A stretch of 64,000 bases of DNA, taken from the NCBI RefSeq assembly GCF_004010195.1, contig NC_057749.1:18392488-18456487 (forward strand). The letters are read 5' to 3'. Under the pieces are notes generated by a model that saw nothing but the letters and a program-made list of their open reading frames with translations, did no database searches and had not been told where the DNA came from. Both the position numbers and the translations under genes were made by a program. The DNA is from Chiloscyllium plagiosum (lineage: Eukaryota). This document shows, piece after piece, positions 1 through 64,000 of the stretch; within the stretch, counting starts at the first letter, position 1, and the number at the start of each line of letters is the position of its first letter.

Positions 1-170
1 CAATCCAAAAATGTGCAGGTCAGGTGGATTGGCCATGCTAAATTGCCCGTAGTGTTAGGTGTAGGGGTAAATGTAGGAGAATGGGTCTGGGTGGGTTACG
101 CTTCGGCGGGTTGGTGTGGACTTGTTGGGCCGAAGGGCCTGTTTCCACACTGTAAGTAATCTAATCTAAA
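1..170 (+). mobile_element. HE1-type V-SINE, 3' part (cut by window edge)
   Basis: V-domain-like core gtgcaggtcaggtggattggccatgctaaattgccc, LINE-like tail gggccgaagggcctgtttccacactgt and (aatct)n end; same sequence at 7 other sites in the window. Confidence 0.85.
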
Positions 171-172
171 AA

Positions 173-1094
173 TCATAAGTGGGGTATGGATGCTAGGGCA
201 GTTGCTTGCTCCTCCTGCAGAATGTGGCAGGTGAGCGAGAAAATGTGGCAAGTGAGAGACATGATACATGTCTCCGCTGGCTATATCTGCAGAAAGTGCA
301 CCCAACTCCAGCTCCTTGAAAACCGTTGGGGAATTGGAGCTGGAGCTGGAGCTGGATGAACTACAGATCATTCGGGAGGCTGAGGGGGTAATTGAGAGGC
401 GTTACCGGGAGTTGGTCACTCCTAAGGCTCAGGATAAGGATAGTTGGGTTACAGTCAGGGGGAGGAAAGGGAACAGACAGACAGTGCAGATATCCCCTGT
501 GGACATTCCACTCAGCAATAAGTATACCGTTTTGGGTACTGCTGGATGACCTACCAGAGGAAAGCCATAGTGGTCAGTTCTCTGGCACTGTGCCTGACAC
601 TGTGGCCCAGAAGGGAACGGGGCAGAAGAGAAAAGTGCTAGTGGTAGGAGACTCAATTTTTAGGAGAATTGACAGGAGATTTTGTGGTCAGGATTGGGAT
701 TCCCGGAAGGTATGTTGCCTCCCTGGTGCCAGGGTCCGGGACGTCTCCGATCGGTGTATAAGGTTCTAAAAGGGGAGGGTGAACAGCCAGAAATCATGTT
801 ACATATTGGCACTAATGATATAGCCAGGAAAAGGATCAAGGATATAAAAAGTGATTTCAGGGATTTAGGGTGGAAGCTGCAGAGCAGGATGAACAGAGTA
901 GTGTTCTCGGGTTTACTACTGGTGCCACGAGATAGCGAGGCGAGGAACAGGGAGCGGGCGCAGCTTAACACGTGGCTGAGCAGCTGGTGTAAGAGGGAGG
1001 GCTTCAGATATGTAGGTAATTGGGATGCCTTCTGGGGAAGGTGGGACCTGTACAAGAAGGACAGGTTGCATCTGAACTGGAAGGGGACCAATGT
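173..1094 (+). mobile_element. CR1/HER1 LINE ORF1 remnant (Cys motif, coiled coil, SGNH-esterase domain), frameshifted
   Basis: ATG at 186 gives MDARAVACSSCRMW; other frames give ICRKCTQLQLL, ELELELELDELQIIREAE, VLVVGDS, CCLPGARVRDV and HIGTNDI, typical of CR1 ORF1 esterases; runs into the gap. Confidence 0.85.
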
Positions 1095-2043
1095 NNNNNN
1101 NNNNNNNNNNNNNNNNNNNNNNNNNNNNNNNNNNNNNNNNNNNNNNNNNNNNNNNNNNNNNNNNNNNNNNNNNNNNNNNNNNNNNNNNNNNNNNNNNNNN
1201 NNNNNNNNNNNNNNNNNNNNNNNNNNNNNNNNNNNNNNNNNNNNNNNNNNNNNNNNNNNNNNNNNNNNNNNNNNNNNNNNNNNNNNNNNNNNNNNNNNNN
1301 NNNNNNNNNNNNNNNNNNNNNNNNNNNNNNNNNNNNNNNNNNNNNNNNNNNNNNNNNNNNNNNNNNNNNNNNNNNNNNNNNNNNNNNNNNNNNNNNNNNN
1401 NNNNNNNNNNNNNNNNNNNNNNNNNNNNNNNNNNNNNNNNNNNNNNNNNNNNNNNNNNNNNNNNNNNNNNNNNNNNNNNNNNNNNNNNNNNNNNNNNNNN
1501 NNNNNNNNNNNNNNNNNNNNNNNNNNNNNNNNNNNNNNNNNNNNNNNNNNNNNNNNNNNNNNNNNNNNNNNNNNNNNNNNNNNNNNNNNNNNNNNNNNNN
1601 NNNNNNNNNNNNNNNNNNNNNNNNNNNNNNNNNNNNNNNNNNNNNNNNNNNNNNNNNNNNNNNNNNNNNNNNNNNNNNNNNNNNNNNNNNNNNNNNNNNN
1701 NNNNNNNNNNNNNNNNNNNNNNNNNNNNNNNNNNNNNNNNNNNNNNNNNNNNNNNNNNNNNNNNNNNNNNNNNNNNNNNNNNNNNNNNNNNNNNNNNNNN
1801 NNNNNNNNNNNNNNNNNNNNNNNNNNNNNNNNNNNNNNNNNNNNNNNNNNNNNNNNNNNNNNNNNNNNNNNNNNNNNNNNNNNNNNNNNNNNNNNNNNNN
1901 NNNNNNNNNNNNNNNNNNNNNNNNNNNNNNNNNNNNNNNNNNNNNNNNNNNNNNNNNNNNNNNNNNNNNNNNNNNNNNNNNNNNNNNNNNNNNNNNNNNN
2001 NNNNNNNNNNNNNNNNNNNNNNNNNNNNNNNNNNNNNNNNNNN
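1095..2043. other. Assembly gap (N run)
   Basis: Run of n; ORFs spanning it are artefacts. Confidence 1.
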
Positions 2044-2578
2044 AAATGTGTTGCTGGAAAAGCGCAGCAGGTCAGGCAGCATCCAGGGAACAGGAGAATT
2101 GACGTTTCGGGCATAAGCCCTTCTTCAGGAATGGGGAAAGTTTGTCCAGCAGGGTAAGATAAAAGGTAGGGAGGAGGGACTTGGGGGAGGGGCGTCGGAA
2201 ATGTGATAGGTGGAAAGAGGTCAAGGTGAGGGTGATAGGTCACACTGGGTTGGGGGCGGCGAGGTCAGGAAGAAGATTGCAGGTTAGGAAGGCGGTGCTG
2301 AATTCGATGGATTTGACTGAGACAAGGTGGGGGGAGGGGAAATGAGGAAACTGGTGAAATCCGAGTTCATCCCTTGTGGTTGGAGGGTTCCCAGGCGGAA
2401 GATGAGGCGCTCTTCCTCCAACCATCATGTTGCTATGGTCTGGCGATGGAGGAGTCCAAAGACCTGCATATCCCTGGTGGAGTGGGAGGGGGAGTTGAAG
2501 TGTTGAGCCACAGGGTGGATGGGTTGGATAGTCCGGGTATGCCAGAGGTGTTCTCTGAAATGCTCCGCAAGTAGGCGG
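2044..2578 (-). mobile_element. Penelope-like element 3' fragment with terminal (pLTR) region
   Basis: Reverse-complement similarity to GIY-YIG-bearing copies at 18030-18723 and 49815-50430; carries a hammerhead motif. Confidence 0.8.
2101..2128 (-). ncRNA. Minimal hammerhead ribozyme motif (Penelope type)
   Basis: Minus strand reads CTGAAGA-A-GGGC-TTAT-GCCC-GAAAC-GTC: CUGANGA, 4-bp stem II, GAAA, GUC cleavage triplet. Confidence 0.75.
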
Positions 2579-3952
2579 CAATTACAGACCAGTCAGTCTC
2601 ACGTCTGTCGTCTGCAAGGTGTTAGAAAGGATTCTGAGGGATAGGATTTATGACCATCTGGAAGAGCATGGCTTGATTAAAGGCAGTCAGCACGGCTTTG
2701 TGAGGGGCAGGTCACGCCTCACAAACCTTATCGAGTTCTTTGAGGATGTTACTAGACAAGTTGATGAGGGGCGAGCTGTGGATGTGGTGTATATGGGTTT
2801 CAGCAAGGCATTTGATAAGGTTCCCCATGGTAGGCTCGTTCAGAAGGTCAGCAGGAATGGGATACACGGAAATTTAGCTGTCTGGATACAGAATTGGCTG
2901 ATCGACAGAAGACAGCGAGTGGTCGAGGAAGGAAAATATTCTGCCTGGAAGTCTGTGGTGAGTGGTGTTCCACAGGGCTCTGTTGTTGGGCCCTTACTCT
3001 TTGTAATTTTTATTAATGACTTGGATGAGGGGATTGAAGGATGGGTCAGCAAGTTTGCAGACGACACAAAGGTTGGAGGTGTCGTTGACAGTATAGAGGG
3101 CTGTTGTTGGCTGCAGCAGGACATTGACAGGATGCAGAGATGGGCTGAGAGGTGGCAGATGGAGTTCAACCTGGATAAATGCGAGGTGATGCATTTTGGA
3201 AGGTGGAATTTGAAAGCTGAGTACAGGATTAAGGATAGGATTCTTGGCAGTGTGGAGGAACAGAGGGATCTTGGGGTGCAGGTACATAATCCCTTAAAAT
3301 GGCCACCCAAGTGGACCGGGTTGTTAAGAAAGCATATGGTTTTTGGCTTTCATTAACGGGGATTGAGTTTAAAAGCCGTGAGATCTTGTTGCAGCTCTAT
3401 AAACCTTTGGTTAGACTGCACTTGGAATACTGTGTCCAGTTCTGATCGCCCTATTATAGGAAAGATGTGGATGCTTTGGAGAGGGTTCAGAGGAGGTTTA
3501 CCAGGATGCTGCCTGGAATGGAGGGCTTATCTTATGAAGGAAGGTTGACTGAGCTCGGACTTTTTTCATTGGAAAAAAGAAGGAAGAGAGGGGACCTAAT
3601 TGAGGTGTACAAGATAATGAGAGGCACAGATAGAGTTGATAGCCAGAAACTTTTTCCCAGGGCAGAAATTGTTAACACGAGAGGTCATAGTTTTAAGCTG
3701 GTTGGAGGAAAGTATAGAGGGGATGTCATAGGCGGGTTCTTTAAGCAGAGAGTTGAGAGAGCATGGAATGTGTTGCAAGCAGCAATTGTGGAAGCAAGGT
3801 CATTGGGGATATTTAAGAGACTGCTGGACATGCGTATGGTCACAGAAATTTGAGGGTTCGAACATTAGGTTTACCTCACATGAGGATCAATGGTCGGCAC
3901 AACATCGTGGGCTGAAGGGCCTGTTCTGTGCTGTACTGTTCTGTGTTCTATG
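2576..3952 (+). mobile_element. CR1 LINE ORF2 reverse transcriptase C-terminal part and 3' UTR
   Basis: ORF 2619-3356 has QHGFVRGRS, FSKAFDKVPH, SGVPQGSV and SKFADDTK; ORF 3467-3853 has LERVQRRFTRMLPG and TRGHSFKL; tail ctgtgctgtactgttctgtgttctatg. Confidence 0.95.
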
Positions 3953-4714
3953 AATCTTTTGGAATTCTAAACCCAAGAGGGCTGTAGATGTTTAGTCATT
4001 GAATATATTTAAGCATGAAATAAACAGATTTTACAGCTCTGGGGGATTGGGGGCTGTGGTAATTGTACTGGAGAGTGGAATTGGGGTCCAAGATTATTAC
4101 CCGTGATGTTGAATGAAGGAACAGGCCTAAAGGAACGCATCGGTTGTCCTCTTACGATTCCTGGCTACTTTGGCCCTTAAGCTGCCTCATTGTCAATTGT
4201 TCAAGTCCAGACGACACCACATTTGAACATTGTTCAAAAGTTGCAAACTGAATGCCACCAGTCAAATCAAAAACATAAAAGATAATGTTGCATTGATCTG
4301 CCTCGAACCATCTGCAGTGGGTTTTAATGATCACTATTGTACCTGATCTAAGGAACAGATGAGAGCTATCTTTGGATAGCGGAAGTAAATTTCTAGTTTC
4401 TCTAACTGTCTGCCCCGCCAGCCCCAACCCCCCCCCACCACTCCAGATGCTCGGTCTGAATTTGAAACTGGGACACATGAGTCTAGTTTCTGACTGTGAA
4501 ATTAACACCCCTGAATTACATTGAGTTCTGAATTTTCACACTGCGTGAGGCATATGAAGGAGTGTGGCCATTCCTTAAATCTTCATCTTACTAAGTACTA
4601 AAGCTTTGACAAAGAACATAATGCTAATTGCTTGGGAGCAAATATCTTTGTTTCCTTTCTTCTTAAAATATTGCAATGATTAGAGCATTGTTAATTTTAG
4701 ATTCCCAAGATCTC

Positions 4715-5057
4715 ATCGAATCCCTACAGTGTGGAAACAGGCCATTTAGCCCAACAAGTCCACACTGACCCTCCGAAGAGTAACCCACCCAGACCCATTC
4801 CCCTACCTAATTGCTGTACATTTCCCCTGACTAATGCACCTGAACTACACATCCCTGAATGCTGTGGGCAATTTAGAATGGTCAATTCACCTAACCTGCA
4901 CACCTTTGGTCAGTGGGAGGAAACTGGAGCGCCTGGAGGAAACCCACGCAGACACGGGGAGAGTGTGATAACTCCACACAGACAGTCACCCGAGGCTGGA
5001 ATCAAACCCAGGTCCTTGGTGCTGTGAGGCAGCTGTGCTAACCACTGAGCCGCCATA
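4715..5057 (-). mobile_element. HE1-type V-SINE
   Basis: Reverse complement has tRNA-like head ggcggctcagtggttagcac...gggtttgattcc, V core and gggcctgtttccacactgtagggat-type tail. Confidence 0.9.
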
Positions 5058-5459
5058 CTTTTTCACACTCTGGTTCAGGCTTTGCAGTCAGTTCAGAAAT
5101 CTGTCTTTAATTTGTGGAAAAAAATTATAATTCAGTTTTTAGAACATTGTGCCAACTTTGCTGAGGAATGCAGGTCATCAGAAGTGGAGTCTGTTTCCTT
5201 ATGAAGTACTCAGTGCTGAAGTTTAAAATGGGCAGGTCTGTTAAATGAATGGATGGTTTTAAGTTCTCCTCGATGCTGAGAAACAGGTACTACAGAAATT
5301 TGTATTGCTTCTCCCATAAATATCACTGGTAGTTAGTACAAATCTTTGATAATCCTGCTTTTCCAACTTTGTGCTGGCATTTGATCCTTTTGATCTATTT
5401 CTTAGATTTTGGCAGTTTTTTTATCTTTAGTTCTGATGCAGCTCTGGTCAGGATCCCTA

Positions 5460-5935
5460 TTTCTGTCAAGTCTGTGCATAACTCTACTAGCAGTGATCTA
5501 ACTCGCACCTATTCCTATTCAGCTATTGTCCCTGTGCTTACTGACCTACACTGGCACCTGGTTAAGTAAATAACTCAAAACTTCCACTCTTGTTTTCAAA
5601 CCTGTCATGCCCTTGTCTCTCCCTGTCTGTAGTTTCCAGCCCAACAGCAGCCATCACCCAAAGATGTTGTGTCTGACCTCTGAACCTCCTTGATTTTAAT
5701 CATTCCCCACCTTCAGTAACTGTGCCTTCAATAACTCTGGATTTCCATCCTTGTACTTCAGTCTCTCTCCTCCATAAAATACTTTTTAAAACCTACTTAG
5801 CTGATAAAGATTTTAATGAACTGCCCTCATATCTCCTTATGTAACATGATTTCAAACTTCATTCAATGATGCTCCAGTCAGGCACCCTGGGTTATTTTAC
5901 TGTGTTAAAAGTACTTTGTAAATGCCACTTGTTAT
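5460..5935 (+). mobile_element. Old L2-type LINE 3' end
   Basis: ccctgtgcttactgacctacactggc (LTDLHW) motif; related decayed copies near 9730-10125, 22200-22380 and 45240-45605. Confidence 0.6.
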
Positions 5936-6769
5936 CACTGCACTTCAGAAGTACTTAATTGGCTATTGAGTACTTCTATAATTTCCAAAATTGTGAAAGC
6001 ACTACATCAATGCATGCTGTTTGCTTCTGGTTTTTCTGTTTATTTTTATTTCTCCTCTGTCTTTTTTTTTGCTACCTTTATTTTACATTTTTGCCTGTTA
6101 CTCAAACTAGCTTCTCCTTTATTCAAAAGCCTCTGGGTTCACTTCCTCTGATTCAGATGAAGGCAAGCATACTTGTGATCAGAAGTTGACTTTATTCTTT
6201 CTCTCAGTGCGATGATTTCCTGTTGTCGTCACACACCATCCCTGTAATAAGGATGGGAAATGAGTTGCTTTCAGGGTCTGTATTAGTAACTGCCTCCCAG
6301 CAGGTGGTCGAAAGCAGGATGGTGAGGGAGCTTGGAAGCCCCACTGTCAAAATACTGAATGATTTTTAAGGCTTAACTTGATGGAGCAGAGCCAGATGAA
6401 CTTTAATATAGATACATGTGAAGAAAAACTGGGCAACAGGTATACTGCAGAAACGGTGTTAAGTACGAGAACTAAGTAGAAAGATATCCGGGGATATTTG
6501 TAGACAACCTGTCATCACAAAACAACAATCAATGGAATAAACTCATTGAATTTGCCAGCTGAAACAGTGCAAGTTTCGGAAATGTAGACCTGTTGTGCAG
6601 CATCGGATCATATTATTGTATAGAGCTGAGTAAAACAGTTACTTCTGGTTTTGGATATTTAACTTTGAGGAATAAAAGTCACCTCTCTGCCATTTGATTC
6701 TCCTGTCCTACTCCTACTGCAGTGCCATCCCTGAGTACTGAGGTTTCCTTTATCGTTTCCTTTCTGGCC

Positions 6770-7146
6770 TCCATATGTTCCAAACTGCTTCCAATCCAGT
6801 GAGCTTCTGTCAAAGTGCTGTCACAGTTGTAATGTAGGAATCACGGCTGGTAATTGGGCAGGCAGTCATGTGATTGTGATCAGTTTTTTGTTTTTGTCAT
6901 TTTGGTTGAAGGCTGAATATTGGTTACCAATCCAGGGAGAATTCCCCTGCTGTTTGAGCTAGCACCATGGTGTTGTTCACCTCTACTTGGGAGAGCAGAG
7001 TGAGCCTCTGGCTCCTTTGAAATTCTGCAGCTAAGAGAGAGCAACACTGTTGTCAGTGCTGCATTAGAGCATCACGCCAGGACTCCATGACCTGGAGACA
7101 GTCTTCTCACTGTGAGCTCAGAGTGCTGTCCACTGAGTTATGGCCA
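6770..7146 (-). mobile_element. Deu-domain SINE (SacSINE1-like), degenerate
   Basis: gtcacagttgtaatgtaggaa is the reverse complement of the Deu core ttcctacattacaac; tRNA-like head at the right end; related to 57737-58128. Confidence 0.6.
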
Positions 7147-7775
7147 GTGCAGAAAATGAAACAAGTAATGATCAACTAGCTCCAGTCCTGGCTGGTCCCT
7201 AAAACTTGGAGAAGGCTGCCTTGAGAAAGGAGCAATGCTTGAATGTTAGGGGTGTATCCCAGCACTTCTGTAAGGTCAAGCAACAGCAACAAACACAGCA
7301 CATACAAACTTGAAGCTTCATTTAAATTGCATAACACACAGGAAGCAGTCAGAGTGACATACTGGAAGCAGAACTTTCAGCTGTAATCTAAATAGCAGCT
7401 TCAATTCACAGACAGATTATTTTGTAGTTGTTTTAATTAGAATTGTCTGTTGTCTTTGCGGCTTTGCCTCTACCACCATCATTGTGCTGACGGGAACGCA
7501 CCGTACTTCATGTAAAGAAAAATTCAATTCTTTCCAACAGTGTTCTTTGACTATGATCATTTGTTAAAAGGTTGTAAACCTCTGAGAGCAATAATGATGA
7601 TAATGCCCTCAGCAGAGCGACTGTTAGTTTGAATAATGCTTGGACAGCTGTCCAACACTGAATTTATTGATGGAGTTTGGGGAATGAATGGATATTGGAG
7701 GTTGCTATGGGCAACTTTGCTTTGAAAACAATGTTGTTTTGATTCTGCTAGCTGGCTAACCCTTGTGCAGTACTT

Positions 7776-8075
7776 TTCAGGGTGATAGGCATAGGTTTAG
7801 GGTGAGAAGGGAAAGGTATAAAAGGGACCCAATGGGCAACTTTTTAACACAGAGGATGGTGCGTGTGTGGAATGAGCTGCCAGAGGATGTGGTGGAGGCT
7901 GGTACAATGACAACATTTAAAAGGCATCTGGATGGGTATATGAATAGGAAGGGTTTAGAGGGATATGGGCCAAGTGCTGGCAAACGGGACTAGATTAGGT
8001 TAGAATAACTGGACAGCATGGGTGAGTTGGACTGAAGGGTCTGTTTCCGTGCTGTACATCTCTACAACTGTATGC
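7776..8075 (+). mobile_element. CR1/HER1 3' end
   Basis: HRFRVRRERYKRD...RVWNELPEDVVEAGT, then the 3' UTR gaagggtctgtttccgtgctgtacatctct. Confidence 0.9.
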
Positions 8076-8427
8076 CATTCTGATTCAGGAGATATCTGTT
8101 GTTTTTCTCTACACAGGAAACTTGCACAGTCCTCGAGCTGGTAAATTATTGATGTTAACTGTCAAAGTAGAGCATTTGCAGCGGCCAGTTAATGCCATCA
8201 GTGTGGTGTGGCTTGAAATGCTAACTATTAAAAGGCCCAAAAGAGGATTATTATCGTTTTTAATTTACTTAAAGGGCTCTTAGATTGAAGCTATTGTTGA
8301 ATTGCTTTGTGAATTTCAGACAAGCTGAGAATGTGGTTTTGATGCAGTCCGTTATGAAAGCATTAATGAAATTATATTCAAATTATTTATTTTTTTTATT
8401 CGCTGTTGGGGTGAAAGTGTTGCGAGC

Positions 8428-8685
8428 AACACCAACATTCATTGTCTGTCCCAAGTTGCCCTTGAGAAGGTGATGCTGTACTGTCTCCTTGAACTACCTG
8501 GTTTCGATACTGTGCTGACGGGCAGGGAATTCCAGGATTTCAGCCCAGTGACGCTGATGGAACGTTGGTAAGTTGCCAAGTCAGTGACTGGTGAGTGGCA
8601 TGGGGAGGGTACCATTCCCATGTAACTGCAGCATTTGGAAGGTGTTGTCGAAGAGCCTTTGGTGCGTTGCTGCAGTGCATCTTGG
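8428..8685 (-). mobile_element. Degenerate 3' end of the LINE family seen at 60125-60665
   Basis: caacattcattgtctgtcccaagttgcccttgagaagg is the reverse complement of the gggcaattagggatgggc...aatgctgg tail seen near 29865, 47887 and 60590. Confidence 0.55.
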
Positions 8686-9729
8686 AGATAACACACCCGA
8701 TTAAAACGCAACATGCACACCGATGGGTTTTTTTCTTTTCAGTCACCCACAGGCGGTTGTTAATCTGCTGATCTGCCAAGTGGTTGAGGGAAAATTGTTC
8801 AGGTGTATGCTGATTACTGCAAAAAAAGCTTGGAGTGTTTGTATAACATGAGATTATTGACTGAGCAATGGCTGTATGATGGAAAGGGACTTGTCTTCAT
8901 TAGTCTGTATGCTTTCACCGGTGTCCATAGGTTTCCCTTGGACTTCCAGTTTTGGCTGATCTTTCTGTGTTGGTTGTCTTTGAAATACAAGAAGCTGTCA
9001 TGCAAACTCTTGTCAGGTATCCACTTCAAGGCACCACCATAATCAGTGCAGTTCTCCCTCTGCATCACTGAACCTCAGCTTAAATGACTTGCTTGGGCTG
9101 TGATGAGAACCTTAAATTCACAGTGTTGGCCTCTCGTAAGTGGCCTGAGAGGAAGCAAAAATGATCAGTTCAGTCATTCATTGCACAATGAGGAATTTAA
9201 AGTGTTATAGTGGAAGCCAGTCTATGTTCTTGATGCTTATTTGGTAAATTCTACTGAAGTGTGTCTGTGTAGAGTGTTGAACAGGATTTTACTGAACTTG
9301 CTCCCCACTTGCCCAGCTTAATTCAAACATCTGATAGCATTCCCTGCCTCTACTCACACTCAACAACTTGTTTGAGTTGCTGGAGGGCTCTTGTCAACTG
9401 CATAACTGTTTCTCTGTGTGCATTGATGCATCGGAAAAGATGGTTTTCGGGGTCTGAAATGAGCACTAAATCTTCAGCTCCGAGCAGGAAGTTGCTGGTT
9501 TGTTTGGTTGGCTTAAGGTGGCAGACACAAGCCACCCACAAAACTTGTGATTGAGGAGATGAAGCAAGTGCTGATGCAACTGCTATTTGTGGCAGAGCAG
9601 TCTGTTGGTTAATGCCTGAATTTCGTCAGTTACACAGTGAAATATCACTTATGCCTGTAACATGACTGAGTGGGAGAAAGCAGCAGAGTTGAACATAGGA
9701 GGGAAGTGTCTCAATTCCTAACAATCCCG

Positions 9730-10125
9730 AGTTCCCTTTGTCTCCTCTGTTCTTGCTGACCTGCATTAAGTCCCAATTAGGTTATGTCTTTGTTTTCCTT
9801 GTTTTCAACCCTGCCTTGGCCTTGCCTCTCCCTATCTCTGTAATCAACTGCAAAACCTTGCAAGATATCTATATTCTCCTAATTCTGAAAAGCTTTTAAT
9901 TGGTCCAGTATTAGTGGCTGCTTGTTCAGTTGCGGGACCCCAAACTCTGGATAAGCCTCCTTGTATCTCCCTGTTTTGTTCTTTTACATCAAAACGTACT
10001 TTAAAGCATATACCCCTGAAGCTCAGGACATCTGACTTAATGTCCTGATATGACTGTCAGACTTTGTGTTTGATATTGCTCCTGTGAAATACCCAGGTTA
10101 TGTTTAAATTGTGATATAAATATTA
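9730..10125 (+). mobile_element. Old L2-type LINE 3' end
   Basis: Similar to 5520-5930 (cttgctgacctgcatt...cttgttttcaa...tctccctatctctgtaatc). Confidence 0.5.
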
Positions 10126-11556
10126 CTTTTTTTTTCTCAGGTTTGATCCTGAAACTGGATCAGTTTGGAGGTATAATCGTCCGTGTTTACACTAGACTGG
10201 GGACCAGAAACCTAAAAGGGAATGTTCTGTTTATCATTAATCAGTGACATCAGCTGGAGGGATGATGATGAACATATTTGGCTTACAGTCCCTCTGAGAC
10301 TGGGTAACTGGCCAACCCAACACTTTGTTATGGATGATGGATGATGGATGAATATGATCCTGGGGATAACATGGAATTGCGCCCACATAGATTAGAAGAA
10401 CATTAAGCTATATAAGCTATAATTCTTGAAGCACATGTGTGCCTGGTCACCTTGACAGTACAGGTGTACAACAGTTCTGTGAAAGGTCATCAAGCTGAAA
10501 TGTTCACTCTTTCTGATAATGCTGTTAGACCTGAATATTTCCAGCATTTTCTGATTTTATTTCTGATCATCAACACCCACGGTTTTTTTTGTACCTTGGT
10601 TGCATTTCTTTCTGTGCAGTTAACATTTTGAAGTATATCTACAACCTAAGCTAGTGCTTGACACACGTTGTCCCACCGTGACCCCATTGAGGCTTGAAGA
10701 AGGTGGGGAATTGGGGGTAAGTCATACTGTGAGCTTAGATGGAGAGACAGTGTGTTTAATCTTCAGTGATTCGTGAGCTTGCATTTGGACCATGAGTCAG
10801 ATCTCAAAGCTCGTTCACTGAGGCTGTGTTCACCATTAAAGGTACTACCAGGATTTAAAGGGACCTTCCAGCAGTTGAGGTTGAACAGAGCTCTATGGCA
10901 GCCGTTGGTCCTTCTGAGCACATACCCATGTTCTCATCTTGCAATTCCATTTGGTGTCATGACCCATGGTTTGGAGGCTCTAGCCTCCATGCCAATATGA
11001 TGGGCCCTACACTGTGCACTTTTCTTTCCACCTTTATGAAATGGTGAAGAGGCCAGCTTGGCTAGTAGCTCTGCGGCCCTGGCTCCAACTTGGTGTAACC
11101 ATCTACTCTTGCTTAATTTGAAACTTTTCCTACTGTCAACTGTTGACGAAGATCTGTTTATGCATCTCCCCAATGAATAGCCCAGAAGAGTCACCTCTAT
11201 TTTCTTCATTTTGTTCTCATGATGGGGTTTGGTTCCACATATCCTTAGCAGTTTACCATATACCTCCGAACTGAACTGGGTAAGTGAGTTGAATTTCCAA
11301 CTAGTCAGTAACCACGATAGATGATACTCAGTCAGTTCACCTCATTACCCCATCCAGTTTCCAATGACACCGAGTATAGCTTTATTGAAATTAGCTTGTT
11401 GGGTTCCTTACCTGGGGAAATCCAAAACCTCATTCCCCTGCCCTACTTTCTCCCCATCAAGTGTTTATTCCTTGAACACTGCTTTCAGATAAACATTACT
11501 TAGTCCAGTAACCCCTGAATGGAATTGCCTTTCCCTGAAGTGTGTCAGATGTGTTC

Positions 11557-11758
11557 AGTTGTGAGGTGCTGGAAAAGCACAGCAGGTCAGGCAGCATCTG
11601 AGGAGCAGGAGAATTGAGGTTTCGGGCAGTCCTGATGAAGGGCTTGTGCCCAAAATGTCGATTCTCCTGCTCCTCGGATGCTGCCTGACCTGCTGTGCTT
11701 TCCCAGCGCCACACTCTCTACTCTGATCTCCAGCATCTGCGGTCCTCACTTCCTACTG
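11557..11758 (+). mobile_element. Palindromic mini-Penelope element with central hammerhead relic
   Basis: Arm 11566-11628 is the reverse complement of 11647-11709; centre ctgatgaagggcttgtgcccaaaatgtc; imperfect flanking direct repeat gtgtgtca(ga)tgtgttc at 11540-11556 and 11759-11773. Confidence 0.85.
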
Positions 11759-12847
11759 GTGTGTCATGTGTTCCGAAGGGAAGAGATTAGGTGGGACTAT
11801 TTGGTAAGCCGTTTGACGAGCACTGTGCCTGGTGCTGGAGATTGATGGGCTTCAGCTTTCTATCTCTCTGTCAGTTAGCTTTTACTCCTGCTCTGGTTTT
11901 AATTCATTGTCTATTGCAGGGGCCTAGCAGCCTGTTGTGAACAGCTGTGACCCACTGCAGCACAGAGATTTATGCAGGATCATACATTACTCAAAGTGTA
12001 CACAGACTTTGTATGAGTGTGCTACTAAAGCTTTGGATTCAATATATCGAGTTGGCCACGGTCAAGGATCAGCACAGGGAAGACATTAATGATGGTTAGA
12101 AGCAGCACTGAGATTTTGACCATGGAAGCGATGGTCATGAGCCACAGGATCATTTGGTCTACGCAGTGTATTGCTGTGTATTGATTATGAATAATACTGG
12201 CCAATTTCCAGGAAGCTTCAGCAGTCTGCTTTTCACAGCAGGTCATTGAATGACTGAGAATATAATGAGATTTGCCTTCATTCCAAATCGGATTGAAGCA
12301 ATTTATTTGGAAAACATTGAATTTCTATCTGGCTTGGCTGGGTGCCAGTAGGGAGGTTAAAGCGACTTTATTTGAAAAATTAACACTACTAAGGTGTCAG
12401 TTATTTATTTAGATAGGTTCTAGGCACCAAGCTGTGCTGCAGCGTTTTTATTGTTAAATATACAGTAGTTGATTTTAGAACCTGTTTTATTGAGCTGGTC
12501 TTTCATTAACACTGGCCCTGGTGCTGTCATTGAGAAACAGGGGCTTCATGCATTTGCTGCTGATATAACACCCTGCAATGATTAATGACATTGCTGCAAA
12601 TTGCTACAGTCCACATCCCACACATCTCTGTGATCCTTCAGCCGCAGATGTTTTTATTAGATTGCTCAATGGCATGCAGTTCCTTTTAAAGGTCACAGTT
12701 GCATCCCACTATAGCACACAGGAGAGGTTTAGCATAGGAACATGCACTACTTACTGAGAGTATGTATGGTGAACCTGTCTTACATGACAGTGCACTGCTG
12801 TGACAGGTTAATGCGTTCAAACTGCTTTTCTTCCTGTCCATTGTGCA

Positions 12848-13020
12848 TATAGAATCAGTGATGTACAGCATGGAACAGACCCTTCGGTCTGACTCGTCTA
12901 TGCTGACCAGATATCCCAACCTAATCTACTCCCATTTGCCAGCATTAAATACTGTAATTGCACCAGACACCTCCACTTGCTCTGGCAGCTCATTCCTTAC
13001 ACGCCCCACCCTCTGTGTGA
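12848..13020 (-). mobile_element. CR1/HER1 3' tail fragment with internal deletion
   Basis: gatgtacagcatggaacagacccttcgg... is the reverse complement of the tail at 14420-14500. Confidence 0.75.
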
Positions 13021-13507
13021 CCTGGGAATTGTGCAGAGGAGATTTGTGACAATGGCTGAGGAGAGATTTAACTGAGGTGTACAAAATTGAGGATCCTGAA
13101 TAGGGTGGATAGAAAACACCAATTCAACAACCACGTCTCGATTCGGGAATCCCTGGTTAAAGACTATTCAGTTAAAGTTGTTGTTTTCAGGAATGATACC
13201 ACAACTTTAAGTGAGGCCTAATGCCTAAGATCTGGAACTCTGCTTTAAACTGTGGTAGAGATTGAAACCCTCATCATAGATACATAGTCCTGAGATCTGC
13301 CGTTGCAGTGCTTTGGAGCAAAAAGTGGAATGCGGGATTGGGATGGACAGATTTTGTTCACCCAGTCCAAACCTGATGGGTCAAATAGCCACTTTCTAGC
13401 CTGTACATTTCTTCGATTCCTTCTTGAACCTCCCAGTCTCTTCCTTTATGTTGCTTCTTAAATTGTATTGCTTTGATTGAGCTTTTGGTGACCTGTCCTA
13501 CATAATT

Positions 13508-14505
13508 GAGTTGGATGTGAATATAGGAGGTATGGTTAGTAGGTTTGCAAATAAGTGAGGTGTAGTGGACATCGAGGAAGGTTACCTCAGAGTACAATGT
13601 GATCTTGAACAGATGGGCCAATGGGCTGAGGAGTGGCAGATGGAGTTTAATTTAGATAAATGCGAGGTGCTGCATTTTCGAAAAGCAAATCAGGGTAGGA
13701 TTAATACCCTTAATTGTAAGGTCCTGGGGAGTGTTGCTAAACAAAGAGACCTTGGAGTGCAGATTCACAGTTTCTTGAAAGTGGAGTCATTGGTAGACAG
13801 GATAGTGAAGAAGGCTTGGCACGTTTCTCTGTAGCCGTTTCCCTGAGGTTACATTTGGAAAAATGGCATGCTGGTGTGGTGCTCACAGGTGGGCAATTCT
13901 TTGTTGGTCAGAGCATTGAGTATAGGGGTTGGGAGGTCACGTTGCAGCTGTACAGAATATTGGTCAGGCCACTTTTGGAATGCTGCATTCAATTCTGGTC
14001 TCCCTGCTCTATGAAGGATGTTATGAAACTTGAAAGGGTCCAGAAAAGGTTTACAGGGATGTTACCAGGGTCAGAGGGTTTGAGATATAGAGGCTGAACA
14101 GAGTGGGGCTCTTTTCCCAGCAGTTTCGGAGGCTGAGGGGTGACCTTCTAGAGTGTATAAAATCATGAGGGGCATGGATAGGGTGAATAGTCAGGGTATT
14201 TACCCCAGGGTAGGGGAATCCAAAATGAGAGGTCATAAGTTTAAGGTGAGAGGGGAAAGATTTAAAAGTGATATAAGGGACAACATTTTCACGTGTGTGT
14301 ATGGAATGAGCTGCCAGAGGAAGCGGTGGGGGCTTGTACAATTGCAACATTTAAGAGGCATCTGGATGGGTATATGAATGGGAGGGGTTTGGAGGGATAT
14401 GGGCCAAGTGCTGGCAAATGGAACTAGGTTAATGTAGAATATCTGGTCGGCATGGACGAGTTGGGTTGAAGGATCTGTTTCTGTGCTGTACATCTCTATG
14501 ACTGT
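13508..14505 (+). mobile_element. 5'-truncated CR1/HER1 LINE (RT C-terminus and 3' UTR)
   Basis: WAEEWQMEFNLDKCEVLHF, LYRILVRPLLE and RGHKFKV; tail ctgtacatctctatgact; collinear with 37160-38115. Confidence 0.93.
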
Positions 14506-14803
14506 CTCCAGTGTGATTCAGTGCTATGTCCTGACGATGCGCCTATGGATCATTTTATTGCAAGTTGTTTTATCAGGATTTCCTATTCTGAGTGAATTTT
14601 GCAGTAAGGCTCTTTGACCACTGTTTATCAGGCTACCTATGGCTTGTATTTTGCTATGTTCAAGGTGTCATATCAAAGAAAGCAGTCGATCATTGCACAT
14701 GACTGTTGCATGCACCTGAGATGTCTCTTCATAATTTCCGCGAATTGCATCTATATGTTTGACATGCTTGTTGGGATAGTGTCCACATCTATCCATTGTG
14801 TTT

Positions 14804-15303
14804 NNNNNNNNNNNNNNNNNNNNNNNNNNNNNNNNNNNNNNNNNNNNNNNNNNNNNNNNNNNNNNNNNNNNNNNNNNNNNNNNNNNNNNNNNNNNNNNNN
14901 NNNNNNNNNNNNNNNNNNNNNNNNNNNNNNNNNNNNNNNNNNNNNNNNNNNNNNNNNNNNNNNNNNNNNNNNNNNNNNNNNNNNNNNNNNNNNNNNNNNN
15001 NNNNNNNNNNNNNNNNNNNNNNNNNNNNNNNNNNNNNNNNNNNNNNNNNNNNNNNNNNNNNNNNNNNNNNNNNNNNNNNNNNNNNNNNNNNNNNNNNNNN
15101 NNNNNNNNNNNNNNNNNNNNNNNNNNNNNNNNNNNNNNNNNNNNNNNNNNNNNNNNNNNNNNNNNNNNNNNNNNNNNNNNNNNNNNNNNNNNNNNNNNNN
15201 NNNNNNNNNNNNNNNNNNNNNNNNNNNNNNNNNNNNNNNNNNNNNNNNNNNNNNNNNNNNNNNNNNNNNNNNNNNNNNNNNNNNNNNNNNNNNNNNNNNN
15301 NNN
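14804..15303. other. Assembly gap (N run)
   Basis: Run of n. Confidence 1.
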
Positions 15304-15445
15304 CCCAAGGAAACCTAAACATATAAAAGAAAGCAGGCTACACCATTAGTCGCTTCATCCGGAGGCTCACTGATGTTACCTAGAATGATGACAAAACGTC
15401 TGAAAATGAACTTTCTAGCTCAGTGAGCAAACTTACATCCAGTAC
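15304..15445 (+). mobile_element. Terminal fragment of a second Penelope-like lineage with degenerate hammerhead
   Basis: ctgatg-ttacctagaatgatgac-aaaacgtc at 15370-15400 resembles CUGAUGA/stem II/GAAAC-GUC, with flanks unlike the main family. Confidence 0.5.
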
Positions 15446-16054
15446 CTGGAGAAAAATATATGTTTGGGTATGATATTGTGGAAGGGAATATTTAAGAAAA
15501 TGGGACATGCCAGATGACTCAAAATATCCAGCCCATTAACTTGCTGTGTCCCTAAATTGGGATTGTGATGCCAGTGGTGGTCACAGGTTGGGGTCTGATC
15601 TTTGCTTTTACCAGTGATGGAAGTTTTCTGAGAGCTTGCATCATCTTTGTTTGTTTAAATCTTCTCACAGCTAGGATACAGAAGTAAATTGGGGTGGAGA
15701 CGAGCTTCAGTTATATAAACCAGAATTTTGACGTCTGGTTTACATTTGAGAAATTTCCAGACAGACCACTTAGATAGAAATCCACATGTTTTGTCCAAAA
15801 CCAATATACGCACGTTCATACCGCAAATGAATCGCTCAGTATTTTGACAGTTAATGCACCTAGGGGTTTCTAATATACGGCTGCATTCCAAGCCTTCAAA
15901 AGGCATTCCGAGTTAAAATCAAGTATTTGAGAACCTTCTAACTGTGTAAATAGGAAAAAAGGTTAAGTAGTGTTAGTCACGAGTTGGGCGAGTGGGTGAG
16001 AAATAATGTTTAACCTAAGTTCTGTGGTATTCCTCTGATATTTGTCCAGTATCC

Positions 16055-17350
16055 ACTACAGGCAGACTTGCAGGAACTGGAGAAGGCCACTCAATTCCTT
16101 AAGGCTGCTCCACCATTTTGTTAGATCATGGCTGATCTTAACCCAACCACATTCCTCTGCCTTAACTATGCATCCCTTAATCCCTTTACCGAGCAAAAGG
16201 TTATCCATCTCAATCTTGAAAGCTCCAATTGCCCCTAGAGGAAGCAGCGAAACCTCATAGCGAATTACAGGCAAATGAATTTTAGTGTGAGATGACTTGT
16301 TTTGATAGAGCAAGGAAAGGTATGGTTTTTAATAGAGTGCAGGAACATTGTCTGCATAGCATTGACAGTGGTGGGATAGTTTTGGAAAGACACGAATAAA
16401 CCATACAGTATCCTGGGGTTTCCAGATTGAGGTTCAGAATACAAAAGAAAGCAAGTTGTGACAAACATGTATGAAACTGGTTTGGCCACAAGTAGACCAT
16501 TCTTTAGGAAGGATACAAAGGTCTTTGAAAGAGTACCGATAAGATTCAGAAAAATGGCTCCAGGATGATGACCTTTAGTTATATGGATAGATTGGAGAAG
16601 CTGGGCTTTTCCTTTGGTGAAGAGATGATGTAGAAGAGATTTGATAGGATTTGAATAGATTGTGTTTAAAATTATCAGTCTTGACAAAGCACAGAGAGAG
16701 AAAGTAAATGCATTAAATTTAATTTGCCGCTTGTCTGCCTGTTCTACCAACCTGTGACATATTGAAGTTCTCCTGTATTCGCCTCAGAGTGTACAATACT
16801 TCCAAAGTTTGTGTCGTTGACAAATTTTTAAACTGTGCCCTGTTCATCCAAGTCATTAAGATTTGACCAGGAAAAGCAAGGATCCTAACACTATATCCCT
16901 GGGGAATGCGGCCATAAACTGCCTCCTAGTCTCCAAAGCATCTGGTCACCATCACTCTCTGATTCACGTCACGTAACTGATTTGGATCCATTCAGTTGCT
17001 GTCACCTTTGTTCCATGGGATACATTTTTACCAATGGATCTGTTGATTCATTTTATCAATGGTCTTTAAGAGGTTCATATACATTACAGCAACTGCATTA
17101 CTCTAATCAGCGCACCCTGTTGTGTCTTCAGAATACCCAAACACAAGTTGCCCATGACAAATCTGTGCTGACTCTTCCCCCAATAACTTGCAGTTGTCCA
17201 CGTGACAATAAATTTTGTTCAAGATTATAGTTTCTAATATCTTTCCGAACACTGCAGTGAACGTATTGGCCTGCAGTTTATCTTTACACCTTTTCCTAGA
17301 CAGGATTTGGCTCTTACAATTTTGCAATCTTCTGGCTCCACCCATGTATC
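16055..17350. mobile_element. Cluster of old CR1 fragments in both orientations
   Basis: Minus 3' UTR at 16055-16250; plus RT-tail-like segment at 16350-16700; minus RT segment at 16720-17350 (aatctgtgctgactc, acaagttgcccatgac). Confidence 0.6.
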
Positions 17351-18029
17351 CAAGGAGGACAGGAACTTTGAAAATGGGGCATTGGCCCATCGGGCTCACT
17401 CCGCCATTCAACATGATTGTTGCTAAGCCTCCATCTCAATGCCATATTCCAGTTCTTTTCTCGTATCCTTTGATATCTTTAGCTTCTAGAAATGTGTCTG
17501 TTTCCTTCTTATTCTGTGCCTTCACCTCCACAGCCTTCTGTGGTAGAGAATTCCGTAAGTTCACCACCATCTGAGTGAAGAAATGTCTCCTCATCTCAGT
17601 CCACATGGCTTAGTGTGTATGCTGAGGCCATAACCCCTTGTTCTGGAACCCACGGCTGGGGGAAACATGATCCCATGCATCCAGTCTGTCCAGCCCTGTC
17701 AAAAATTATGTATTTCAAAGAGATTCCTTCTTATTCTTTGAAACTCTCAATAATGTAAGCCTAGTTGACCCCATCTCTCCTTGTAAGAGAAACCTGCCAT
17801 CTCAGAACTCAGTCTGGTGAATCATTGCTGTACTCCCTCTATGGCACTTCTATGTTTTCGGCAGTTAGGAGATTAAAACTACACATGACCCTTCAGGTGT
17901 GGTTTCACCAAGGCTCAGTAAAGCTGCAGCAAGACTTCCTAGCTCTTATACTGAAACCCTCCTGCAAGGAAGGCGAACATACCATTTGACTCCCTAACTG
18001 CTTACTTTCTATGAGCAGTTTCCATGTCC

Positions 18030-18723
18030 GTGACTACCTGGTCAGGTCCACGACCCCCAACAACCCACCCTCCATCCTGGCACCTTTCCCTGCAGGAATT
18101 GCAAAACCTACGCCCACACCTCCTCCCTCACCTCCATCCAAGGCCCTAAAGGAGCCTTCCACATCCATCAAAGTTTTACCTGCACATCCACCAATATCAT
18201 TTATTGTATTCGTTGCTCCCGATGCGGTCTCCTCTACATTGGGGAGACTGGAAGCCTCCTAGCAGAGTGCTTTAGGGAACATCTCTGGGACATCCGCACC
18301 AATCAAGCACACCGCCCTGTGGCCCAACATTTCAACTCCCCCTCCCACTCTGCCGAGGATATGGAGGTCCTGGGCCTCCTCCGCCGTTCCCTCACCACCC
18401 GACGCCATGGAGGTCCTGGGCCTCATCTTCTGCCTTGGAACACTTCAACCCCAGGGCATCAATGTGGACTTCAACAGTTTCCTCATTTCCCCTCCCCCCA
18501 TCTCACCCCAGTTCCAAACTTCCAGCTCAGCACCATCCCCATGACTTGTCCTACCTGCCTATCTTTCTTTCCACCTATCCACTCCACCCTCCCCTCTGAC
18601 CTATCACCTTTTGCCCGAAACGTCGATTTTCCTGCTCCTCGGATGCTGCCTGAACTGCTGTGCTTTTCCAGCACCACTCTAATCCAGAATCTGGTTTCCA
18701 GCATCTGCAGTCATTGTTTTTAC
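18030..18723 (+). mobile_element. Penelope-like element 3' fragment (GIY-YIG endonuclease region and terminus)
   Basis: Frame reading FTCTSTNIIYCIRCSRCGLLYIGETG...FREHL and VAQHFNSPSH; flanking direct repeat ccatgtcc at 18022-18029 and 18724-18731. Confidence 0.9.
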
Positions 18724-19373
18724 CCATGTCCCTTTGTACATCAACCTTTTCCCGTGTATCACCATTTAAATAATAATCTGCCACTCTGTCCTTCCTACCA
18801 AAGCTTCACATTAATTGACTTTATACTGTGTTTGCCCACTCCCTCAACTTGATTAAATCACCCTGCAATATCTTTATGTCCTTCTTGCCACTCTCACTCC
18901 CATTAACATTTGTGTCTTCAGCAAACGTGGAAATATTACACTTGATTTCCCCCATCCAAAGCTTTCATAAATATTGTGAAGAGCTGAGGCCTTAGCGCTG
19001 ATTGCTGTGGTAACCCACCTTCCACTCCAAATAAAAAACACATTTTTTCCGATCTATTTCCTTTCTCAGTCCATGCCAGAATATTCGCACCAATCCCATG
19101 TGCTTCGATTTTACACAAAAACCTCTTGCGTTGAACTTTACCAAAAACTATCTGAAAATACAAATACACTTCATCCACTGGTTCTCTCTGATCTATTTTA
19201 CTCAGTACATCCTCAGAAAACTTGTCAGTTTACCAAACACACTTACCCTTCTGACAATCCATATTGATTTTGTGTCTCACTGTTGGTATTTTCTTAATGT
19301 CCTATTACGGCATCCTTTATGATAGACTCCAGATTTTTCCTTGCTGCTGATGTTAGACTAGCCAGTTTATAGT

Positions 19374-19575
19374 CAAAAAGTGGGGCACTGGAAGAACCCA
19401 GCAGGTCAGGCAGCATCCGAGGAACAGGCGATTCGACGTTTTGGGCATTCCTGATGAAGGCCTTATGCCTAAAACGTCGAATCTCCTGTATCTGGGATGC
19501 TGCCTGACCTGGGTTTTTCCAGTGCCACTCTTTTTGACTCTGATCTCCATCATCTGCAGTCTTCACTTTCTCTTT
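19374..19575 (+). mobile_element. Palindromic mini-Penelope element with central hammerhead relic
   Basis: Inverted arms around ctgatgaaggccttatgcctaaaacgtc (19451-19478); imperfect flanking repeat gccagtttatagt / gccagtccacagt. Confidence 0.85.
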
Positions 19576-20879
19576 GCCAGTCCACAGTACTGGTTTGCTT
19601 CCTTGTTTAAATAGCGACATTACTTTTGCCACCCTCCTGTCCACCAAGACCATTGTAGAATCTTGGGACATGACAACGGTGCACTCACTATTTCCATGAC
19701 CATCTTCTTTTGTTGGATGTAGATGTGGGTCCCAGGGAGTTTTTCCAGTCCCAATTTCTCTGGAATTTTTTTTTTGCTAATGCTAATTTCCTCCAGTTCC
19801 TCCTTCCAATAGACTCTAGTTTTCTAACAATTCTGGGGATTCCTCTTTAGATCTGGTACTGTCATTAATGTATTTTGTTAACCAAGGATGGGCCACTTGT
19901 ACTGTTGTAGCCCTTTGCCTGAAAGCAGTGTTCTTTAAACAGTAACTCTCCCTCGTGTCATGCCTTATCATGAAGTTACACAAAGGTTTTCCTTTGTTTA
20001 GGTAGTATTCAATTGGACCACTTCACTTTCTGTTCCAGTGATGAATTCTATCATGTTATGATTACTTTTCCCCAAAGGGCCTCTCTCAACGCGATTATTA
20101 ATTAACACCTTCTCATTGCACACAACCAAATCGAGGAGCGCCTGCTCATAAGATACTGCCTCCAACCCATTTTGTACACGTCAGGAATTCATCTGCCACA
20201 TGTTATTCCTAATGTGGTTTGCTCAGTCTGTATGTAGCTTATCAGCACCTTTGGGTGCTGTAGTAGTGTCCTTGTTACATGTATCTTGGGTTCCTACATA
20301 ATGCTACCCCTTGCCTTTTCTCTCCTGTTTGGACACATATAGTCAAATCCTAATGTTCTTTGCCCATTGTTGCTTCTTTGCTCTGATTGTATATCTAGAT
20401 TTCCGGTGCCACTACTATTTCTCACTGCTGTGCTGACTTAACACCCAACCACCCAACTTTCTTTTCCGCTTTGCCTATCCATCCCAAAGATTGAATAACC
20501 TTGAATGTTCAGTTCCCAGCTGTCTCTGTAATCATTATCATATTGTATCCATTTGCAACTGTTTGCATTGTTAATTCATCTATCTTATTGTGAATGCTTT
20601 TTGTATTCAGAAATAGTACATTTGCACCTGTGTATAATGGTCAAATCGACATGCCTTGCACTCTAGCCCTATTTGTTGCTGAGCTTTGTTTCTTCCGCTT
20701 TTTATCTTTGCTTTCTATTTCACTGTCTTTCATTTCCTTTTTTGTTTCTTCCACTTGGTTTCTCACCTCCCTGCTGCACTAGTTTAAACCCTCCATCGTT
20801 ATGCTAGTGAACACCTCCGTGAGAGTAACAGCCCTGGCCCTGCAACCAGCCCATCTTTTACCAGTCCCATCTTCCCTGG

Positions 20880-21010
20880 AATAAAACAACTGCAGATGCT
20901 GGAGATCTGAAATAACCAATAACAGAAATGGCTGAAGAAACTCTAGTCTGGCAGCATCTGTGGAGAGAAAGCAGAGTTAACTTTTTGAGTCCAGTGACCC
21001 GTCTTCAGAG
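20880..21010 (-). mobile_element. Short Penelope-type terminal element, older subfamily, with hammerhead relic
   Basis: actgcagatgctggagatctgaaa end; minus strand ctgaagac-gggtc-act-ggactc-aaaaagtt; relatives at 10480-10570 (+), 32320-32415 (+) and 47105-47205 (-). Confidence 0.6.
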
Positions 21011-21170
21011 CCTCCCCAGAGTCAGAGGAATGTCTGAATCCCTCTTTCCTATACAAAGCCTCCAGTTGGATGTTCATTTGGTTTGTTCTCCTATTTGTGG
21101 TTAGCAAATAGCACTAGGAGTAATCCTGTGAAGACTACTTTTGAGTTCCTGCCTTTTATTTCCTGTGTCC

Positions 21171-21800
21171 TGTTATGGACTAGGCCAGACCACTCAGAAC
21201 ATTCTTAAGCAGGCAGCCCCAGACTATAGCTTTGCAATTTGTTTCGGTAAGTGTACAGTGAAAATTACCCAGAGTAAGTTAGCTAGGTTGACTACTAGAC
21301 AAAAGTTTATTCACAAAACTACACATTAAAACACAAAGAACAGAATAAAGAACCCCTGTAGAACTCAGTGTATCCAAATTAGACAGTTATGCTGTTCTGA
21401 ATATACAGAACAGTCCCATTAAGCAAACTCCCTTTAAAACCCAGTATAAATGGAACACATGTTTACAGGTTGAAGTTGAAGGGCAGAAAGAGAGTTTCCA
21501 CACAGCTCACTGTTGAACTCCTCACCAGTTCAGACTCAACTAAATTGGTCAGCTCAGCTAGAGAGCTGACCACTCCCCTATCTTTATACCGGTCACTTCT
21601 AAAACATGGCCACTTTGGCCTGAAGTCTCATCTGTTTACATATAAGCAAAAAGCCTCTCAAAATCCTTTTACATCTCTGTACCAAACCAGACTAATCGGA
21701 GCCCGGCCTGGTTTATTACCTCTCTGAAAAAAAATCAAGGACAGAGTCTCCTTGAGCCAAGACAGCTTTTAGGAAAAAAAAAGGGAGTAGCTTTGTGACA
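21171..21800. mobile_element. Solo LTR (630 bp)
   Basis: Starts TGTTA and ends TGACA; flanks gtcc / ctcc give a 3-of-4 TSD match; it splits a continuous CR1-like stretch; no coding motifs. Confidence 0.7.
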
Positions 21801-22494
21801 CTCCCTATATTCTGCTTGCTGACCTCATCCCTCTTAAGTTGTTAATACCAAAGTGGACTACACCTTCTGGCTATCGCTTTCTCCCTTTTGTTTGCCCTGT
21901 GACATTCTTAACCATGACAACGTGTTATACTGATGTCACAGACACTGCTGCGGAAATGCTTGACTGTTTCTCTTATGATAGAATCTTCTATCACTATTGT
22001 TCTGGCACTTTAAAAAAAAATAACCTCCATTTTTACTTTAATGAATGTACATTTGAAATTCGCACCTAGTGAGTATTCAATAAGGTCACCTGCCCCACTA
22101 GATGAGCTTCTGTTTTCCATGCAGTGTCACTCTTCAATATTTTTGAAACTCACCCCCCCCCGTACATCTTTGTCTACCCTCTTTGATAATCTCACCACTC
22201 CAGTCTAGCCTCTTGCACATTTCTGATTTCACTTGCTCAGTCATAGGCGATCTTGTCTCAGCTGCCAAGGACTAACCTTGGAAATTTCCTACCTAACCCC
22301 CTCCCAAAAAAAAAACACACTACCACCACTTATCTCCTCCTTTTCTGAAAACCTACCACTTCTTTCTCAAACTCCATTTCTAAGTATATCATGGAACATT
22401 GGTAAGGCCAATGTTTGTCACCCATTCCTAATTGCCCTTGAACAGAGGGGCTTGCTTAGCCATTTCAGAGAGCAGTTAAGTGGGTCTGGATTCA

Positions 22495-22815
22495 GATGTA
22501 GGCTAGAACAGGAGGCTGGAAGAACACAGCAAGCCAGGCAGCATCAGGAGGTGGAGAAGTTGACATTTCGGGTATAACCCTTCTTCAGGACTGGGGGTGG
22601 GGTGGAGTGGGTTGGGGGGTGAAATGGGGTAAAATGGTGAGATAGTGATGGGTGAACACAGGTGTTGGGTACAACCTGATTGGTCAATGGATGGAACGAA
22701 TCTGGTTGGTAGCTTGAAGGAAAGGTCAGTAGGAGGAATGGAAGGGAGGGGGAGGGGCTGGAAAGGGAGCTGGGTGATGTGTGGGAAGATTATTTGAAAT
22801 TGGAGAATTCAATGT
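22495..22815 (-). mobile_element. Penelope-like terminal fragment with hammerhead motif
   Basis: Collinear with 60930-61235; minus-strand core ctgaagaa-gggt-tat-accc-gaaatgtc at 22562-22588. Confidence 0.8.
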
Positions 22816-25419
22816 ATTATCCAATCTACAGCATATTTTCCCATAAACTTTATGCAGGAGGTTAAGTTTCAGTTTTACAGTTGCCCCGAAGCTGACTTAG
22901 CTTTAAGCAGGGGATTGGAAACTAAGGGGATTGGAAACTAACTGAATTGTAACACCAGCATCTGTGTCTTGAAATAAACCAGCATGTTTTGGGGGAAAGT
23001 GCCCTTTCATTAGTGCCAGCTATGACCAGGGAAAGTTAAAATGTTGCCATATTTGTCCCAGATGTTTGCAACATTAAACAATCACTACATTGTTTCTTGT
23101 ATTGACTTCCTCAAAGTTTCCAAAAAAAAACTTTGGATCTCTTTCAAGGGGACCTATAAGTGAAATGGCTGTCAGGTTTATACAGGCACCTGCTATCTTC
23201 AAGATGTACTGAAATGGCTGAGCATTCTTTGACAGTGCTGATGCTGTAGAATGGCCAGTATTCTTGTATTCACAATTAGTTGTTAAGTACAAATGCTTTA
23301 ATGGATTTGAAGCATTGTTAGCTGCTTGGGCTTTTTCCAGTACAATATTGAGTTTACTTTGAACAGTATACTCGATCAGTAGCTCAGATTCACAGTCATT
23401 GTGGTGCAGGAGCAGGAAATTTTACTCGTTTAATTCCTGCTGGCTCTGTGGAACCATCCAGATGGTTGATCTTATTATATTCCCAGAAACCCAAATATTT
23501 CCTTCTCTCAAGTATGTATCCAATTTCCCTTTTTAAGCCATCCAGTGCTCAAGTCTTTAAATCTGTGCTCTGTGTTTTTGTCTTATCAGCTAATGGAGGT
23601 TTATATTTATCAACCTGCCATAATCCTGTACACTCTTACCAAGGAGAGCAACTCCAGATTCACCAGCCTCAACCTGTAGCCAAAATGCTGATCCCATAAC
23701 CCATTCTAGTAAATCTGAGCAGCTCTGCTGAGAGTGGCCATACAATTAGTCTCCAGGTTCCAGGGAAGTATGTGAGGTATTATACACAATTAGACTTTAA
23801 ACTGGCTACTTAATTCCAAGATTGAATGGAAGTCTAAAGGCTAGACAGTTAGCACTTCTGCTTGCATACAAAGCCATGTGATTTATGTTATTGTGGAGCC
23901 TTGGACTTATGAGTGTGGAAGAATCAGCAGGAAACATTTTTGGATTGGTTGTAGGCTTTCCTTGTGTATCACTGAACCCCTCCAACTAAAGTTAGCAAGA
24001 ATTTTAACAGAGTGCAGAGAGAGAGAGGTGCAGCAAACTTCTTTGCAGAATGTGGGCGAGAGCTTTAATGGTCACATTAAAGAATGCTGTAATTAAAAGC
24101 TCTAATGAAATAAATCAAGTTTGTGAGAGTTTAACCAAGACTGGAAGATTCACCTAGCATTAGCCAGGTAGAGGAAACTCTGGGATAACCATCACTATAA
24201 AAGTCAGTTTGGTGCTGGGAGTCATCTGCCTGAAATACGACAGTGCAAGCTCTTGAAAGTTGAGAACCACTTTGGACAATGCAGTGTAGACTTAATGGAC
24301 AGAATAAGGTGTGGCTGTGGAGGCAACTTTTGGTTATTTTGAGTTTGAATCAAAAACAACTTGTGCCACGTATTGGGATGAATCTGTGTTCTCATTTTGT
24401 ATTGATGTTGATGGAGTAACCCTCTTTCCAAACTGTTTCTGTTGGTCCATTGTTCAAGCAGCTTGTACTGCTTTCTTCGGTTGTATTTTCAAACTCAGTT
24501 TCTGATGGAGACTTACTGGTTGAACTCTGACATCTTGTCCAAAGGATTGGGGGGTCAGCAATGTGTTTTGGCTGTGGACTGACATCCTGTCTGATTTGAT
24601 AGACAAGAGGATCATAGATTATGTGTGATGGGCTAGAAGGCAGAGTTGAGCCCACAATTGGGTCAGCTTTGATATTACCGAATGTCAGAGCAAACCTGAA
24701 GCATTGATTGGCCTTCCCTCACCAGTAAGTCCTATAATGATTTCTTGATGCATGCATGCACTTTACTGGTTAACATTGGACTGTGGTCAGAGATGGTTAC
24801 TTCCCAGGAAATATCATAGCTAAGATCTGCAGGCATTTTGTAACAAAACAAAATAACATTGAAAACAGACCTGGCCTGTCTTGCTGGGTAATTAGACCAG
24901 CAGTTACCATGCCACATTTTTCTGAAGAATTCCTTAGATTGTGCTGTTAAAGAACCTGAACAGGGAGCACTCTTTCAGCATAGCAACCCTCCCAGGATTA
25001 TGCAAACATGGAACTCGCCTGTTTGTATTTTAAAAGACTTGCATTGTGCTCGAAATAGTGTAAGGGGAATGTGTATTTTACTGAATGACTGACTGTGAAA
25101 GCTCAGTATTAGCACCACACACTTGAGAAGCTCTGATTGCTTTTCAAATATTTTCTGATTTGGAGGTGCTGGTGTTGGACTGGGGTGTACAAAGTTAAAA
25201 ATCACATGACACCAGGTTGTTTCCAAATATAGTTGGACTATAAACTGGTATTGTGTGATTTTTAACCAAATATTTTCTGATGGTCATTCAATGGAATGCT
25301 TTCTCTTAAACAGTGAGCGCAGCTGAATGTTTGAAATAATTGTGTTCCCCACATCATAAAGATATTACCCTGATACTTTAATTGGTTAAGATAGTGAGCC
25401 TTTCTAAGTGGAAAGACTT

Positions 25420-26275
25420 GCCTTTATTCGTCATTGCGTTGAGTATAGGAGTTGGGAGCTTATGTTGTGCCTGTACAGGACCTTCGTTAGGCCACTTTTG
25501 GAATATTGCGATTAATTCTGGTCTCCCTATTGGAAAGATGTTAAACTTGAAAGGTTGAAGAAAAGATTTCATCAAATCCCTACAGTGTGGAAACAGGCCA
25601 TTTGACCCTCCAAGTCCATACCAACTCTCTGAAGAGTATTCCACCCAGAGCCATTCCCCTACATTTACCCCTGATTAATGCACCTAACCTGCACACCCCT
25701 GAACACTCTGGGCAATTTAGCATGGCCAATTCACCTAACCTGCACGTCTTTGGACTGTGGGAGCAAACCCGTGCAGACATGGGGACATTGAGCAAACTCC
25801 ACACAGACAGTCACCTGAGGCTGGAATCGAACCCAGGTCCCTGGCATTGTGAGGCAGCAGTGCTAACCACTGAGCCACCATGCCACCTCTCAAGGATGGT
25901 GCCAGGGTTGGAGGGTTTGAGCTATAGGGAGATGCTGAATAGACTGGGGCTACTTTCCCTCGAATATTGGAGGCCGATGTTGTAAAATCGTGAGGGGCAT
26001 GGATAGGGTGAATAACCAAGGTCTTTTCTCTGGGCTGGGCAAGTCCAAAAGTAGAGGACATAGATTTAAAGTGAGCATGAGCTGTCAGCGGAAGAGGTGG
26101 AGGCTGGTACAATTACAACATTTAAAAGGCCTTTGGATGGGTGCAAGGATAGGAAGGGTTTAGAGGGAAATGGGCCAAATACTGGCAAATGGGACTAGAT
26201 TAATTTAAGATGTGTGGTCAGCATGAATGATTTGGGCTGAAGGATCTTTTTCCGGGTTGTACAGAACTGACTCTA
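25420..26275 (+). mobile_element. 5'-truncated CR1/HER1 3' fragment interrupted by a SINE
   Basis: Collinear with 37485-38110; broken at 25573-25888. Confidence 0.85.
25573..25888 (-). mobile_element. HE1-type V-SINE
   Basis: Reverse complement: ggtggcatggtggctcagtggttagcactgctgcctcaca...gggttcgattcc (A/B boxes), V core, tail. Confidence 0.92.
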
Positions 26276-26813
26276 TCTCAAGTTTGAGTTAGCTGATTCT
26301 GTTTGAATACCAAACCAGGGTTCCTGTCCCAATTTTGCAAGTCTAATATGCAGGGACCTCTGGTGAGGACTGAATTAGATGTGATTGTGCTCTTTGCTAC
26401 AGTTAAATATTTTGCTAACATCTCTCAATCATACTTGGCGACTTGAGTCATTTTGAATGGTGCCCAGCCTGGAGCTGATGGCTGCAGTGTGGGTGGGAAA
26501 ATTTTGAAGTCACTAATTATGTCTGCTTGCTAAGACATGAAGCTTGTAACATTATTTTGCAACATGAAGGATTTTTTTAATCTTGCTTTGTACTCATCAG
26601 GATGAGAGATGTTAGAACTACAGAGTTAAGCCCTCTGGTCCTAGACTCTCCCAGAAGGGGAAGCAGCCTTTCCACAAATACCCTGTCAACACCCCAAAGA
26701 ATTTTATACTGACACCAGGGTGTCAGTAAGGTTGCCTCTTGTTCTTCTATATTCCAGTGGGTCCAGGTGCAATCTACCCAACCTTTCCATGAGACAGCCC
26801 TTTCCTACTTGTT

Positions 26814-27177
26814 TCCTCATTTCCCCTTTCCCCCACCTCACCCCAGCACCAACCTTCCAGCTCAGCACTGTCCTCATGACCTGTCCTACCTGCCTATCTT
26901 CCTTTCCACCTATCCTCTCTACCCTCCTCTCTGACCTATCACCTTCATCTCCACCCCCATTCACCCATTGTACTCTTATGCTACTTTCTCCCCATTACCA
27001 CCCCCTCTTATTTATCTCTCCACTCTGCAGGCACCTTGCCTCTAATCCTGATGAATGGCTTTTGCCCGAAACGTCGATTTTCCTGCTCCTCAGATGCTGC
27101 CTGACCAGCTGTGCTTTTCCAGCACCACTCTAATCTAGACTCTGGTTACCAGCATCTACAGCCCTTGTTTTTACCTA
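26814..27177 (+). mobile_element. Penelope-like terminal (pLTR) insertion with 15-bp TSD
   Basis: Collinear with 18478-18723; perfect direct repeat cctttcctacttgtt at 26799-26813 and 27178-27192. Confidence 0.9.
27044..27079 (+). ncRNA. Minimal hammerhead ribozyme motif, nearly intact, sense to the host gene
   Basis: AATC-CTGATGA-A-TGGC-TTTT-GCCC-GAAAC-GTC-GATT: 4-bp helix I, full core, palindromic ACGT stem III; one mismatch at the base of stem II. Confidence 0.75.
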
Positions 27178-28189
27178 CCTTTCCTACTTGTTATCAGTGA
27201 AGTGAACATGCCGTGGAGGGCCTCCAGTGTTAGCATACCTTTCCTTGGATAAGGGACCCAGAAACTATAGAATTCTTGTAGTGGTCTGACTAGTGTCTCA
27301 TGTAGTTTGAGTAATATCTCCCAACTTTTACACTCCATTCCATTTGAAGTAAACACTGACTTTCTGTTTGCCTTCTCTATTATCCACTGTCTTTGGATGC
27401 TAGCTTTGTGTAACTCATGGTTGGGGACTTCCAAATCCCTCGGTTCTGTAGCTTTCTGCAGTCTTTCTCCATTGAAATAATATATAGTTCTGACATTGTT
27501 ATCTGATTGATAGTCATAGAGGTGTACAGCATGGAAACAGACCCTTCGGTTCAACCCGTCCATGCCGACCAGATATCCCAACCCAGTCAAAAGGAATCCA
27601 ATTGAAGAGGCTCGTTTCTCCCACAGCTGCAGCATTTTTATAACCATTGATTGAAGCATTCACTCTTCTAATCTCCCTATCATGTTATTTCCAGAGTTGG
27701 AGTCAGGAGTGTCCTAGAATTTCAATTCCTAAAGACTGCACAACAATGCAGGATGTAAATAACTTTACGTCTGGTTTTGAGAGTCTGAATTGGCTGCCTC
27801 AGGGTGGGCGGAGGGTGTTGGGGAAGGCAGAGAACGAGTGATGTAGCTCATTCTTCAAATGTTTCTGTAAGCATCTTGATGGGGGGGGGGGGCTTGATTT
27901 TGATTGAAACTATTCCACAGTGGAAGGCCAGTTGTGAATGTGAGTAAATCTTTCTAATTTCTGCATTGAGAATTCAGTGCCTTAATGTTGTAGCTGCAAG
28001 GTCATGGATTATGAAACTGTTCTCGTGTTTTTATATTTATTTCTCACCAGGGTGCTCCTGATATATGTAGGTATTTTGTTTGCAGCTTGTTGAAGCCCTG
28101 GAATCTAAGCTGGCATGACAATAGCATTTAAAATATGTATGAAGGAGTGATTACTCATGATTAATGCTTGTTCAACTTTTGTTTCCCAG

Positions 28190-28415
28190 CAGATGGACTC
28201 CCCTGCCTCCACACCGGCTCCCCCACCCCTTCATCTTCTGCCTCCCGTCAGTAGTGGCGTTGCTTCCCCTGTGGAGCAGATCATGGTCCGCACCCGTTCC
28301 ATTGCAGTCAATACCTGTGACGTTGGACTCGCAACAGAGCCTGAATGCCTAGGGCCCTGTGAACCAGGGACAAGTGTCAATCTCGAAGGGATTGTCTGGC
28401 AGGAAACGGAGGATG
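28190..28415 (+). CDS. ZNF609: Internal coding exon of zinc finger protein 609 (ZNF608/ZNF609/brakeless family)
   Basis: Acceptor ttttgtttcccag, donor G|gtaaga; 226 nt, phase 0 to phase 1; encodes [85 protein letters not shown] and WQETEDG match my recollection of ZNF609 better than ZNF608 (WHETEEG). Confidence 0.9.
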
Positions 28416-28589
28416 GTAAGAAAATAACAATTTATGAGATTCCTTGGTATTTAGAGTTGTTATTGCATTGAAAGAACCTTTAATTTTCATTGAGGAAGTC
28501 ATGCCCTTTTGGAGGGTGGTGCAAACGTCATGCCTTCTGCACCATAACAGTTCTCTTATTCTGTACTGACTGAACCTGGAATATATGAC

Positions 28590-31510
28590 GTATGGACAAG
28601 GAACAGGAGTAGGCCACTTGGTCCTTCGATTCTGCTCTGCCATTCAATAAAATCACAGCTGATATGATTTTAACTTCAACTCTGCATACTGCAGATAATC
28701 TTGGGCACCAAAAATCTATCAATCTCTGCCTTTAAATATTTTCAAAGATTGTGCAGCCATTGCTTTTTGAGGAAGGGAATTCCAAAGACACTCAGTCCTT
28801 AGATTTTTTTCCCCACTCATGTATGACCTAAATGGGCAGTCCCTTATTTTTAAACAATGACCGCCTAGTTCTAGCTTCTCCCACAAGAGGTGAAAATCTT
28901 TCCGTATCCACACAGTCCTTTCAGGATCTTGTGTGTTTCAAGTAAGTCACCTTTGACTCTATAAACGCTCAGGGATACAAGTCTATGCTCCATAGTCTTT
29001 CCTCATAAGGAAGTTGGTTTATTCCAGGTATTAATCTAGGAAACCTTCTCTGAAGTGCTTTCAACACATTAACATTATTCGGTAAGTACCGTACTAGGTA
29101 CTGTACCTAATACTCCAGATGTGGTCTGATGAGTGCCCTGTGTAACTGACGCATAATCTTTGTATTTTTACAATCAGTTTCCCTCACAATGAAACATGAT
29201 ATTCGATTTGCTTCCCTGACTACTTGCTTTCCTGCACACAAACCAATAGCAATTCACACGCCAGAACACCCAGATTCCTGCACCTCAGAGCTCTAAACTC
29301 TCTCACGATTTAAATAGTATGCTTTTTTATCCCTTCTGCCAAAATTGACAATTTTATACTTTCCGATATTATACCCAATTTTCCAGAACTTTGCCCACTT
29401 GCTTAACCTTCCCAATTCCCTTTGTAGTCTCCTTATCTCCTCTTTGTAGCTCACTTTCCTACCTATGTTTGCTTCATCAGCAAATTTCCCTTCATCCAAA
29501 TCATTTTTATGAATTATAAAGTGTTGAGGCCCCAAAATTGATAAACCACTTGTTCCATCCTGCCAGTCTGAAGAAGGCTCCCATTCCTATTCTCTGCTTT
29601 GTGTTAGCCAGAAAGCATCTTTCTGTGCCAATATGTTACCACTATTAATCTGGGGACCTGGTTTGACACCTTTTATGACAGATCATGGAATTCGAATTGA
29701 ACTTTTAAAAAAAATATGGAATTAAAAGTTTAATGCTGACCATAAAACTATTGTTGATTGTCAGGAAAAACCCATCTTGGAAAAGGAAATTGTCATCTTT
29801 ACCTGGTGTGACTGACATGTGACTCCAGTCCCAAATATTGGTGGTTGACTCTCGACCCCTCTGAATAATTAGGGATGGGCATGAATGCTGTCCTAACCAG
29901 TGATGCCCACATCCTGTGAATTAAGTTTTATAAAGTTACCCCACCATGTGCTTTTATTCTCTGCAATGACCTTTGATGAGACACCTTCTCAAATGCAATC
30001 TGGAAATCGAAATACAATACAGCCTTTGGTTAATCTCTGTCTATTTCAAAGAACTCTAATAAATTTCTGAATACCTTAAACTTATCCAAGTGCCCTATTA
30101 TAACATCTTTAATAATAGCACCTAACACTTTCGCTGTGCCAGATGTTACGCCAACTGGCCTCTGGTTTCCTTTTTTTTGAATAAAGGAGTTAGTTATTTT
30201 CGAATCTAAAGGAGTATTCCTGAATCTAATGAATTTAGGAAAATTTAAAGCTAACACATCAACTATCTCACAATCTACTTCTTAGGACCTTAGAGTGAAA
30301 TTGTCAGTCTTGCTGTTCTACCAGTTCACTCCGTACTACTTCCCATGTGATTGTAATTTTTGTGGGTACCTCCATCCCTTTCGATTCCTGATTTACGGCT
30401 ATTTCTAGCATGCTACTTGTGTCCTCTGTAGCAAAGACTGATGCAAAATACCACACCATTCACCTGCCATCTTTTTACCCACCATTACTATTCCCCAGCT
30501 CATTTTCAATAGACCCAACACTCACTTTTTTGAAGTTCATTTCTTTTTTAAATATCTAATGAAACCTTTCCTATCTGATTTGGTATTTTTGGTGAACTTC
30601 CTCTTACATTTTAATTTTTCTCTTCCTATTGCTCTTTTTAATTCTTTGCTCCTTTTTATGTTCTGTCCAGTCACCTAACTTGTCAAGTACCTTCATACGT
30701 GTCCTCTGTGATCTGTTTGAGATTGATGCTATCTATGACTTTTTTTAGTTAATCACAGATGACAAGTCTTCCATTAATATGTTTATTATCTGTTAGACTG
30801 TATCTGTTCGGTGCATTGTGGAGTATTCTGTTGACTGTTTGCCCATGTGTCTCTATAAAATAGTCTTGGACCCACACTTCTCTCCCTTAAACTGTGTAAA
30901 ATTTAATCATATTATGGTCGCTGTTACCCAGGGATGCTTTCATTGTGAGGTCACCAATTAATCCTACCTCATTGATCAAAACCAGGTCTCGTATAACTTT
31001 TTCTGGTTGGTGCCATAACATGTTAGCCAAAGAAATTGTACCACAAACATTCGATGAGTTCCTCATCTAGACTTCTTGATCCCTTCTGATTTTCCAGTCT
31101 ATATGTATGTTAGAATCCCCTATGATAAATACTGTCCTCTCTTCTGACAAGCTCCCATTATTTCCATCCAACCACGTGGTTTTTGTTCAGGTACCTGTAC
31201 ACAGATCTCACAAGTGACCACCTGACTTTGTCATTCATCATCTCTACTCAGATTACACCTGTATCCTAGTTTCCTGAATGTAGGTCAACCCTCTCTATTG
31301 TGCAAAAATCATTTTTAATTAAAAGAGCTACTCAACCTTTCCTAGCCTCCTGTCCTTCTTAAATATCTCAGACTGTTAAATTTTAGGTTCCAAACTAGGT
31401 CATCCTGCAGCCATGTCTTAGTAATGGCCACTTAGATAATATTTATTTATCTCAATTTACGTGACTATTTCATCTGTTTTGTTTGGAATGATACATGCAT
31501 TCAAATGGAG
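28590..31510 (-). mobile_element. Old CR1 LINE (3' UTR to endonuclease region), decayed
   Basis: 3' UTR ggaacaggagtaggccact at the left; minus ORFs NDLDEGKFADEANIGRKVS, CLWNSLPQKAM and GNQRPVGVTS. Confidence 0.8.
29640..29930 (+). mobile_element. SINE of a second family nested in CR1
   Basis: Shares aggaaa...tacctgg...tgtgactccag...ggttgactct with 39795-40065; ends in the attagggatgggc...gcccacatcctgtgaat tail. Confidence 0.65.
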
Positions 31511-32479
31511 GTCTGGCAGGCACTGAAGTCAAGCAGGTTGTGGCCTGTAGACCTTTTAAAATAAAACTGTGAAGCATTGCGTCATGAAACATTTAGCAGC
31601 TTGATGTCCAGAGCTTGTCTGATCAATGTGTAAAATACAGATGTGTGCACTGTGCCCTTCTGGTTGTTATATTTGGGACATTGCCCATTATTAAAGTGGC
31701 CATTTCAAATATGGCCTTCAAAAAGCCAGGCGCATCCATCTTGGATTTCATAAAGTCAGGTAAACTCGTATTTATATTTCTTGTTTTAAATCCTCTACCT
31801 AAAGATTCTGACTGTTCCTTCAGTTGAAGCAACGGAGTTGAGCCTTGTTTTATGATGTGTGTCCTCAGCAGTGTACATAGTTTCTAATTGACGTGTTGAG
31901 ACATGTTATTACTCAACTCTGCAGAAGGTGGGCCTCTCCTAGCTCTCTCACTACCACTGTGCCACAAAAACCACATGCACGTGTTGTAAGGTGAGATGTT
32001 GCAGGAGCACGTGAGAGTTGCGTGTTTATGGCAAACCAGCGAAATGTAGGAAGTGTTAGTATGTGGCATTGCATGAATGTGGTTCAGATGGAGCTTGAAC
32101 CTTGCTCCTTAACCAGCTGGTGCAAAAGGATAAGCTTTAGTGTAAATCACTTGATGATGGTCAAAGTTAAAACCTATGTAGTCAGTGTGTTGTTTTTGGC
32201 AGGTGAAGAAAGAACTTGCAGTCTTTTTTTACAGCCATATAATTACTTTGTTGAAATGTAGTGACTGTTATGTGAAAAACACGTGAAGGGAGATCCCACT
32301 CAAAATATGGTAATAACAGTTTCAGTGAAAAGTCATCATCCTCAAACGTTAACTCTGGGTTCCTTGGCAGATGCTGCTTGACCTGCTGAGTACTTACAGC
32401 AATTTTAGTTTTTATTGAGGGTGGTAATCTGTTTTTGTGATGTTAGTTCACATATCTACTTATGTCCATCCTTATACAC

Positions 32480-33080
32480 TCACGACTGCGTGGCCAAATG
32501 CTGACCCATGTCCATTTGCAAGTTTGTTGATGACACCACTGTTGTATGCAGGATCTCCAACAATGACAGAATATTGGAAGGAGATTGAGCAGCATGGTGG
32601 AAAGACAAATATCTCCATCAATGTCAGCAAACTGAAGGAGGAGCTGGTCATTGACTTCAGGAAGTGGAGTGAGTGCATGCCCCTGTCTGCATCAATGGTG
32701 CTTTGGTGAACATAGTTGAGAGTGCCTAGTTGCTGGGAGTGGCGATCTGTCCTGGTTGACCCATGTCGACATGGCAGTCAAGAAAGCACCACAATGTTTT
32801 TACTCCCTCAGGGGCTTAAGGAAATTCGGCATGTCCACAAAGACACTTAGCAATTTTTGTAGATGCATCACGGAAAGCATCCAGTCTGGATGCATTACAT
32901 GATATAGAACTGCCTTTCCCAAGATCAAAAGAAACTACAGAGAATCGTGAACACAGCCCAATCCACTACACAACTGGTCTTCCATCAATTGACTCCAAAT
33001 ACACTTTCCACTGCCTTGGGAAAGCAATCAACATAATCAAAGAACCCTCCCCTCTCTTCCACCCTGAATTGTTGGGCAGG
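32480..33080 (+). mobile_element. Rex1/Babar-type LINE RT C-terminal fragment
   Basis: KFVDDTTVVCRISNND, INVSKLKEELVIDFRK and CITESIQSGCIT are Rex1-like motifs. Confidence 0.75.
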
Positions 33081-33955
33081 TCCCTTGTAAATCTTTCCCC
33101 TCTCACCTTAAACCTATGCCCTCTAATTTTGGACTCCCCTATCCTGGGGAAAAAGTCCTGGGCTATTCACCTTATCTGTACCCCTTATGATTTTATAAAC
33201 CTCTAAAAGGTCACTCCTCAGCTTTATACACTCCAAGGAAAAATGTCTCAGCCTATCCAGCCTAATTTTATAACTCAAATCTTCCAGTCTCACTAACTTC
33301 CTTGTAAATCTTTTTTGCATCCTTTCCAGTTTAATAGCATCCTTCCTATAGCACGGTGACCAGAATTGTACGCACTGCTCTAAATGTATCTTCACCAATG
33401 TCTTGTACAGCTGTTCGAACCCAGTTTTGATTCCAGCCTTGGGCAACTGTCTGTGTGGAGTTTGCACTTTCTCCCCGTGTCTGCGTGGGTTTTCTCCGGG
33501 TGCTTCGGTTTCCTCCTACAATCCAAAGATGTGCAGGTCAGGTGAATTGGCCATGCTAAATTGCCCATAGTGTTAGGGATATGTAGGTTAGGTGCATTAG
33601 TCAGGGGTAAATGTAGAGTAATAGGGTAGGGGAATGGATTTAGGAGGGTTACTAAGGATTCTAAGTATTCTAGGTAACGTGACATCCCCACTCCTGTACT
33701 CAGTGCTCTGATCAATAAAGGCAAGCATGCTAAACGCCTCCTTCACCCCTTGTCTGCCTGTGGTGCCACTTTCAAGGAACTGTGTACCAAGACCCCTAGG
33801 ACTGTCTGTTCAACAACACACTCCAGGGCCCCACCATTAACATGTAAATTCTGTCCTGGTTTGACTTAACAAAATGCAACACCTTGCATTTATCCGAATT
33901 AAACACTATTTGTCATTCCTTGCCCCACTGGCCCAGTTGATGAAGATGCCCTTGT
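33081..33955 (-). mobile_element. CR1/HER1 3' fragment interrupted by a SINE
   Basis: Minus ORF QLYKTLVKIHLEQCVQFWSPCYRKDAIKLERMQKRFTR. Confidence 0.85.
33412..33655 (+). mobile_element. HE1-type V-SINE, truncated
   Basis: ctgtctgtgtggagtttgcac...ggccatgctaaattgccc core. Confidence 0.85.
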
Positions 33956-34424
33956 CCTATTGTAAAGATGTCGAAAGTCAAAGATAGTATTGTGTCTAGT
34001 ATATATTTCTTTCCTCTCAATGTGGTTCTCAAAAAGAGATGTTGCATAACAGTGGAATTGCTACTCTTATTGAAAGTTGTCTGATTTCAGACTGCTTAGC
34101 AGGATGGTGAGGCACAGGCTGATGCTGGCTGAGTTGACCTGTTGAGATAGAGTGGTGAGTGGCTGTCATATTCATTTATGGATAATAGGAAATTTTGCTT
34201 TACTTTAATGGCACATATTAATACAGTGGTTCTGCCTGAATTGGCGTATTGATTCCATTTCATACAGAATACGATGAAGACACTAAACAGGATGCAGAAA
34301 ATGTGAAGGCATTATATAGGGTGCAGCAGGGAATGGTTCATGTTATGAGGGATTTCATTGTAACATGGCAGTACTGAGTGTGACAGTTTGCTACATCCCA
34401 TCATATCATCTACTTTGCTGACTG

Positions 34425-34790
34425 TGCTGTGAGAGTTATGAAGGTAGATTGGCTTTTTCCTGCAGAAGAGAACATTGAGAGGAAATTTGATGGAGGTCTT
34501 TAAAGTCTTGAGGGTCTGGGCAGAGTAGATAGAGAGAGACAGTTCCAGTGGTGAAAGTTTTGAGAATACGAGGGCACAGATCTAAGAGAATTAGCAGAAG
34601 AAATAGCAGGGCATGAGGCAACTTATTTTACACAATGAATGATTCGAGTTTGGAATGCACCGTGGTGGTGGAGGCAGATTCAACTTAGGCTTTCGAAAGG
34701 AAATTGAATCATTTCTTTAAAAAGGGAAAAAATTGTATTAGTGGGGAAAAGACAGAGTTGAAATGATGGTGGCTTTGGGCCGAATGGAAT
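34425..34790 (+). mobile_element. Old CR1 3' end
   Basis: agttatgaaggtagattgg...acgagggcacaga...tggaatgcac. Confidence 0.6.
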
Positions 34791-35087
34791 GGCGTCAACA
34801 TTATAAATAAACAAATTGTTGGGAGAGACAGCTCCTTAATTTTATGACGTGACATTAGATATTTCCAGCTAATATATATCTCAGAGGCAGTAATGAGTTA
34901 TGAGTTTTCTCTTTGTAATATTCAGGATTGTAAGCAAACTAAAGTAGAATTTATCTCTCCATTAATGGATATTGCAGCTTTAGTTCCAGTTGTTACTTGA
35001 CTGTTATATAGCGAGTAGAAAGATGTTCCAGTTTTGGATTTGTGACTCATGGAGGTTGGTCCTAATCTGATTAAATGCTGTTGGATA

Positions 35088-35310
35088 GAGTTTGCACATT
35101 CTCCCCGTTTCTGCGTGGGTTTCCTCCGGGTGCTCCAGTTTCCTCCCTCAATCCAAAGATGTGCAGGTCAGGTGAATTGGCCATGCTAAATTGCCCATAG
35201 TGTTAGGTGCATTAGTCAGAGGAGGGTGGGTTGCTGTTCAAAAGGTCAGTGTGGACTTGTTGGGCTGAAGGGACTGTTTCCACACTGTGGGGAATCTAAC
35301 CTAATCTAAT
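35088..35310 (+). mobile_element. HE1-type V-SINE, 5' truncated
   Basis: V core and (ctaat)n tail. Confidence 0.88.
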
Positions 35311-36010
35311 CAAGATGGTTTCTCAATTTCCCTCTGACTATTAGGGGGTCTACAATACAATCCCAATAAGGTGATCATCTCTTTCTTATTTCTCAGTTCC
35401 ACCCAAATAACTTCCCTGGATGTATTTCCAGGAATATCCTCCCTCAGTACAGCACTAATGCTATCCCCCTCCTCTCTTGCCTCCCTTTCTATCCTTCCTG
35501 TAGCATTTGTATCCTGGAATATTAAGCTGCCAGACCTGCCCATCTCTGAGTCATGTTTCTGTAATTGCTATGTCATTCCAGTCCCATGTTCCTTACCATG
35601 TCCTGAATTCATCTGCCTTCCCTGTTCAGCCTCTTGCATTGAAGTAAATGTAGCTTTATTTATCAGTCCTACCTTGCTCACTCTAGGAAAATGAGGACTG
35701 CAAATGCTGGAGATCAGACTTGTAGAGTGTGGTGCTGGAAGAGCGCAGCTGGTCAGGCAGCATCTGAGGAGCAGGAGAGGCAATGTTTTGAGCAAACCTG
35801 ATGAAGAGCTTATGCTCGAAATGTCAACTCTCCTGCTCCTCAGCTGCTGCCTGACCGGCTGTGATTTTCCAGCACCACACTCTTCAACTACCTGTTCTCT
35901 GCTTTGTTCCAGCCTACCCTAATTGTTTGGCTCGCTCCTTTTCTCAACTGTACCAATCTCAGATTGATCTCCTTCTTCACTATTTCCCTGGGTCCAACCC
36001 CACCCTCCCC
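35311..36010 (-). mobile_element. Inverted CR1 endonuclease segment (probable 5' inversion of the element at 36030-38115)
   Basis: Minus ORF ...SREVIWVELRNKKEMITLLGLYCRPPNSQREIEK is an APE-endonuclease motif; abuts the plus-strand ORF2. Confidence 0.8.
35686..35887 (+). mobile_element. Palindromic mini-Penelope element with central hammerhead
   Basis: Inverted arms around ctgatgaa-gagc-ttat-gctc-gaaatgtc (35798-35825); imperfect flanking repeat ctaccttgctcact / ctacctgttctct. Confidence 0.85.
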
Positions 36011-36029
36011 CCATCAATCTGTCCTTTCA

Positions 36030-38115
36030 AAAGCTATAGATGGGATAGATGTTCGCAGGTAAAGGGATGGCTAGAAAATTGGAATCTGTCAAAAATGAAA
36101 TTATAAGTATTCAGAGACAGTATATTCCTGTTAGGGTGAAAGGAAAGGCTGGTAGGTGTAGGGAATGCTGGATGACTAAAGACATTGAGGGTTTGGTTAA
36201 GAAAAAGAAGGAAGCATATGTCAGGTATAGACAGGAGAGAGGCAGTAGGAGAATACTTAAGAGGGAAATCAGGAGGTCAAAAAGAGGACATGAGATAGCT
36301 TTAGCAAGTAGTGTTCAGGAGAATCCAAAGGGATTTTATAAATACATTAAGGACAAAAAGGTAACTAGGGAGAGAATAGGGCCCCTTAAAGATCAACAAG
36401 GCACCCATGTGTGGAGGCGCAGGAGATGTAGCAGATACTAAACAAGTATTTTACATCAGTGTTGACTGTGGAGAAGGACATGGAAGATATAGAAAGTGGG
36501 GAAATAGATGTTGACATCTTGAAAAATTTCCATATTACAGAGGAGGAAGTGCAGGATGTCTTGAAACATAAAAGTGGATAAGTCCCCAGGACCTGATCAG
36601 GTATATCCTAGAGCTCTGTGGGAAGCTGGGAAAGTGATTTCTGGGCCCCTTGCCTGAGATATTTGTATCATCGATAGTCACAGGTGAGGTGCTGGAAGTT
36701 GGCTAACGTGGTGCCACTGTTTAAGAAAGGTGGGAAGGAAAAGCCAGCCTGACATCGCTGGTGGGCAAGTTGTTGGAGGGAATCCTGAGGGACAGGATTT
36801 ATATGTATTTGGAAAGGCAAGGACTGGTCAGCATGGCTTTGTGCATGGTAAATCATGTCTCACAAACTAGATTGAGTTTTTGAAGAAGTAACAAAGAGGA
36901 TTGATGAGGGCAGAGCGGTAGATGTGAACTATATGGACTTCAATAAGGTGTTTGACAAGGTTCCTCGTGGGAGACTAGTTAGCAAGGTTGGATCTCATGG
37001 AATACAGGGAGAACTAGACATTTGGATAGAGAACTGGCTGGAATATAGAAGACAGAGGGTGGTGATAGAGGGTTGCTTTTCAGACTGGAGGCCTATTACC
37101 AGTGGAGTGCCACAAGGATCAGTGCTGGGTCCACAACTTTTCGTCATTTATATAAATGATTTGGATGTGAGCATAAGAGGTATAGTTAGTAAGTTTGCAG
37201 ATGACACCAAAATTGGAGGTGTAGTGGACAGTGAAGAAGGTTACCTCAGAGTACAATGGGATCTTGACCAGATGGGCCAATGGGCTGAGAAGTGGCAGAC
37301 GGCATTTAATTTCGATAAATGTGAGGTGCTGCATTTTGGAAAAGCAAATCAGAGCAGGACTTATATGCTTAATGGTAAGATCCTGGGAAGTGTTGCTGTA
37401 CAAAGACCTTGAAGTGCAGGTTCATAGCTCCTTGAAAATAGAGTTGCAGGTAGATAGTATAGTGAAGAAGGTATTTGGTATGCTTTCCCTTATTGGTCAG
37501 AGTACTGAGTACAGGAGTTGGGAGGTCATATTGCAGCTGTACAGGACATTGGTAAGGCCACTGTTGGAATATTGCATGAAATTCTGGTCTCCTTCCTGTT
37601 GGAAAGATGTTGTGCAATGTGAAAGGGTTCAGAAAAGATAAACAAGGATGTTGCCAGGGTTGGAGGATTTGAGCTATAGGTAGAGGTTGAATTGGCTGGG
37701 GCTGTTTTCCCTGGAGCGTCGGAGGCTGAGGGGTCACCTTATAGAGGTTTACAAAATTATGAGGGGCATGGATAGGATAAATAGGCAAAGTCTTTTCCCT
37801 GGGGTTGGGGAGTCCAGAACTAGAGCGCATAGGTTTAGGGTGAGAGGGGAAAGATATAAAAGAGACCTACGGGGCAACATTTTCACACAGAGAGTGGTAC
37901 GTGTATGGAATGAGCTGCCAGAGGAAGTGATGGAGGCTGGTACAATTGCAACGTTTAAAAGACGTCTGGATGGGTGAATGAATAGGAAGGGTTTAGAAGG
38001 ATGTGGGCTAAATGCTAACAAATGGGACTAAATAAGGTGAGGAAATTTGTTCAGCATGGACGAGTTGGACTAAAGGGTCTCTTTCCGTGCTGTACATTTC
38101 TATGACTCGATGACT
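36030..38115 (+). mobile_element. CR1/HER1 LINE ORF2 (linker and RT) with 3' UTR, frameshifted
   Basis: ENPKGFYKYIK, DFNKVFDKVP, SGVPQGSVLGP, SKFADDTKIGG and VWNELPEEV; tail tctatgactcgatgact. Confidence 0.95.
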
Positions 38116-39794
38116 GAAACTTCGGAAGGCAATGGGGAAATGAGGAAGGGAGTGGTTCCAGCTGATTGGTGGCAGGGATTCCATTGGGTGAATGGGAACC
38201 TCTTTACAGTGCGTGAAGGTTTGATGAGGAGGATAATACTCTAATGTTGGAATAGGTACAAACTAAGCCTGATCTGTGTTTTTAAATGAAAGAGGAACTT
38301 GCATTGTATCTGTGCCTGGTTTGAATACTGTTCAACTTCATTGCACTTATTATTACAGACCTGATTTGTTTATGATAATGGATTGTTTCCCCATGAGGCC
38401 GCATAAAGAGTAGCGGCGGTTTGGGAGAGAGGTAATGGAGATTAATGAGTGGGCCAAGGCTGCAAGTGTGTTTTGATTTTCAGTGATAATTTCCATTTGC
38501 TTGCAGCATTTGGAATGCAGTGCTCTGATTGGCCAGACTGAGCAGGTTTAGACTTGTTCCAGGATTTCCCTGTAAGATGCCTTTAAATGGTAATAGACAT
38601 CAGCCAGGCCATCGATTCAGTGCTGTTTGAGTTACAGAGACTTTAGACAGCAGTGTCTGCTGAAACTGCGGCCTCTTTTCCCAGAACAGGGAAGCCAAAT
38701 GAGAGACCGGAGTTTTTAAATTGCTTTGAATTATAAGGGTTTGTTTTAAGATGTGTTGGGGGAAAAGATCTCTTCTCACTTATTGAGTTGGCTGTCTGGT
38801 ATCATTTTCAGTTATTACAAGAACAAAGCAAAGGTCTGAGTGTGAACTGTTTTTAAATAAAGCTGTGGGAACATGCGTTGTCCTTGCAGCAGTGGCATAT
38901 ACAGAATGCTTAAAGGGAAGTCTTTGAACAATGTTTGAATGCTTAAACAGGAAGCAGTTACAAAGGTCAGGTGAAGGGCAAGGGACTAGGACTAAACTCT
39001 TTTGGGAAGCTAGCATTGGTAGGATGGACCAAAGGGCCCTTCTGTCTCTGTAAACATTTCTATTTCTAGCCTGTGAAACAAGGCAAAAAGCAGAATGCTT
39101 CCCACTCGTTTCCTTGACATAGTGAGGAGAATGGCGGGGCTGAGATCCAGTGTTTTGAAGTGAATGGTGCTGATGCCTTGAGGGAGCACAGCAGGTTTCC
39201 TTTGCTGCTGCAGGTTTGTCAACTTGTGAAACCTCCCGTATGTAAGATATCCTTCAGCACCTGGAAGAGCATTCTCAAAATAGTGAGAAACGTGCATGCG
39301 TATCTCCTGCTCCTTGCACACACACGTTCACGTACCCAAACCCATACCAAAATGCACATTTACTCAAATCACAAAGAAACACATACACATTCTGACAATC
39401 CACCCATCTGTCTCTCGTTCACTCACTCACACTCTCTTGCAATCACTCTCAGCACCTGCTAAGCATACGCTCTCAAATCAACACCACAGCCTCCTAGCTA
39501 TACACCCACCTAGGCTCATGGATGTGGGGGTGCTCTCCAGCTTCACCACACTCCGTGGCTGTGAGAGGTACGGACAGAGATGTTACTGTGTGGAAAATCT
39601 GAGTTTCAGCCTTAGGAATGAAGGAGCTAAAGGGGTGGATATAATACTTTGTGCAGACAAATGCCGATTAATGGTATAGCATTCTCTGCATTGATCTCAC
39701 AGCATAATGTTGTCCACCAAAGAATGCTGTTTTCATGTGTGAGCATCCACCGTTAAGATGTGCACAGGGGACACATTGGCGAAGACTGCAGACT

Positions 39795-40065
39795 TATAGT
39801 AATGTCACTGGAAGCACATTAAACCTAATGCTCTGGGGCCATGGGTTCAAATCCCACCCTGGCACGTGGTGAGTTCCAATTCAGATCTCGCATTGAAAGT
39901 TGCTCTTCAGTAATGATGACCGTGAAAAGACCATCTATTGTGGGAAGCATCTACCTGGTTTATCAGCCTTCTTTAGAGAGGGAAATCTACCATCCTGACC
40001 TGATCTCATCTATTTGTGACTTCAGATCCACTGCAGTGTGGTTGACTCTTGGCTGTCCTCTGACT
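39795..40065 (+). mobile_element. tRNA-headed SINE, same family as 29640-29930
   Basis: B box gggttcaaatccc; shared body motifs. Confidence 0.6.
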
Positions 40066-42412
40066 AAGAATTTAGTTTTGGGGTATTTGATGGACTGGTC
40101 ATGCTTTAGACTCCAGTTCGTGATGCGCCTAAAAACTCTTGCTGTTGATGATTTACACTGATCCAGCCAGAAATGACAGCAAACCTCTGGATTCAATCGA
40201 TTTTCTTCTGATAACACTTATTGCAAAGAAGGACAGGGAATGTATTAGTTTCTGGTTATCTATAAAAAGTGAGAGGGCTCTAAACTTGGCTAAAGTTGCA
40301 CCTTGTCCACATGATAGATACTTTCTGGCTGTCTGGTTACAGTGCTGTGACTGGATAATGGAGCGGAATGCTGACTGAAACAGTTCTCAGCTAACCTCCT
40401 GGGCTTTCCAGAAATTGCTGTTAATTAAATGTGCAGTGAATTTCCACCCCTTGTTGGGCCTGCTGCTAAGTGGAAATTTGCCAAAGGGTGGGTGTGGGGA
40501 TTATGCCTAACTACATAGAGAATGGAGAGAGGTAAATGGCTGTACATGGGGGCTGAAGATTATTTCAGACTTGCCGAAGGCTTTGTAGGGGAAATTAAGT
40601 GACTAACACTGTAGGAATGGCAGAAAGAAGAGTATGGGGCAGGAGTATGGGCCCTCTTCGTTGATGTAAATCGAATAAAGGCTGTCTAACCTTTGAAGTG
40701 GGTGTAAACGTTGTTTTGTCTCCAGGGCATCGTCTCTAAGGGAGCCTGGCAGAAAGTGATGGGCGACCAAGTTGGAGGAAGTGACACGGTTGTAGCTGCC
40801 AGTGCCATTCAGACAGTGCAGATTGACTGCAGGTGGCACCGAACCTCACTTTGCTTCTCCACTGACCCAGAGGCTGCAGCAGCATTTGTTATCGGTCTTT
40901 GTTAAATTGGTGGACTGCACACAGGGCTGGTGTTGGCTTTGTCTACGTTGACTGTGCTCTCTGCAGAACATCCTGGCATGATGTTTTTCATCTTGTATCA
41001 TTTAAACTGTGAAAAACTGGAATTGGAGCATATCAAACCCAGTGCCTGACACTGACTGGAATTTTGCTTGCTGACAGCCTTGGGGCCATTAACTGAGATT
41101 GTTACTCAGGTGATTGTTACTCCCTCATCTCCATTAAAAGCTTGTACTGGAAGAGAACAGTTTTCAAACTCCTCCTCGTCTTTTCTTTTTGCCCTTCCAT
41201 TCTGCTGTAGTCTTCTAAAGGCTTCAATTGGAGTTGGTTTTCCAGGAAGTTGGGAGGGTATACTTAAATTCAATTTAAATTTCCACAAATTGTATCATTG
41301 AGCAGGGGGAACAAAACAGTAAATGCTTCATTAAAAACGGCAGCAAAAAGAATTGTTGACAGAACCCACGTTAAGATTGAAAACTACTGACCTCAGTGCA
41401 CCCATTGCTGCACTGTAATCAAATCTTCAGCGTGGAGAGGGAAGATACGTGTCAACTTGCAAGTTTAGTTTCCCCTGTGGGGAAGTGAAATAATGCACAG
41501 AAGTTGAATGGCAGGGAGCCTTGACAGCCAGTATTGGTGTTAGTAATATGAGCACTCATACTGAGATAAGATTACTGCATTCACAGCATCCTCCAAAAGG
41601 CACTCAGGCACTTGGAAATCTTTAGTCATCCACTTGACCCTGTGTTTTTCCAATTGCAATGTGTGATGCAAGTCCATGTGGTAATAGTAACCTGAAAAGC
41701 CCTGGAATGGTTCAGACCAAGTAGAGGCTTTTCGCAAGGATTTCATTAGTGCAATTTAGACGCGGTGAGGGTTTAAGCAGCTGGGTTTGCTTATGGCTGT
41801 CTGCAGTATTGAGGTTTTTTAAAACTGCTTCAATTATGAACTCCTGCTCTTTGGTCTGGGCCAGCTCTGCTGTAGTTGGGCTTTGTGTACCACTTTATCC
41901 TTTAGGTCTGGCCTCAGAAACTTCTAGTGTTTTAGTGGGAAAATTGTAAATAAAGTGCACAGCACCACCAGCGCCCATCCCTCCACTCCCATCCCAAATG
42001 GTTTAACACAGCACCATTAAGACTCTCCGGCAGTTTGCACTCTCAAGCCACACTCCTTCAAGCCTAATGTGAGCTACATTGTACTCTTTTAGCATGAGGA
42101 TCTGAATTGTGCAACATTGGAAATGAGAATTCTTCTAATGTGCCAGTCGTGGCTATCCACTTGCAGCCTTTTGACAGCATTCAGAAAAAAGCAATGCAGA
42201 CAAATCCCAGAGCACTCTCATCCCCTTCTACCAGTTTGTACAAATTATAGATTGTGTGTGCAGTATTAAGTACTAGACAAAATCATTGCCCATCATGTAC
42301 GCATCAGGAGCTAGAGGCATTATTCTGTTAGCTCCAAAGATCAAATCTGAGACTTGCTTATTCACCTCAAGCTCACTGTTCTGTGAGACAAATGGCTCAA
42401 CAACAAGTACGG

Positions 42413-42665
42413 TCCACACTGACCGCAGTAACAGCTCCCCTCCCGTCTGCACTGACCCCAGTAACAGCTCCCCTCTCATCTGCACTGACCCCAGTAACAG
42501 CTCCCCTCCCGTCTGCACTGACCCCAGTAACAGCTCCACTCCCGTTTGCTCTGACCCCAGTAACAGCTCCTCCCGTCTGCACTGACCCCAGTAACAGCTC
42601 CCCTTCCGTCTGCACTGACCCCAGTAACAGCTCCCCTCCCGTCTGCACTGACCCTGGTAACATCT
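42413..42665. repeat. 33-bp minisatellite, about 8 copies
   Basis: Unit ctgcactgaccccagtaacagctcccctcccgt read directly. Confidence 0.95.
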
Positions 42666-42717
42666 ATCCTTCACTGTGTACTGAACCCTTTACAGTCACA
42701 TTGACTTTTCACTGACT

Positions 42718-43027
42718 CCAGTGGTTAGCACTGCTGCCTCACAGCGCCAGAGACCCGGGTTCAATTCCCGACTCAGGCGACTGACTGTGTGGAGTTTTCA
42801 CATTCTCCCCGTGTCTGCGTGTGTTTCCTCCGGGTGCTCCGGTTTCCTCCCACAATCCAAAGATGTGCGGGTCAGGTGAATTGGCCATGCTAAATTGCCC
42901 ATAGTGTTAGGTTAAAGGGGTAAATGTAGGGGTATGGGTGGGTTGCGCTTTGGCGGGTCGGTGTGGACTTGTTGGGCCGAAGGGCCTGTTTCCACACTGT
43001 AAGTAATCTAATCTAATCTTATCTAAT
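42718..43027 (+). mobile_element. HE1-type V-SINE, well preserved
   Basis: cagtggttagcactgctgcctcacagcgccagagacccgggttcaattccc head, CpGs retained, (aatct)n tail. Confidence 0.93.
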
Positions 43028-43489
43028 TGTTCTGCTTCTGCAGTACTCTGAGTAACATCCACCACCTTCTCTGCAGTGCTCCCAGAAATAACGTCTGTCC
43101 TGCACTGATACCAGTAACAACCACACCGTTTTCTGTTGCCCTGTTTTGATCACCCTGTGAGGTTTTCCATATAATGAGTCTAAATTCCAGTACAAGTTGA
43201 TAATGTGGATTCCAAGGTTGAAGAATGCCATGAGTTTTAAATTTGTTTGACTTTTTTGGAGCTATAAACCAATTGTGAGTTGCTATCTCGTGGGTACCTC
43301 ATCATTTTTTTTATCCTCAGTGCAAGATTTGCATTGTTGTAATCCAGCACTGTGCCAATTATAATTTATCCTTGTGACTAATTGACTAAACCTCTTTCTA
43401 TTACGTTACAAACTGCCAGATAGCCAGCTGTCTTTCAGCAATCTGCTGTCTGGGCACCTACAGCACGCTGCAGTTGCCAAGTTGTTAAG

Positions 43490-44960
43490 TGGGGGGTATG
43501 TCCCCAGGGCCTGATCGAATCTATCCCAGGATACCGAGAGAAGGAAGGGAGGAGGTTGCTGGGACCTTAACAGAGATCTTTGTATCCTCTTTAGCCATAG
43601 GTCCCAGAAGACTGGAGAGTTACCAGTATTGTTCCTTTGTTTAAGAAGGGCAGCAGAATGATCCAGGAATGAATAAGGCAATGAGCCTTCCATCACTGGG
43701 AGAAAAATAATTGGACCAGCTTCTTAGCAACAGGATTTACTTGCATTTGGAAAAGAATGGATTCATTAGGATAGGCTTTGTGTGGAGGAGGTGTTGTCTC
43801 TCAAATTTGATTGAGGTTTTTGAGGAAGTGATGTAGACGATTGAGGGTAGAGAAATGGAAGTTTCCTAATGGATTTTACTAAAGAATTTGACAAGCTCCC
43901 TCAAAGTAGCCTGGTCCAGAAAATTATGTCACATACTATCCACAGTGAGTTGGTAAATTGGATACAAAATTGGGCTTTGTCGTAAAACACATGGGGTATT
44001 TGTGGAGGGGTGCTTTTCTGACTGGAAGTCTGTGACCAGTGGTGTTCCAAAAGGATCAGTTCTGGGAGCTTCATTATTTGTAATGTATTAAATTATGTGG
44101 ATGGTGAGGAAGGTCATCAAATGATATCATTCACTTAGAAAGTTTCGGGGGGGAAGTGCAAAGGGAGTTTCATCTGGGCTAGTGTGAGGTGATGCATTTT
44201 GGGAGATCAGATGCAAGAGGAAAGTATAAAGTAAATGGCAGGACCCTTAGGAGCATTGATATATAGGGGAATCTTAGGGTACAAGTCCATAGCTCCCAGA
44301 AAGTGACAATGCAAGTGGGTAAGCTGGTAAAGAAGGCGAACGACATGCTAGCCATCGTCAGTTGGGGCATTGAATATTAAAGTTGGCAAGTCAAGCTGCA
44401 GCTTATAAAAGTTTAGTTAGGCCACATTTGGAGTATTGTGCACAGTGCTGGTTACTACACTATAGGAAGGATGTGAAGGCTTTGAAGAGGGTCCAAGAGT
44501 TTTCACACAATGTTGCCTGGATTGGAGTTTATTATCTATAAGGAGAGGTTGGACAAACTTGGATTGTTTTCACTAAAGAGTCAGAGGCTGAGGGGCGACC
44601 TGATAGAAGTGTATGAAAGTATGAGAGGCATGAATAGGGTAGATAGTTAGAGTCTTTCTCCCCAGGGTGGCAATGTTAAATATTCACAGGCATAAGTTAA
44701 AGGTAAGAGGAGTGAAGTTGAAAGGAGATGTCCAAGACAGAGAGTGGTAGGTGACTGGAACATGCTGCCAAGGTATGTAGTAGAAGCAGATATGGGAGCA
44801 CTGTTTAAGAGGCGTTTAGACAGAAATGTGAACAGGTAGGGAACAGAGGGATATGGACCATGTGCAAGCAGGTGGGATTAGTTTAAAATGGTCTGATGGT
44901 TAGCACAGGCCCGGTGTGCTGAAGGACCTTTTCCTTTGCTGTGCTGTTCAATGTTCTAAC
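43490..44960 (+). mobile_element. Decayed CR1 ORF2 RT and 3' UTR
   Basis: agtggtgttccaaaaggatcagttctggg (SGVPKGSVLG); tail gctgtgctgttcaatgttcta as in 2576-3952. Confidence 0.85.
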
Positions 44961-45843
44961 CTTTAACTTCCTCAAGTGACAGTCTCACTCACGCTTGCTG
45001 AATCTGCTGTCTTGATTGCGTTGGTGTGCCTGACTACCTTTGATGAGTTGCTTCCCCTTTGTGGTCTTGATAGTTATCTCACTTCCAGTGAAGAGAGTCA
45101 GAGGTTTGAAGATAAGCCAGTGGCTGTTAGTGCTATGAGAAACAAATCTGTTTGTTTGAGAGATCAGGAGGACAGCACCTTGTCAGGATTGCAGCTTTGT
45201 TAACTTGATGTCATTTTCAAAAAAATGGATCATGTTGGTGTTCCTGCCTGACCAGAACGTGTTTGTGTGAATCCTGCATGTGTGTGATATTTGTAGTCTC
45301 CCCTTTCCCATCTTGTTAATCTCCAGCCCAACAAGCTCCAGTTCTGGTTCTCTTATGGATGCTGATCTCCTTCACCACACTGTCGGTGACCGTGCTTCAG
45401 TTATGCAGAGCTCTAGCTCTGGAATTCTCTTCTTAAACCTCTGAGCCTTTTCTCTCCTCCTCTGAGCCGACTTATTTGGAAGTTTTGGTGATCTAACCTA
45501 ATATCTCATAATGTGACTCTGCCAAATTTTATCTGATTTTGATTCTGTGAAATATTTTGAGATGTTTGACCATTTGTAGGTTCCAAATAAATCAAAGTTG
45601 TTATTGTCCCAATATACGAGTGACTAATTTGTGATAATTAGGGGATCAAGAATTGAGGCTGTCTGAAGTGCATTTCATGTCTATGTTTGACATATATTGG
45701 GGAGAAGAAACTTCAACTGCATCTGGCTAAGCATGAGGTGTGCTTTTGACTGAAGTGTCCACATTTACAGTTTGATTGCCTCAGATATGTTCATGATGAT
45801 TTTGTCTCTTATGTTGGAGGTGTTTCTGAGGTGGGGGGGGAGG

Positions 45844-46088
45844 AGGGAGAGAGACTTGCTTTTGTGGCTATCATTAATTGCCTTTCAAAGTTTAAGCAAC
45901 ATCTTGCATTCTTATTGCACCTTTATTACAGGAAAACCACTCAAGGCGCTTCATGGGAACACAAGAAGGGAGAGAGACTTGCTTTTGTGGCTATCATTAA
46001 TTGCCTTTCAAATTTAAGCAACATCTTGCATTCTTATTGCACCTTTATTACAGGAAAACCACTCAAGGCGCTTCATGGGAACACAAGA
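45844..46088. repeat. Tandem duplication, 123 bp plus 122 bp
   Basis: 45844-45966 and 45967-46088 appear identical apart from a 1-nt indel (tcaaagttt / tcaaattt). Confidence 0.95.
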
Positions 46089-48581
46089 CAAAAATTTATA
46101 GTAAGCTGAAGGTAGAAATGCTAGATGAGGTGACTTCAAAAAGATGGGTATGGGTGAGTTAGAAGGGGTGGGGTGAGGGTGAATTCCAGAGGTTGTAACC
46201 TGGATAACTGAGGGTGTAGCTCCCAGTGGGGGTTTGCACAGGTAGGGAGCAGTTATGAAAAGTTCACTCAATTAGCTGTCCTCTTGAGAGATCTAGCATG
46301 ACCTGGTGGGCTAAAGCAGGTTTTGCATTTTATCACGGTGTTGTTTGCTCTGCAGGATTTCAGTGTGTGTGTTGTGCAAGGCCTAACACAGAATATATCA
46401 TTGTGTGTGTTTTGTTTCAGTATGCAATGTATTGGGCTGGAATAACTAAGTGCGTTCCTTGTACAGTACAGAATGTACTCCCCCAAGGACTGAATGCCTG
46501 TGCACTTCACTAAGTAGATATTGGCACCATACTAATTCTAAACGCGAACCTGCTCTGGATCACTGTTCTCACGCATTCCCTCAGGGTAGTTGGTGAAAGA
46601 GTCTGTAGGCAGCAATGCCAGCCACAAGATGTATTGATCAATTCACATTGAGATAGATCTCTCAATTTTGGAAAGATGCAAAACCTTAGGAAGCACGAGC
46701 TTTTGATTTCTGTCTCATGAAAACCTCCACACCAGGAGCTGTTTGCTTTTCACTTTGGTTTTCCTCCAGGAGCAGTGAAAGTGGTTTTAGAGAAGATGCC
46801 AATTGTGGATAGAAAACGGCCAGCTCACTGTGTCCAGCATGCATTAATCTGGTCACCTGGTTCTCAGCTCAGCTTGCTGGCCCCAACTCAGCTGAATTAT
46901 TTAGAAAAACAAAATTAAGGATCAAATCAGGACACGAGAGGTAAAACGAAGCTGCCTGCTGTTAGTCCATTCTGTCAACAATGTTGTAAAGAAAGGCTGT
47001 GTGGTGAGGCACTGAGCTCCTTCAAATGGCCATGGTTCTGTATGGTCTGTGATGAGTCATCTCACGGCTGGTAATGAACTCTTTGCCAGTCACTCTGAAG
47101 ACACAAACAAAAACAAGTTGCTGGAAAAGCTCAGCAGGTCTGGCAATATCTGTGCAGAGAAATCAGAGTTAATGTTTCGAGTCCAATGGCGCTTTCTCAG
47201 AACTGAGGAAGGAATTTTCATTGCTGAGATGAACAAGTGAGCCTTCATTGAGATATATTTTGGCTCGGAGGACCGATTACCTGATTGTGGAGCAGGGAAA
47301 ATTCGAATCTACCCCCAGCCATCGCTTCCCTTACTCCTTCCCCCTTCTCCCCACACAAGCTTGGCCTCCTCCTTTCTGGCCCTTTCATTATTGCTGAGTC
47401 AAAATCCTCCCTTCCTAACAACACTGTGGGTGACCCAGTAATCTAAGGAAGGGCTGCAGTGGTTCATGAAGACAGCTGACCACTATTTTCTCCAGGGTCA
47501 TTATGGATGGACAATGGACACTAGCTGAGCCGTTGATACCTGCATGAGTGAATGTTCTTTTAAAAACCCTCTGTTGTCTTGACACCTTTTCTCTTAGGGT
47601 TACTTTTAATCAATGTTCAGACATGTTTTGACGCACTGGAGAGACTTGAATCCAGACCTTCTGGCTCAGAGGCAAGGACACTACCCCCTGTCACAAGAGC
47701 ACCCCTGCTTTCTTAATTATTGCCCCTTGAGGGGCATTAACTGCAACAACAGGAGTGGGATTTCTAGCTCTGATTGTTTTGCTTTATTAGCACAGACTGG
47801 GGTTCAAATCTTGAGAAGTTTCTGGCCTTTTGGTCTTCACTGGATAAATTTGAGTTAAAAATGTGGTTGACCTGTAACTGCCTTCTGGGCAATTAGGGAT
47901 AGGTAATAAATACTGGCCCTGTCGGTGACTCCCTCAACCTATGAATGAATTAAATAAAGGTAAATCTGCTGCATTATTTTTATTTGCCATCATAATTCAG
48001 GCAGAATGGAAATAACCAGACTTTGCAATCTACAAAAGGCTTAGAAGGCATAGTCCAGGGAATTAGAACTGAAGGGTTGGCCATGCATTAGAAGAATGTA
48101 ACAGTCTCAGTTGTATTGATTTAATGAGGGTAGTTGGACCAGACACAATATTAATACATTGAAGCTGATTTGGAAACTCTTATTCTGTTGATGGGAGGAA
48201 AGGCCATAACAGCAGAGGTTGGAAACTTCCATAAAATGAAAGTATTGTTGGAGTTTTGAGCACTGCCAATGTTCCCTTAAACAGATACTTCCTTCTACTG
48301 CTTCCCAGGAATGTAGGAGGACCAAGCCCATTCAGTCCAACCACTGTGTGCTGGTATTTGTTGCCTTAAGCCTCCTGTTGTTTTTGGAACACACAAATTA
48401 GGAGCACGAGAAGGTCATTTCGCCCGTCAAGTCTGCTCCACCATTTGATAAGGCCATTACTAATCTGATTATGGCCTCAATTCCATTTTCCAGCCTGCCC
48501 CAGATCGCTTTGATTCATAAGTTTGGAATAAGGCCTTGGTTCACATCTTCCGCAGTGGACGGGGACTCTATATGGAAGTTA

Positions 48582-48903
48582 CGGGCGGCACTGTGGTTAG
48601 CATTGCTGCCTCACAGCGTAAGGGACCTGGGTTCAATTCCTGCCTCGAGCAACTGTCTGTGTGGAGTATATATTTTCCCCGTGTCCTCTGGGTTTCCTCC
48701 AGGTGCTCTGGTTTCCTCCCACAGTCCAAAGATGTCCTGGTTAGGTGAATTGGCCGTGCTAAATTGCCCGTAATGTTAGCTGCATTAGTCAGAGGTAAAT
48801 ATAGGGGAATGGGTTTGGGTGGGTTACTCTTCGGAGGGTCGGTGTGGATTTGTTGGGCCAAAGGGCCTGTTTCCACACCATAGGGGATCTAATCTAATCT
48901 AAT
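48582..48903 (+). mobile_element. HE1-type V-SINE
   Basis: Head with B box gggttcaattcc, V core, (atcta)n tail. Confidence 0.9.
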
Positions 48904-49814
48904 ACTTTTTATAGACTACAATTACAATGATTAAAAAACATTTGGATGGGTCACATGAATAGGAAGGTTTGGAGGGATATGGGCTAGGAACAGGCAGGTG
49001 GGGCTAGTTTAGTTTGGGCATGAACTGGTTGGATCGAAGGGTCTGTTTCCATGTTGTATGATTCTGTAACTTACCAATGGAATTGAAAGGCAATTATTGA
49101 CTGGTTTGATTAAGTGACCGGAGACAGTAGTGCTCGAATTGAGGAGGTGTGAAGCATAGAAACACAAAATAGGAACAGGAGGAGGTTATTCAGTCCGTCA
49201 AGCCCACTTTCCCTTTCAATATGATCATGTCCGATCATCTGTTATTGCCTAGGATGTGTCTCTTATGTTGCAGTGAGTTCCAGGGTAGCTGGGAGATTCG
49301 ATTTTATAGACATCCATGTTGAGCATGTCATCGGGAACAGTCGAGCTGAGTAATGTTTGTAGTATGTTCAACAACATCATGCATTTTTATTGCACCATAG
49401 GTAAACAACCCAGTGCACTTCACAGAAGCAACCCACGACAAAAATTGACACCATACCAAAGGAAGAGGTGACTTCAAAAAGACACATTTTGGGTGGCTTA
49501 TAAGGAGTAGGAGAAAGTACAGATGCTCAGGAGAGGAATTGCAGAGATGGTGGCTGAGAAAACTATCTTGTAAGGATCTCGTTTGGGATCTCAACTATTC
49601 ATTGTGTTCAGGCTTGGCAGCTAGTAATTGATGTAATAACAATGGAGTAGAAAATTCTAAATTTTCTTACGGTACGAAGCTCTAGGTGGCACTGTAAGCA
49701 GTATAAATGGAAACATAAAATTACAATAAAATATTGTTGGATTAGTAAATGGGCAATACTATGTCAGATGGTTTCAGATAGAGACAAATGTGGCGTTAGA
49801 CCATTTCACGTTTT

Positions 49815-50430
49815 CTGTTCAGTGGAATCAATGTTTTGGGCATAAGCCCTTCATCAGGAATGAGGCTTGTGGGCCGGGGCTGAGAAATAAATGGGAGGGG
49901 GGGTAGGATGGGGGGGGGAAGGTAGCTGAGAAAGCGATAGGCAGACGAAAGTGAGGGAGAAGCTGATAGGTCAGAGGGGGGAGTGAAGGACAGGTCCGGA
50001 AGGCGGTGCTGAGTTGGAGGCTTGGGAGTGGGATAATGTGGGGGGAGGGGAATTGAGGCAGCTGTTGAAATCCACATTTATCCCGTGTGGTTGCTGGGTC
50101 CCAGGGTGGAATATGAGGCGTTCTTCCTCCAGGCGTCGGGTGGTAATGGTTTGACGGTGCATGTCCTTGATGGAGTGGGAGGGGAAGTTGAAGTGTTCAG
50201 CCGTGGGGCGGTGGGATTGATTGGTGGGTGCGGGTGTCCCAGAGATGTTCTCTGAAACAATTCGCAAGAAGGTGTCCTGTCTCCCTGATGTAGAGGAGAC
50301 CACACCGGGTGTAACGGATACAGTAGACGACGTTGGTAGAGGTACAGGTAAATTTCTGATGGATGTAGAAGGATCCCTTGGGGCCTTGGACGGAGGTGAA
50401 GGGTGTGGTGTGGTGTGGGCACAACAGGTT
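49815..50430 (-). mobile_element. Penelope-like element 3' fragment (GIY-YIG region)
   Basis: Minus ORFs KFTCTSTNVVYCIRYTRCGLLYIRETG...FREHL and RRLEEERLIF; hammerhead relic at 49830-49857. Confidence 0.9.
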
Positions 50431-50439
50431 TTGCTACCC

Positions 50440-50725
50440 GGTAATGATCTACAACCTCTTCCATCAGGCAGAAGGTACAGAAGCCCAAAGACACACACCA
50501 GCAGGTTCAGGAACAGCTTCTTCCTAGCTGTTCTTAGATTGATGAATGGACTCTCCAGCCCCAAATAATGCTGGTCTTGCTAATGTTGATTGCAATATAA
50601 TCTGTGTTCCTCTGGCTAAATCTTTTTGACCTGTACATCCTCACTTACTGTGATCCGCCTTTACTGTCGTAAATAAAGCTTTTCATTGTACTTTGGTACA
50701 CGTGACAATGAATAAACCAATCAAT
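50440..50725 (+). mobile_element. Rex1/Babar-type LINE 3' end
   Basis: LQPLPSGRRYRSPKTHTSRFRNSFFLAVLRLMN followed by the UTR ...gtacacgtgacaatgaataaaccaatcaat. Confidence 0.75.
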
Positions 50726-50934
50726 GTGTTAAACAGCATTGTGGAACAAGGCATGTCACAGGTCTGGTATCTAGCAAAATACCAAGCCACAAAAGACCAA
50801 GAGCTGTTCGAAGACTTGGTCTTAAAAGAGGTGGTAGAGAACCCAAGTGGATGAAGGAGGCTACTGTAGAGTTTAGAGCCAGGTAGCTGAAAGGATGGCT
50901 TTAAGTGGTGATGCTTGAGAGAGACAGAATTAAA

Positions 50935-51851
50935 TTATATTGGGACCATCACTGCCCTCCTATTTTTTTTTAAGTTTTGATTTAGAACTGTGAGCTGAAG
51001 TTCAGAGTTGAACTTTAGACTTTGAGGAGCACTTTTTTTGTAAAAAAGAAAATGGAAGAACAAACGAACTGATATTTGTTCATGGAAACTGGCTTGGAAA
51101 GTTAATTGTAGGTTGATATTTGTTCTAACAATCCTGCAGACATTTTGGCACCTGAGATGCTCTCGGACTGGCAGCTGTTCGGGTGTTAAAAGGGGAAGTC
51201 AGAGAGGCCAGTGCCAGCCAGTCAACCAAAGGGAATGTTTGGGGAAAGAAAGGAATAGCAACCATGGATTGAACTGGGTTTCAGATAGCAGGCAGTGTGA
51301 CTGTGAAAGCTGCTGGATAGAGGTTTAGTTCTCTAGTTTATACCCAGCTATGATATTATCGCAAGCCTCTGAGAAAAGTCTGTAAGACGTAAATAAAACT
51401 CTCCGGTGGTCTGCAGAAGCTGTTGGCATTGACCAGTGACTTTGGAATTCGCGCAAGACGTACAGTTGGATACGTTGGGGGACAACTTGTTTTCCAAGGA
51501 TATCATAAAGGTTTAGCAACCACCATTCAAGACTGCTTTCAGTGACTGGCCCGTTGCAGTATTTTTATTTTTATTTTCATTTATCCCTTAATAGTGTCTG
51601 CCTGTCTGCATGAGAGCGGATAGTATGATCAAGGAAGATTGGGTTTAAATCGTAGACATTAATTAGATTGCCTTGTAACTTTAGCACTTAATTTCTGTTG
51701 AAGTTATAAACTTGGTGTCTGACATCTGTCATCATAAAGTCTGGTTATGAATAACTTTTGAGGGTCATTGAATATTTTCGTTTCACTGTGTTGAGATTTT
51801 CAGTGTTAGCGAGTCTGATTTGGTCGGGTTCGCGGTCCCTGTGTTGTAACA
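50935..51851. mobile_element. Possible old solo LTR inserted in a minus-strand L2 fragment
   Basis: Ends in tgtaaca; L2-like sequence (50730-50930, 51852-52240) resumes on both sides; left terminus and TSD are unclear. Confidence 0.4.
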
Positions 51852-52714
51852 ATCAGCACAGATATCTTAGATGGTTTTAGAACTGGACGAAATTATGAAG
51901 GTGAGGAGGAGTGAGGTTTGAAAACACAGATGAGAATTTTAAAACTGAAACATTGTTTGACTGGGAGCCAGCATAGGTCAGTGAGCGCAGGGGTAATGCA
52001 TGAATGGAATTCCCTGTAGAGGTATGGGAAGTGGAGTTTTTGATGACCTCAAGGTTATGGGGGGGGGGGGGGAAATGTGGGAGACTGGTCAGGAATATTT
52101 TGGGAATAGGCGAGTCTAGATGTAGCAGAGGCATTGGGTGAAGGTTTCAGCAACAGATGCAGTCAGGTGATGCTCTAGAGGTGGAAATGATGGTGCAGAC
52201 ACATGGCTAGATATTTACTTGGTACACAATACGATTCCAGCTTTGTCACATTTACATAGTTTGCAGTAACAGATGCATCATTTGTGAATAGGATTTCACT
52301 ATTATCATTAACAACTTGACGCTTTTTAAACAGTAGCCAGTTGAGCATGTAGGAAAATTAAATAAAGAAGGCTAATTTTTCAACCATCTTTCAAGCCATG
52401 GTTTGCTTCTTAGTGTCTTTAAACATGATGGTTTTGGTCACAGCTGACTGTGGTTCAGGGGTCAGGACCTTAGGCTTTCTGCTCATGGCTTGCAAAAATA
52501 CAGAATTAATTTAAGGATTCAAGTGAATGTTCGGGTAATTCAGCAATTTGCACTGCAAGTCTTGTGGGTTGCAAACCACAAGAGAGCAATATAAAGGTTA
52601 CAGGGAAAGATTCCTGACAAGATCTTAAAAATCTCAGGTTTACTTTTTAAGAAGTCAAGTCCATTTATTGTTATAAAGCTCTAAGTTTTTTTTTGCTCAA
52701 GTGAATTAATAACA

Positions 52715-53485
52715 CTTGGAGTATTGTGTACAGTTTTGTACACCCTCTTATAGGAAAGACGTAGTTAAACTGGAAAGAGTGCAGGGAAGGTTTATGAGGA
52801 TGTTGCCAGGACTAGTAGGCTTGTGTTTATAGGGACAGGTTGGGCATGATAGGACTTTATTCCTTGGAACATAAGAGAAAGAGGGGTGACCTTATTGAGG
52901 TGTATAAAACCATGATGGACATAGAGAGGGTGAACGCATATAGTCGTCTTCCCAGAGATGGGAAAATTGAAAACTTGGCAGCATAGTCATAGAGATGTGC
53001 AGCATGGAAACAGACCCTTCAGTCCAACCCGTCCATGCCGACCAGATATCCCAACCCAATCTAGTCCCACCTTCCAGCACCCGGCCCATATCCCTTTAAA
53101 CCCTTCCTGTTCATATACCCATCCAGATGCCTCTTAAATGTTGCAATTGTACCAGCCTCCACCACATCCTCTGGCAGCTCATTCCATGTACGTACCACCC
53201 TCTGTGTGATAGGTTTAAGATGAGAGGAGAAAGAGTTAAGAAGGACCTGAGGGGCAACTTCTTCACGCAGAGAGTCGTGCATATATGAAATGGGCTGCTA
53301 GGGAAAGTAGTTGAGGCAGGTACAATAGCAACATCTAAAAAACATTGGGATAGGCACATGGATGGGATGGGTTTAGAGGACAAAGGACCAAATGCAGGCA
53401 ATTGGAACTAGCTGTGTGGGCATCGTGGTCAGCCTGACCAACTGAGGCCAAAGGGCTTGTTTTCCATGCTGTATGACTCTATGAT
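52715..53485 (+). mobile_element. CR1 3' fragment with a nested antisense CR1 tail at 52987-53208
   Basis: Plus strand cacttggagtattgtgtacag...gctgtatgactctatga; the insert is the reverse complement of 7848-8065. Confidence 0.85.
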
Positions 53486-54554
53486 ACCTTCAAAAAGGTA
53501 TGGGATAAATATATGAAGAGAAAGTGTAGAAGGCTTATGGTAAAGAGCAGGTGACTAGAATGAATTGAATATCTTCTTTGTATGGTTGGCATAGTAATGA
53601 TGGGCCAATGGTGGGCCTCTTTTGCTTTAGAATTTTATCAATGTTATATCTGCTTTGCTTTCATCTCCAGTTTGGAAGCTTTTTTCAGCAATGTAACATC
53701 ATCCTGTATTAACTTGTACATTTGTCTGTCAGTGGGTTTCGGGCAAGAGGTAATGTGGTGCCGTTTTGCAGATTAAACTTCAATGGTTCAATAAAATCAA
53801 TAAGTTTCCACAAAACCTTTTTCATCATAAAGAGTGACTTGGAGCAGGTTCTGGCATGTTGGTCTGGAAGCAGTCATGCCAGAGAGCTGATTATGGGATT
53901 TATTTTAAATTACGTCTCCTTCGATATAAAGGATCAGGGACCGATTGTGATGGTTGATCTGGCCCATGCCCTCTCCTGAGCAACTCTCTTGAGAGATATA
54001 GAGAGGGCCTCTGAATCCTTTCTCTTTGAGGTCTTGAGAATATGTGAAACTTGTGCTCACTCCCATCACAGGTCCAAGACCTGCCACAGCCTACAGGCTT
54101 CCTCACTGTGGATTTAACATTGTACCCTTAACCTGCACAGTTCCAAAAGTAATCACTTGATATTTTATCCTTATACTGCCAGAGTTACAGTGCCTCTCAC
54201 AGCATGAGATCCCCAAATGTAGGTAAGGAAATTAAAATAGTGCTGAGCTTTTCATTTCTCATTGCCTCCCCACCACCAGCACATGGGACATATCCTCTTT
54301 CCACTGGGCTGCCACCTTTGAAGATATTCTTGGTAAAAGCAATCCCCTGGGTCTTCCTCCATTCTCTTGCTTTTTCTTCCAAAAGATGGCAATATTCTGG
54401 CAATCAGACTTGTCCCAGAGGCATTTAGACACATGCCTGAACAGGCAGGGGATGGAGGCTTATGGACCACATACCGATGGGATTAATTTAGAATGGCATC
54501 ATGGTTGGAGTAGATGTGATGGGCCAGTGGGCCTGATTCCATGCTGATAAGTGT

Positions 54555-55501
54555 CCTTCTCCAATCATAGGTACCTTCCCTGGTGCCCTTTCTGCTTCTC
54601 CAACCACAGGATCCCCCCTCCTTCTCCAATCAAAGGACTCCCTCCTCCTTCTCCAATCACAGGACTCCCCCCTTCCTGTTTCTCCAATCACGGGATCCCC
54701 TGCTTACTGCTTCTCCAATCACAGGACTCCCCCCTTCCAGCCTCTCCATTCACAAGATTCCCCCCTTCCAGCTTCTCCAATCACAGGTTTCTTCCTTTCT
54801 TGCTTCTCCAATCCAGGATTCCCCCTTTCCAGCTTCTCCAATCACAGGATTCTCCCCTTCCTGCTTCTCCAATCACAGGATTCTCCTTTCCTACTTCTCC
54901 AATCACAGGATTCCCCCTTCCTGCTTCTCCAATCACAGGATTCCCCCTTCCTGCTTCTCCAGCCACAGGATTCTCCCTTCCTGCTTATCCAATCACAGGA
55001 CCCCCCCTTCCTGCTTCTCTAATCACAGGATTCTCTGCTTCCTGCTTCTCCAATCACAGGATTCTCCTTTCCTACTTCTCCAATCACAGGATTCCCCCTT
55101 CCTGCTTCTCCAATCACAGGATTCTCCTTTCCTACTTCTCCAATCACAGGATTCCCCCTTCCTGCTTCTCCAATCACAGGATTCTCCTTTCCTACTTCTC
55201 CAATCACAGGATTCCCCCTTCCTGCTTCTCCAATCACAGGATTCTCCTTTCCTACTTCTCCAATCACAGGATTCCCCCTTCCTGCTTCTCCAATCACAGG
55301 ATTCTCCTTTCCTACTTCTCCAATCACAGGATTCCCCCTTCCTGCTTCTCCATCACAGGACTCCCCAATTCCTGCTTCTGCAATCACAGGTGTCCCTTTC
55401 GTCTCTTCCAAATCACATGCTCCCTCACTCTCTCTCCCTTTCTGTTCCTCCAATCACAGGTTCTCCCCCCTCCTGCCCTTCCTACTCCTCCAATCACAGG
55501 T
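54555..55501. repeat. 30-bp minisatellite, about 31 copies, with a 60-bp higher-order core
   Basis: Unit ttctccaatcacaggattcccccttcctgc alternates with ttctccaatcacaggattctcctttcctac; exact 60-bp periodicity across 55051-55350. Confidence 0.97.
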
Positions 55502-56349
55502 ACGCCTGACACCCTTCCTGCTCACTTGCAGCCTTTTCTATTCCCTCGATCAATGATTCTGCCTCTCGAGTAGCAGCCGGCGTAGAAGGGAGAGAATCTG
55601 TCATTGAAGGAGCTGGAGCAATTGGCAGAGGTGAATCAGAAACTGTGTTTGAGGAGCAGCACAGATTCCCACAGGCGATGACAACTCTTTCACTTGAGCT
55701 CTGTTATTTTCTTGCTCCCAAAGAGACATCTGTTCCTGTGATTGATTAGCCTGTTCAAACCATGAAGGATCTTTAATATAGTTGAATAGAATGGGAGGAT
55801 AACATGTCTTAAATTTTCTGCTCCTGTCATTGCTTATTTGTGGGTTACTTGTGTCATTTCAAGGGTGAATTTACCCGCTGCTTTTCTATCGTTCGAACTC
55901 AATGACGATTCCCATATATTCGCAAACACACAGGTCATAAGTTTGTCATCATTATTTTGGAAGCTTGTTCTCTTACATTTCTGCTGTTGATCCAGGTCCC
56001 CTCAGCTGTAGAATGACATTGCAATCACTCTTGTGAGGTTGCAGCTATTAGGAAAGTTTGTCTTTTCTAGAAGAGAAGTTGTCACAAAATTATGAAGGGG
56101 TTTTATATAGTACAAGGACAGAAAATGCTCCATTTGTGTTAACGTCGCAAACAAATATAATTCAAAATTCAGGAGAATGTTTTTTTCCTGAGTGGTGAGA
56201 ATGTGGAAATTTACTGCATCAAGTGATTGAGGGGAATAGTGTATGGAGTCATTTATGGCATGGAAGGAGGTCATTTGACCCATCGAGTCCATGTTGGCCC
56301 TCATGAGTAATCCTGTCAGTCCCATTACACAGGTCAATCTTTTTTGTTG

Positions 56350-56620
56350 TTAATCTATTTTTCTAATCAGCCTGTTCAGTGATGTTGTTACACAGCTCTG
56401 GAGTAGGTGGAACTTGAACCAGGCCTCCCAGTTCAGGGTTAGAGCCACCACCACTGCACCATAAGAGGGCCACCCTGCACTTCATAGATTTGCACATTTA
56501 CTTGTTAAAAAATTAACCTTTTTTTAACCAATCTATTCAGAGATGTCTCTGGGGCAGGTGGGACTTGAACCCAGGCCTCAGTCCAGAAGTAGGGACTCTA
56601 TCTCTCCACCACAAGAGGTA
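56350..56620 (-). mobile_element. Two tandem copies of a short (~110-130 bp) tRNA-derived SINE
   Basis: Minus strand ctcttatggtgcagtggtgg...cctggttcaagttcc and cctgggttcaagtcccacc (A/B boxes); relatives near 31880-31970 and 47605-47705. Confidence 0.6.
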
Positions 56621-57529
56621 TGATTTTGCAAGCTTATTCTTTTTCAAATGGTTATCAAATTTCATTTCAAATCATTGATTCAGTGATATAGGAGTTCAGT
56701 CAATGTATAGGATCATAGGATCCCTTGTTCCTAATGAACTAACCACCATCAGTAAGTTGATATGTTCAAGAGGGGAAAAAATTGGCCATCAAAGTCATCA
56801 ATGCCCTTGTTAAAAATTCTTAATTGATTGGGAGTGATGTAATGCTATTTAACATGATAGCTGAGTAAAAAAAATCATAAATGTAAGAAACTGAGCTAAT
56901 ATTATGCTTTTAATATTGTGTAACGACAGTTTAATAGGCGACACCATAGGTTTCAGAGATGTCCCGTGAACAACTCGTTGTTCTTTCTTTCAGGTCCACA
57001 CATTAATGAGTGGATTAGGTTTCCATTCTCTCTATCTCAGATTTTGTAGATATTGAATTTTTACCCAAGTAAAAGGATCCCTCAGCCTGGATATCTTTAA
57101 AGGAAACTGTTGTGGACTTTACTGTTCTTTTCCCAGTTAGATCTTTCATCAAACTTGTCTTCAATTTATTGCTTGTTTTACAATCCATTCCAAAATTGTT
57201 AATCTTCTGTGGCAGTGTTCACTGATAAAATAAACTTGCATCCTATAACTCTACTTCTCCTCCTTTCCACTCATTATTCTTATGTCCCGAGAATCATAGA
57301 ATGCTTCCAGTGGAGGAGACCACTTGACACAACTCATCTCAAGGCAGGAAATTCCCCTCCCTGTTCTCTCCACACTGCCCTGCATGTTTGTACTTTTCCT
57401 TCTTGACATCTTCAATTGAACTGGTTTCCACTACAGTCTTGGCCAGTGGGTTCCAGATCCTACCAACTCATTGTGTGCAACATAATTCTGTCTTTTGTAT
57501 TCATGTTCTGACTCCTTGTCTCCTTTTAT

Positions 57530-57733
57530 ATGGAACAGGCTGCCAGAGGACGTGGTGAAGGCTGGTACAATTACAGCATTTAAAAGGCATCTGGATGGGT
57601 ATATGAATAGGAAGAGTTTAGAGGGATATGGGCCAAATGCTGGCAAATGGGACTAGACTCATTTAGGATATCTGGTTGGCGTAGATGAGTTGGACCGAAA
57701 GGTCTGTTGCCGTGTTGTACATCTCTGACTCGA
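57530..57733 (+). mobile_element. CR1/HER1 3' end
   Basis: Collinear with 7870-8070. Confidence 0.88.
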
Positions 57734-57736
57734 TAT

Positions 57737-58128
57737 CAGCTGTGGCTCAGTCGATAGCTCTTGTGTTTGAGTCAGAAACTTGTGGGTTCAAGCCCACTCT
57801 GTGACTAGTGACACTCGAGCATCAAATTGAAGAGTGCTGCCTGTCAGGGGTGCTGTCTTGGATGTTACACTGAGGAGCCATGTGCACCCTCAAGTGGGCA
57901 TATTATGAAGAAGAGCAATGAAATTATTCTCCGCGTCCTTTGTTTTCTGTTTTTTGGTTTTCGCTCCGATTCTCTTGAGAAGCCTCCGGTTTGTCTGGGA
58001 GCAGCAAACTGTTCAAAGCAAGGACCTATGTTTTTACATTTTAACTGCGCTTCAAAATTGGCTGCAAAACATAATGGGCTGTCCTGAGTTATTGAAAGGT
58101 GTGTTATAAATGTCAGTGTTTTTTTTTA
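57737..58128 (+). mobile_element. Deu-domain SINE (SacSINE1-like), degenerate
   Basis: tRNA-like head gctgtggctcagtcgatagc...gggttcaagccc; cttcaaaattggctgcaaaac and gaaaggtgtgttataaatg tail motifs. Confidence 0.6.
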
Positions 58129-59412
58129 CCCATCTCTGTGCTGTTGGCAAGTATTGGTCGCAGCCTCTTTGTAATGTTGGCCTTTAAGCGAACTATTTAA
58201 TTTGCTGCTGTTTGAATTTCTTGGATTGCAAAGACTCATTTAAATTTAGCAGTATCATCACCCTTGGAATTTGCATTGCAATAAAATTCCAACCGCAGGC
58301 GCAGAGTGGTCAAGCTATGCAAAGCAAGCAGCAGAAACCAGAGGCCCCCCCCCCCGTCTGCGGGTGTTGACAGCATAGGCTGTTTTCATTGCCAGCTGTC
58401 TGAAACAGAAGATGGCATGTTATTAGCACATGTCTCCATGCCACCTGTTTGCTGCTGGTTTGCTTTCATTGGTCATAATATGGGACCAAAGGCTTTATTG
58501 TGTTGTATGCAGTGAAGGTTGTTCCAGTGAAGGTCCAAGCTGAAGGCTTGCCAAGAGGCTGCATTTTGCATGTGACAAGGGAATATCAGTTGGGTCACTC
58601 CCCAAGACAGGCTGCTCAGTGTCTTGCTAAGCTGCTACTGATGGTGTTGTCACAAAGGCTTACCACTTCTGTTCAAGGGGAATGAGTTTATTCCAAGCGA
58701 CAGTCCTAATGAAACATTTATGAGCAAAGAGGGCAAGTGAGCTGGGCCCATGCTGTGCAAACGCAGCCTGCCAGAGCAGAGTTTTGTTCGGAGCTGAGCA
58801 GATCGTGGCTGGGTTCCCATCTCTGCACAGGCAAGGCTTTGTGTGGAATCAGCCCCAAGGCAGATCGCGCCCTTGCATTCCACCCTTTTATTCTCTGCGA
58901 TCGTTCAGACATGAATCCGATTACTGGAGCTGCTGGCTGGGTTCTTGCCAATGTCTCAGGCAGTTTCAACTGCAAACTTGTGTTCTGTGGGAGAGTTGAA
59001 CAAAAGGAAAGGTGGTAGTGTGGAATCTTGGGAATGTCGATCTGGTTGATTTATCTGCTTGCTGCGCTCTCACAAGTGATTTACATTCTTCTCCTTAACT
59101 ACAGTTTATGATTTACATCCTAGATACGTCATTTATTTGTTTCTGGTTTTTCACTACCCCCTCGCCCTTTTCTCCTCTTTTTCGGACACCTGATGCACTC
59201 CTGCTCCTTGAACGAAACTGCTGAAGGAATGCCTCTTGACAGTTTGATCAACAATCCTATTGGAAATCTGACACTGAAGCCTTTTTGCTCCTCACCTGCT
59301 GTGAGCAGATACCTTTCACTTCTGCTAAATGCATTTCCCACGTAGAATGGACAAAACATTGGTAAATGAGGCTTCACGCTAATCAGTACAAGATATTACT
59401 GTACATTTTTTA

Positions 59413-59701
59413 CAGTGGTTCAGTGGTTAGCACTGCAGCCTCACAGCACCAGGGTCCCAGGTTTGACTCCAGCCTTGGGTGAGTGTGTGTGGAGTTTGCA
59501 TATTCTCCCCTTTGTCTGCGTGGGTTTCCTCCGGGTGCTCCGGTTTCCTCCCACAGTCCAAAGGTGTGCAGGTCAGGTGAATTGGCCATGCTAAATTGCC
59601 CGTAGTGTTAGTTGCATCATTCAGAGGGAAATGGGTCTGGGTCGGTGTGGACGGGTTGGGCCGAAGGGCCTGTTCCCACGCTGTAAGGAATCTAATCTAA
59701 T
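59413..59701 (+). mobile_element. HE1-type V-SINE
   Basis: Head, V core and (aatct)n tail. Confidence 0.9.
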
Positions 59702-60124
59702 TTTTTGTACAAAGGATAGGATGATTATTTGTTACGCAAATAATATGGGACCAAAGGAGTGCCCGAGTATAAGTAAGAGATCACTAAAAGATCATGCCAC
59801 TTAATAAAAAAAACAAACACTCAGTCTTATTTCTAGACTGATCAAATTGAAAAGTCGTGAGAAGCCTTGGTTAGACCATATTTAAAGTGCAGACTGTGGT
59901 TCTGGATTGACAGGCTCGGTCTCTTATAAATAGAAGCTGGTGGGGGTTGGGGTCAGGCGGGGCTGGGGTTGGATGGGGGCGGGGGGAGGGTGGATCTAAT
60001 AGAGATTGTTTAAATTATGTGAGAACCTGGAAGTCCCTCCCTCCTGCAGAGTGTGGTTGAGATTAATAGTGCATTTAAGAGGAAACTGGGTTAGAAGCAG
60101 GTAAGATACTTGGAATCCTGCAGC

Positions 60125-60665
60125 AATAACTCACCTCCTGACTCACCAAGGAATATACAAGGCATATGGCAGGGGTGTGATGGAATACTCCCCACTTGCC
60201 TGGATTTGCTCAACTCTAATGACAGTCAAGATTGACACCATCCAAGACAAAGTAGCCCATTTGATTGGTATTACATCCACAAACCTTCACTCCCTCCACT
60301 AGCAATGCTCTGAAGTGCCTGCAATTCACCAATGCCCCTTAGACAACAATTTCCAAACCCACAACAACTATTGAAAAGGACAAGAACAGCAGAGACATAG
60401 GAATGCCATCACCTGGAACTTCCCTTCTAAGTCAGTAACCATCCTGACAATGGAAATATGTTGCTGTTCCTTTCGGGTCACCAGATCAAATTCCTGGTGG
60501 CCGCGTCTCCACACCCATTGTGGATCTACCTGCAGCAAATGGGCTCCAGCTTTTCAAGAAGGTTGCTCAGCAGCAGCTTCCTATTAACAGTTTGGGGTGG
60601 ACCATGAAAGCTGGCTTGGCCTGTGACGCCCACATCCTGCGAATGGGTTTTTAAAAAAAAAAATC
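60125..60665 (+). mobile_element. CR1-superfamily LINE 3' end (non-HER1 family) with A-rich tail
   Basis: Decayed IYKA..GVMEYSPLAW...DTIQDKVAHLIG; tail gacgcccacatcctgcgaatg followed by an A run. Confidence 0.7.
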
Positions 60666-60888
60666 ACTGCATTTGCATGTGGGAAATGGAGTTGCAAGTG
60701 CTTTGGATTGTATTTCTGAAAGGTTTGTTGAGTGATCATTGCTGAAAATGCCTTCTATAAGGCTAATCTTGTAACATGGAAAAGGCCATTTGGCCCATTG
60801 TGTCTGTCCCAAATATGTCAGTGTCAGTTGGTGGGCCCATTCTGTTTTTTTGGAATCCATGTGTGAACCTGACTTTGTGTTACACTTG

Positions 60889-62348
60889 GTTAGAGAGGAA
60901 AAGAACTGCAGATGCGGGAATCCAAAGTAGATAGGCAGGAGGCTGAACACAGCAAGCCAGGCAGCATCAGAAGGTGGAGAAGTCGCGTTTCAGATTTAAC
61001 CCTTCTTCAGGACTGGGGGGTGGGTATAGGGGGAGCTGCAGATAAAGGGGGTGGCATGGGCAGAGTGGCCAAGTGAGGATAGGTGAAGACAGGCAGGGGG
61101 TATGACCTGGTTGGTCAATGGGAGGAATGAATCCAGTTGGTGGCTGGGAGGAGTGGAAGGGAGGGGGATAGGCCGGGTCCGGTAAGGGAGTTGGGTGATG
61201 GGAAGGGAGGTTATTTGAAATTGGAGAACTCAATGTTGAGTTCTCCGGGCTGTAGGCTGCCCAGGCAGAAGATGAGGTGTCGTTCCTCCAATTTGCTGTT
61301 TGGTTCATTTTGGCAATGGAGAGGGCCAAGGATGGTCATGTCGGAAAAGGAGTGGGAAGGGGAATTAAAATGAGCAGTGACTGGGAGGTCAGGTCGGCCC
61401 CCGTGGGCCCAGCTGAGATGCTCGGTGAGCTGTTTCCTCAGTTTACGTTTGGTCTTTCCGGTGTAGAGAAGACCACACCAGGAGCACCTGATGCAATAAA
61501 CTAGGTTGCAGGAGAGGCAGGTGAACCTCTGTCTCACCCTTCTGCCAACTCCAACTAGACCCCACCACCAAGAACATCTTCCCCTCCCCACCCCTCTCTG
61601 CCTTCCGCAAGGACCATTCCCTTTGACAGTCCTTGGTTTGTGCCACTCTCCCCACCAAACTCCCAGGTACCTTCCCCTGCAACCGGAAAAGATGCAAAAC
61701 CTGCAGGCTCCATTCCCCCTCTCCCCACCTCCATCCAGGACCGCTAACAGTCCTTCCAGGTGAGACAGAGGTTCACCTACCTCTCCTTCAACCTAGTTTA
61801 TGGATCTGGATTGGTCTTCTCTACATTGGGGAGACCAAATGTAAACTTAGGGAACGGTTCACCAAGCATCTCAGCTGGGCCCACGGGGGCCGACCTGACC
61901 TCCCAGTCACTGCCCATTTTAATTCCCCTTCCCACTTCCTCTCTGACATGACCATCCATGGCCTCCTCCATTGCCACAACGACTCAGACTGCAAATTGGA
62001 GGAACGACACCTCATCTTCTGCCTGGGCAGCCTACAGCCTGGAGGACTCAACATTGAGTTCTCCAATTTCAAATAACCTCCCTTCCCATCACCCAACTCC
62101 CTTCCCAGCTCCTCCTCCTCCCTTGCACTCCTCTCAGCCACCAACTGGATTCATTCCTCCCATTGACCAACCAGGTCATACCCCCTGCCTGTCTTCACCT
62201 ATCCTCATTTCACTTCCCACCCCACCCTTGCCACCCACTTTATCTGTAGCTCCCCCTACACCCAGCCCCAGTCCTGAATTGTTGACTTCTCTACCTCCTG
62301 TTGCTGCCTAGCTTGCTGTGTTCTTCCAGCCTCCTCCTGTCTGTCTAA
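60889..62348. mobile_element. Foldback Penelope-like insertion (inverted arms of about 600 bp) with 15-bp TSD
   Basis: Minus arm 60889-61538 and plus arm 61540-62348 both encode GIY-YIG motifs (LVYCIRCSWCGLLYTGKT / GLLYIGETK); tttgtgttacacttg at 60874-60888 and 62349-62363. Confidence 0.92.
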
Positions 62349-64000
62349 TTTGTGTTACACTTGTCTGCTGCGTATATTGGATTGCAAAACACCTTTCCTA
62401 TCAGCTTCTGGGGTGGCCAATATCCTTGTGTCGCAAGAAAAAAGGACCACAAGTCATACCAAGGAACCATGTTAATCACGACTGTGCAGAGCTCAATATT
62501 GCAGTCTTAATGTTTGGAAAATTTCATGTGAATTATGAACACTGTGAAAATTATCTGCACATTTTCAAAACTGGAACCATAGTGTAACCAATTGCAGCTT
62601 TATTAAACAGAGCAAGCATAGCCTGCCTGTGAGAGCATATTCTGCCCCATCACACATTGCATTCTAACTGTGTTGTTGGTGAATTCAAAATTCAGCCTGG
62701 CTCTGTAAATGCTTTCAAGTTGAATATTTGATTATTAAACTGAGAGATTTAGACACCATTTATAACAATAATGTAACTGGTTGCAACAATCCAAACACAT
62801 TACTGCAGACACTAGAAATTTGAAGTGAAAACAGCAGTAGACATATCAGGTCAGTGATCTTTAATCATCGTGGATTATAAATAATCTTAATACACAAAGT
62901 AGCTGAGTATAACATCAGTATGTGTTGGATCCGTTTATCTCAGCTTGGTAGCTTCAGGGAAGAATGATGATCCTTACAGATCATCGGAGAGGGATTGTTG
63001 ACCAGTGTTCCTACTCCTAATTGTCATAGAACAGCCCTTGTACATGCATGCAGATACCACGTGTATTTGGGGACAGCCTTGCCTTTGAGCCAGCGTCGTT
63101 CATGCATGGACAAGGGCTGCTGTGTCAGGGTCCACGGAAAAGGATGCAAGCAGGATGTTGGCAAAGTGACACTGCTTACAGAACGAAACAAGGTGAGAAA
63201 CCGCTGGCATTCAATTCTATGCTGAATTGGGTGTGTATTGCAAAACAGTAGGAGGGAGTACTATGAAACAGCAAATTTCAATATTTTATCAGTGAAGAAC
63301 AATTTTGGTTGGGTATTTCCTTGATTGTGTTTATGTTGAAATGAGCAGTTTCTGAGCCAGTCTTGCTCATAGTAACTTGTGCCTAACTTTCTGTTGGAAC
63401 TCATTTAACTTCACCAGAACACGAGGGACCATTGAATGAGCACAATATTCTCAATTGATGTGGCAGTGAGAGGGTTGCTTTGTGCAGCCATGGCACCTCA
63501 CTCTGTGCCACTTTGTTGCCGTAAGTCCCCTCCTGTTATTATTTAGAACAGGGATTTATTTTCCAACTGCTTCATGGGTTGTTGGAGTGAGGAGGTGAAG
63601 TGTGCAAAATTCAATTTCCAGTGCACTGAAACCTACAGCACAGCACCTTTAAATTATCATCAGCTATCCCTTGATTCATATTGTGGAGCTTCATGTGACT
63701 GAACAGGACAATTGCCAATCCACAGCCCTTTAACTATTTGGAGAAATAAGTCCTGGCAGAGTAGGGAATCTGGAGTGCAGGACTTGTTTCATTTCCTTTT
63801 CTGTTGCTTTGCCTCATCGTTAAGGCAGTGTGATGGAGCCTGATGAATAAGTTGTCGCTATCTTGATTAAGTGGTAGCAGGTTCCTCTAGTCATCACCTT
63901 CAGTGCTGCCACTCTTCGAGGATAGCTTCAGATGGTCTTTGTAGCATTTTCTTTGACATCCCCTGGAATACTGGTCACTTGAAAAGTTAAAAAAATTGGG

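Follow-up and report, generated by a model that had tools for sequence, protein, structure and literature searches.

Minimal hammerhead ribozyme motifs in probable Penelope-like retrotransposon ends of a shark genome

Introduction

Minimal hammerhead ribozymes (min-HHRs) of metazoan Penelope-like elements (PLEs) were described by Cervera and de la Pena (2014, PMC4209133), and the motifs reported here are of that kind. In the portions of that paper available to us, the shared traits are the CUGANGA and GAAA boxes, the lack of helix III and loop 3, a palindromic 15.2-16.2 pair, an unpaired nucleotide before helix II, G10.1-C11.1 and a short helix I, as well as many consensus families per genome, mostly found as solitary copies or opposite-strand pairs, and a frame coding for a reverse transcriptase (RT) and a GIY-YIG endonuclease. 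The same portions name no shark as a host, and differ from our case in helix II, which has 7–8 bp in the Schistosoma families and 4 bp in the main shark family, in copy number, which in the shark exceeds by more than 10 times the ~9,000 of Xenopus, and in the motif copy upstream of the frame, which we did not find here. A full-text literature search returned no paper on Penelope ribozymes in sharks.

The Poseidon element PAc of Anolis carolinensis (PMC11167929) also resembles the shark sequences. Its hammerhead lies at a fixed ~90–115 nt before the inserted 3' end, at least two alternative 3' ends account for an optional tail, and extension takes place on both target strands, in keeping with head-to-head pairs. 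The PAc frame starts at stem II, whereas no long frame starts in the shark family unit.

Canonical type I hammerheads, those of newt satellite 2 and of Schistosoma Sm-alpha, have the catalytic core and the topology of the shark motif, and in all of them the helix III region is short and palindromic, which favours dimers. Helix III itself, loop 3 and the tertiary contacts between loops are missing from the shark motif. Animal non-LTR retrozymes, reportedly described by Cervera and de la Pena in 2020, are likewise short, non-coding and equipped with a type I hammerhead, and are related to PLE terminal regions; however, they form tandem arrays with canonical hammerheads and circular RNAs, whereas the shark units stand alone or in inverted pairs, with neither arrays nor circles observed. 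Retrozymes are present in one sampled chondrichthyan, according to Li et al. 2026 (bioRxiv 10.64898/2026.07.22.740005).

Results

Hammerhead motifs in the window

A sequence-only reading of the window, that is, the whole 64-kb stretch of DNA analysed here, had listed eleven main hammerhead motifs or relics and two weaker ones, and the letters are as described at 13/13 of these places. An exact CTGANGA-N4-30-GAAAC pattern matched the window at three places only, 2104-2128(-), 27048-27072(+) and 60987-61010(-); shuffled sequences gave a mean of 1.26 and 11 of 100 reached three, so the exact-motif count within the window alone is not significant. The minimal type I hammerhead search proposed by that reading was run as a covariance model (R1), built from 53 natural copies, four of them from the window. 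With filters off, R1 returned 35 matches at E<=10, of which 11 had E<0.01: 2093-2136(-), 27040-27083(+), 35790-35833(+), 22554-22596(-), 11624-11667(+), 19443-19486(+), 49822-49865(-), 47163-47208(-), 60977-61018(-), 20971-21016(-) and 15362-15408(+). They are identical to the eleven main sites, seven of which are outside the training set, and the four stem II pairings quoted for them (GGGC/GCCC, GAGC/GCTC, GGGT/ACCC, GGGTC/GACTC) are all present. The weaker pair fared unevenly: the site near 10485 was retrieved by R1 at E=0.2 only, and the one near 32325 was missed at E<=10, yet blastn places a family 2 tail there (32340-32416). The occurrence of minimal hammerhead motifs or their relics in the window is confirmed.

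No Rfam hammerhead family matched the window at gathering score, and none was among the eight matches at E<=10, as expected for a motif without helix III; the canonical type I family (Schistosoma Sm-alpha, newt satellite 2) is Hammerhead_1. A consequence of this null result is that the call rests on no curated model.

The module opens with a helix I strand of 3–4 bp, CUGANGA and one unpaired nucleotide. After these come helix II (4–7 bp), GAAA, the C-G that forms the palindrome, U-H, the second helix I strand and finally a tail of 45–65 nt. This layout is that of the minimal type I hammerhead of PLE terminal repeats (PMC4209133). Family 1 has A-GGGC-loop-GCCC, the triplet GUC and several sublineages; family 2 has A-GGGUC-ACUS-GACCC and the triplet GUU; family 3 has U-GUYACC..GGUGAC and the triplet GUC. 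The features of the window are as follows.

2044..2579 (-): 3' fragment of a family 1 PLE, cut at 2043 by an N run, with an endonuclease C-terminal remnant (2320-2577), a C-rich 3' UTR, hammerhead 2093-2136 (boxes 2104-2131, complete core) and tail; tblastn; blastn 88.6% over 537 bp to locus L047; R1 52.1 bits, E=4.4e-12.
10469..10512 (+): weak family-2-like relic, core broken by first box CUGUGAA; R1 E=0.2.
11565..11755 (.): head-to-head hairpin of two family 1 tails, MFE -131 kcal/mol; left arm 11565-11628 inverted; right arm starts 4 nt before CUGAUGA, carries hammerhead relic 11624-11667 (G12 -> A) and is the sole bearer of the ~40-nt tail extension.
15307..15440 (+): family 3 relic adjoining an N run, hammerhead 15362-15408 with CUGAUGA minus 2 nt and G12 -> A; blastn 84% to L065; R1 E=0.0026.
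18027..18705 (+): family 1a PLE copy, absent from the sequence-only list, with endonuclease reading frame 18055-18594 (tblastn); a deletion after the frame has taken out the 3' UTR together with the hammerhead's 5' half, and is followed by GCCCGAAACGUC and the tail (18608-18705, 97% to L030).
19375..19572 (.): family 1 head-to-head hairpin; the right arm holds relic 19443-19486 (G12 -> A, a single mismatch in stem II) and is the only one with the tail extension; R1, blastn.
20921..21016 (-): family 2 relic, stem II GGGUC/GACUC, GAAA -> AAAA, triplet GUU; R1 E=0.00021.
22515..22596 (-): GGGU-UAU-ACCC sublineage of family 1, U-A for C-G at 10.4-11.4, C15.2 -> U, C-rich stretch upstream; R1 E=7.6e-10.
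26811..27156 (+): family 1a copy in which the last part of the endonuclease frame (26863-26928) precedes the 3' UTR, a hammerhead with unbroken boxes (27040-27083, G10.1 -> U) and the tail; exact motif, tblastn, R1.
32340..32416 (+): family 2 tail relic (blastn), hammerhead part too decayed for R1 at E<=10.
35686..35890 (.): compensated sublineage (GAGC/GCUC), arranged as a head-to-head hairpin; the right arm has hammerhead 35790-35833, and the left arm alone has the tail extension; R1, blastn.
47102..47208 (-): family 2 relic, first box CUGAGAA (G8 lost), triplet AUU; R1 E=1.8e-07.
49825..50413 (-): family 1 copy with endonuclease remnant 50014-50412, 3' UTR and hammerhead relic 49822-49865 (G12 -> A, GUC -> AUU); no tail.
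60930..61576 (-): copy of the family 1 GGGU sublineage, with a remnant of the endonuclease at 61127-61576, a tail, and a hammerhead relic at 60977-61018 that has lost U16.1 and whose stem II is decayed; R1 E=0.0001.
61495..62330 (+): inverted partner of the preceding copy, with endonuclease remnant 61495-62046 (tblastn), tail piece 62302-62330 and a doubtful hammerhead relic 62266-62291 (R1 E=2.6, not significant).

Only two of the 11 R1 sites, 2093-2136(-) and 27040-27083(+), keep a complete catalytic core (CUGANGA, GAAA, GUH), the other nine being mutated; many of the core breaks fall at CpG steps, namely C11.1-G12 (CGAAA -> CAAAA, five copies), C15.2-G16.2 and C17-G1.1. Almost all window copies are mutationally dead. 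As read from the window sequence, the AUG within CUGAUGA is followed by a stop after 17 codons.

Association with Penelope-like elements

Two PLE-type proteins, P0003 and P0004 (the latter with RVT_1 and GIY-YIG), were used as tblastn queries. Endonuclease remnants stand directly upstream of the motif, or of its 3' half, at 2577-2320(-), 18055-18594(+), 26863-26928(+), 50412-50014(-) and 61576-61127(-), and an inverted endonuclease copy occupies 61495-62046(+); six window copies lie ~15–220 nt downstream of such GIY-YIG coding remnants. The Pfam GIY-YIG matches of window frames have E=0.0094 and 0.035. The 893-aa natural frame of locus L045 scores 33 bits for RVT_1 (cut-off 29.6) and 21.2 bits for GIY-YIG (cut-off 22.6), with IIY..YIGET visible; the GIY-YIG Pfam scores are slightly under the curated cut-off. 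This frame has a C-x4-C-x2-C linker, which suggests that the shark element belongs to the Neptune group rather than to Poseidon (Craig et al. 2021, PMC8557442).

At six of the ten loci found by protein similarity, an intact motif follows the RT and GIY-YIG frame after 160–360 nt on the same strand. These six and L082 have a downstream motif copy; no upstream copy was found at any of these seven long-frame loci, in flanks that are short or contain N. The classical pLTR-ORF-pLTR arrangement is thus not shown, some of that DNA being N. Copies are 5'-truncated, frequently arranged as head-to-head pairs, with an optional ~40-nt tail at one end. All three window hairpins combine this one-sided extension with an inverted 5' copy, tight head-to-head junctions number 6,971 genome-wide, the 5' end of L044 is an inverted piece, and L047 has alternative 3' ends at 3762, 3769 and 3774, with a shared extension beyond. 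Among 14 family 3 loci, eight have inverted arms and only one has weak endonuclease similarity upstream. The link to PLEs drawn by the sequence-only reading is borne out by the upstream remnants and by hairpins with the PLE-typical inverted 5' copy and one-sided tail. We conclude that each site is very probably the 3'-terminal module of a Penelope-like retrotransposon, with at least three families represented in this shark genome.

Abundance and conservation of the fold

The pattern CTGANGA-N9-22-CGAAACGTC has 115,579 matches in the genome versus 82 for its reversed form. Family 1 with an unchanged stem numbers 87,506. A pattern mostly catching family 3 gave 21,886 genome matches versus 265 for its control, and the family 2 pattern 3,072 versus 10. 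All three families occur in the window and are abundant genome-wide, in agreement with the earlier proposal of at least three ribozyme-bearing lineages.

Pairing was assessed on an alignment (A1) of 53 mutually related rows, 26 of 79 stretches having been excluded by hand. Helix cells are paired in 85.1% of cases versus 63.9% in shuffles (0/500 reach the observed value) and 22–39% with the partners slid, and changes on both sides affect 4/4 pairs of helix I and 3/6 of helix II (7/12 overall). Helices I and II differ in sequence among the three families and retain their pairing; the core is the same in all three at its 11 strictly conserved letters (CUGA-GA, GAAA, U). The unpaired nucleotide between A9 and 10.1 is present in 53/53 rows; column 16 has A in the first two families and, in family 3, U with a single C. 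Positions 10.1-11.1 are GC in 36 rows, GU in 12, attributable to CpG decay of C11.1, and other in 5. A15.1-U16.1 is found in 53/53 rows, and 15.2-16.2 is CG in 38, UG in 6 and other in 9; this palindromic 15.1-15.2/16.2-16.1 (ACGU) would permit a dimeric helix III.

The proposal that the structure was under selection while the elements were mobile is supported between families, on the A1 pairing, and finds thin support within family 1. There, one compensated lineage is in excess (378 copies versus 37–48 for control doubles), another compensatory double is not, and G.U and A.C singles are about equally common; helix I contains a U.U in half of the copies of families 1a and 1b. In the commonest forms of family 3, helix II is interrupted by an A.G or G.G mismatch. 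Selection on the structure inside family 1 is, from these counts, weakly visible.

Discussion

By analogy with published elements, the PLE reverse transcriptase would copy the element RNA starting inside the tail, and a hammerhead without helix III would cut after GUH only if two copies paired through ACGU.

One rival reading is that an unrelated SINE or LINE family has a hammerhead-like string in its tail by chance and multiplied it by amplification. The window copies are indeed not independent, as a single ancestral string could account for all those of family 1, and the exact-motif count, which does not rise above shuffles, and the lack of an Rfam family match also speak for it. But the same architecture and core recur in three families despite different helix sequences, the motif sits behind RT and GIY-YIG frames, and the additional traits given by Cervera and de la Pena (unpaired nucleotide, G10.1-C11.1, ACGU palindrome) are all present, so that we consider chance highly improbable. 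A closer contender is that most copies are not truncated PLEs but a class of their own, ~90-nt non-autonomous retro-units that arose from the PLE end and resemble animal non-LTR retrozymes. The RNA of these units would start at helix I of the hammerhead and be copied in trans by PLE enzymes. Among the first 25 exact family 1b motifs of contig C1, a sample of one contig and one sublineage, eight are solo units whose similarity ends 0–5 nt upstream of CUGAAGA, 12 belong to head-to-head pairs meeting in or beside the ribozyme and only five extend into the 3' UTR. On L047, read and k-mer depth increases ~5- to 14-fold at 3681/3682, that is, at -4/-3 from the box, and the direct arms of the three window hairpins start at -4; moreover, animal retrozymes are derived from PLE pLTRs, according to Li et al. 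2026 (bioRxiv 10.64898/2026.07.22.740005). Against this, no tandem array of the unit occurs in the window, where tandem repeats are unrelated, or among the 25 sampled copies, and the short copies share loop variants with long frame-bearing ones and may be no more than run-off products or aborted cDNAs made from the same RNAs. Separate units are possible, if somewhat doubtful, and it seems rather unlikely that the min-HHR is the exact 5' end of a ~90-nt retro-unit with ~10^5 copies in this genome.

The motifs, which we regard as 3'-terminal modules of PLEs, could also have been retained as a structure that the PLE reverse transcriptase recognises or stops at, the core being an inherited shape with little or no catalysis. 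All inserted copies have the motif uncut with the tail attached, and hence derive from uncleaved RNA. In raw RNA reads of run X19, ends do not pile up at the GUC site (3712/3713 of L047) and reads cross it, although this is weak evidence against efficient cutting because the run is a poly(A) single-cell library of which ~2 in 100 was read. The situation resembles that of Anolis PAc, for which PMC11167929 reports that no RNA-seq read begins or ends at the cut site and that insertion in vitro is unchanged by catalytic mutants; low in vitro activity was also found by Cervera and de la Pena in 2014 (PMC4209133). However, a mere stem-loop signal would not need the core letters that are invariant across the three families, and the PAc hammerhead does cut in vitro, with rescue by the C3G/G8C double mutant (PMC11167929). 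On balance we find a purely structural role unlikely.

The start of 20/25 sampled copies 0–5 nt upstream of the ribozyme is possibly a new point. Together with the ~7,000 head-to-head pairs joined within or next to the ribozyme, it suggests that the upstream boundary of the template may be set there, either by the hammerhead fold or by an RNA 5' end coinciding with helix I. If this is true, the hammerhead could be a start point, or a stop and joining point for two opposed cDNAs, and would thus have a role other than cutting after GUH.

Detection of the hammerhead motifs

All sequences quoted in the sequence-only reading were found in the window where it had placed them. Exact matching restricted to the window gave a weak signal: CTGANGA-N4-30-GAAAC occurs at 3 places, for a shuffle mean of 1.26 and with at least 3 matches in 11 of 100 shuffles. 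A pattern scan of the window and 64 loci retrieved 79 distinct motif stretches, 53 of which were aligned (alignment A1), leaving out 5 chance-looking or overlapping matches and a further 21 that closely resemble members of families already included. A covariance model (R1) with annotated helices I and II was built from these 53 natural copies and applied to the window with its filters disabled. The search returned 35 matches at E ≤ 10, and the 11 at E < 0.01 coincide with the eleven main sites proposed from the sequence, 7 of which lie outside the training set. Regarding the two weaker sites, the one near 10485 had an R1 E-value of 0.2, and the one near 32325 had no R1 match, its tail (the sequence 3' of the hammerhead) matching family 2 by blastn. 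No hammerhead family of Rfam matched the window at the gathering score, nor at E ≤ 10; the sole Rfam matches, microRNA precursors on long hairpins or inverted repeats, were considered to be due to chance.

Assignment to Penelope-like elements

The frames immediately 5' of two copies gave weak GIY-YIG matches (E = 0.0094 and 0.035) and contain the string IIYCIRCSRCGLLYIGET. Protein searches identified two relatives: one of 486 aa, 83% identical and carrying the name of Chiloscyllium punctatum, and one of 858 aa that has RVT_1 and GIY-YIG domains. Both were used in a tblastn search of the window, which revealed endonuclease remnants directly 5' of a motif or of its 3' half, and one inverted copy.

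Endonuclease remnants in the window (tblastn)
2577-2320, minus strand, remnant directly 5' of a motif or its 3' half
18055-18594, plus strand, remnant directly 5' of a motif or its 3' half
26863-26928, plus strand, remnant directly 5' of a motif or its 3' half
50412-50014, minus strand, remnant directly 5' of a motif or its 3' half
61576-61127, minus strand, remnant directly 5' of a motif or its 3' half
61495-62046, plus strand, remnant, inverted copy

Searching the 3.56-Gb genome with the 858-aa protein gave 147,865 first-look candidates. Among the matches listed, open frames of several hundred residues are present, the longest of those examined being 893 aa. This 893-aa frame (locus L045) scores 33 bits for RVT_1, above the Pfam cut-off of 29.6, and 21.2 bits for GIY-YIG, just below the cut-off of 22.6, and possesses a C-x4-C-x2-C linker. 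In 6 of 10 protein-fetched loci, an intact motif in the same orientation as the frame lies 160-360 nt 3' of it. The same arrangement is described for Penelope-like elements (PLEs) with minimal hammerheads (Cervera and de la Pena 2014, PMC4209133). Taken together, the remnants 5' of the motifs and the motifs 3' of reverse transcriptase and GIY-YIG frames uphold the earlier assignment to PLEs, and the window motifs are a new host example of the kind described in 2014. Long copies share 95.6-97.9% identity with L045 over 1.9-2.3 kb, indicating a young family with recent activity. A second hammerhead repeat (pLTR) upstream of the long frames was found in none of 7 loci, whose flanks are short or N-masked. 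An early idea, that the tail might be a Deu-type SINE domain, was set aside after the endonuclease frames emerged.

Two side observations concern these copies. In a young family 1a copy whose tail is 97% identical to locus L030, an internal deletion at 18594-18608 has taken out the 3' UTR together with the CUGAUGA half of the hammerhead, so that the endonuclease frame reads directly into GCCCGAAACGUC. In L045 (oriented), positions 1075-1590 hold a 120-bp tandem repeat (~4.3 copies, 97% identity) in the N-terminal part of the 893-aa frame.

Families and genome counts

Three families were distinguished: family 1 (A-GGGC-loop-GCCC, GUC), family 2 (GGGUC stem, GUU) and family 3 (U-GUYACC..GGUGAC, GUC). 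All are represented among the 11 main window sites, family 1 with 8 in several sublineages, family 2 with 2, plus both weak sites, and family 3 with 1, in agreement with the proposal that at least three ribozyme-bearing lineages colonised the locus.

Genome matches, with reversed control
CTGANGA-N9-22-CGAAACGTC: 115,579 (control 82)
Family 1, stem GGGC/GCCC: 87,506 (control 0)
One exact family 1 28-mer: 33,157 identical copies (control 0)
Family 1, GGGU..ACCC sublineage: 171 (control 0)
Non-A after first box, mostly family 3: 21,886 (control 265)
Family 2 (GUU-AAC): 3,072 (control 10)
One family 3 sublineage: 760 (control 0)

The density of intact motifs is ~1 per 31 kb of genome. The autonomous partners of families 2 and 3 are less clear than that of family 1: weak endonuclease similarity was seen in only 1 of 14 family 3 loci, and of 12 family 2 loci just one has an endonuclease match next to the motif, on the opposite strand.

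Conservation of the structure

In A1, 85.1% of cells are in standard pairs, a value slightly flattering since, of the 21 omitted variants, five have U at 10.1 and one has a broken stem, versus 63.9% in shuffled alignments (0 of 500 reach it) and 22-39% when partners are slid by 1-3 columns. The covariation score is 0.466, versus 0.164 for shuffled and at most 0.172 for slid partners. Two-sided changes affect each of the 4 pairs of helix I and 3 of the 6 in helix II, the relatedness of the rows reducing the effective independent events to a few per pair. Cervera and de la Pena (PMC4209133) name an unpaired nucleotide, the G10.1-C11.1 pair and the palindrome as traits arguing against chance occurrence of PLE hammerheads. 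All are found in the shark motif: an unpaired nucleotide follows A9 in 53 of 53 rows, 10.1-11.1 is GC in 36 rows and GU in 12, and the ACGU palindrome shows AU in all 53 rows and CG in 38 of them.

Pairing is imperfect in places: family 1a and 1b copies have a U.U mismatch in helix I in half of the cases, and the commonest family 3 forms have an A.G or G.G mismatch within helix II. The family 3 pair 10.3-11.3 (63 U.G, 33 U-A, 4 C-G and 0 C.A by hand count of the 100 rows listed) was rejected as a covariation test because clonal lineages would lack the fourth type anyway. All 8 natural copies that were folded have a predicted stem II, the full helix I and II topology being the minimum-energy fold in 3 of 8; cofolding of natural copies did not yield the textbook dimer.

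Stem II variants of family 1 (genome counts)
GGGC/GCCC, unchanged: 87,506
GAGC/GCCC, single, A.C: 1,333
GGGC/GCUC, single, G.U: 1,077
GAGC/GCUC, compensatory double: 378
GAGC/GUCC, non-partner double: 37
GGAC/GCUC, non-partner double: 48
GGAC/GUCC, compensatory double: 37

If the singles were independent, ~16 GAGC/GCUC copies would be expected over 87,506, versus 378 observed, and these are mostly one haplotype, that of the window copy at 35790. In the genome counts, the compensatory GGAC/GUCC form was not commoner than the non-partner doubles, nor was the G.U single commoner than the A.C single; given the lack of a G.U preference, most family 1 variation is neutral decay after insertion. Family 1 thus comprises one amplified compensated lineage and the GGGU..ACCC lineage, with no general excess of compensation. 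The earlier proposal that the structure was under selection while the elements were mobile is borne out between lineages, by the pairing excess of A1, and only thinly within family 1, where one compensated lineage stands out.

A sharp 5' boundary at the ribozyme

Reads of a poly(A) single-cell RNA run (X19), of which ~2 in 100 were sampled, were placed on positions 3000-3900 of locus L047 (1,263 raw reads).

Depth of X19 reads along L047, per orientation
Reading frame: 4-13
3' UTR: 17-74
3682-3774: 250-484
Beyond 3774: <3

The jump in depth at 3681/3682 falls 4 and 3 nt 5' of CUGAAGA. Depth is similar in both orientations and 93% of the placed reads continue into unlike sequence, so most reads derive from copies that sit inside other transcripts. 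Within this sample and interval, no pile-up of molecule ends was seen anywhere, nor any dip in depth at the GUC site (3712/3713), which speaks weakly against efficient cutting in the cells sampled. The read pattern at the cut site in Anolis, as given in PMC11167929, agrees with this result.

As a check in DNA, 25 exact matches to the family 1b motif, the first ones on one contig, were taken regardless of their flanks: 5 continue into the 3' UTR, 8 are solo units that lose similarity 0-5 nt upstream (one with a 10-nt target duplication), and 12 belong to head-to-head pairs meeting in or beside the ribozyme. Genome-wide, 6,971 junctions have an inverted arm ending at most 12 nt from CUGANGA, and the same junction classes are repeated across different loop variants. 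The window contains three hairpin copies.

Head-to-head tail pairs in the window
11565-11755
19375-19572
35686-35890

Their direct arm begins 4 nt 5' of CUGAUGA, and a ~40-nt extension, which also shows up as the loose-end consensus past position 3774 of L047 in the reads, is present on exactly one arm in all three. As single RNA strands, hairpin copies have a predicted fold of -115 to -131 kcal/mol, with the 3' half of the hammerhead buried. An inverted 5'-truncated copy with a one-sided 30-40 bp tail is described for PLEs by Craig et al. 2021 (PMC8557442), and the tail has been traced in PMC11167929 to two reverse-transcription start sites, both target strands being extended.

Random 5' truncation of an element of >2 kb would not produce this boundary pattern, and a search of the window for HDV-like, twister, pistol and hatchet ribozymes (Rfam) gave no match accounting for the boundary at -4. 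Either the common template RNA may begin at helix I, or cDNA may regularly end and be joined there. The sharp 5' start at the ribozyme may be a new point.

Decay of the copies and other features of the window

The full core is retained only at 2093-2136 (minus strand) and 27040-27083 (plus strand); most sites are relics, in line with the "motifs or relics" of the earlier reading. By sequence reading, many breaks in the remaining copies fall at the three CpG steps of the motif, CCCGAAACGTCGA (C11.1-G12, C15.2-G16.2 and C17-G1.1), where many family 2 genome copies also deviate; decay of C11.1-G12 gives CAAAA in 5 window copies. Since such decay is common, counts of intact motifs strongly underestimate total copies. 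The element in this window is almost wholly dead. Two N runs interrupt copies: 1095-2043 (949 bases) truncates the PLE copy at 2044, and 14804-15303 (500) the family 3 relic at 15307. Further copies may be hidden in these runs.

A Pfam run on 171 of the 188 N-free stop-to-stop frames of at least 75 aa gave RVT_1 at two places, weak GIY-YIG matches and three weak matches put down to chance, and nothing else, so that the domains recovered are those of retroelements.

RVT_1 frames in the window
2559-3356, plus strand, E = 2.8e-31, abuts the PLE copy at 2579
36876-37412, plus strand, E = 1.6e-17

Neither frame has a tblastn match to the PLE proteins, and both are probably LINE-type fragments. A 340-aa frame at 54551-55573 was rejected as coding, the region being a 30-bp minisatellite (54586-55390, 26.8 copies, 84% matches) with spurious plus-strand frames of 340 and 312 aa. 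Tandem arrays of a 33-bp unit (7.5 copies, 42417-42722) and a 122-bp unit (2 copies, 99% identity, 45844-46088) are also present. A repeat of ~40-70 bp occurs in 8 copies with 82-92% identity (117-180, 4725-4762, 25581-25619, 27525-27564, 35252-35311, 42964-43033, 48845-48903 and 59648-59701) and just 5' of the long PLE frame in L045 (oriented 1009-1081), and may be a short repeat in its own right.

Significance

Genome annotation should mask the motifs as ends of PLEs and not list them as intronic ribozymes with a host function. With our results, the hosts of PLE minimal hammerheads come to include an elasmobranch-like genome, at the scale of one intact motif per ~31 kb, and the sharp 5' boundary, together with the junctions inside the ribozyme, provides a testable handle on the role of the hammerhead for PLEs.

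Follow-up and report, generated by a model that had tools for sequence, protein, structure and literature searches.

The window analyzed here is a 64,000-nucleotide stretch of the Chiloscyllium plagiosum genome (GCF_004010195.1 NC_057749.1:18392488-18456487), and the only ZNF609-like exon detected in it lies on the plus strand at 28193..28417. Three palindromic inserts of ~200 bp, which had been noticed in a sequence-only reading of this DNA, are indeed present, with their boundaries corrected to 11557-11757 (unit A), 19371-19572 (unit B), and 35685-35889 (unit C); as the sole ZNF609-like exon detected is that at 28193..28417, they are probably located in the introns that flank it. The inverted-repeat arms extended over 68 nt at 88% (A), 47 + 38 nt at 89/84% (B), and 75 nt at 84% (C), a match far above chance, and the predicted fold of unit B (−124.8 kcal/mol, z = −14.5) was equaled by 0 of 200 shuffles. 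No ORF was present inside units A, B, and C.

Each unit is a head-to-head pair of Penelope-like element (PLE) ends, in which one arm halts at a common ..ACT point and the other runs 33 to 35 nt beyond it, forming a tail. Unit A consists of an inverted, tail-less arm (11557-11628) and a direct, core-bearing arm (11627-11757), the latter alone carrying a 35-nt tail (11723..11757, plus strand); its junction, a CA overlap, and a decayed minimal hammerhead motif that has lost GAAA occupy 11627..11659 (plus strand). Unit B is built likewise from an inverted, tail-less arm (19371-19448) and a direct arm (19446-19572), with distinct subfamily marks on both arms, a CAT overlap and a decayed minimal hammerhead (GAAA lost, 4-bp stem I kept) at 19446..19478 (plus strand), and a tail of ~33 nt restricted to the core-bearing arm (19540..19572, plus strand). 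The centre of unit C is flipped: the inverted arm (35685-35794), which lacks CTGATGA, bears the 33-nt tail (35685..35717, minus strand), and the direct, core-bearing arm (35793-35889) is tail-less, with a CA overlap and a decayed minimal hammerhead showing a GAGC/GCTC stem II and a lost stem I at 35793..35825 (plus strand). Thus, A and B carry the tail on the arm with the core, and C carries it on the opposite arm. The three units are most likely stump-sized PLE insertions, in which two short element ends have been joined head to head.

The link of the units to PLEs was supported by related sequences in the same window. Termini matching arm A at 82 to 86% adjoin ORF fragments at 18034-18489, 2320-2577, and 50076-50415, the best matches of which are shark proteins, and a relative, P0008, yielded RVT_1 and GIY-YIG matches. 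Related termini are thus contiguous with GIY-YIG ORF fragments, as expected of EN+ PLEs. The CX2-5CxxC linker preceding the GIY-YIG core, by which PMC8557442 (Craig et al. 2021) defines Neptune/Nematis, was intact at 61630-62076, in P0001, and in P0008, and decayed at 18034-18489; by this definition, the ORF fragments of the window are of predicted Neptune/Nematis type. No PLE RT domain was found within the window. A shared box motif gave 16 matches from PLE ends, plus 2 unrelated ones. Among these relatives, a broken 3′ fragment at 18034..18724 (plus strand) joins the end of a GIY-YIG endonuclease ORF to the same terminal repeat, with an internal deletion that has removed the hammerhead core as far as the loop of stem II, and a plain 5′-truncated end at 26816..27177 (plus strand) retains native sequence upstream of the core, a tail, and a 15-bp duplication (P = 0.002).

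The units had been claimed to fold back at a common point, and this was confirmed, as a single junction offset was found in all three. In every unit, CA closes the inverted arm, 5 nt ahead of C3 of CTGATGA, and in sense reading this arm starts within the stem II loop, at +14/+15; the centre bases differ among all three. The 2 nt between the arms (GT, TT, AA), initially taken as a spacer, are most readily interpreted as the stem-I strand of the ribozyme itself. In non-palindromic copies, this position is occupied by the native stem-I 5′ strand, the bases before the core being CATTC at 2128 and 49857 (both minus), TAATC at 27048 (plus), and CAGTC at 22588 and 61010 (both minus), and the region pairs with the post-cleavage strand over 4 bp in A (one wobble) and 4 bp in B, with no pairing in C. 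Read in this way, the arms overlap by 2 to 3 bases (CA/CAT) and have no linker between them. A non-templated 2-nt linker was accordingly rejected as a general rule, native stem I fitting A and B; in C, either origin may apply. Such an overlap is one of 73 to 178 pairs of its kind in native ends and so does not by itself explain the site. Two other candidate causes were discarded: the strongest microhomology, because a 5-base alternative is present upstream in the copy at 49857 (minus), and hammerhead cleavage, which cuts ~28 nt after C3, whereas the junction lies 5 nt before it.

A hammerhead motif was recognizable in the units and better preserved at 27048 (plus) and 2128 (minus), but none of the three keeps the core, GAAA, stems I and II, and the palindromic helix III together: A and B have AAAA in place of GAAA, and in C, GAAA is retained but both stem I and the ACGT palindrome are gone. 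Rfam scans returned no hammerhead family, either over the whole window at the gathering threshold or in two short stretches at E ≤ 10. The match of unit B to a plant miRNA model reached 45 bits against a threshold of 70 and arose from hairpin shape alone; a miRNA identity was rejected, such Rfam matches being hairpin artefacts under threshold. The proposed sequestration of the GAAAC-GUC half of the ribozyme in a ~60-bp hairpin was borne out as a predicted fold, in copies that are decayed.

One explanation for the shared junction is that a single cDNA (or antisense template) folds back at the hammerhead and copies itself, after which the endonuclease resolves the hairpin. It accounts for arms derived from one template, the centres of A and B are able to form a small imperfect hairpin, and PMC3846280 (Arkhipova et al. 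2013), with a similar proposal, reads palindromes at inverted junctions as self-priming. However, when DNA energies were used, no pairing at +14/+16 was predicted for a cDNA ending at −5, and the favored snap-back was stem II instead, with P = 0.96 for cDNA ends at +8 in two of three native ends and P = 0.93 for an end at +9 in the third. Intramolecular snap-back was therefore rejected as the cause of the junction site, and the earlier suggestion of a template switch at the ribozyme hairpin was not supported in the form of a simple snap-back, the observed register not being the favored fold of a cDNA end. Unit C is also hard to derive from one cDNA, as a tail on the copied arm only would demand an extra cut-and-trim step; that the tail can lie to one side or the other of the centre favors two cDNAs over one self-primed molecule. 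Considering also a longer unit at 61 kb, whose arms are separated by 220 unpaired bases, we regard self-priming as quite unlikely.

Flanking duplications were evaluated with an anchored test against 600 random sites. An imperfect duplication of 13 to 17 bp had been described for each copy, and this held for unit A, where 11540..11556 pairs with 11759..11773 (both plus strand; 15 of 17 columns, P = 0.003), while the candidates of unit B (19359-19371 / 19574-19586; 9 of 13 columns, P = 0.12) and unit C (35670-35684 / 35889-35903; 12 of 16 columns, marginal at P = 0.06) were not significant. Among the three units, a target-site duplication is thus established for A only. Around six solo ends, no duplication rose above background (scores 6 to 8), and the 5′ limits of these ends were left out of the argument.

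Two further fold-backs in the window share the tail and a 15-bp duplication with the units and have different junctions. The first, a PLE insertion (60892..62348) that belongs to another subfamily and has long arms in head-to-head order, carries a tail on its left arm only, a junction at 61538/61539 inside the endonuclease ORF, and a perfect 15-bp duplication (60874-60888 / 62349-62363; P = 0.002). The second (25160..25266) is a 107-bp fold-back of unrelated sequence, devoid of a hammerhead core, with a ~33-nt extension on one arm and a perfect 15-bp duplication (25145-25159 / 25267-25281); its anatomy suggests a PLE origin. In all five head-to-head units of the window, one arm was 33 to 36 nt longer than its partner, and a clear duplication of 15 to 17 bp was found in three of the five.

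These data bear on the possibility that the units are MITEs of a DNA transposon, or two independent insertions that came to be neighbors by chance. Size and terminal inverted repeats are MITE-like, and PLE ends are dense in the window, so that neighbors do occur. However, the units do not show the symmetric terminal inverted repeats and short fixed duplication of a MITE: their ends are asymmetric by a tail, their duplications are long and unrelated in sequence, their arms are the ends of GIY-YIG-coding retroelements, and the offset is identical three times. We consider this origin very improbable.

Next, the relationships among the six arms were considered. The GAGC/GCTC variant was present on both arms of unit C, as had been observed, and from it one template had been deduced. 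A common origin of these arms is upheld; the variant is a common subfamily mark, occurring in 368 contigs of run X1, and thus indicates a shared subfamily rather than necessarily a single molecule. The arms clustered by locus and not by left or right position, with locus pairing the best of 15 possible pairings at 10 shared derived non-CpG changes. By unit, the shared changes numbered 7 for B, 3 for C, and 0 for A, so locus pairing rests mainly on B, whose arms grouped at 96/93 support; five of six inner branches of the arm tree were left open. The three loci bear different subfamily marks, and those of B and C are common variants (loose-end consensus: 289 contigs in X9 and 368 in X1), indicating that one junction is carried by different subfamilies.

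The terminus was then compared with contigs and reads of 4 of 24 runs, using the non-palindromic copy at 26790-27200 as a template. It proved abundant in three organisms and extremely so in run X1, where 95,002 contigs matched, and an RNA run contained it in both orientations (3,153 reads). The exact joint of A, B, and C was absent among the 15 joints listed (there were at least 173 others), in contigs that break inside repeats. The six opposite-strand joints listed had varied partner positions, and five of them ended beside the template's private mismatches, where alignments clip; the joint totals are minimum values. In X1, depth changes 13-fold at 27042-27055, but subfamilies that differ in upstream sequence confound this step, and it was not taken as proof of a 5′ limit. 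In X21, the mismatch places (19 A>G versus 47 T>C and 69 C>T) reflect paralogous reads that swamp any sign of A>G editing. Pattern scans for more copies gave 0 matches in viral contigs (two scans), 0 in genome contigs, and 5 in metagenome contigs, none like the window and all judged to be chance.

Such abundance would suit an amplified non-autonomous family, in which palindromic masters are transcribed, for example from introns, and reinserted by PLE protein, both arms being rebuilt from the sense arm while long cDNA complementarity passes on the junction. This would yield MITE look-alikes moving through RNA, with the junction inherited and the centre free to flip, and would fill shark transcriptomes with very many double-stranded RNA hairpins of intronic origin. 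The presence of the terminus in RNA in both orientations, the existence of non-autonomous HHR-bearing PLE derivatives (retrozymes), and an identical offset in three of three units of the terminus type, despite tens to hundreds of equally good overlaps, are in its favor, and a palindromic template with two primers would likewise produce locus-paired arms and both orientations. Nevertheless, the units differ in subfamily marks and in centres; the resemblance of left arm to left arm and the shared centre predicted for a single master were not observed, although several masters, each rebuilding both arms, could also give this pattern. A and B keep stem I pairing even though the ribozyme is unable to fold in hairpin RNA, which counts against a permanently hairpinned lineage with no reason to keep it. 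Moreover, like anatomy also arises with other junctions, and the RT would need to load on and read a duplex of ~70 bp. We therefore view an amplified family as unlikely. Between an undescribed MITE-like family and a recurring event of PLE reverse transcription, the two options previously put forward, the latter fits better, given the locus-paired arms, differing marks, both centre orientations, and other junctions elsewhere.

The general anatomy, head-to-head pLTRs with a tail, is already published (PMC3846280, PMC8557442, PMC11167929). In the insertions described in PMC3846280 and PMC8557442, EN+ PLEs resemble the units in having a head-to-head pLTR pair with a short overlap or palindrome at the junction, a 30- to 40-bp tail at one end only, and a target duplication of variable length (15 to 17 bp here versus 8 to 10 bp in rotifers); an example in PMC3846280 has an inverted pLTR that overlaps the direct one by 15 bp, is 37 bp shorter, and leaves a 31-bp tail on one of the two. 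Unlike these insertions, the units comprise ends only (~200 bp) with no ORF inside, and the recurrence of the offset across subfamilies and in both centre orientations goes undescribed in the relevant passages of the two papers. Neither a fixed junction nor a flipped centre was found in the published article texts searched.

In the account of PLE hammerheads in PMC4209133 (Cervera and De la Peña 2014), metazoan minimal motifs occur mostly in solo truncated copies, and opposite-strand pairs 100 to 700 bp apart are noted; the word "shark" is absent from that paper. The decayed motif of the units follows the plan of those hammerheads, with the core CTGANGA..GAAA, an extra base before stem II, a 4-bp stem I, and a palindromic helix III, but differs in a 4-bp stem II, and while each member of those pairs has a motif, here it is on one arm only and the arms abut. 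Non-LTR retrozymes, as outlined by Li et al. 2026 (bioRxiv 10.64898/2026.07.22.740005), are also short, non-coding, pLTR-derived, and equipped with a type I hammerhead; they consist of tandem repeats in head-to-tail order, at least two successive repeats each bearing a complete motif, whereas the units are head to head with at most one decayed motif and hence fall outside that class.

The in vitro work on Anolis Poseidon in PMC11167929 (Frangieh et al. 2024) showed that both target strands are cut and extended, that the RT has two internal start sites bounding the tail, and that pLTR hammerhead cleavage is not required for insertion. Poseidon belongs to a different clade, without the CX2-5CxxC linker carried by the window's ORF fragments, and the main text of that paper does not explain how inverted products or a fixed 5′ limit would come about.

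We propose that the units probably arose de novo upon insertion, when two cDNAs, one primed on each target strand, were joined near a preferred 5′ limit that would lie just upstream of the hammerhead. Each unit would be a dead-on-arrival insertion of an endonuclease-bearing PLE, formed independently. The PLE protein would nick both target strands ~13 to 17 bp apart, which would give rise to the duplication, and each DNA end would initiate cDNA synthesis on sense RNA, the first at the outer and the second at the inner start site bounding the tail, so that one tailed and one tail-less arm would result. The cDNAs would be short, many templates or cDNAs ending ~5 nt upstream of the hammerhead core, perhaps, as a guess, at a transcript start or a splice boundary. 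The end of one cDNA could then pair through 2 to 3 bases with the other, in its stem II hairpin loop, and trimming of the surplus and filling of gaps would leave the two ends head to head at a constant offset. The centre may come from either cDNA, which would account for the arrangement of A and B as well as for the flipped one of C. In LINE-1 twin priming, cDNAs from two target strands are likewise joined by microhomology, creating an inversion within one insertion; those cDNAs copy different parts of the RNA, whereas here the same end would be copied, giving an inverted repeat. Counting against de novo formation from two cDNAs, the junction is common to only three units, neither B nor C has a significant duplication, and the in vitro Poseidon work concerns another clade and leaves inverted products unaddressed.

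Overall, the recurring joining point is most likely a mechanistic clue rather than the mark of a new kind of element, and the finding adds modestly to a pattern already known. How PLEs make inverted ends is described in PMC8557442 as still unsettled; the minimal units shrink this problem to ~200 bp and yield two testable clues, a tail that can lie on either arm and a breakpoint found repeatedly at 5 nt upstream of the core. In annotation, such units should be labeled as PLE ends and not as MITEs or miRNA precursors. With very many copies in shark genomes, a genome-wide count could decide the mechanism.

The three inverted repeats proposed in the sequence-only reading, each a head-to-head pair of Penelope-like element (PLE) ends with the inverted arm on the left and the direct arm on the right, are genuine, with in-register boundaries at 11557-11757 (unit A), 19371-19572 (unit B), and 35685-35889 (unit C) and a predicted fold of −124.8 kcal/mol for unit B (z = −14.5). 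The fold-back point was the same in all three, as had been claimed: the inverted arm stops at CA, 5 bases before C3 (the C of the hammerhead core CTGATGA), and in sense reading it starts at +14/+15 from C3, inside the stem II loop. Since the three native ends examined offer 73 to 178 possible overlaps of at least 3 bases, a single offset shared by three units is not chance. Because the native stem I strand precedes the core (CATTC, TAATC, or CAGTC stands there in non-palindromic copies), the direct arm begins near −5 and shares CA (A and C) or CAT (B) with the inverted arm. Two centre bases are thus present where a 2-nt spacer had been described, but they are not a simple linker, as in A and B they belong to a 4-bp stem I formed with the strand past the cleavage site; those of unit C show no such pairing. 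None of the units contains an intact hammerhead, and an Rfam search reported none. At stem I (11627-11664, 19446-19483, 27043-27080, and 22556-22593), the common form carries a T-T mismatch, which three variants have removed by different single changes, a fourth having another Watson-Crick pair; this variety of solutions suggests selection on the ribozyme in the parent subfamilies.

One arm of each unit ends at a common ..ACT point and the other is 33 to 35 bases longer, this extension being the PLE tail, which PMC8557442 describes as a 30- to 40-bp extension at one end. The tail lies on the core-containing arm in A and B and on the arm without the core in C. Flanking duplications, claimed for every unit, were clear only in A (P = 0.003) in comparison with 600 random sites; the candidates around B (P = 0.12) and C (P = 0.06) may be decayed duplications. 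A DNA-transposon MITE or a chance juxtaposition, which we consider highly improbable, is contradicted by the asymmetry of the ends and the length of the duplications.

The same anatomy recurs in a 1.46-kb head-to-head PLE unit (60892-62348) with a perfect 15-bp duplication, a one-arm tail, and a junction that falls within the endonuclease ORF and leaves 220 bases unpaired, and in a 107-bp fold-back (25160-25266) with a perfect 15-bp duplication, a one-sided extension of ~33 nt, and no hammerhead core. The latter is of unrelated sequence, and its anatomy, the sole ground for the assignment, suggests a PLE origin. Overall, the head-to-head units with this anatomy in the window showed a one-sided tail in 5/5, the shared junction in 3/5, and a clear duplication in 3/5. 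Another inverted pair (52987-53484; 149-nt arms, 71%) derives from a different abundant repeat, not a PLE end, which elsewhere lies after LINE-type reverse transcriptase (RT) fragments.

Among the 15 possible pairings of the six arms, the one by locus scored highest, with 10 derived non-CpG changes in common (8 for the runner-up), contributed by B (7), C (3), and A (0), and the tree supported only the B pair. The non-palindromic copy at 26790-27200, used as a template, recruited 95,002, 82,148, and 112,410 contigs in the three organisms sampled, plus 3,153 RNA reads. The stem II variant of unit C and the end variant of unit B proved to be common subfamily marks (loose-end consensus of 368 contigs in sequencing run X1 and of 289 in run X9, respectively). 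More than one subfamily therefore carries this single junction, which appears with three distinct centres and in either orientation. Locus-paired arms and both orientations are likewise predicted by a palindromic master with arms rebuilt in every cycle; however, the centres differ between units, and A and B retain stem I pairing that would not be selectable in a hairpin RNA. Such a master, and with it the undescribed MITE-looking retroelement family proposed earlier, is therefore rather unlikely. Among the 15 joints listed (173 further joints exist), 6 change strand, always with one side at 27046-27069 and partners varying over 27081-27114, and the exact A/B/C joint is absent; 5 of these 6 end beside private mismatches of the template, so the listed joints yield no breakpoint map.

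The best reading, and in our judgment a likely one, is de novo insertion from two cDNAs with a preferred 5′ stop and end-to-loop joining. Staggered nicks at the target would prime two cDNAs, one from each of two start sites, and synthesis would preferentially stop ~5 nt upstream of the core. One cDNA end would then join the stem II loop of the other via 2 to 3 bases. Of this scheme, the window displays the resulting anatomy, and we infer the joining and the reason for the stop. For a Poseidon element, cutting and extension of both target strands, with two RT start sites bounding the tail, occur in vitro (PMC11167929). Self-priming of one strand, proposed for rotifer elements in PMC3846280, fits less well than the two-cDNA reading and is improbable, because predictions do not pair a cDNA end at −5 with +14/+16 and favour stem II as the snap-back, and because unit C would require an extra trimming step. 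The same pairing prediction speaks against the suggested template switch at the ribozyme hairpin.

Ribozyme cleavage was rejected as the cause of the junction, since the cut falls ~28 nt past C3. In D. virilis an intron end lies at the 5′ end of helix I (PMC4209133), which makes an RNA boundary near the junction a reasonable guess, by analogy, for the stop. One subfamily (22588-22600 and 61010-61022, minus strand) has a 3′ splice-site-like pyrimidine run plus CAG immediately before stem I, at the position of that intron end. An ORF-bearing PLE fragment has a ~115-base internal deletion whose end at 18608-18612, within the stem II loop, coincides with the starting point of the inverted arms, and one contig placed on the non-palindromic copy skips similarly from 26943 to 27059. 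Another lineage with a hammerhead is represented by short solo ends at 20889-21008, 47110-47200 (minus strand), and 32325-32420 (plus strand), which appear to start near the core; duplications sought there were not found, so their limits are uncertain.

Related termini in the window (82 to 86% to arm A) come after broken GIY-YIG ORF ends. A relative, P0008, matched RT and GIY-YIG domains, and the best matches of a PLE ORF fragment (18034-18489) were Chiloscyllium proteins, in keeping with a shark-like genome. A CX2-5CxxC linker, a mark of Neptune/Nematis elements (PMC8557442), is present at 61630-62076, in P0008, and in P0001, pointing to a putative parent PLE of that type. A hammerhead-bearing PLE piece (2044-2577) abuts the first of two broken LINE-type RT fragments (2559-3356 and 36876-37412; RVT_1 matches).

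The units probably sit in introns flanking a ZNF609-like exon (~28193-28417, plus strand; 95% coverage and 96 to 99% identity to shark and ray proteins), because this was the sole match of the 1,500-residue protein in the 64-kb window, whose two N gaps could hide exons. Its isolation implies large introns on both sides. The window also holds minisatellite arrays with ~30-bp units (54556-55500 and 42417-42722), which produce long spurious ORFs, and a near-perfect (98%) local direct duplication of ~125 bp (45841-46088). The GAAAC-GUC half of the ribozyme, proposed earlier to be sequestered in the hairpin, would be buried in the predicted fold, but these copies are decayed and mismatched. Family-derived reads in a polyA single-cell run had both orientations, as passive intronic transcription would give.

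A search of largely open-access literature, judged mostly from hit listings, showed no paper that treats these units in sharks, an invariant junction at −5, or PLE twin priming. Twin priming is a process known for LINE-1. In PMC3846280, an inverted pLTR (the PLE terminal repeat), 37 bp shorter, overlaps a direct pLTR by 15 bp, one inverted pLTR bears a 31-bp tail, and palindromes at junctions and solo pLTRs occur; PMC4209133 places minimal hammerheads mostly in truncated copies, some as opposite-strand pairs. Retrozymes (Li et al. 2026, bioRxiv 10.64898/2026.07.22.740005) are arranged head-to-tail, whereas units A, B, and C are head-to-head. These units are real and recurrent but a miniature of a known PLE insertion pattern, and their flipped centre and fixed offset are useful clues to its mechanism.
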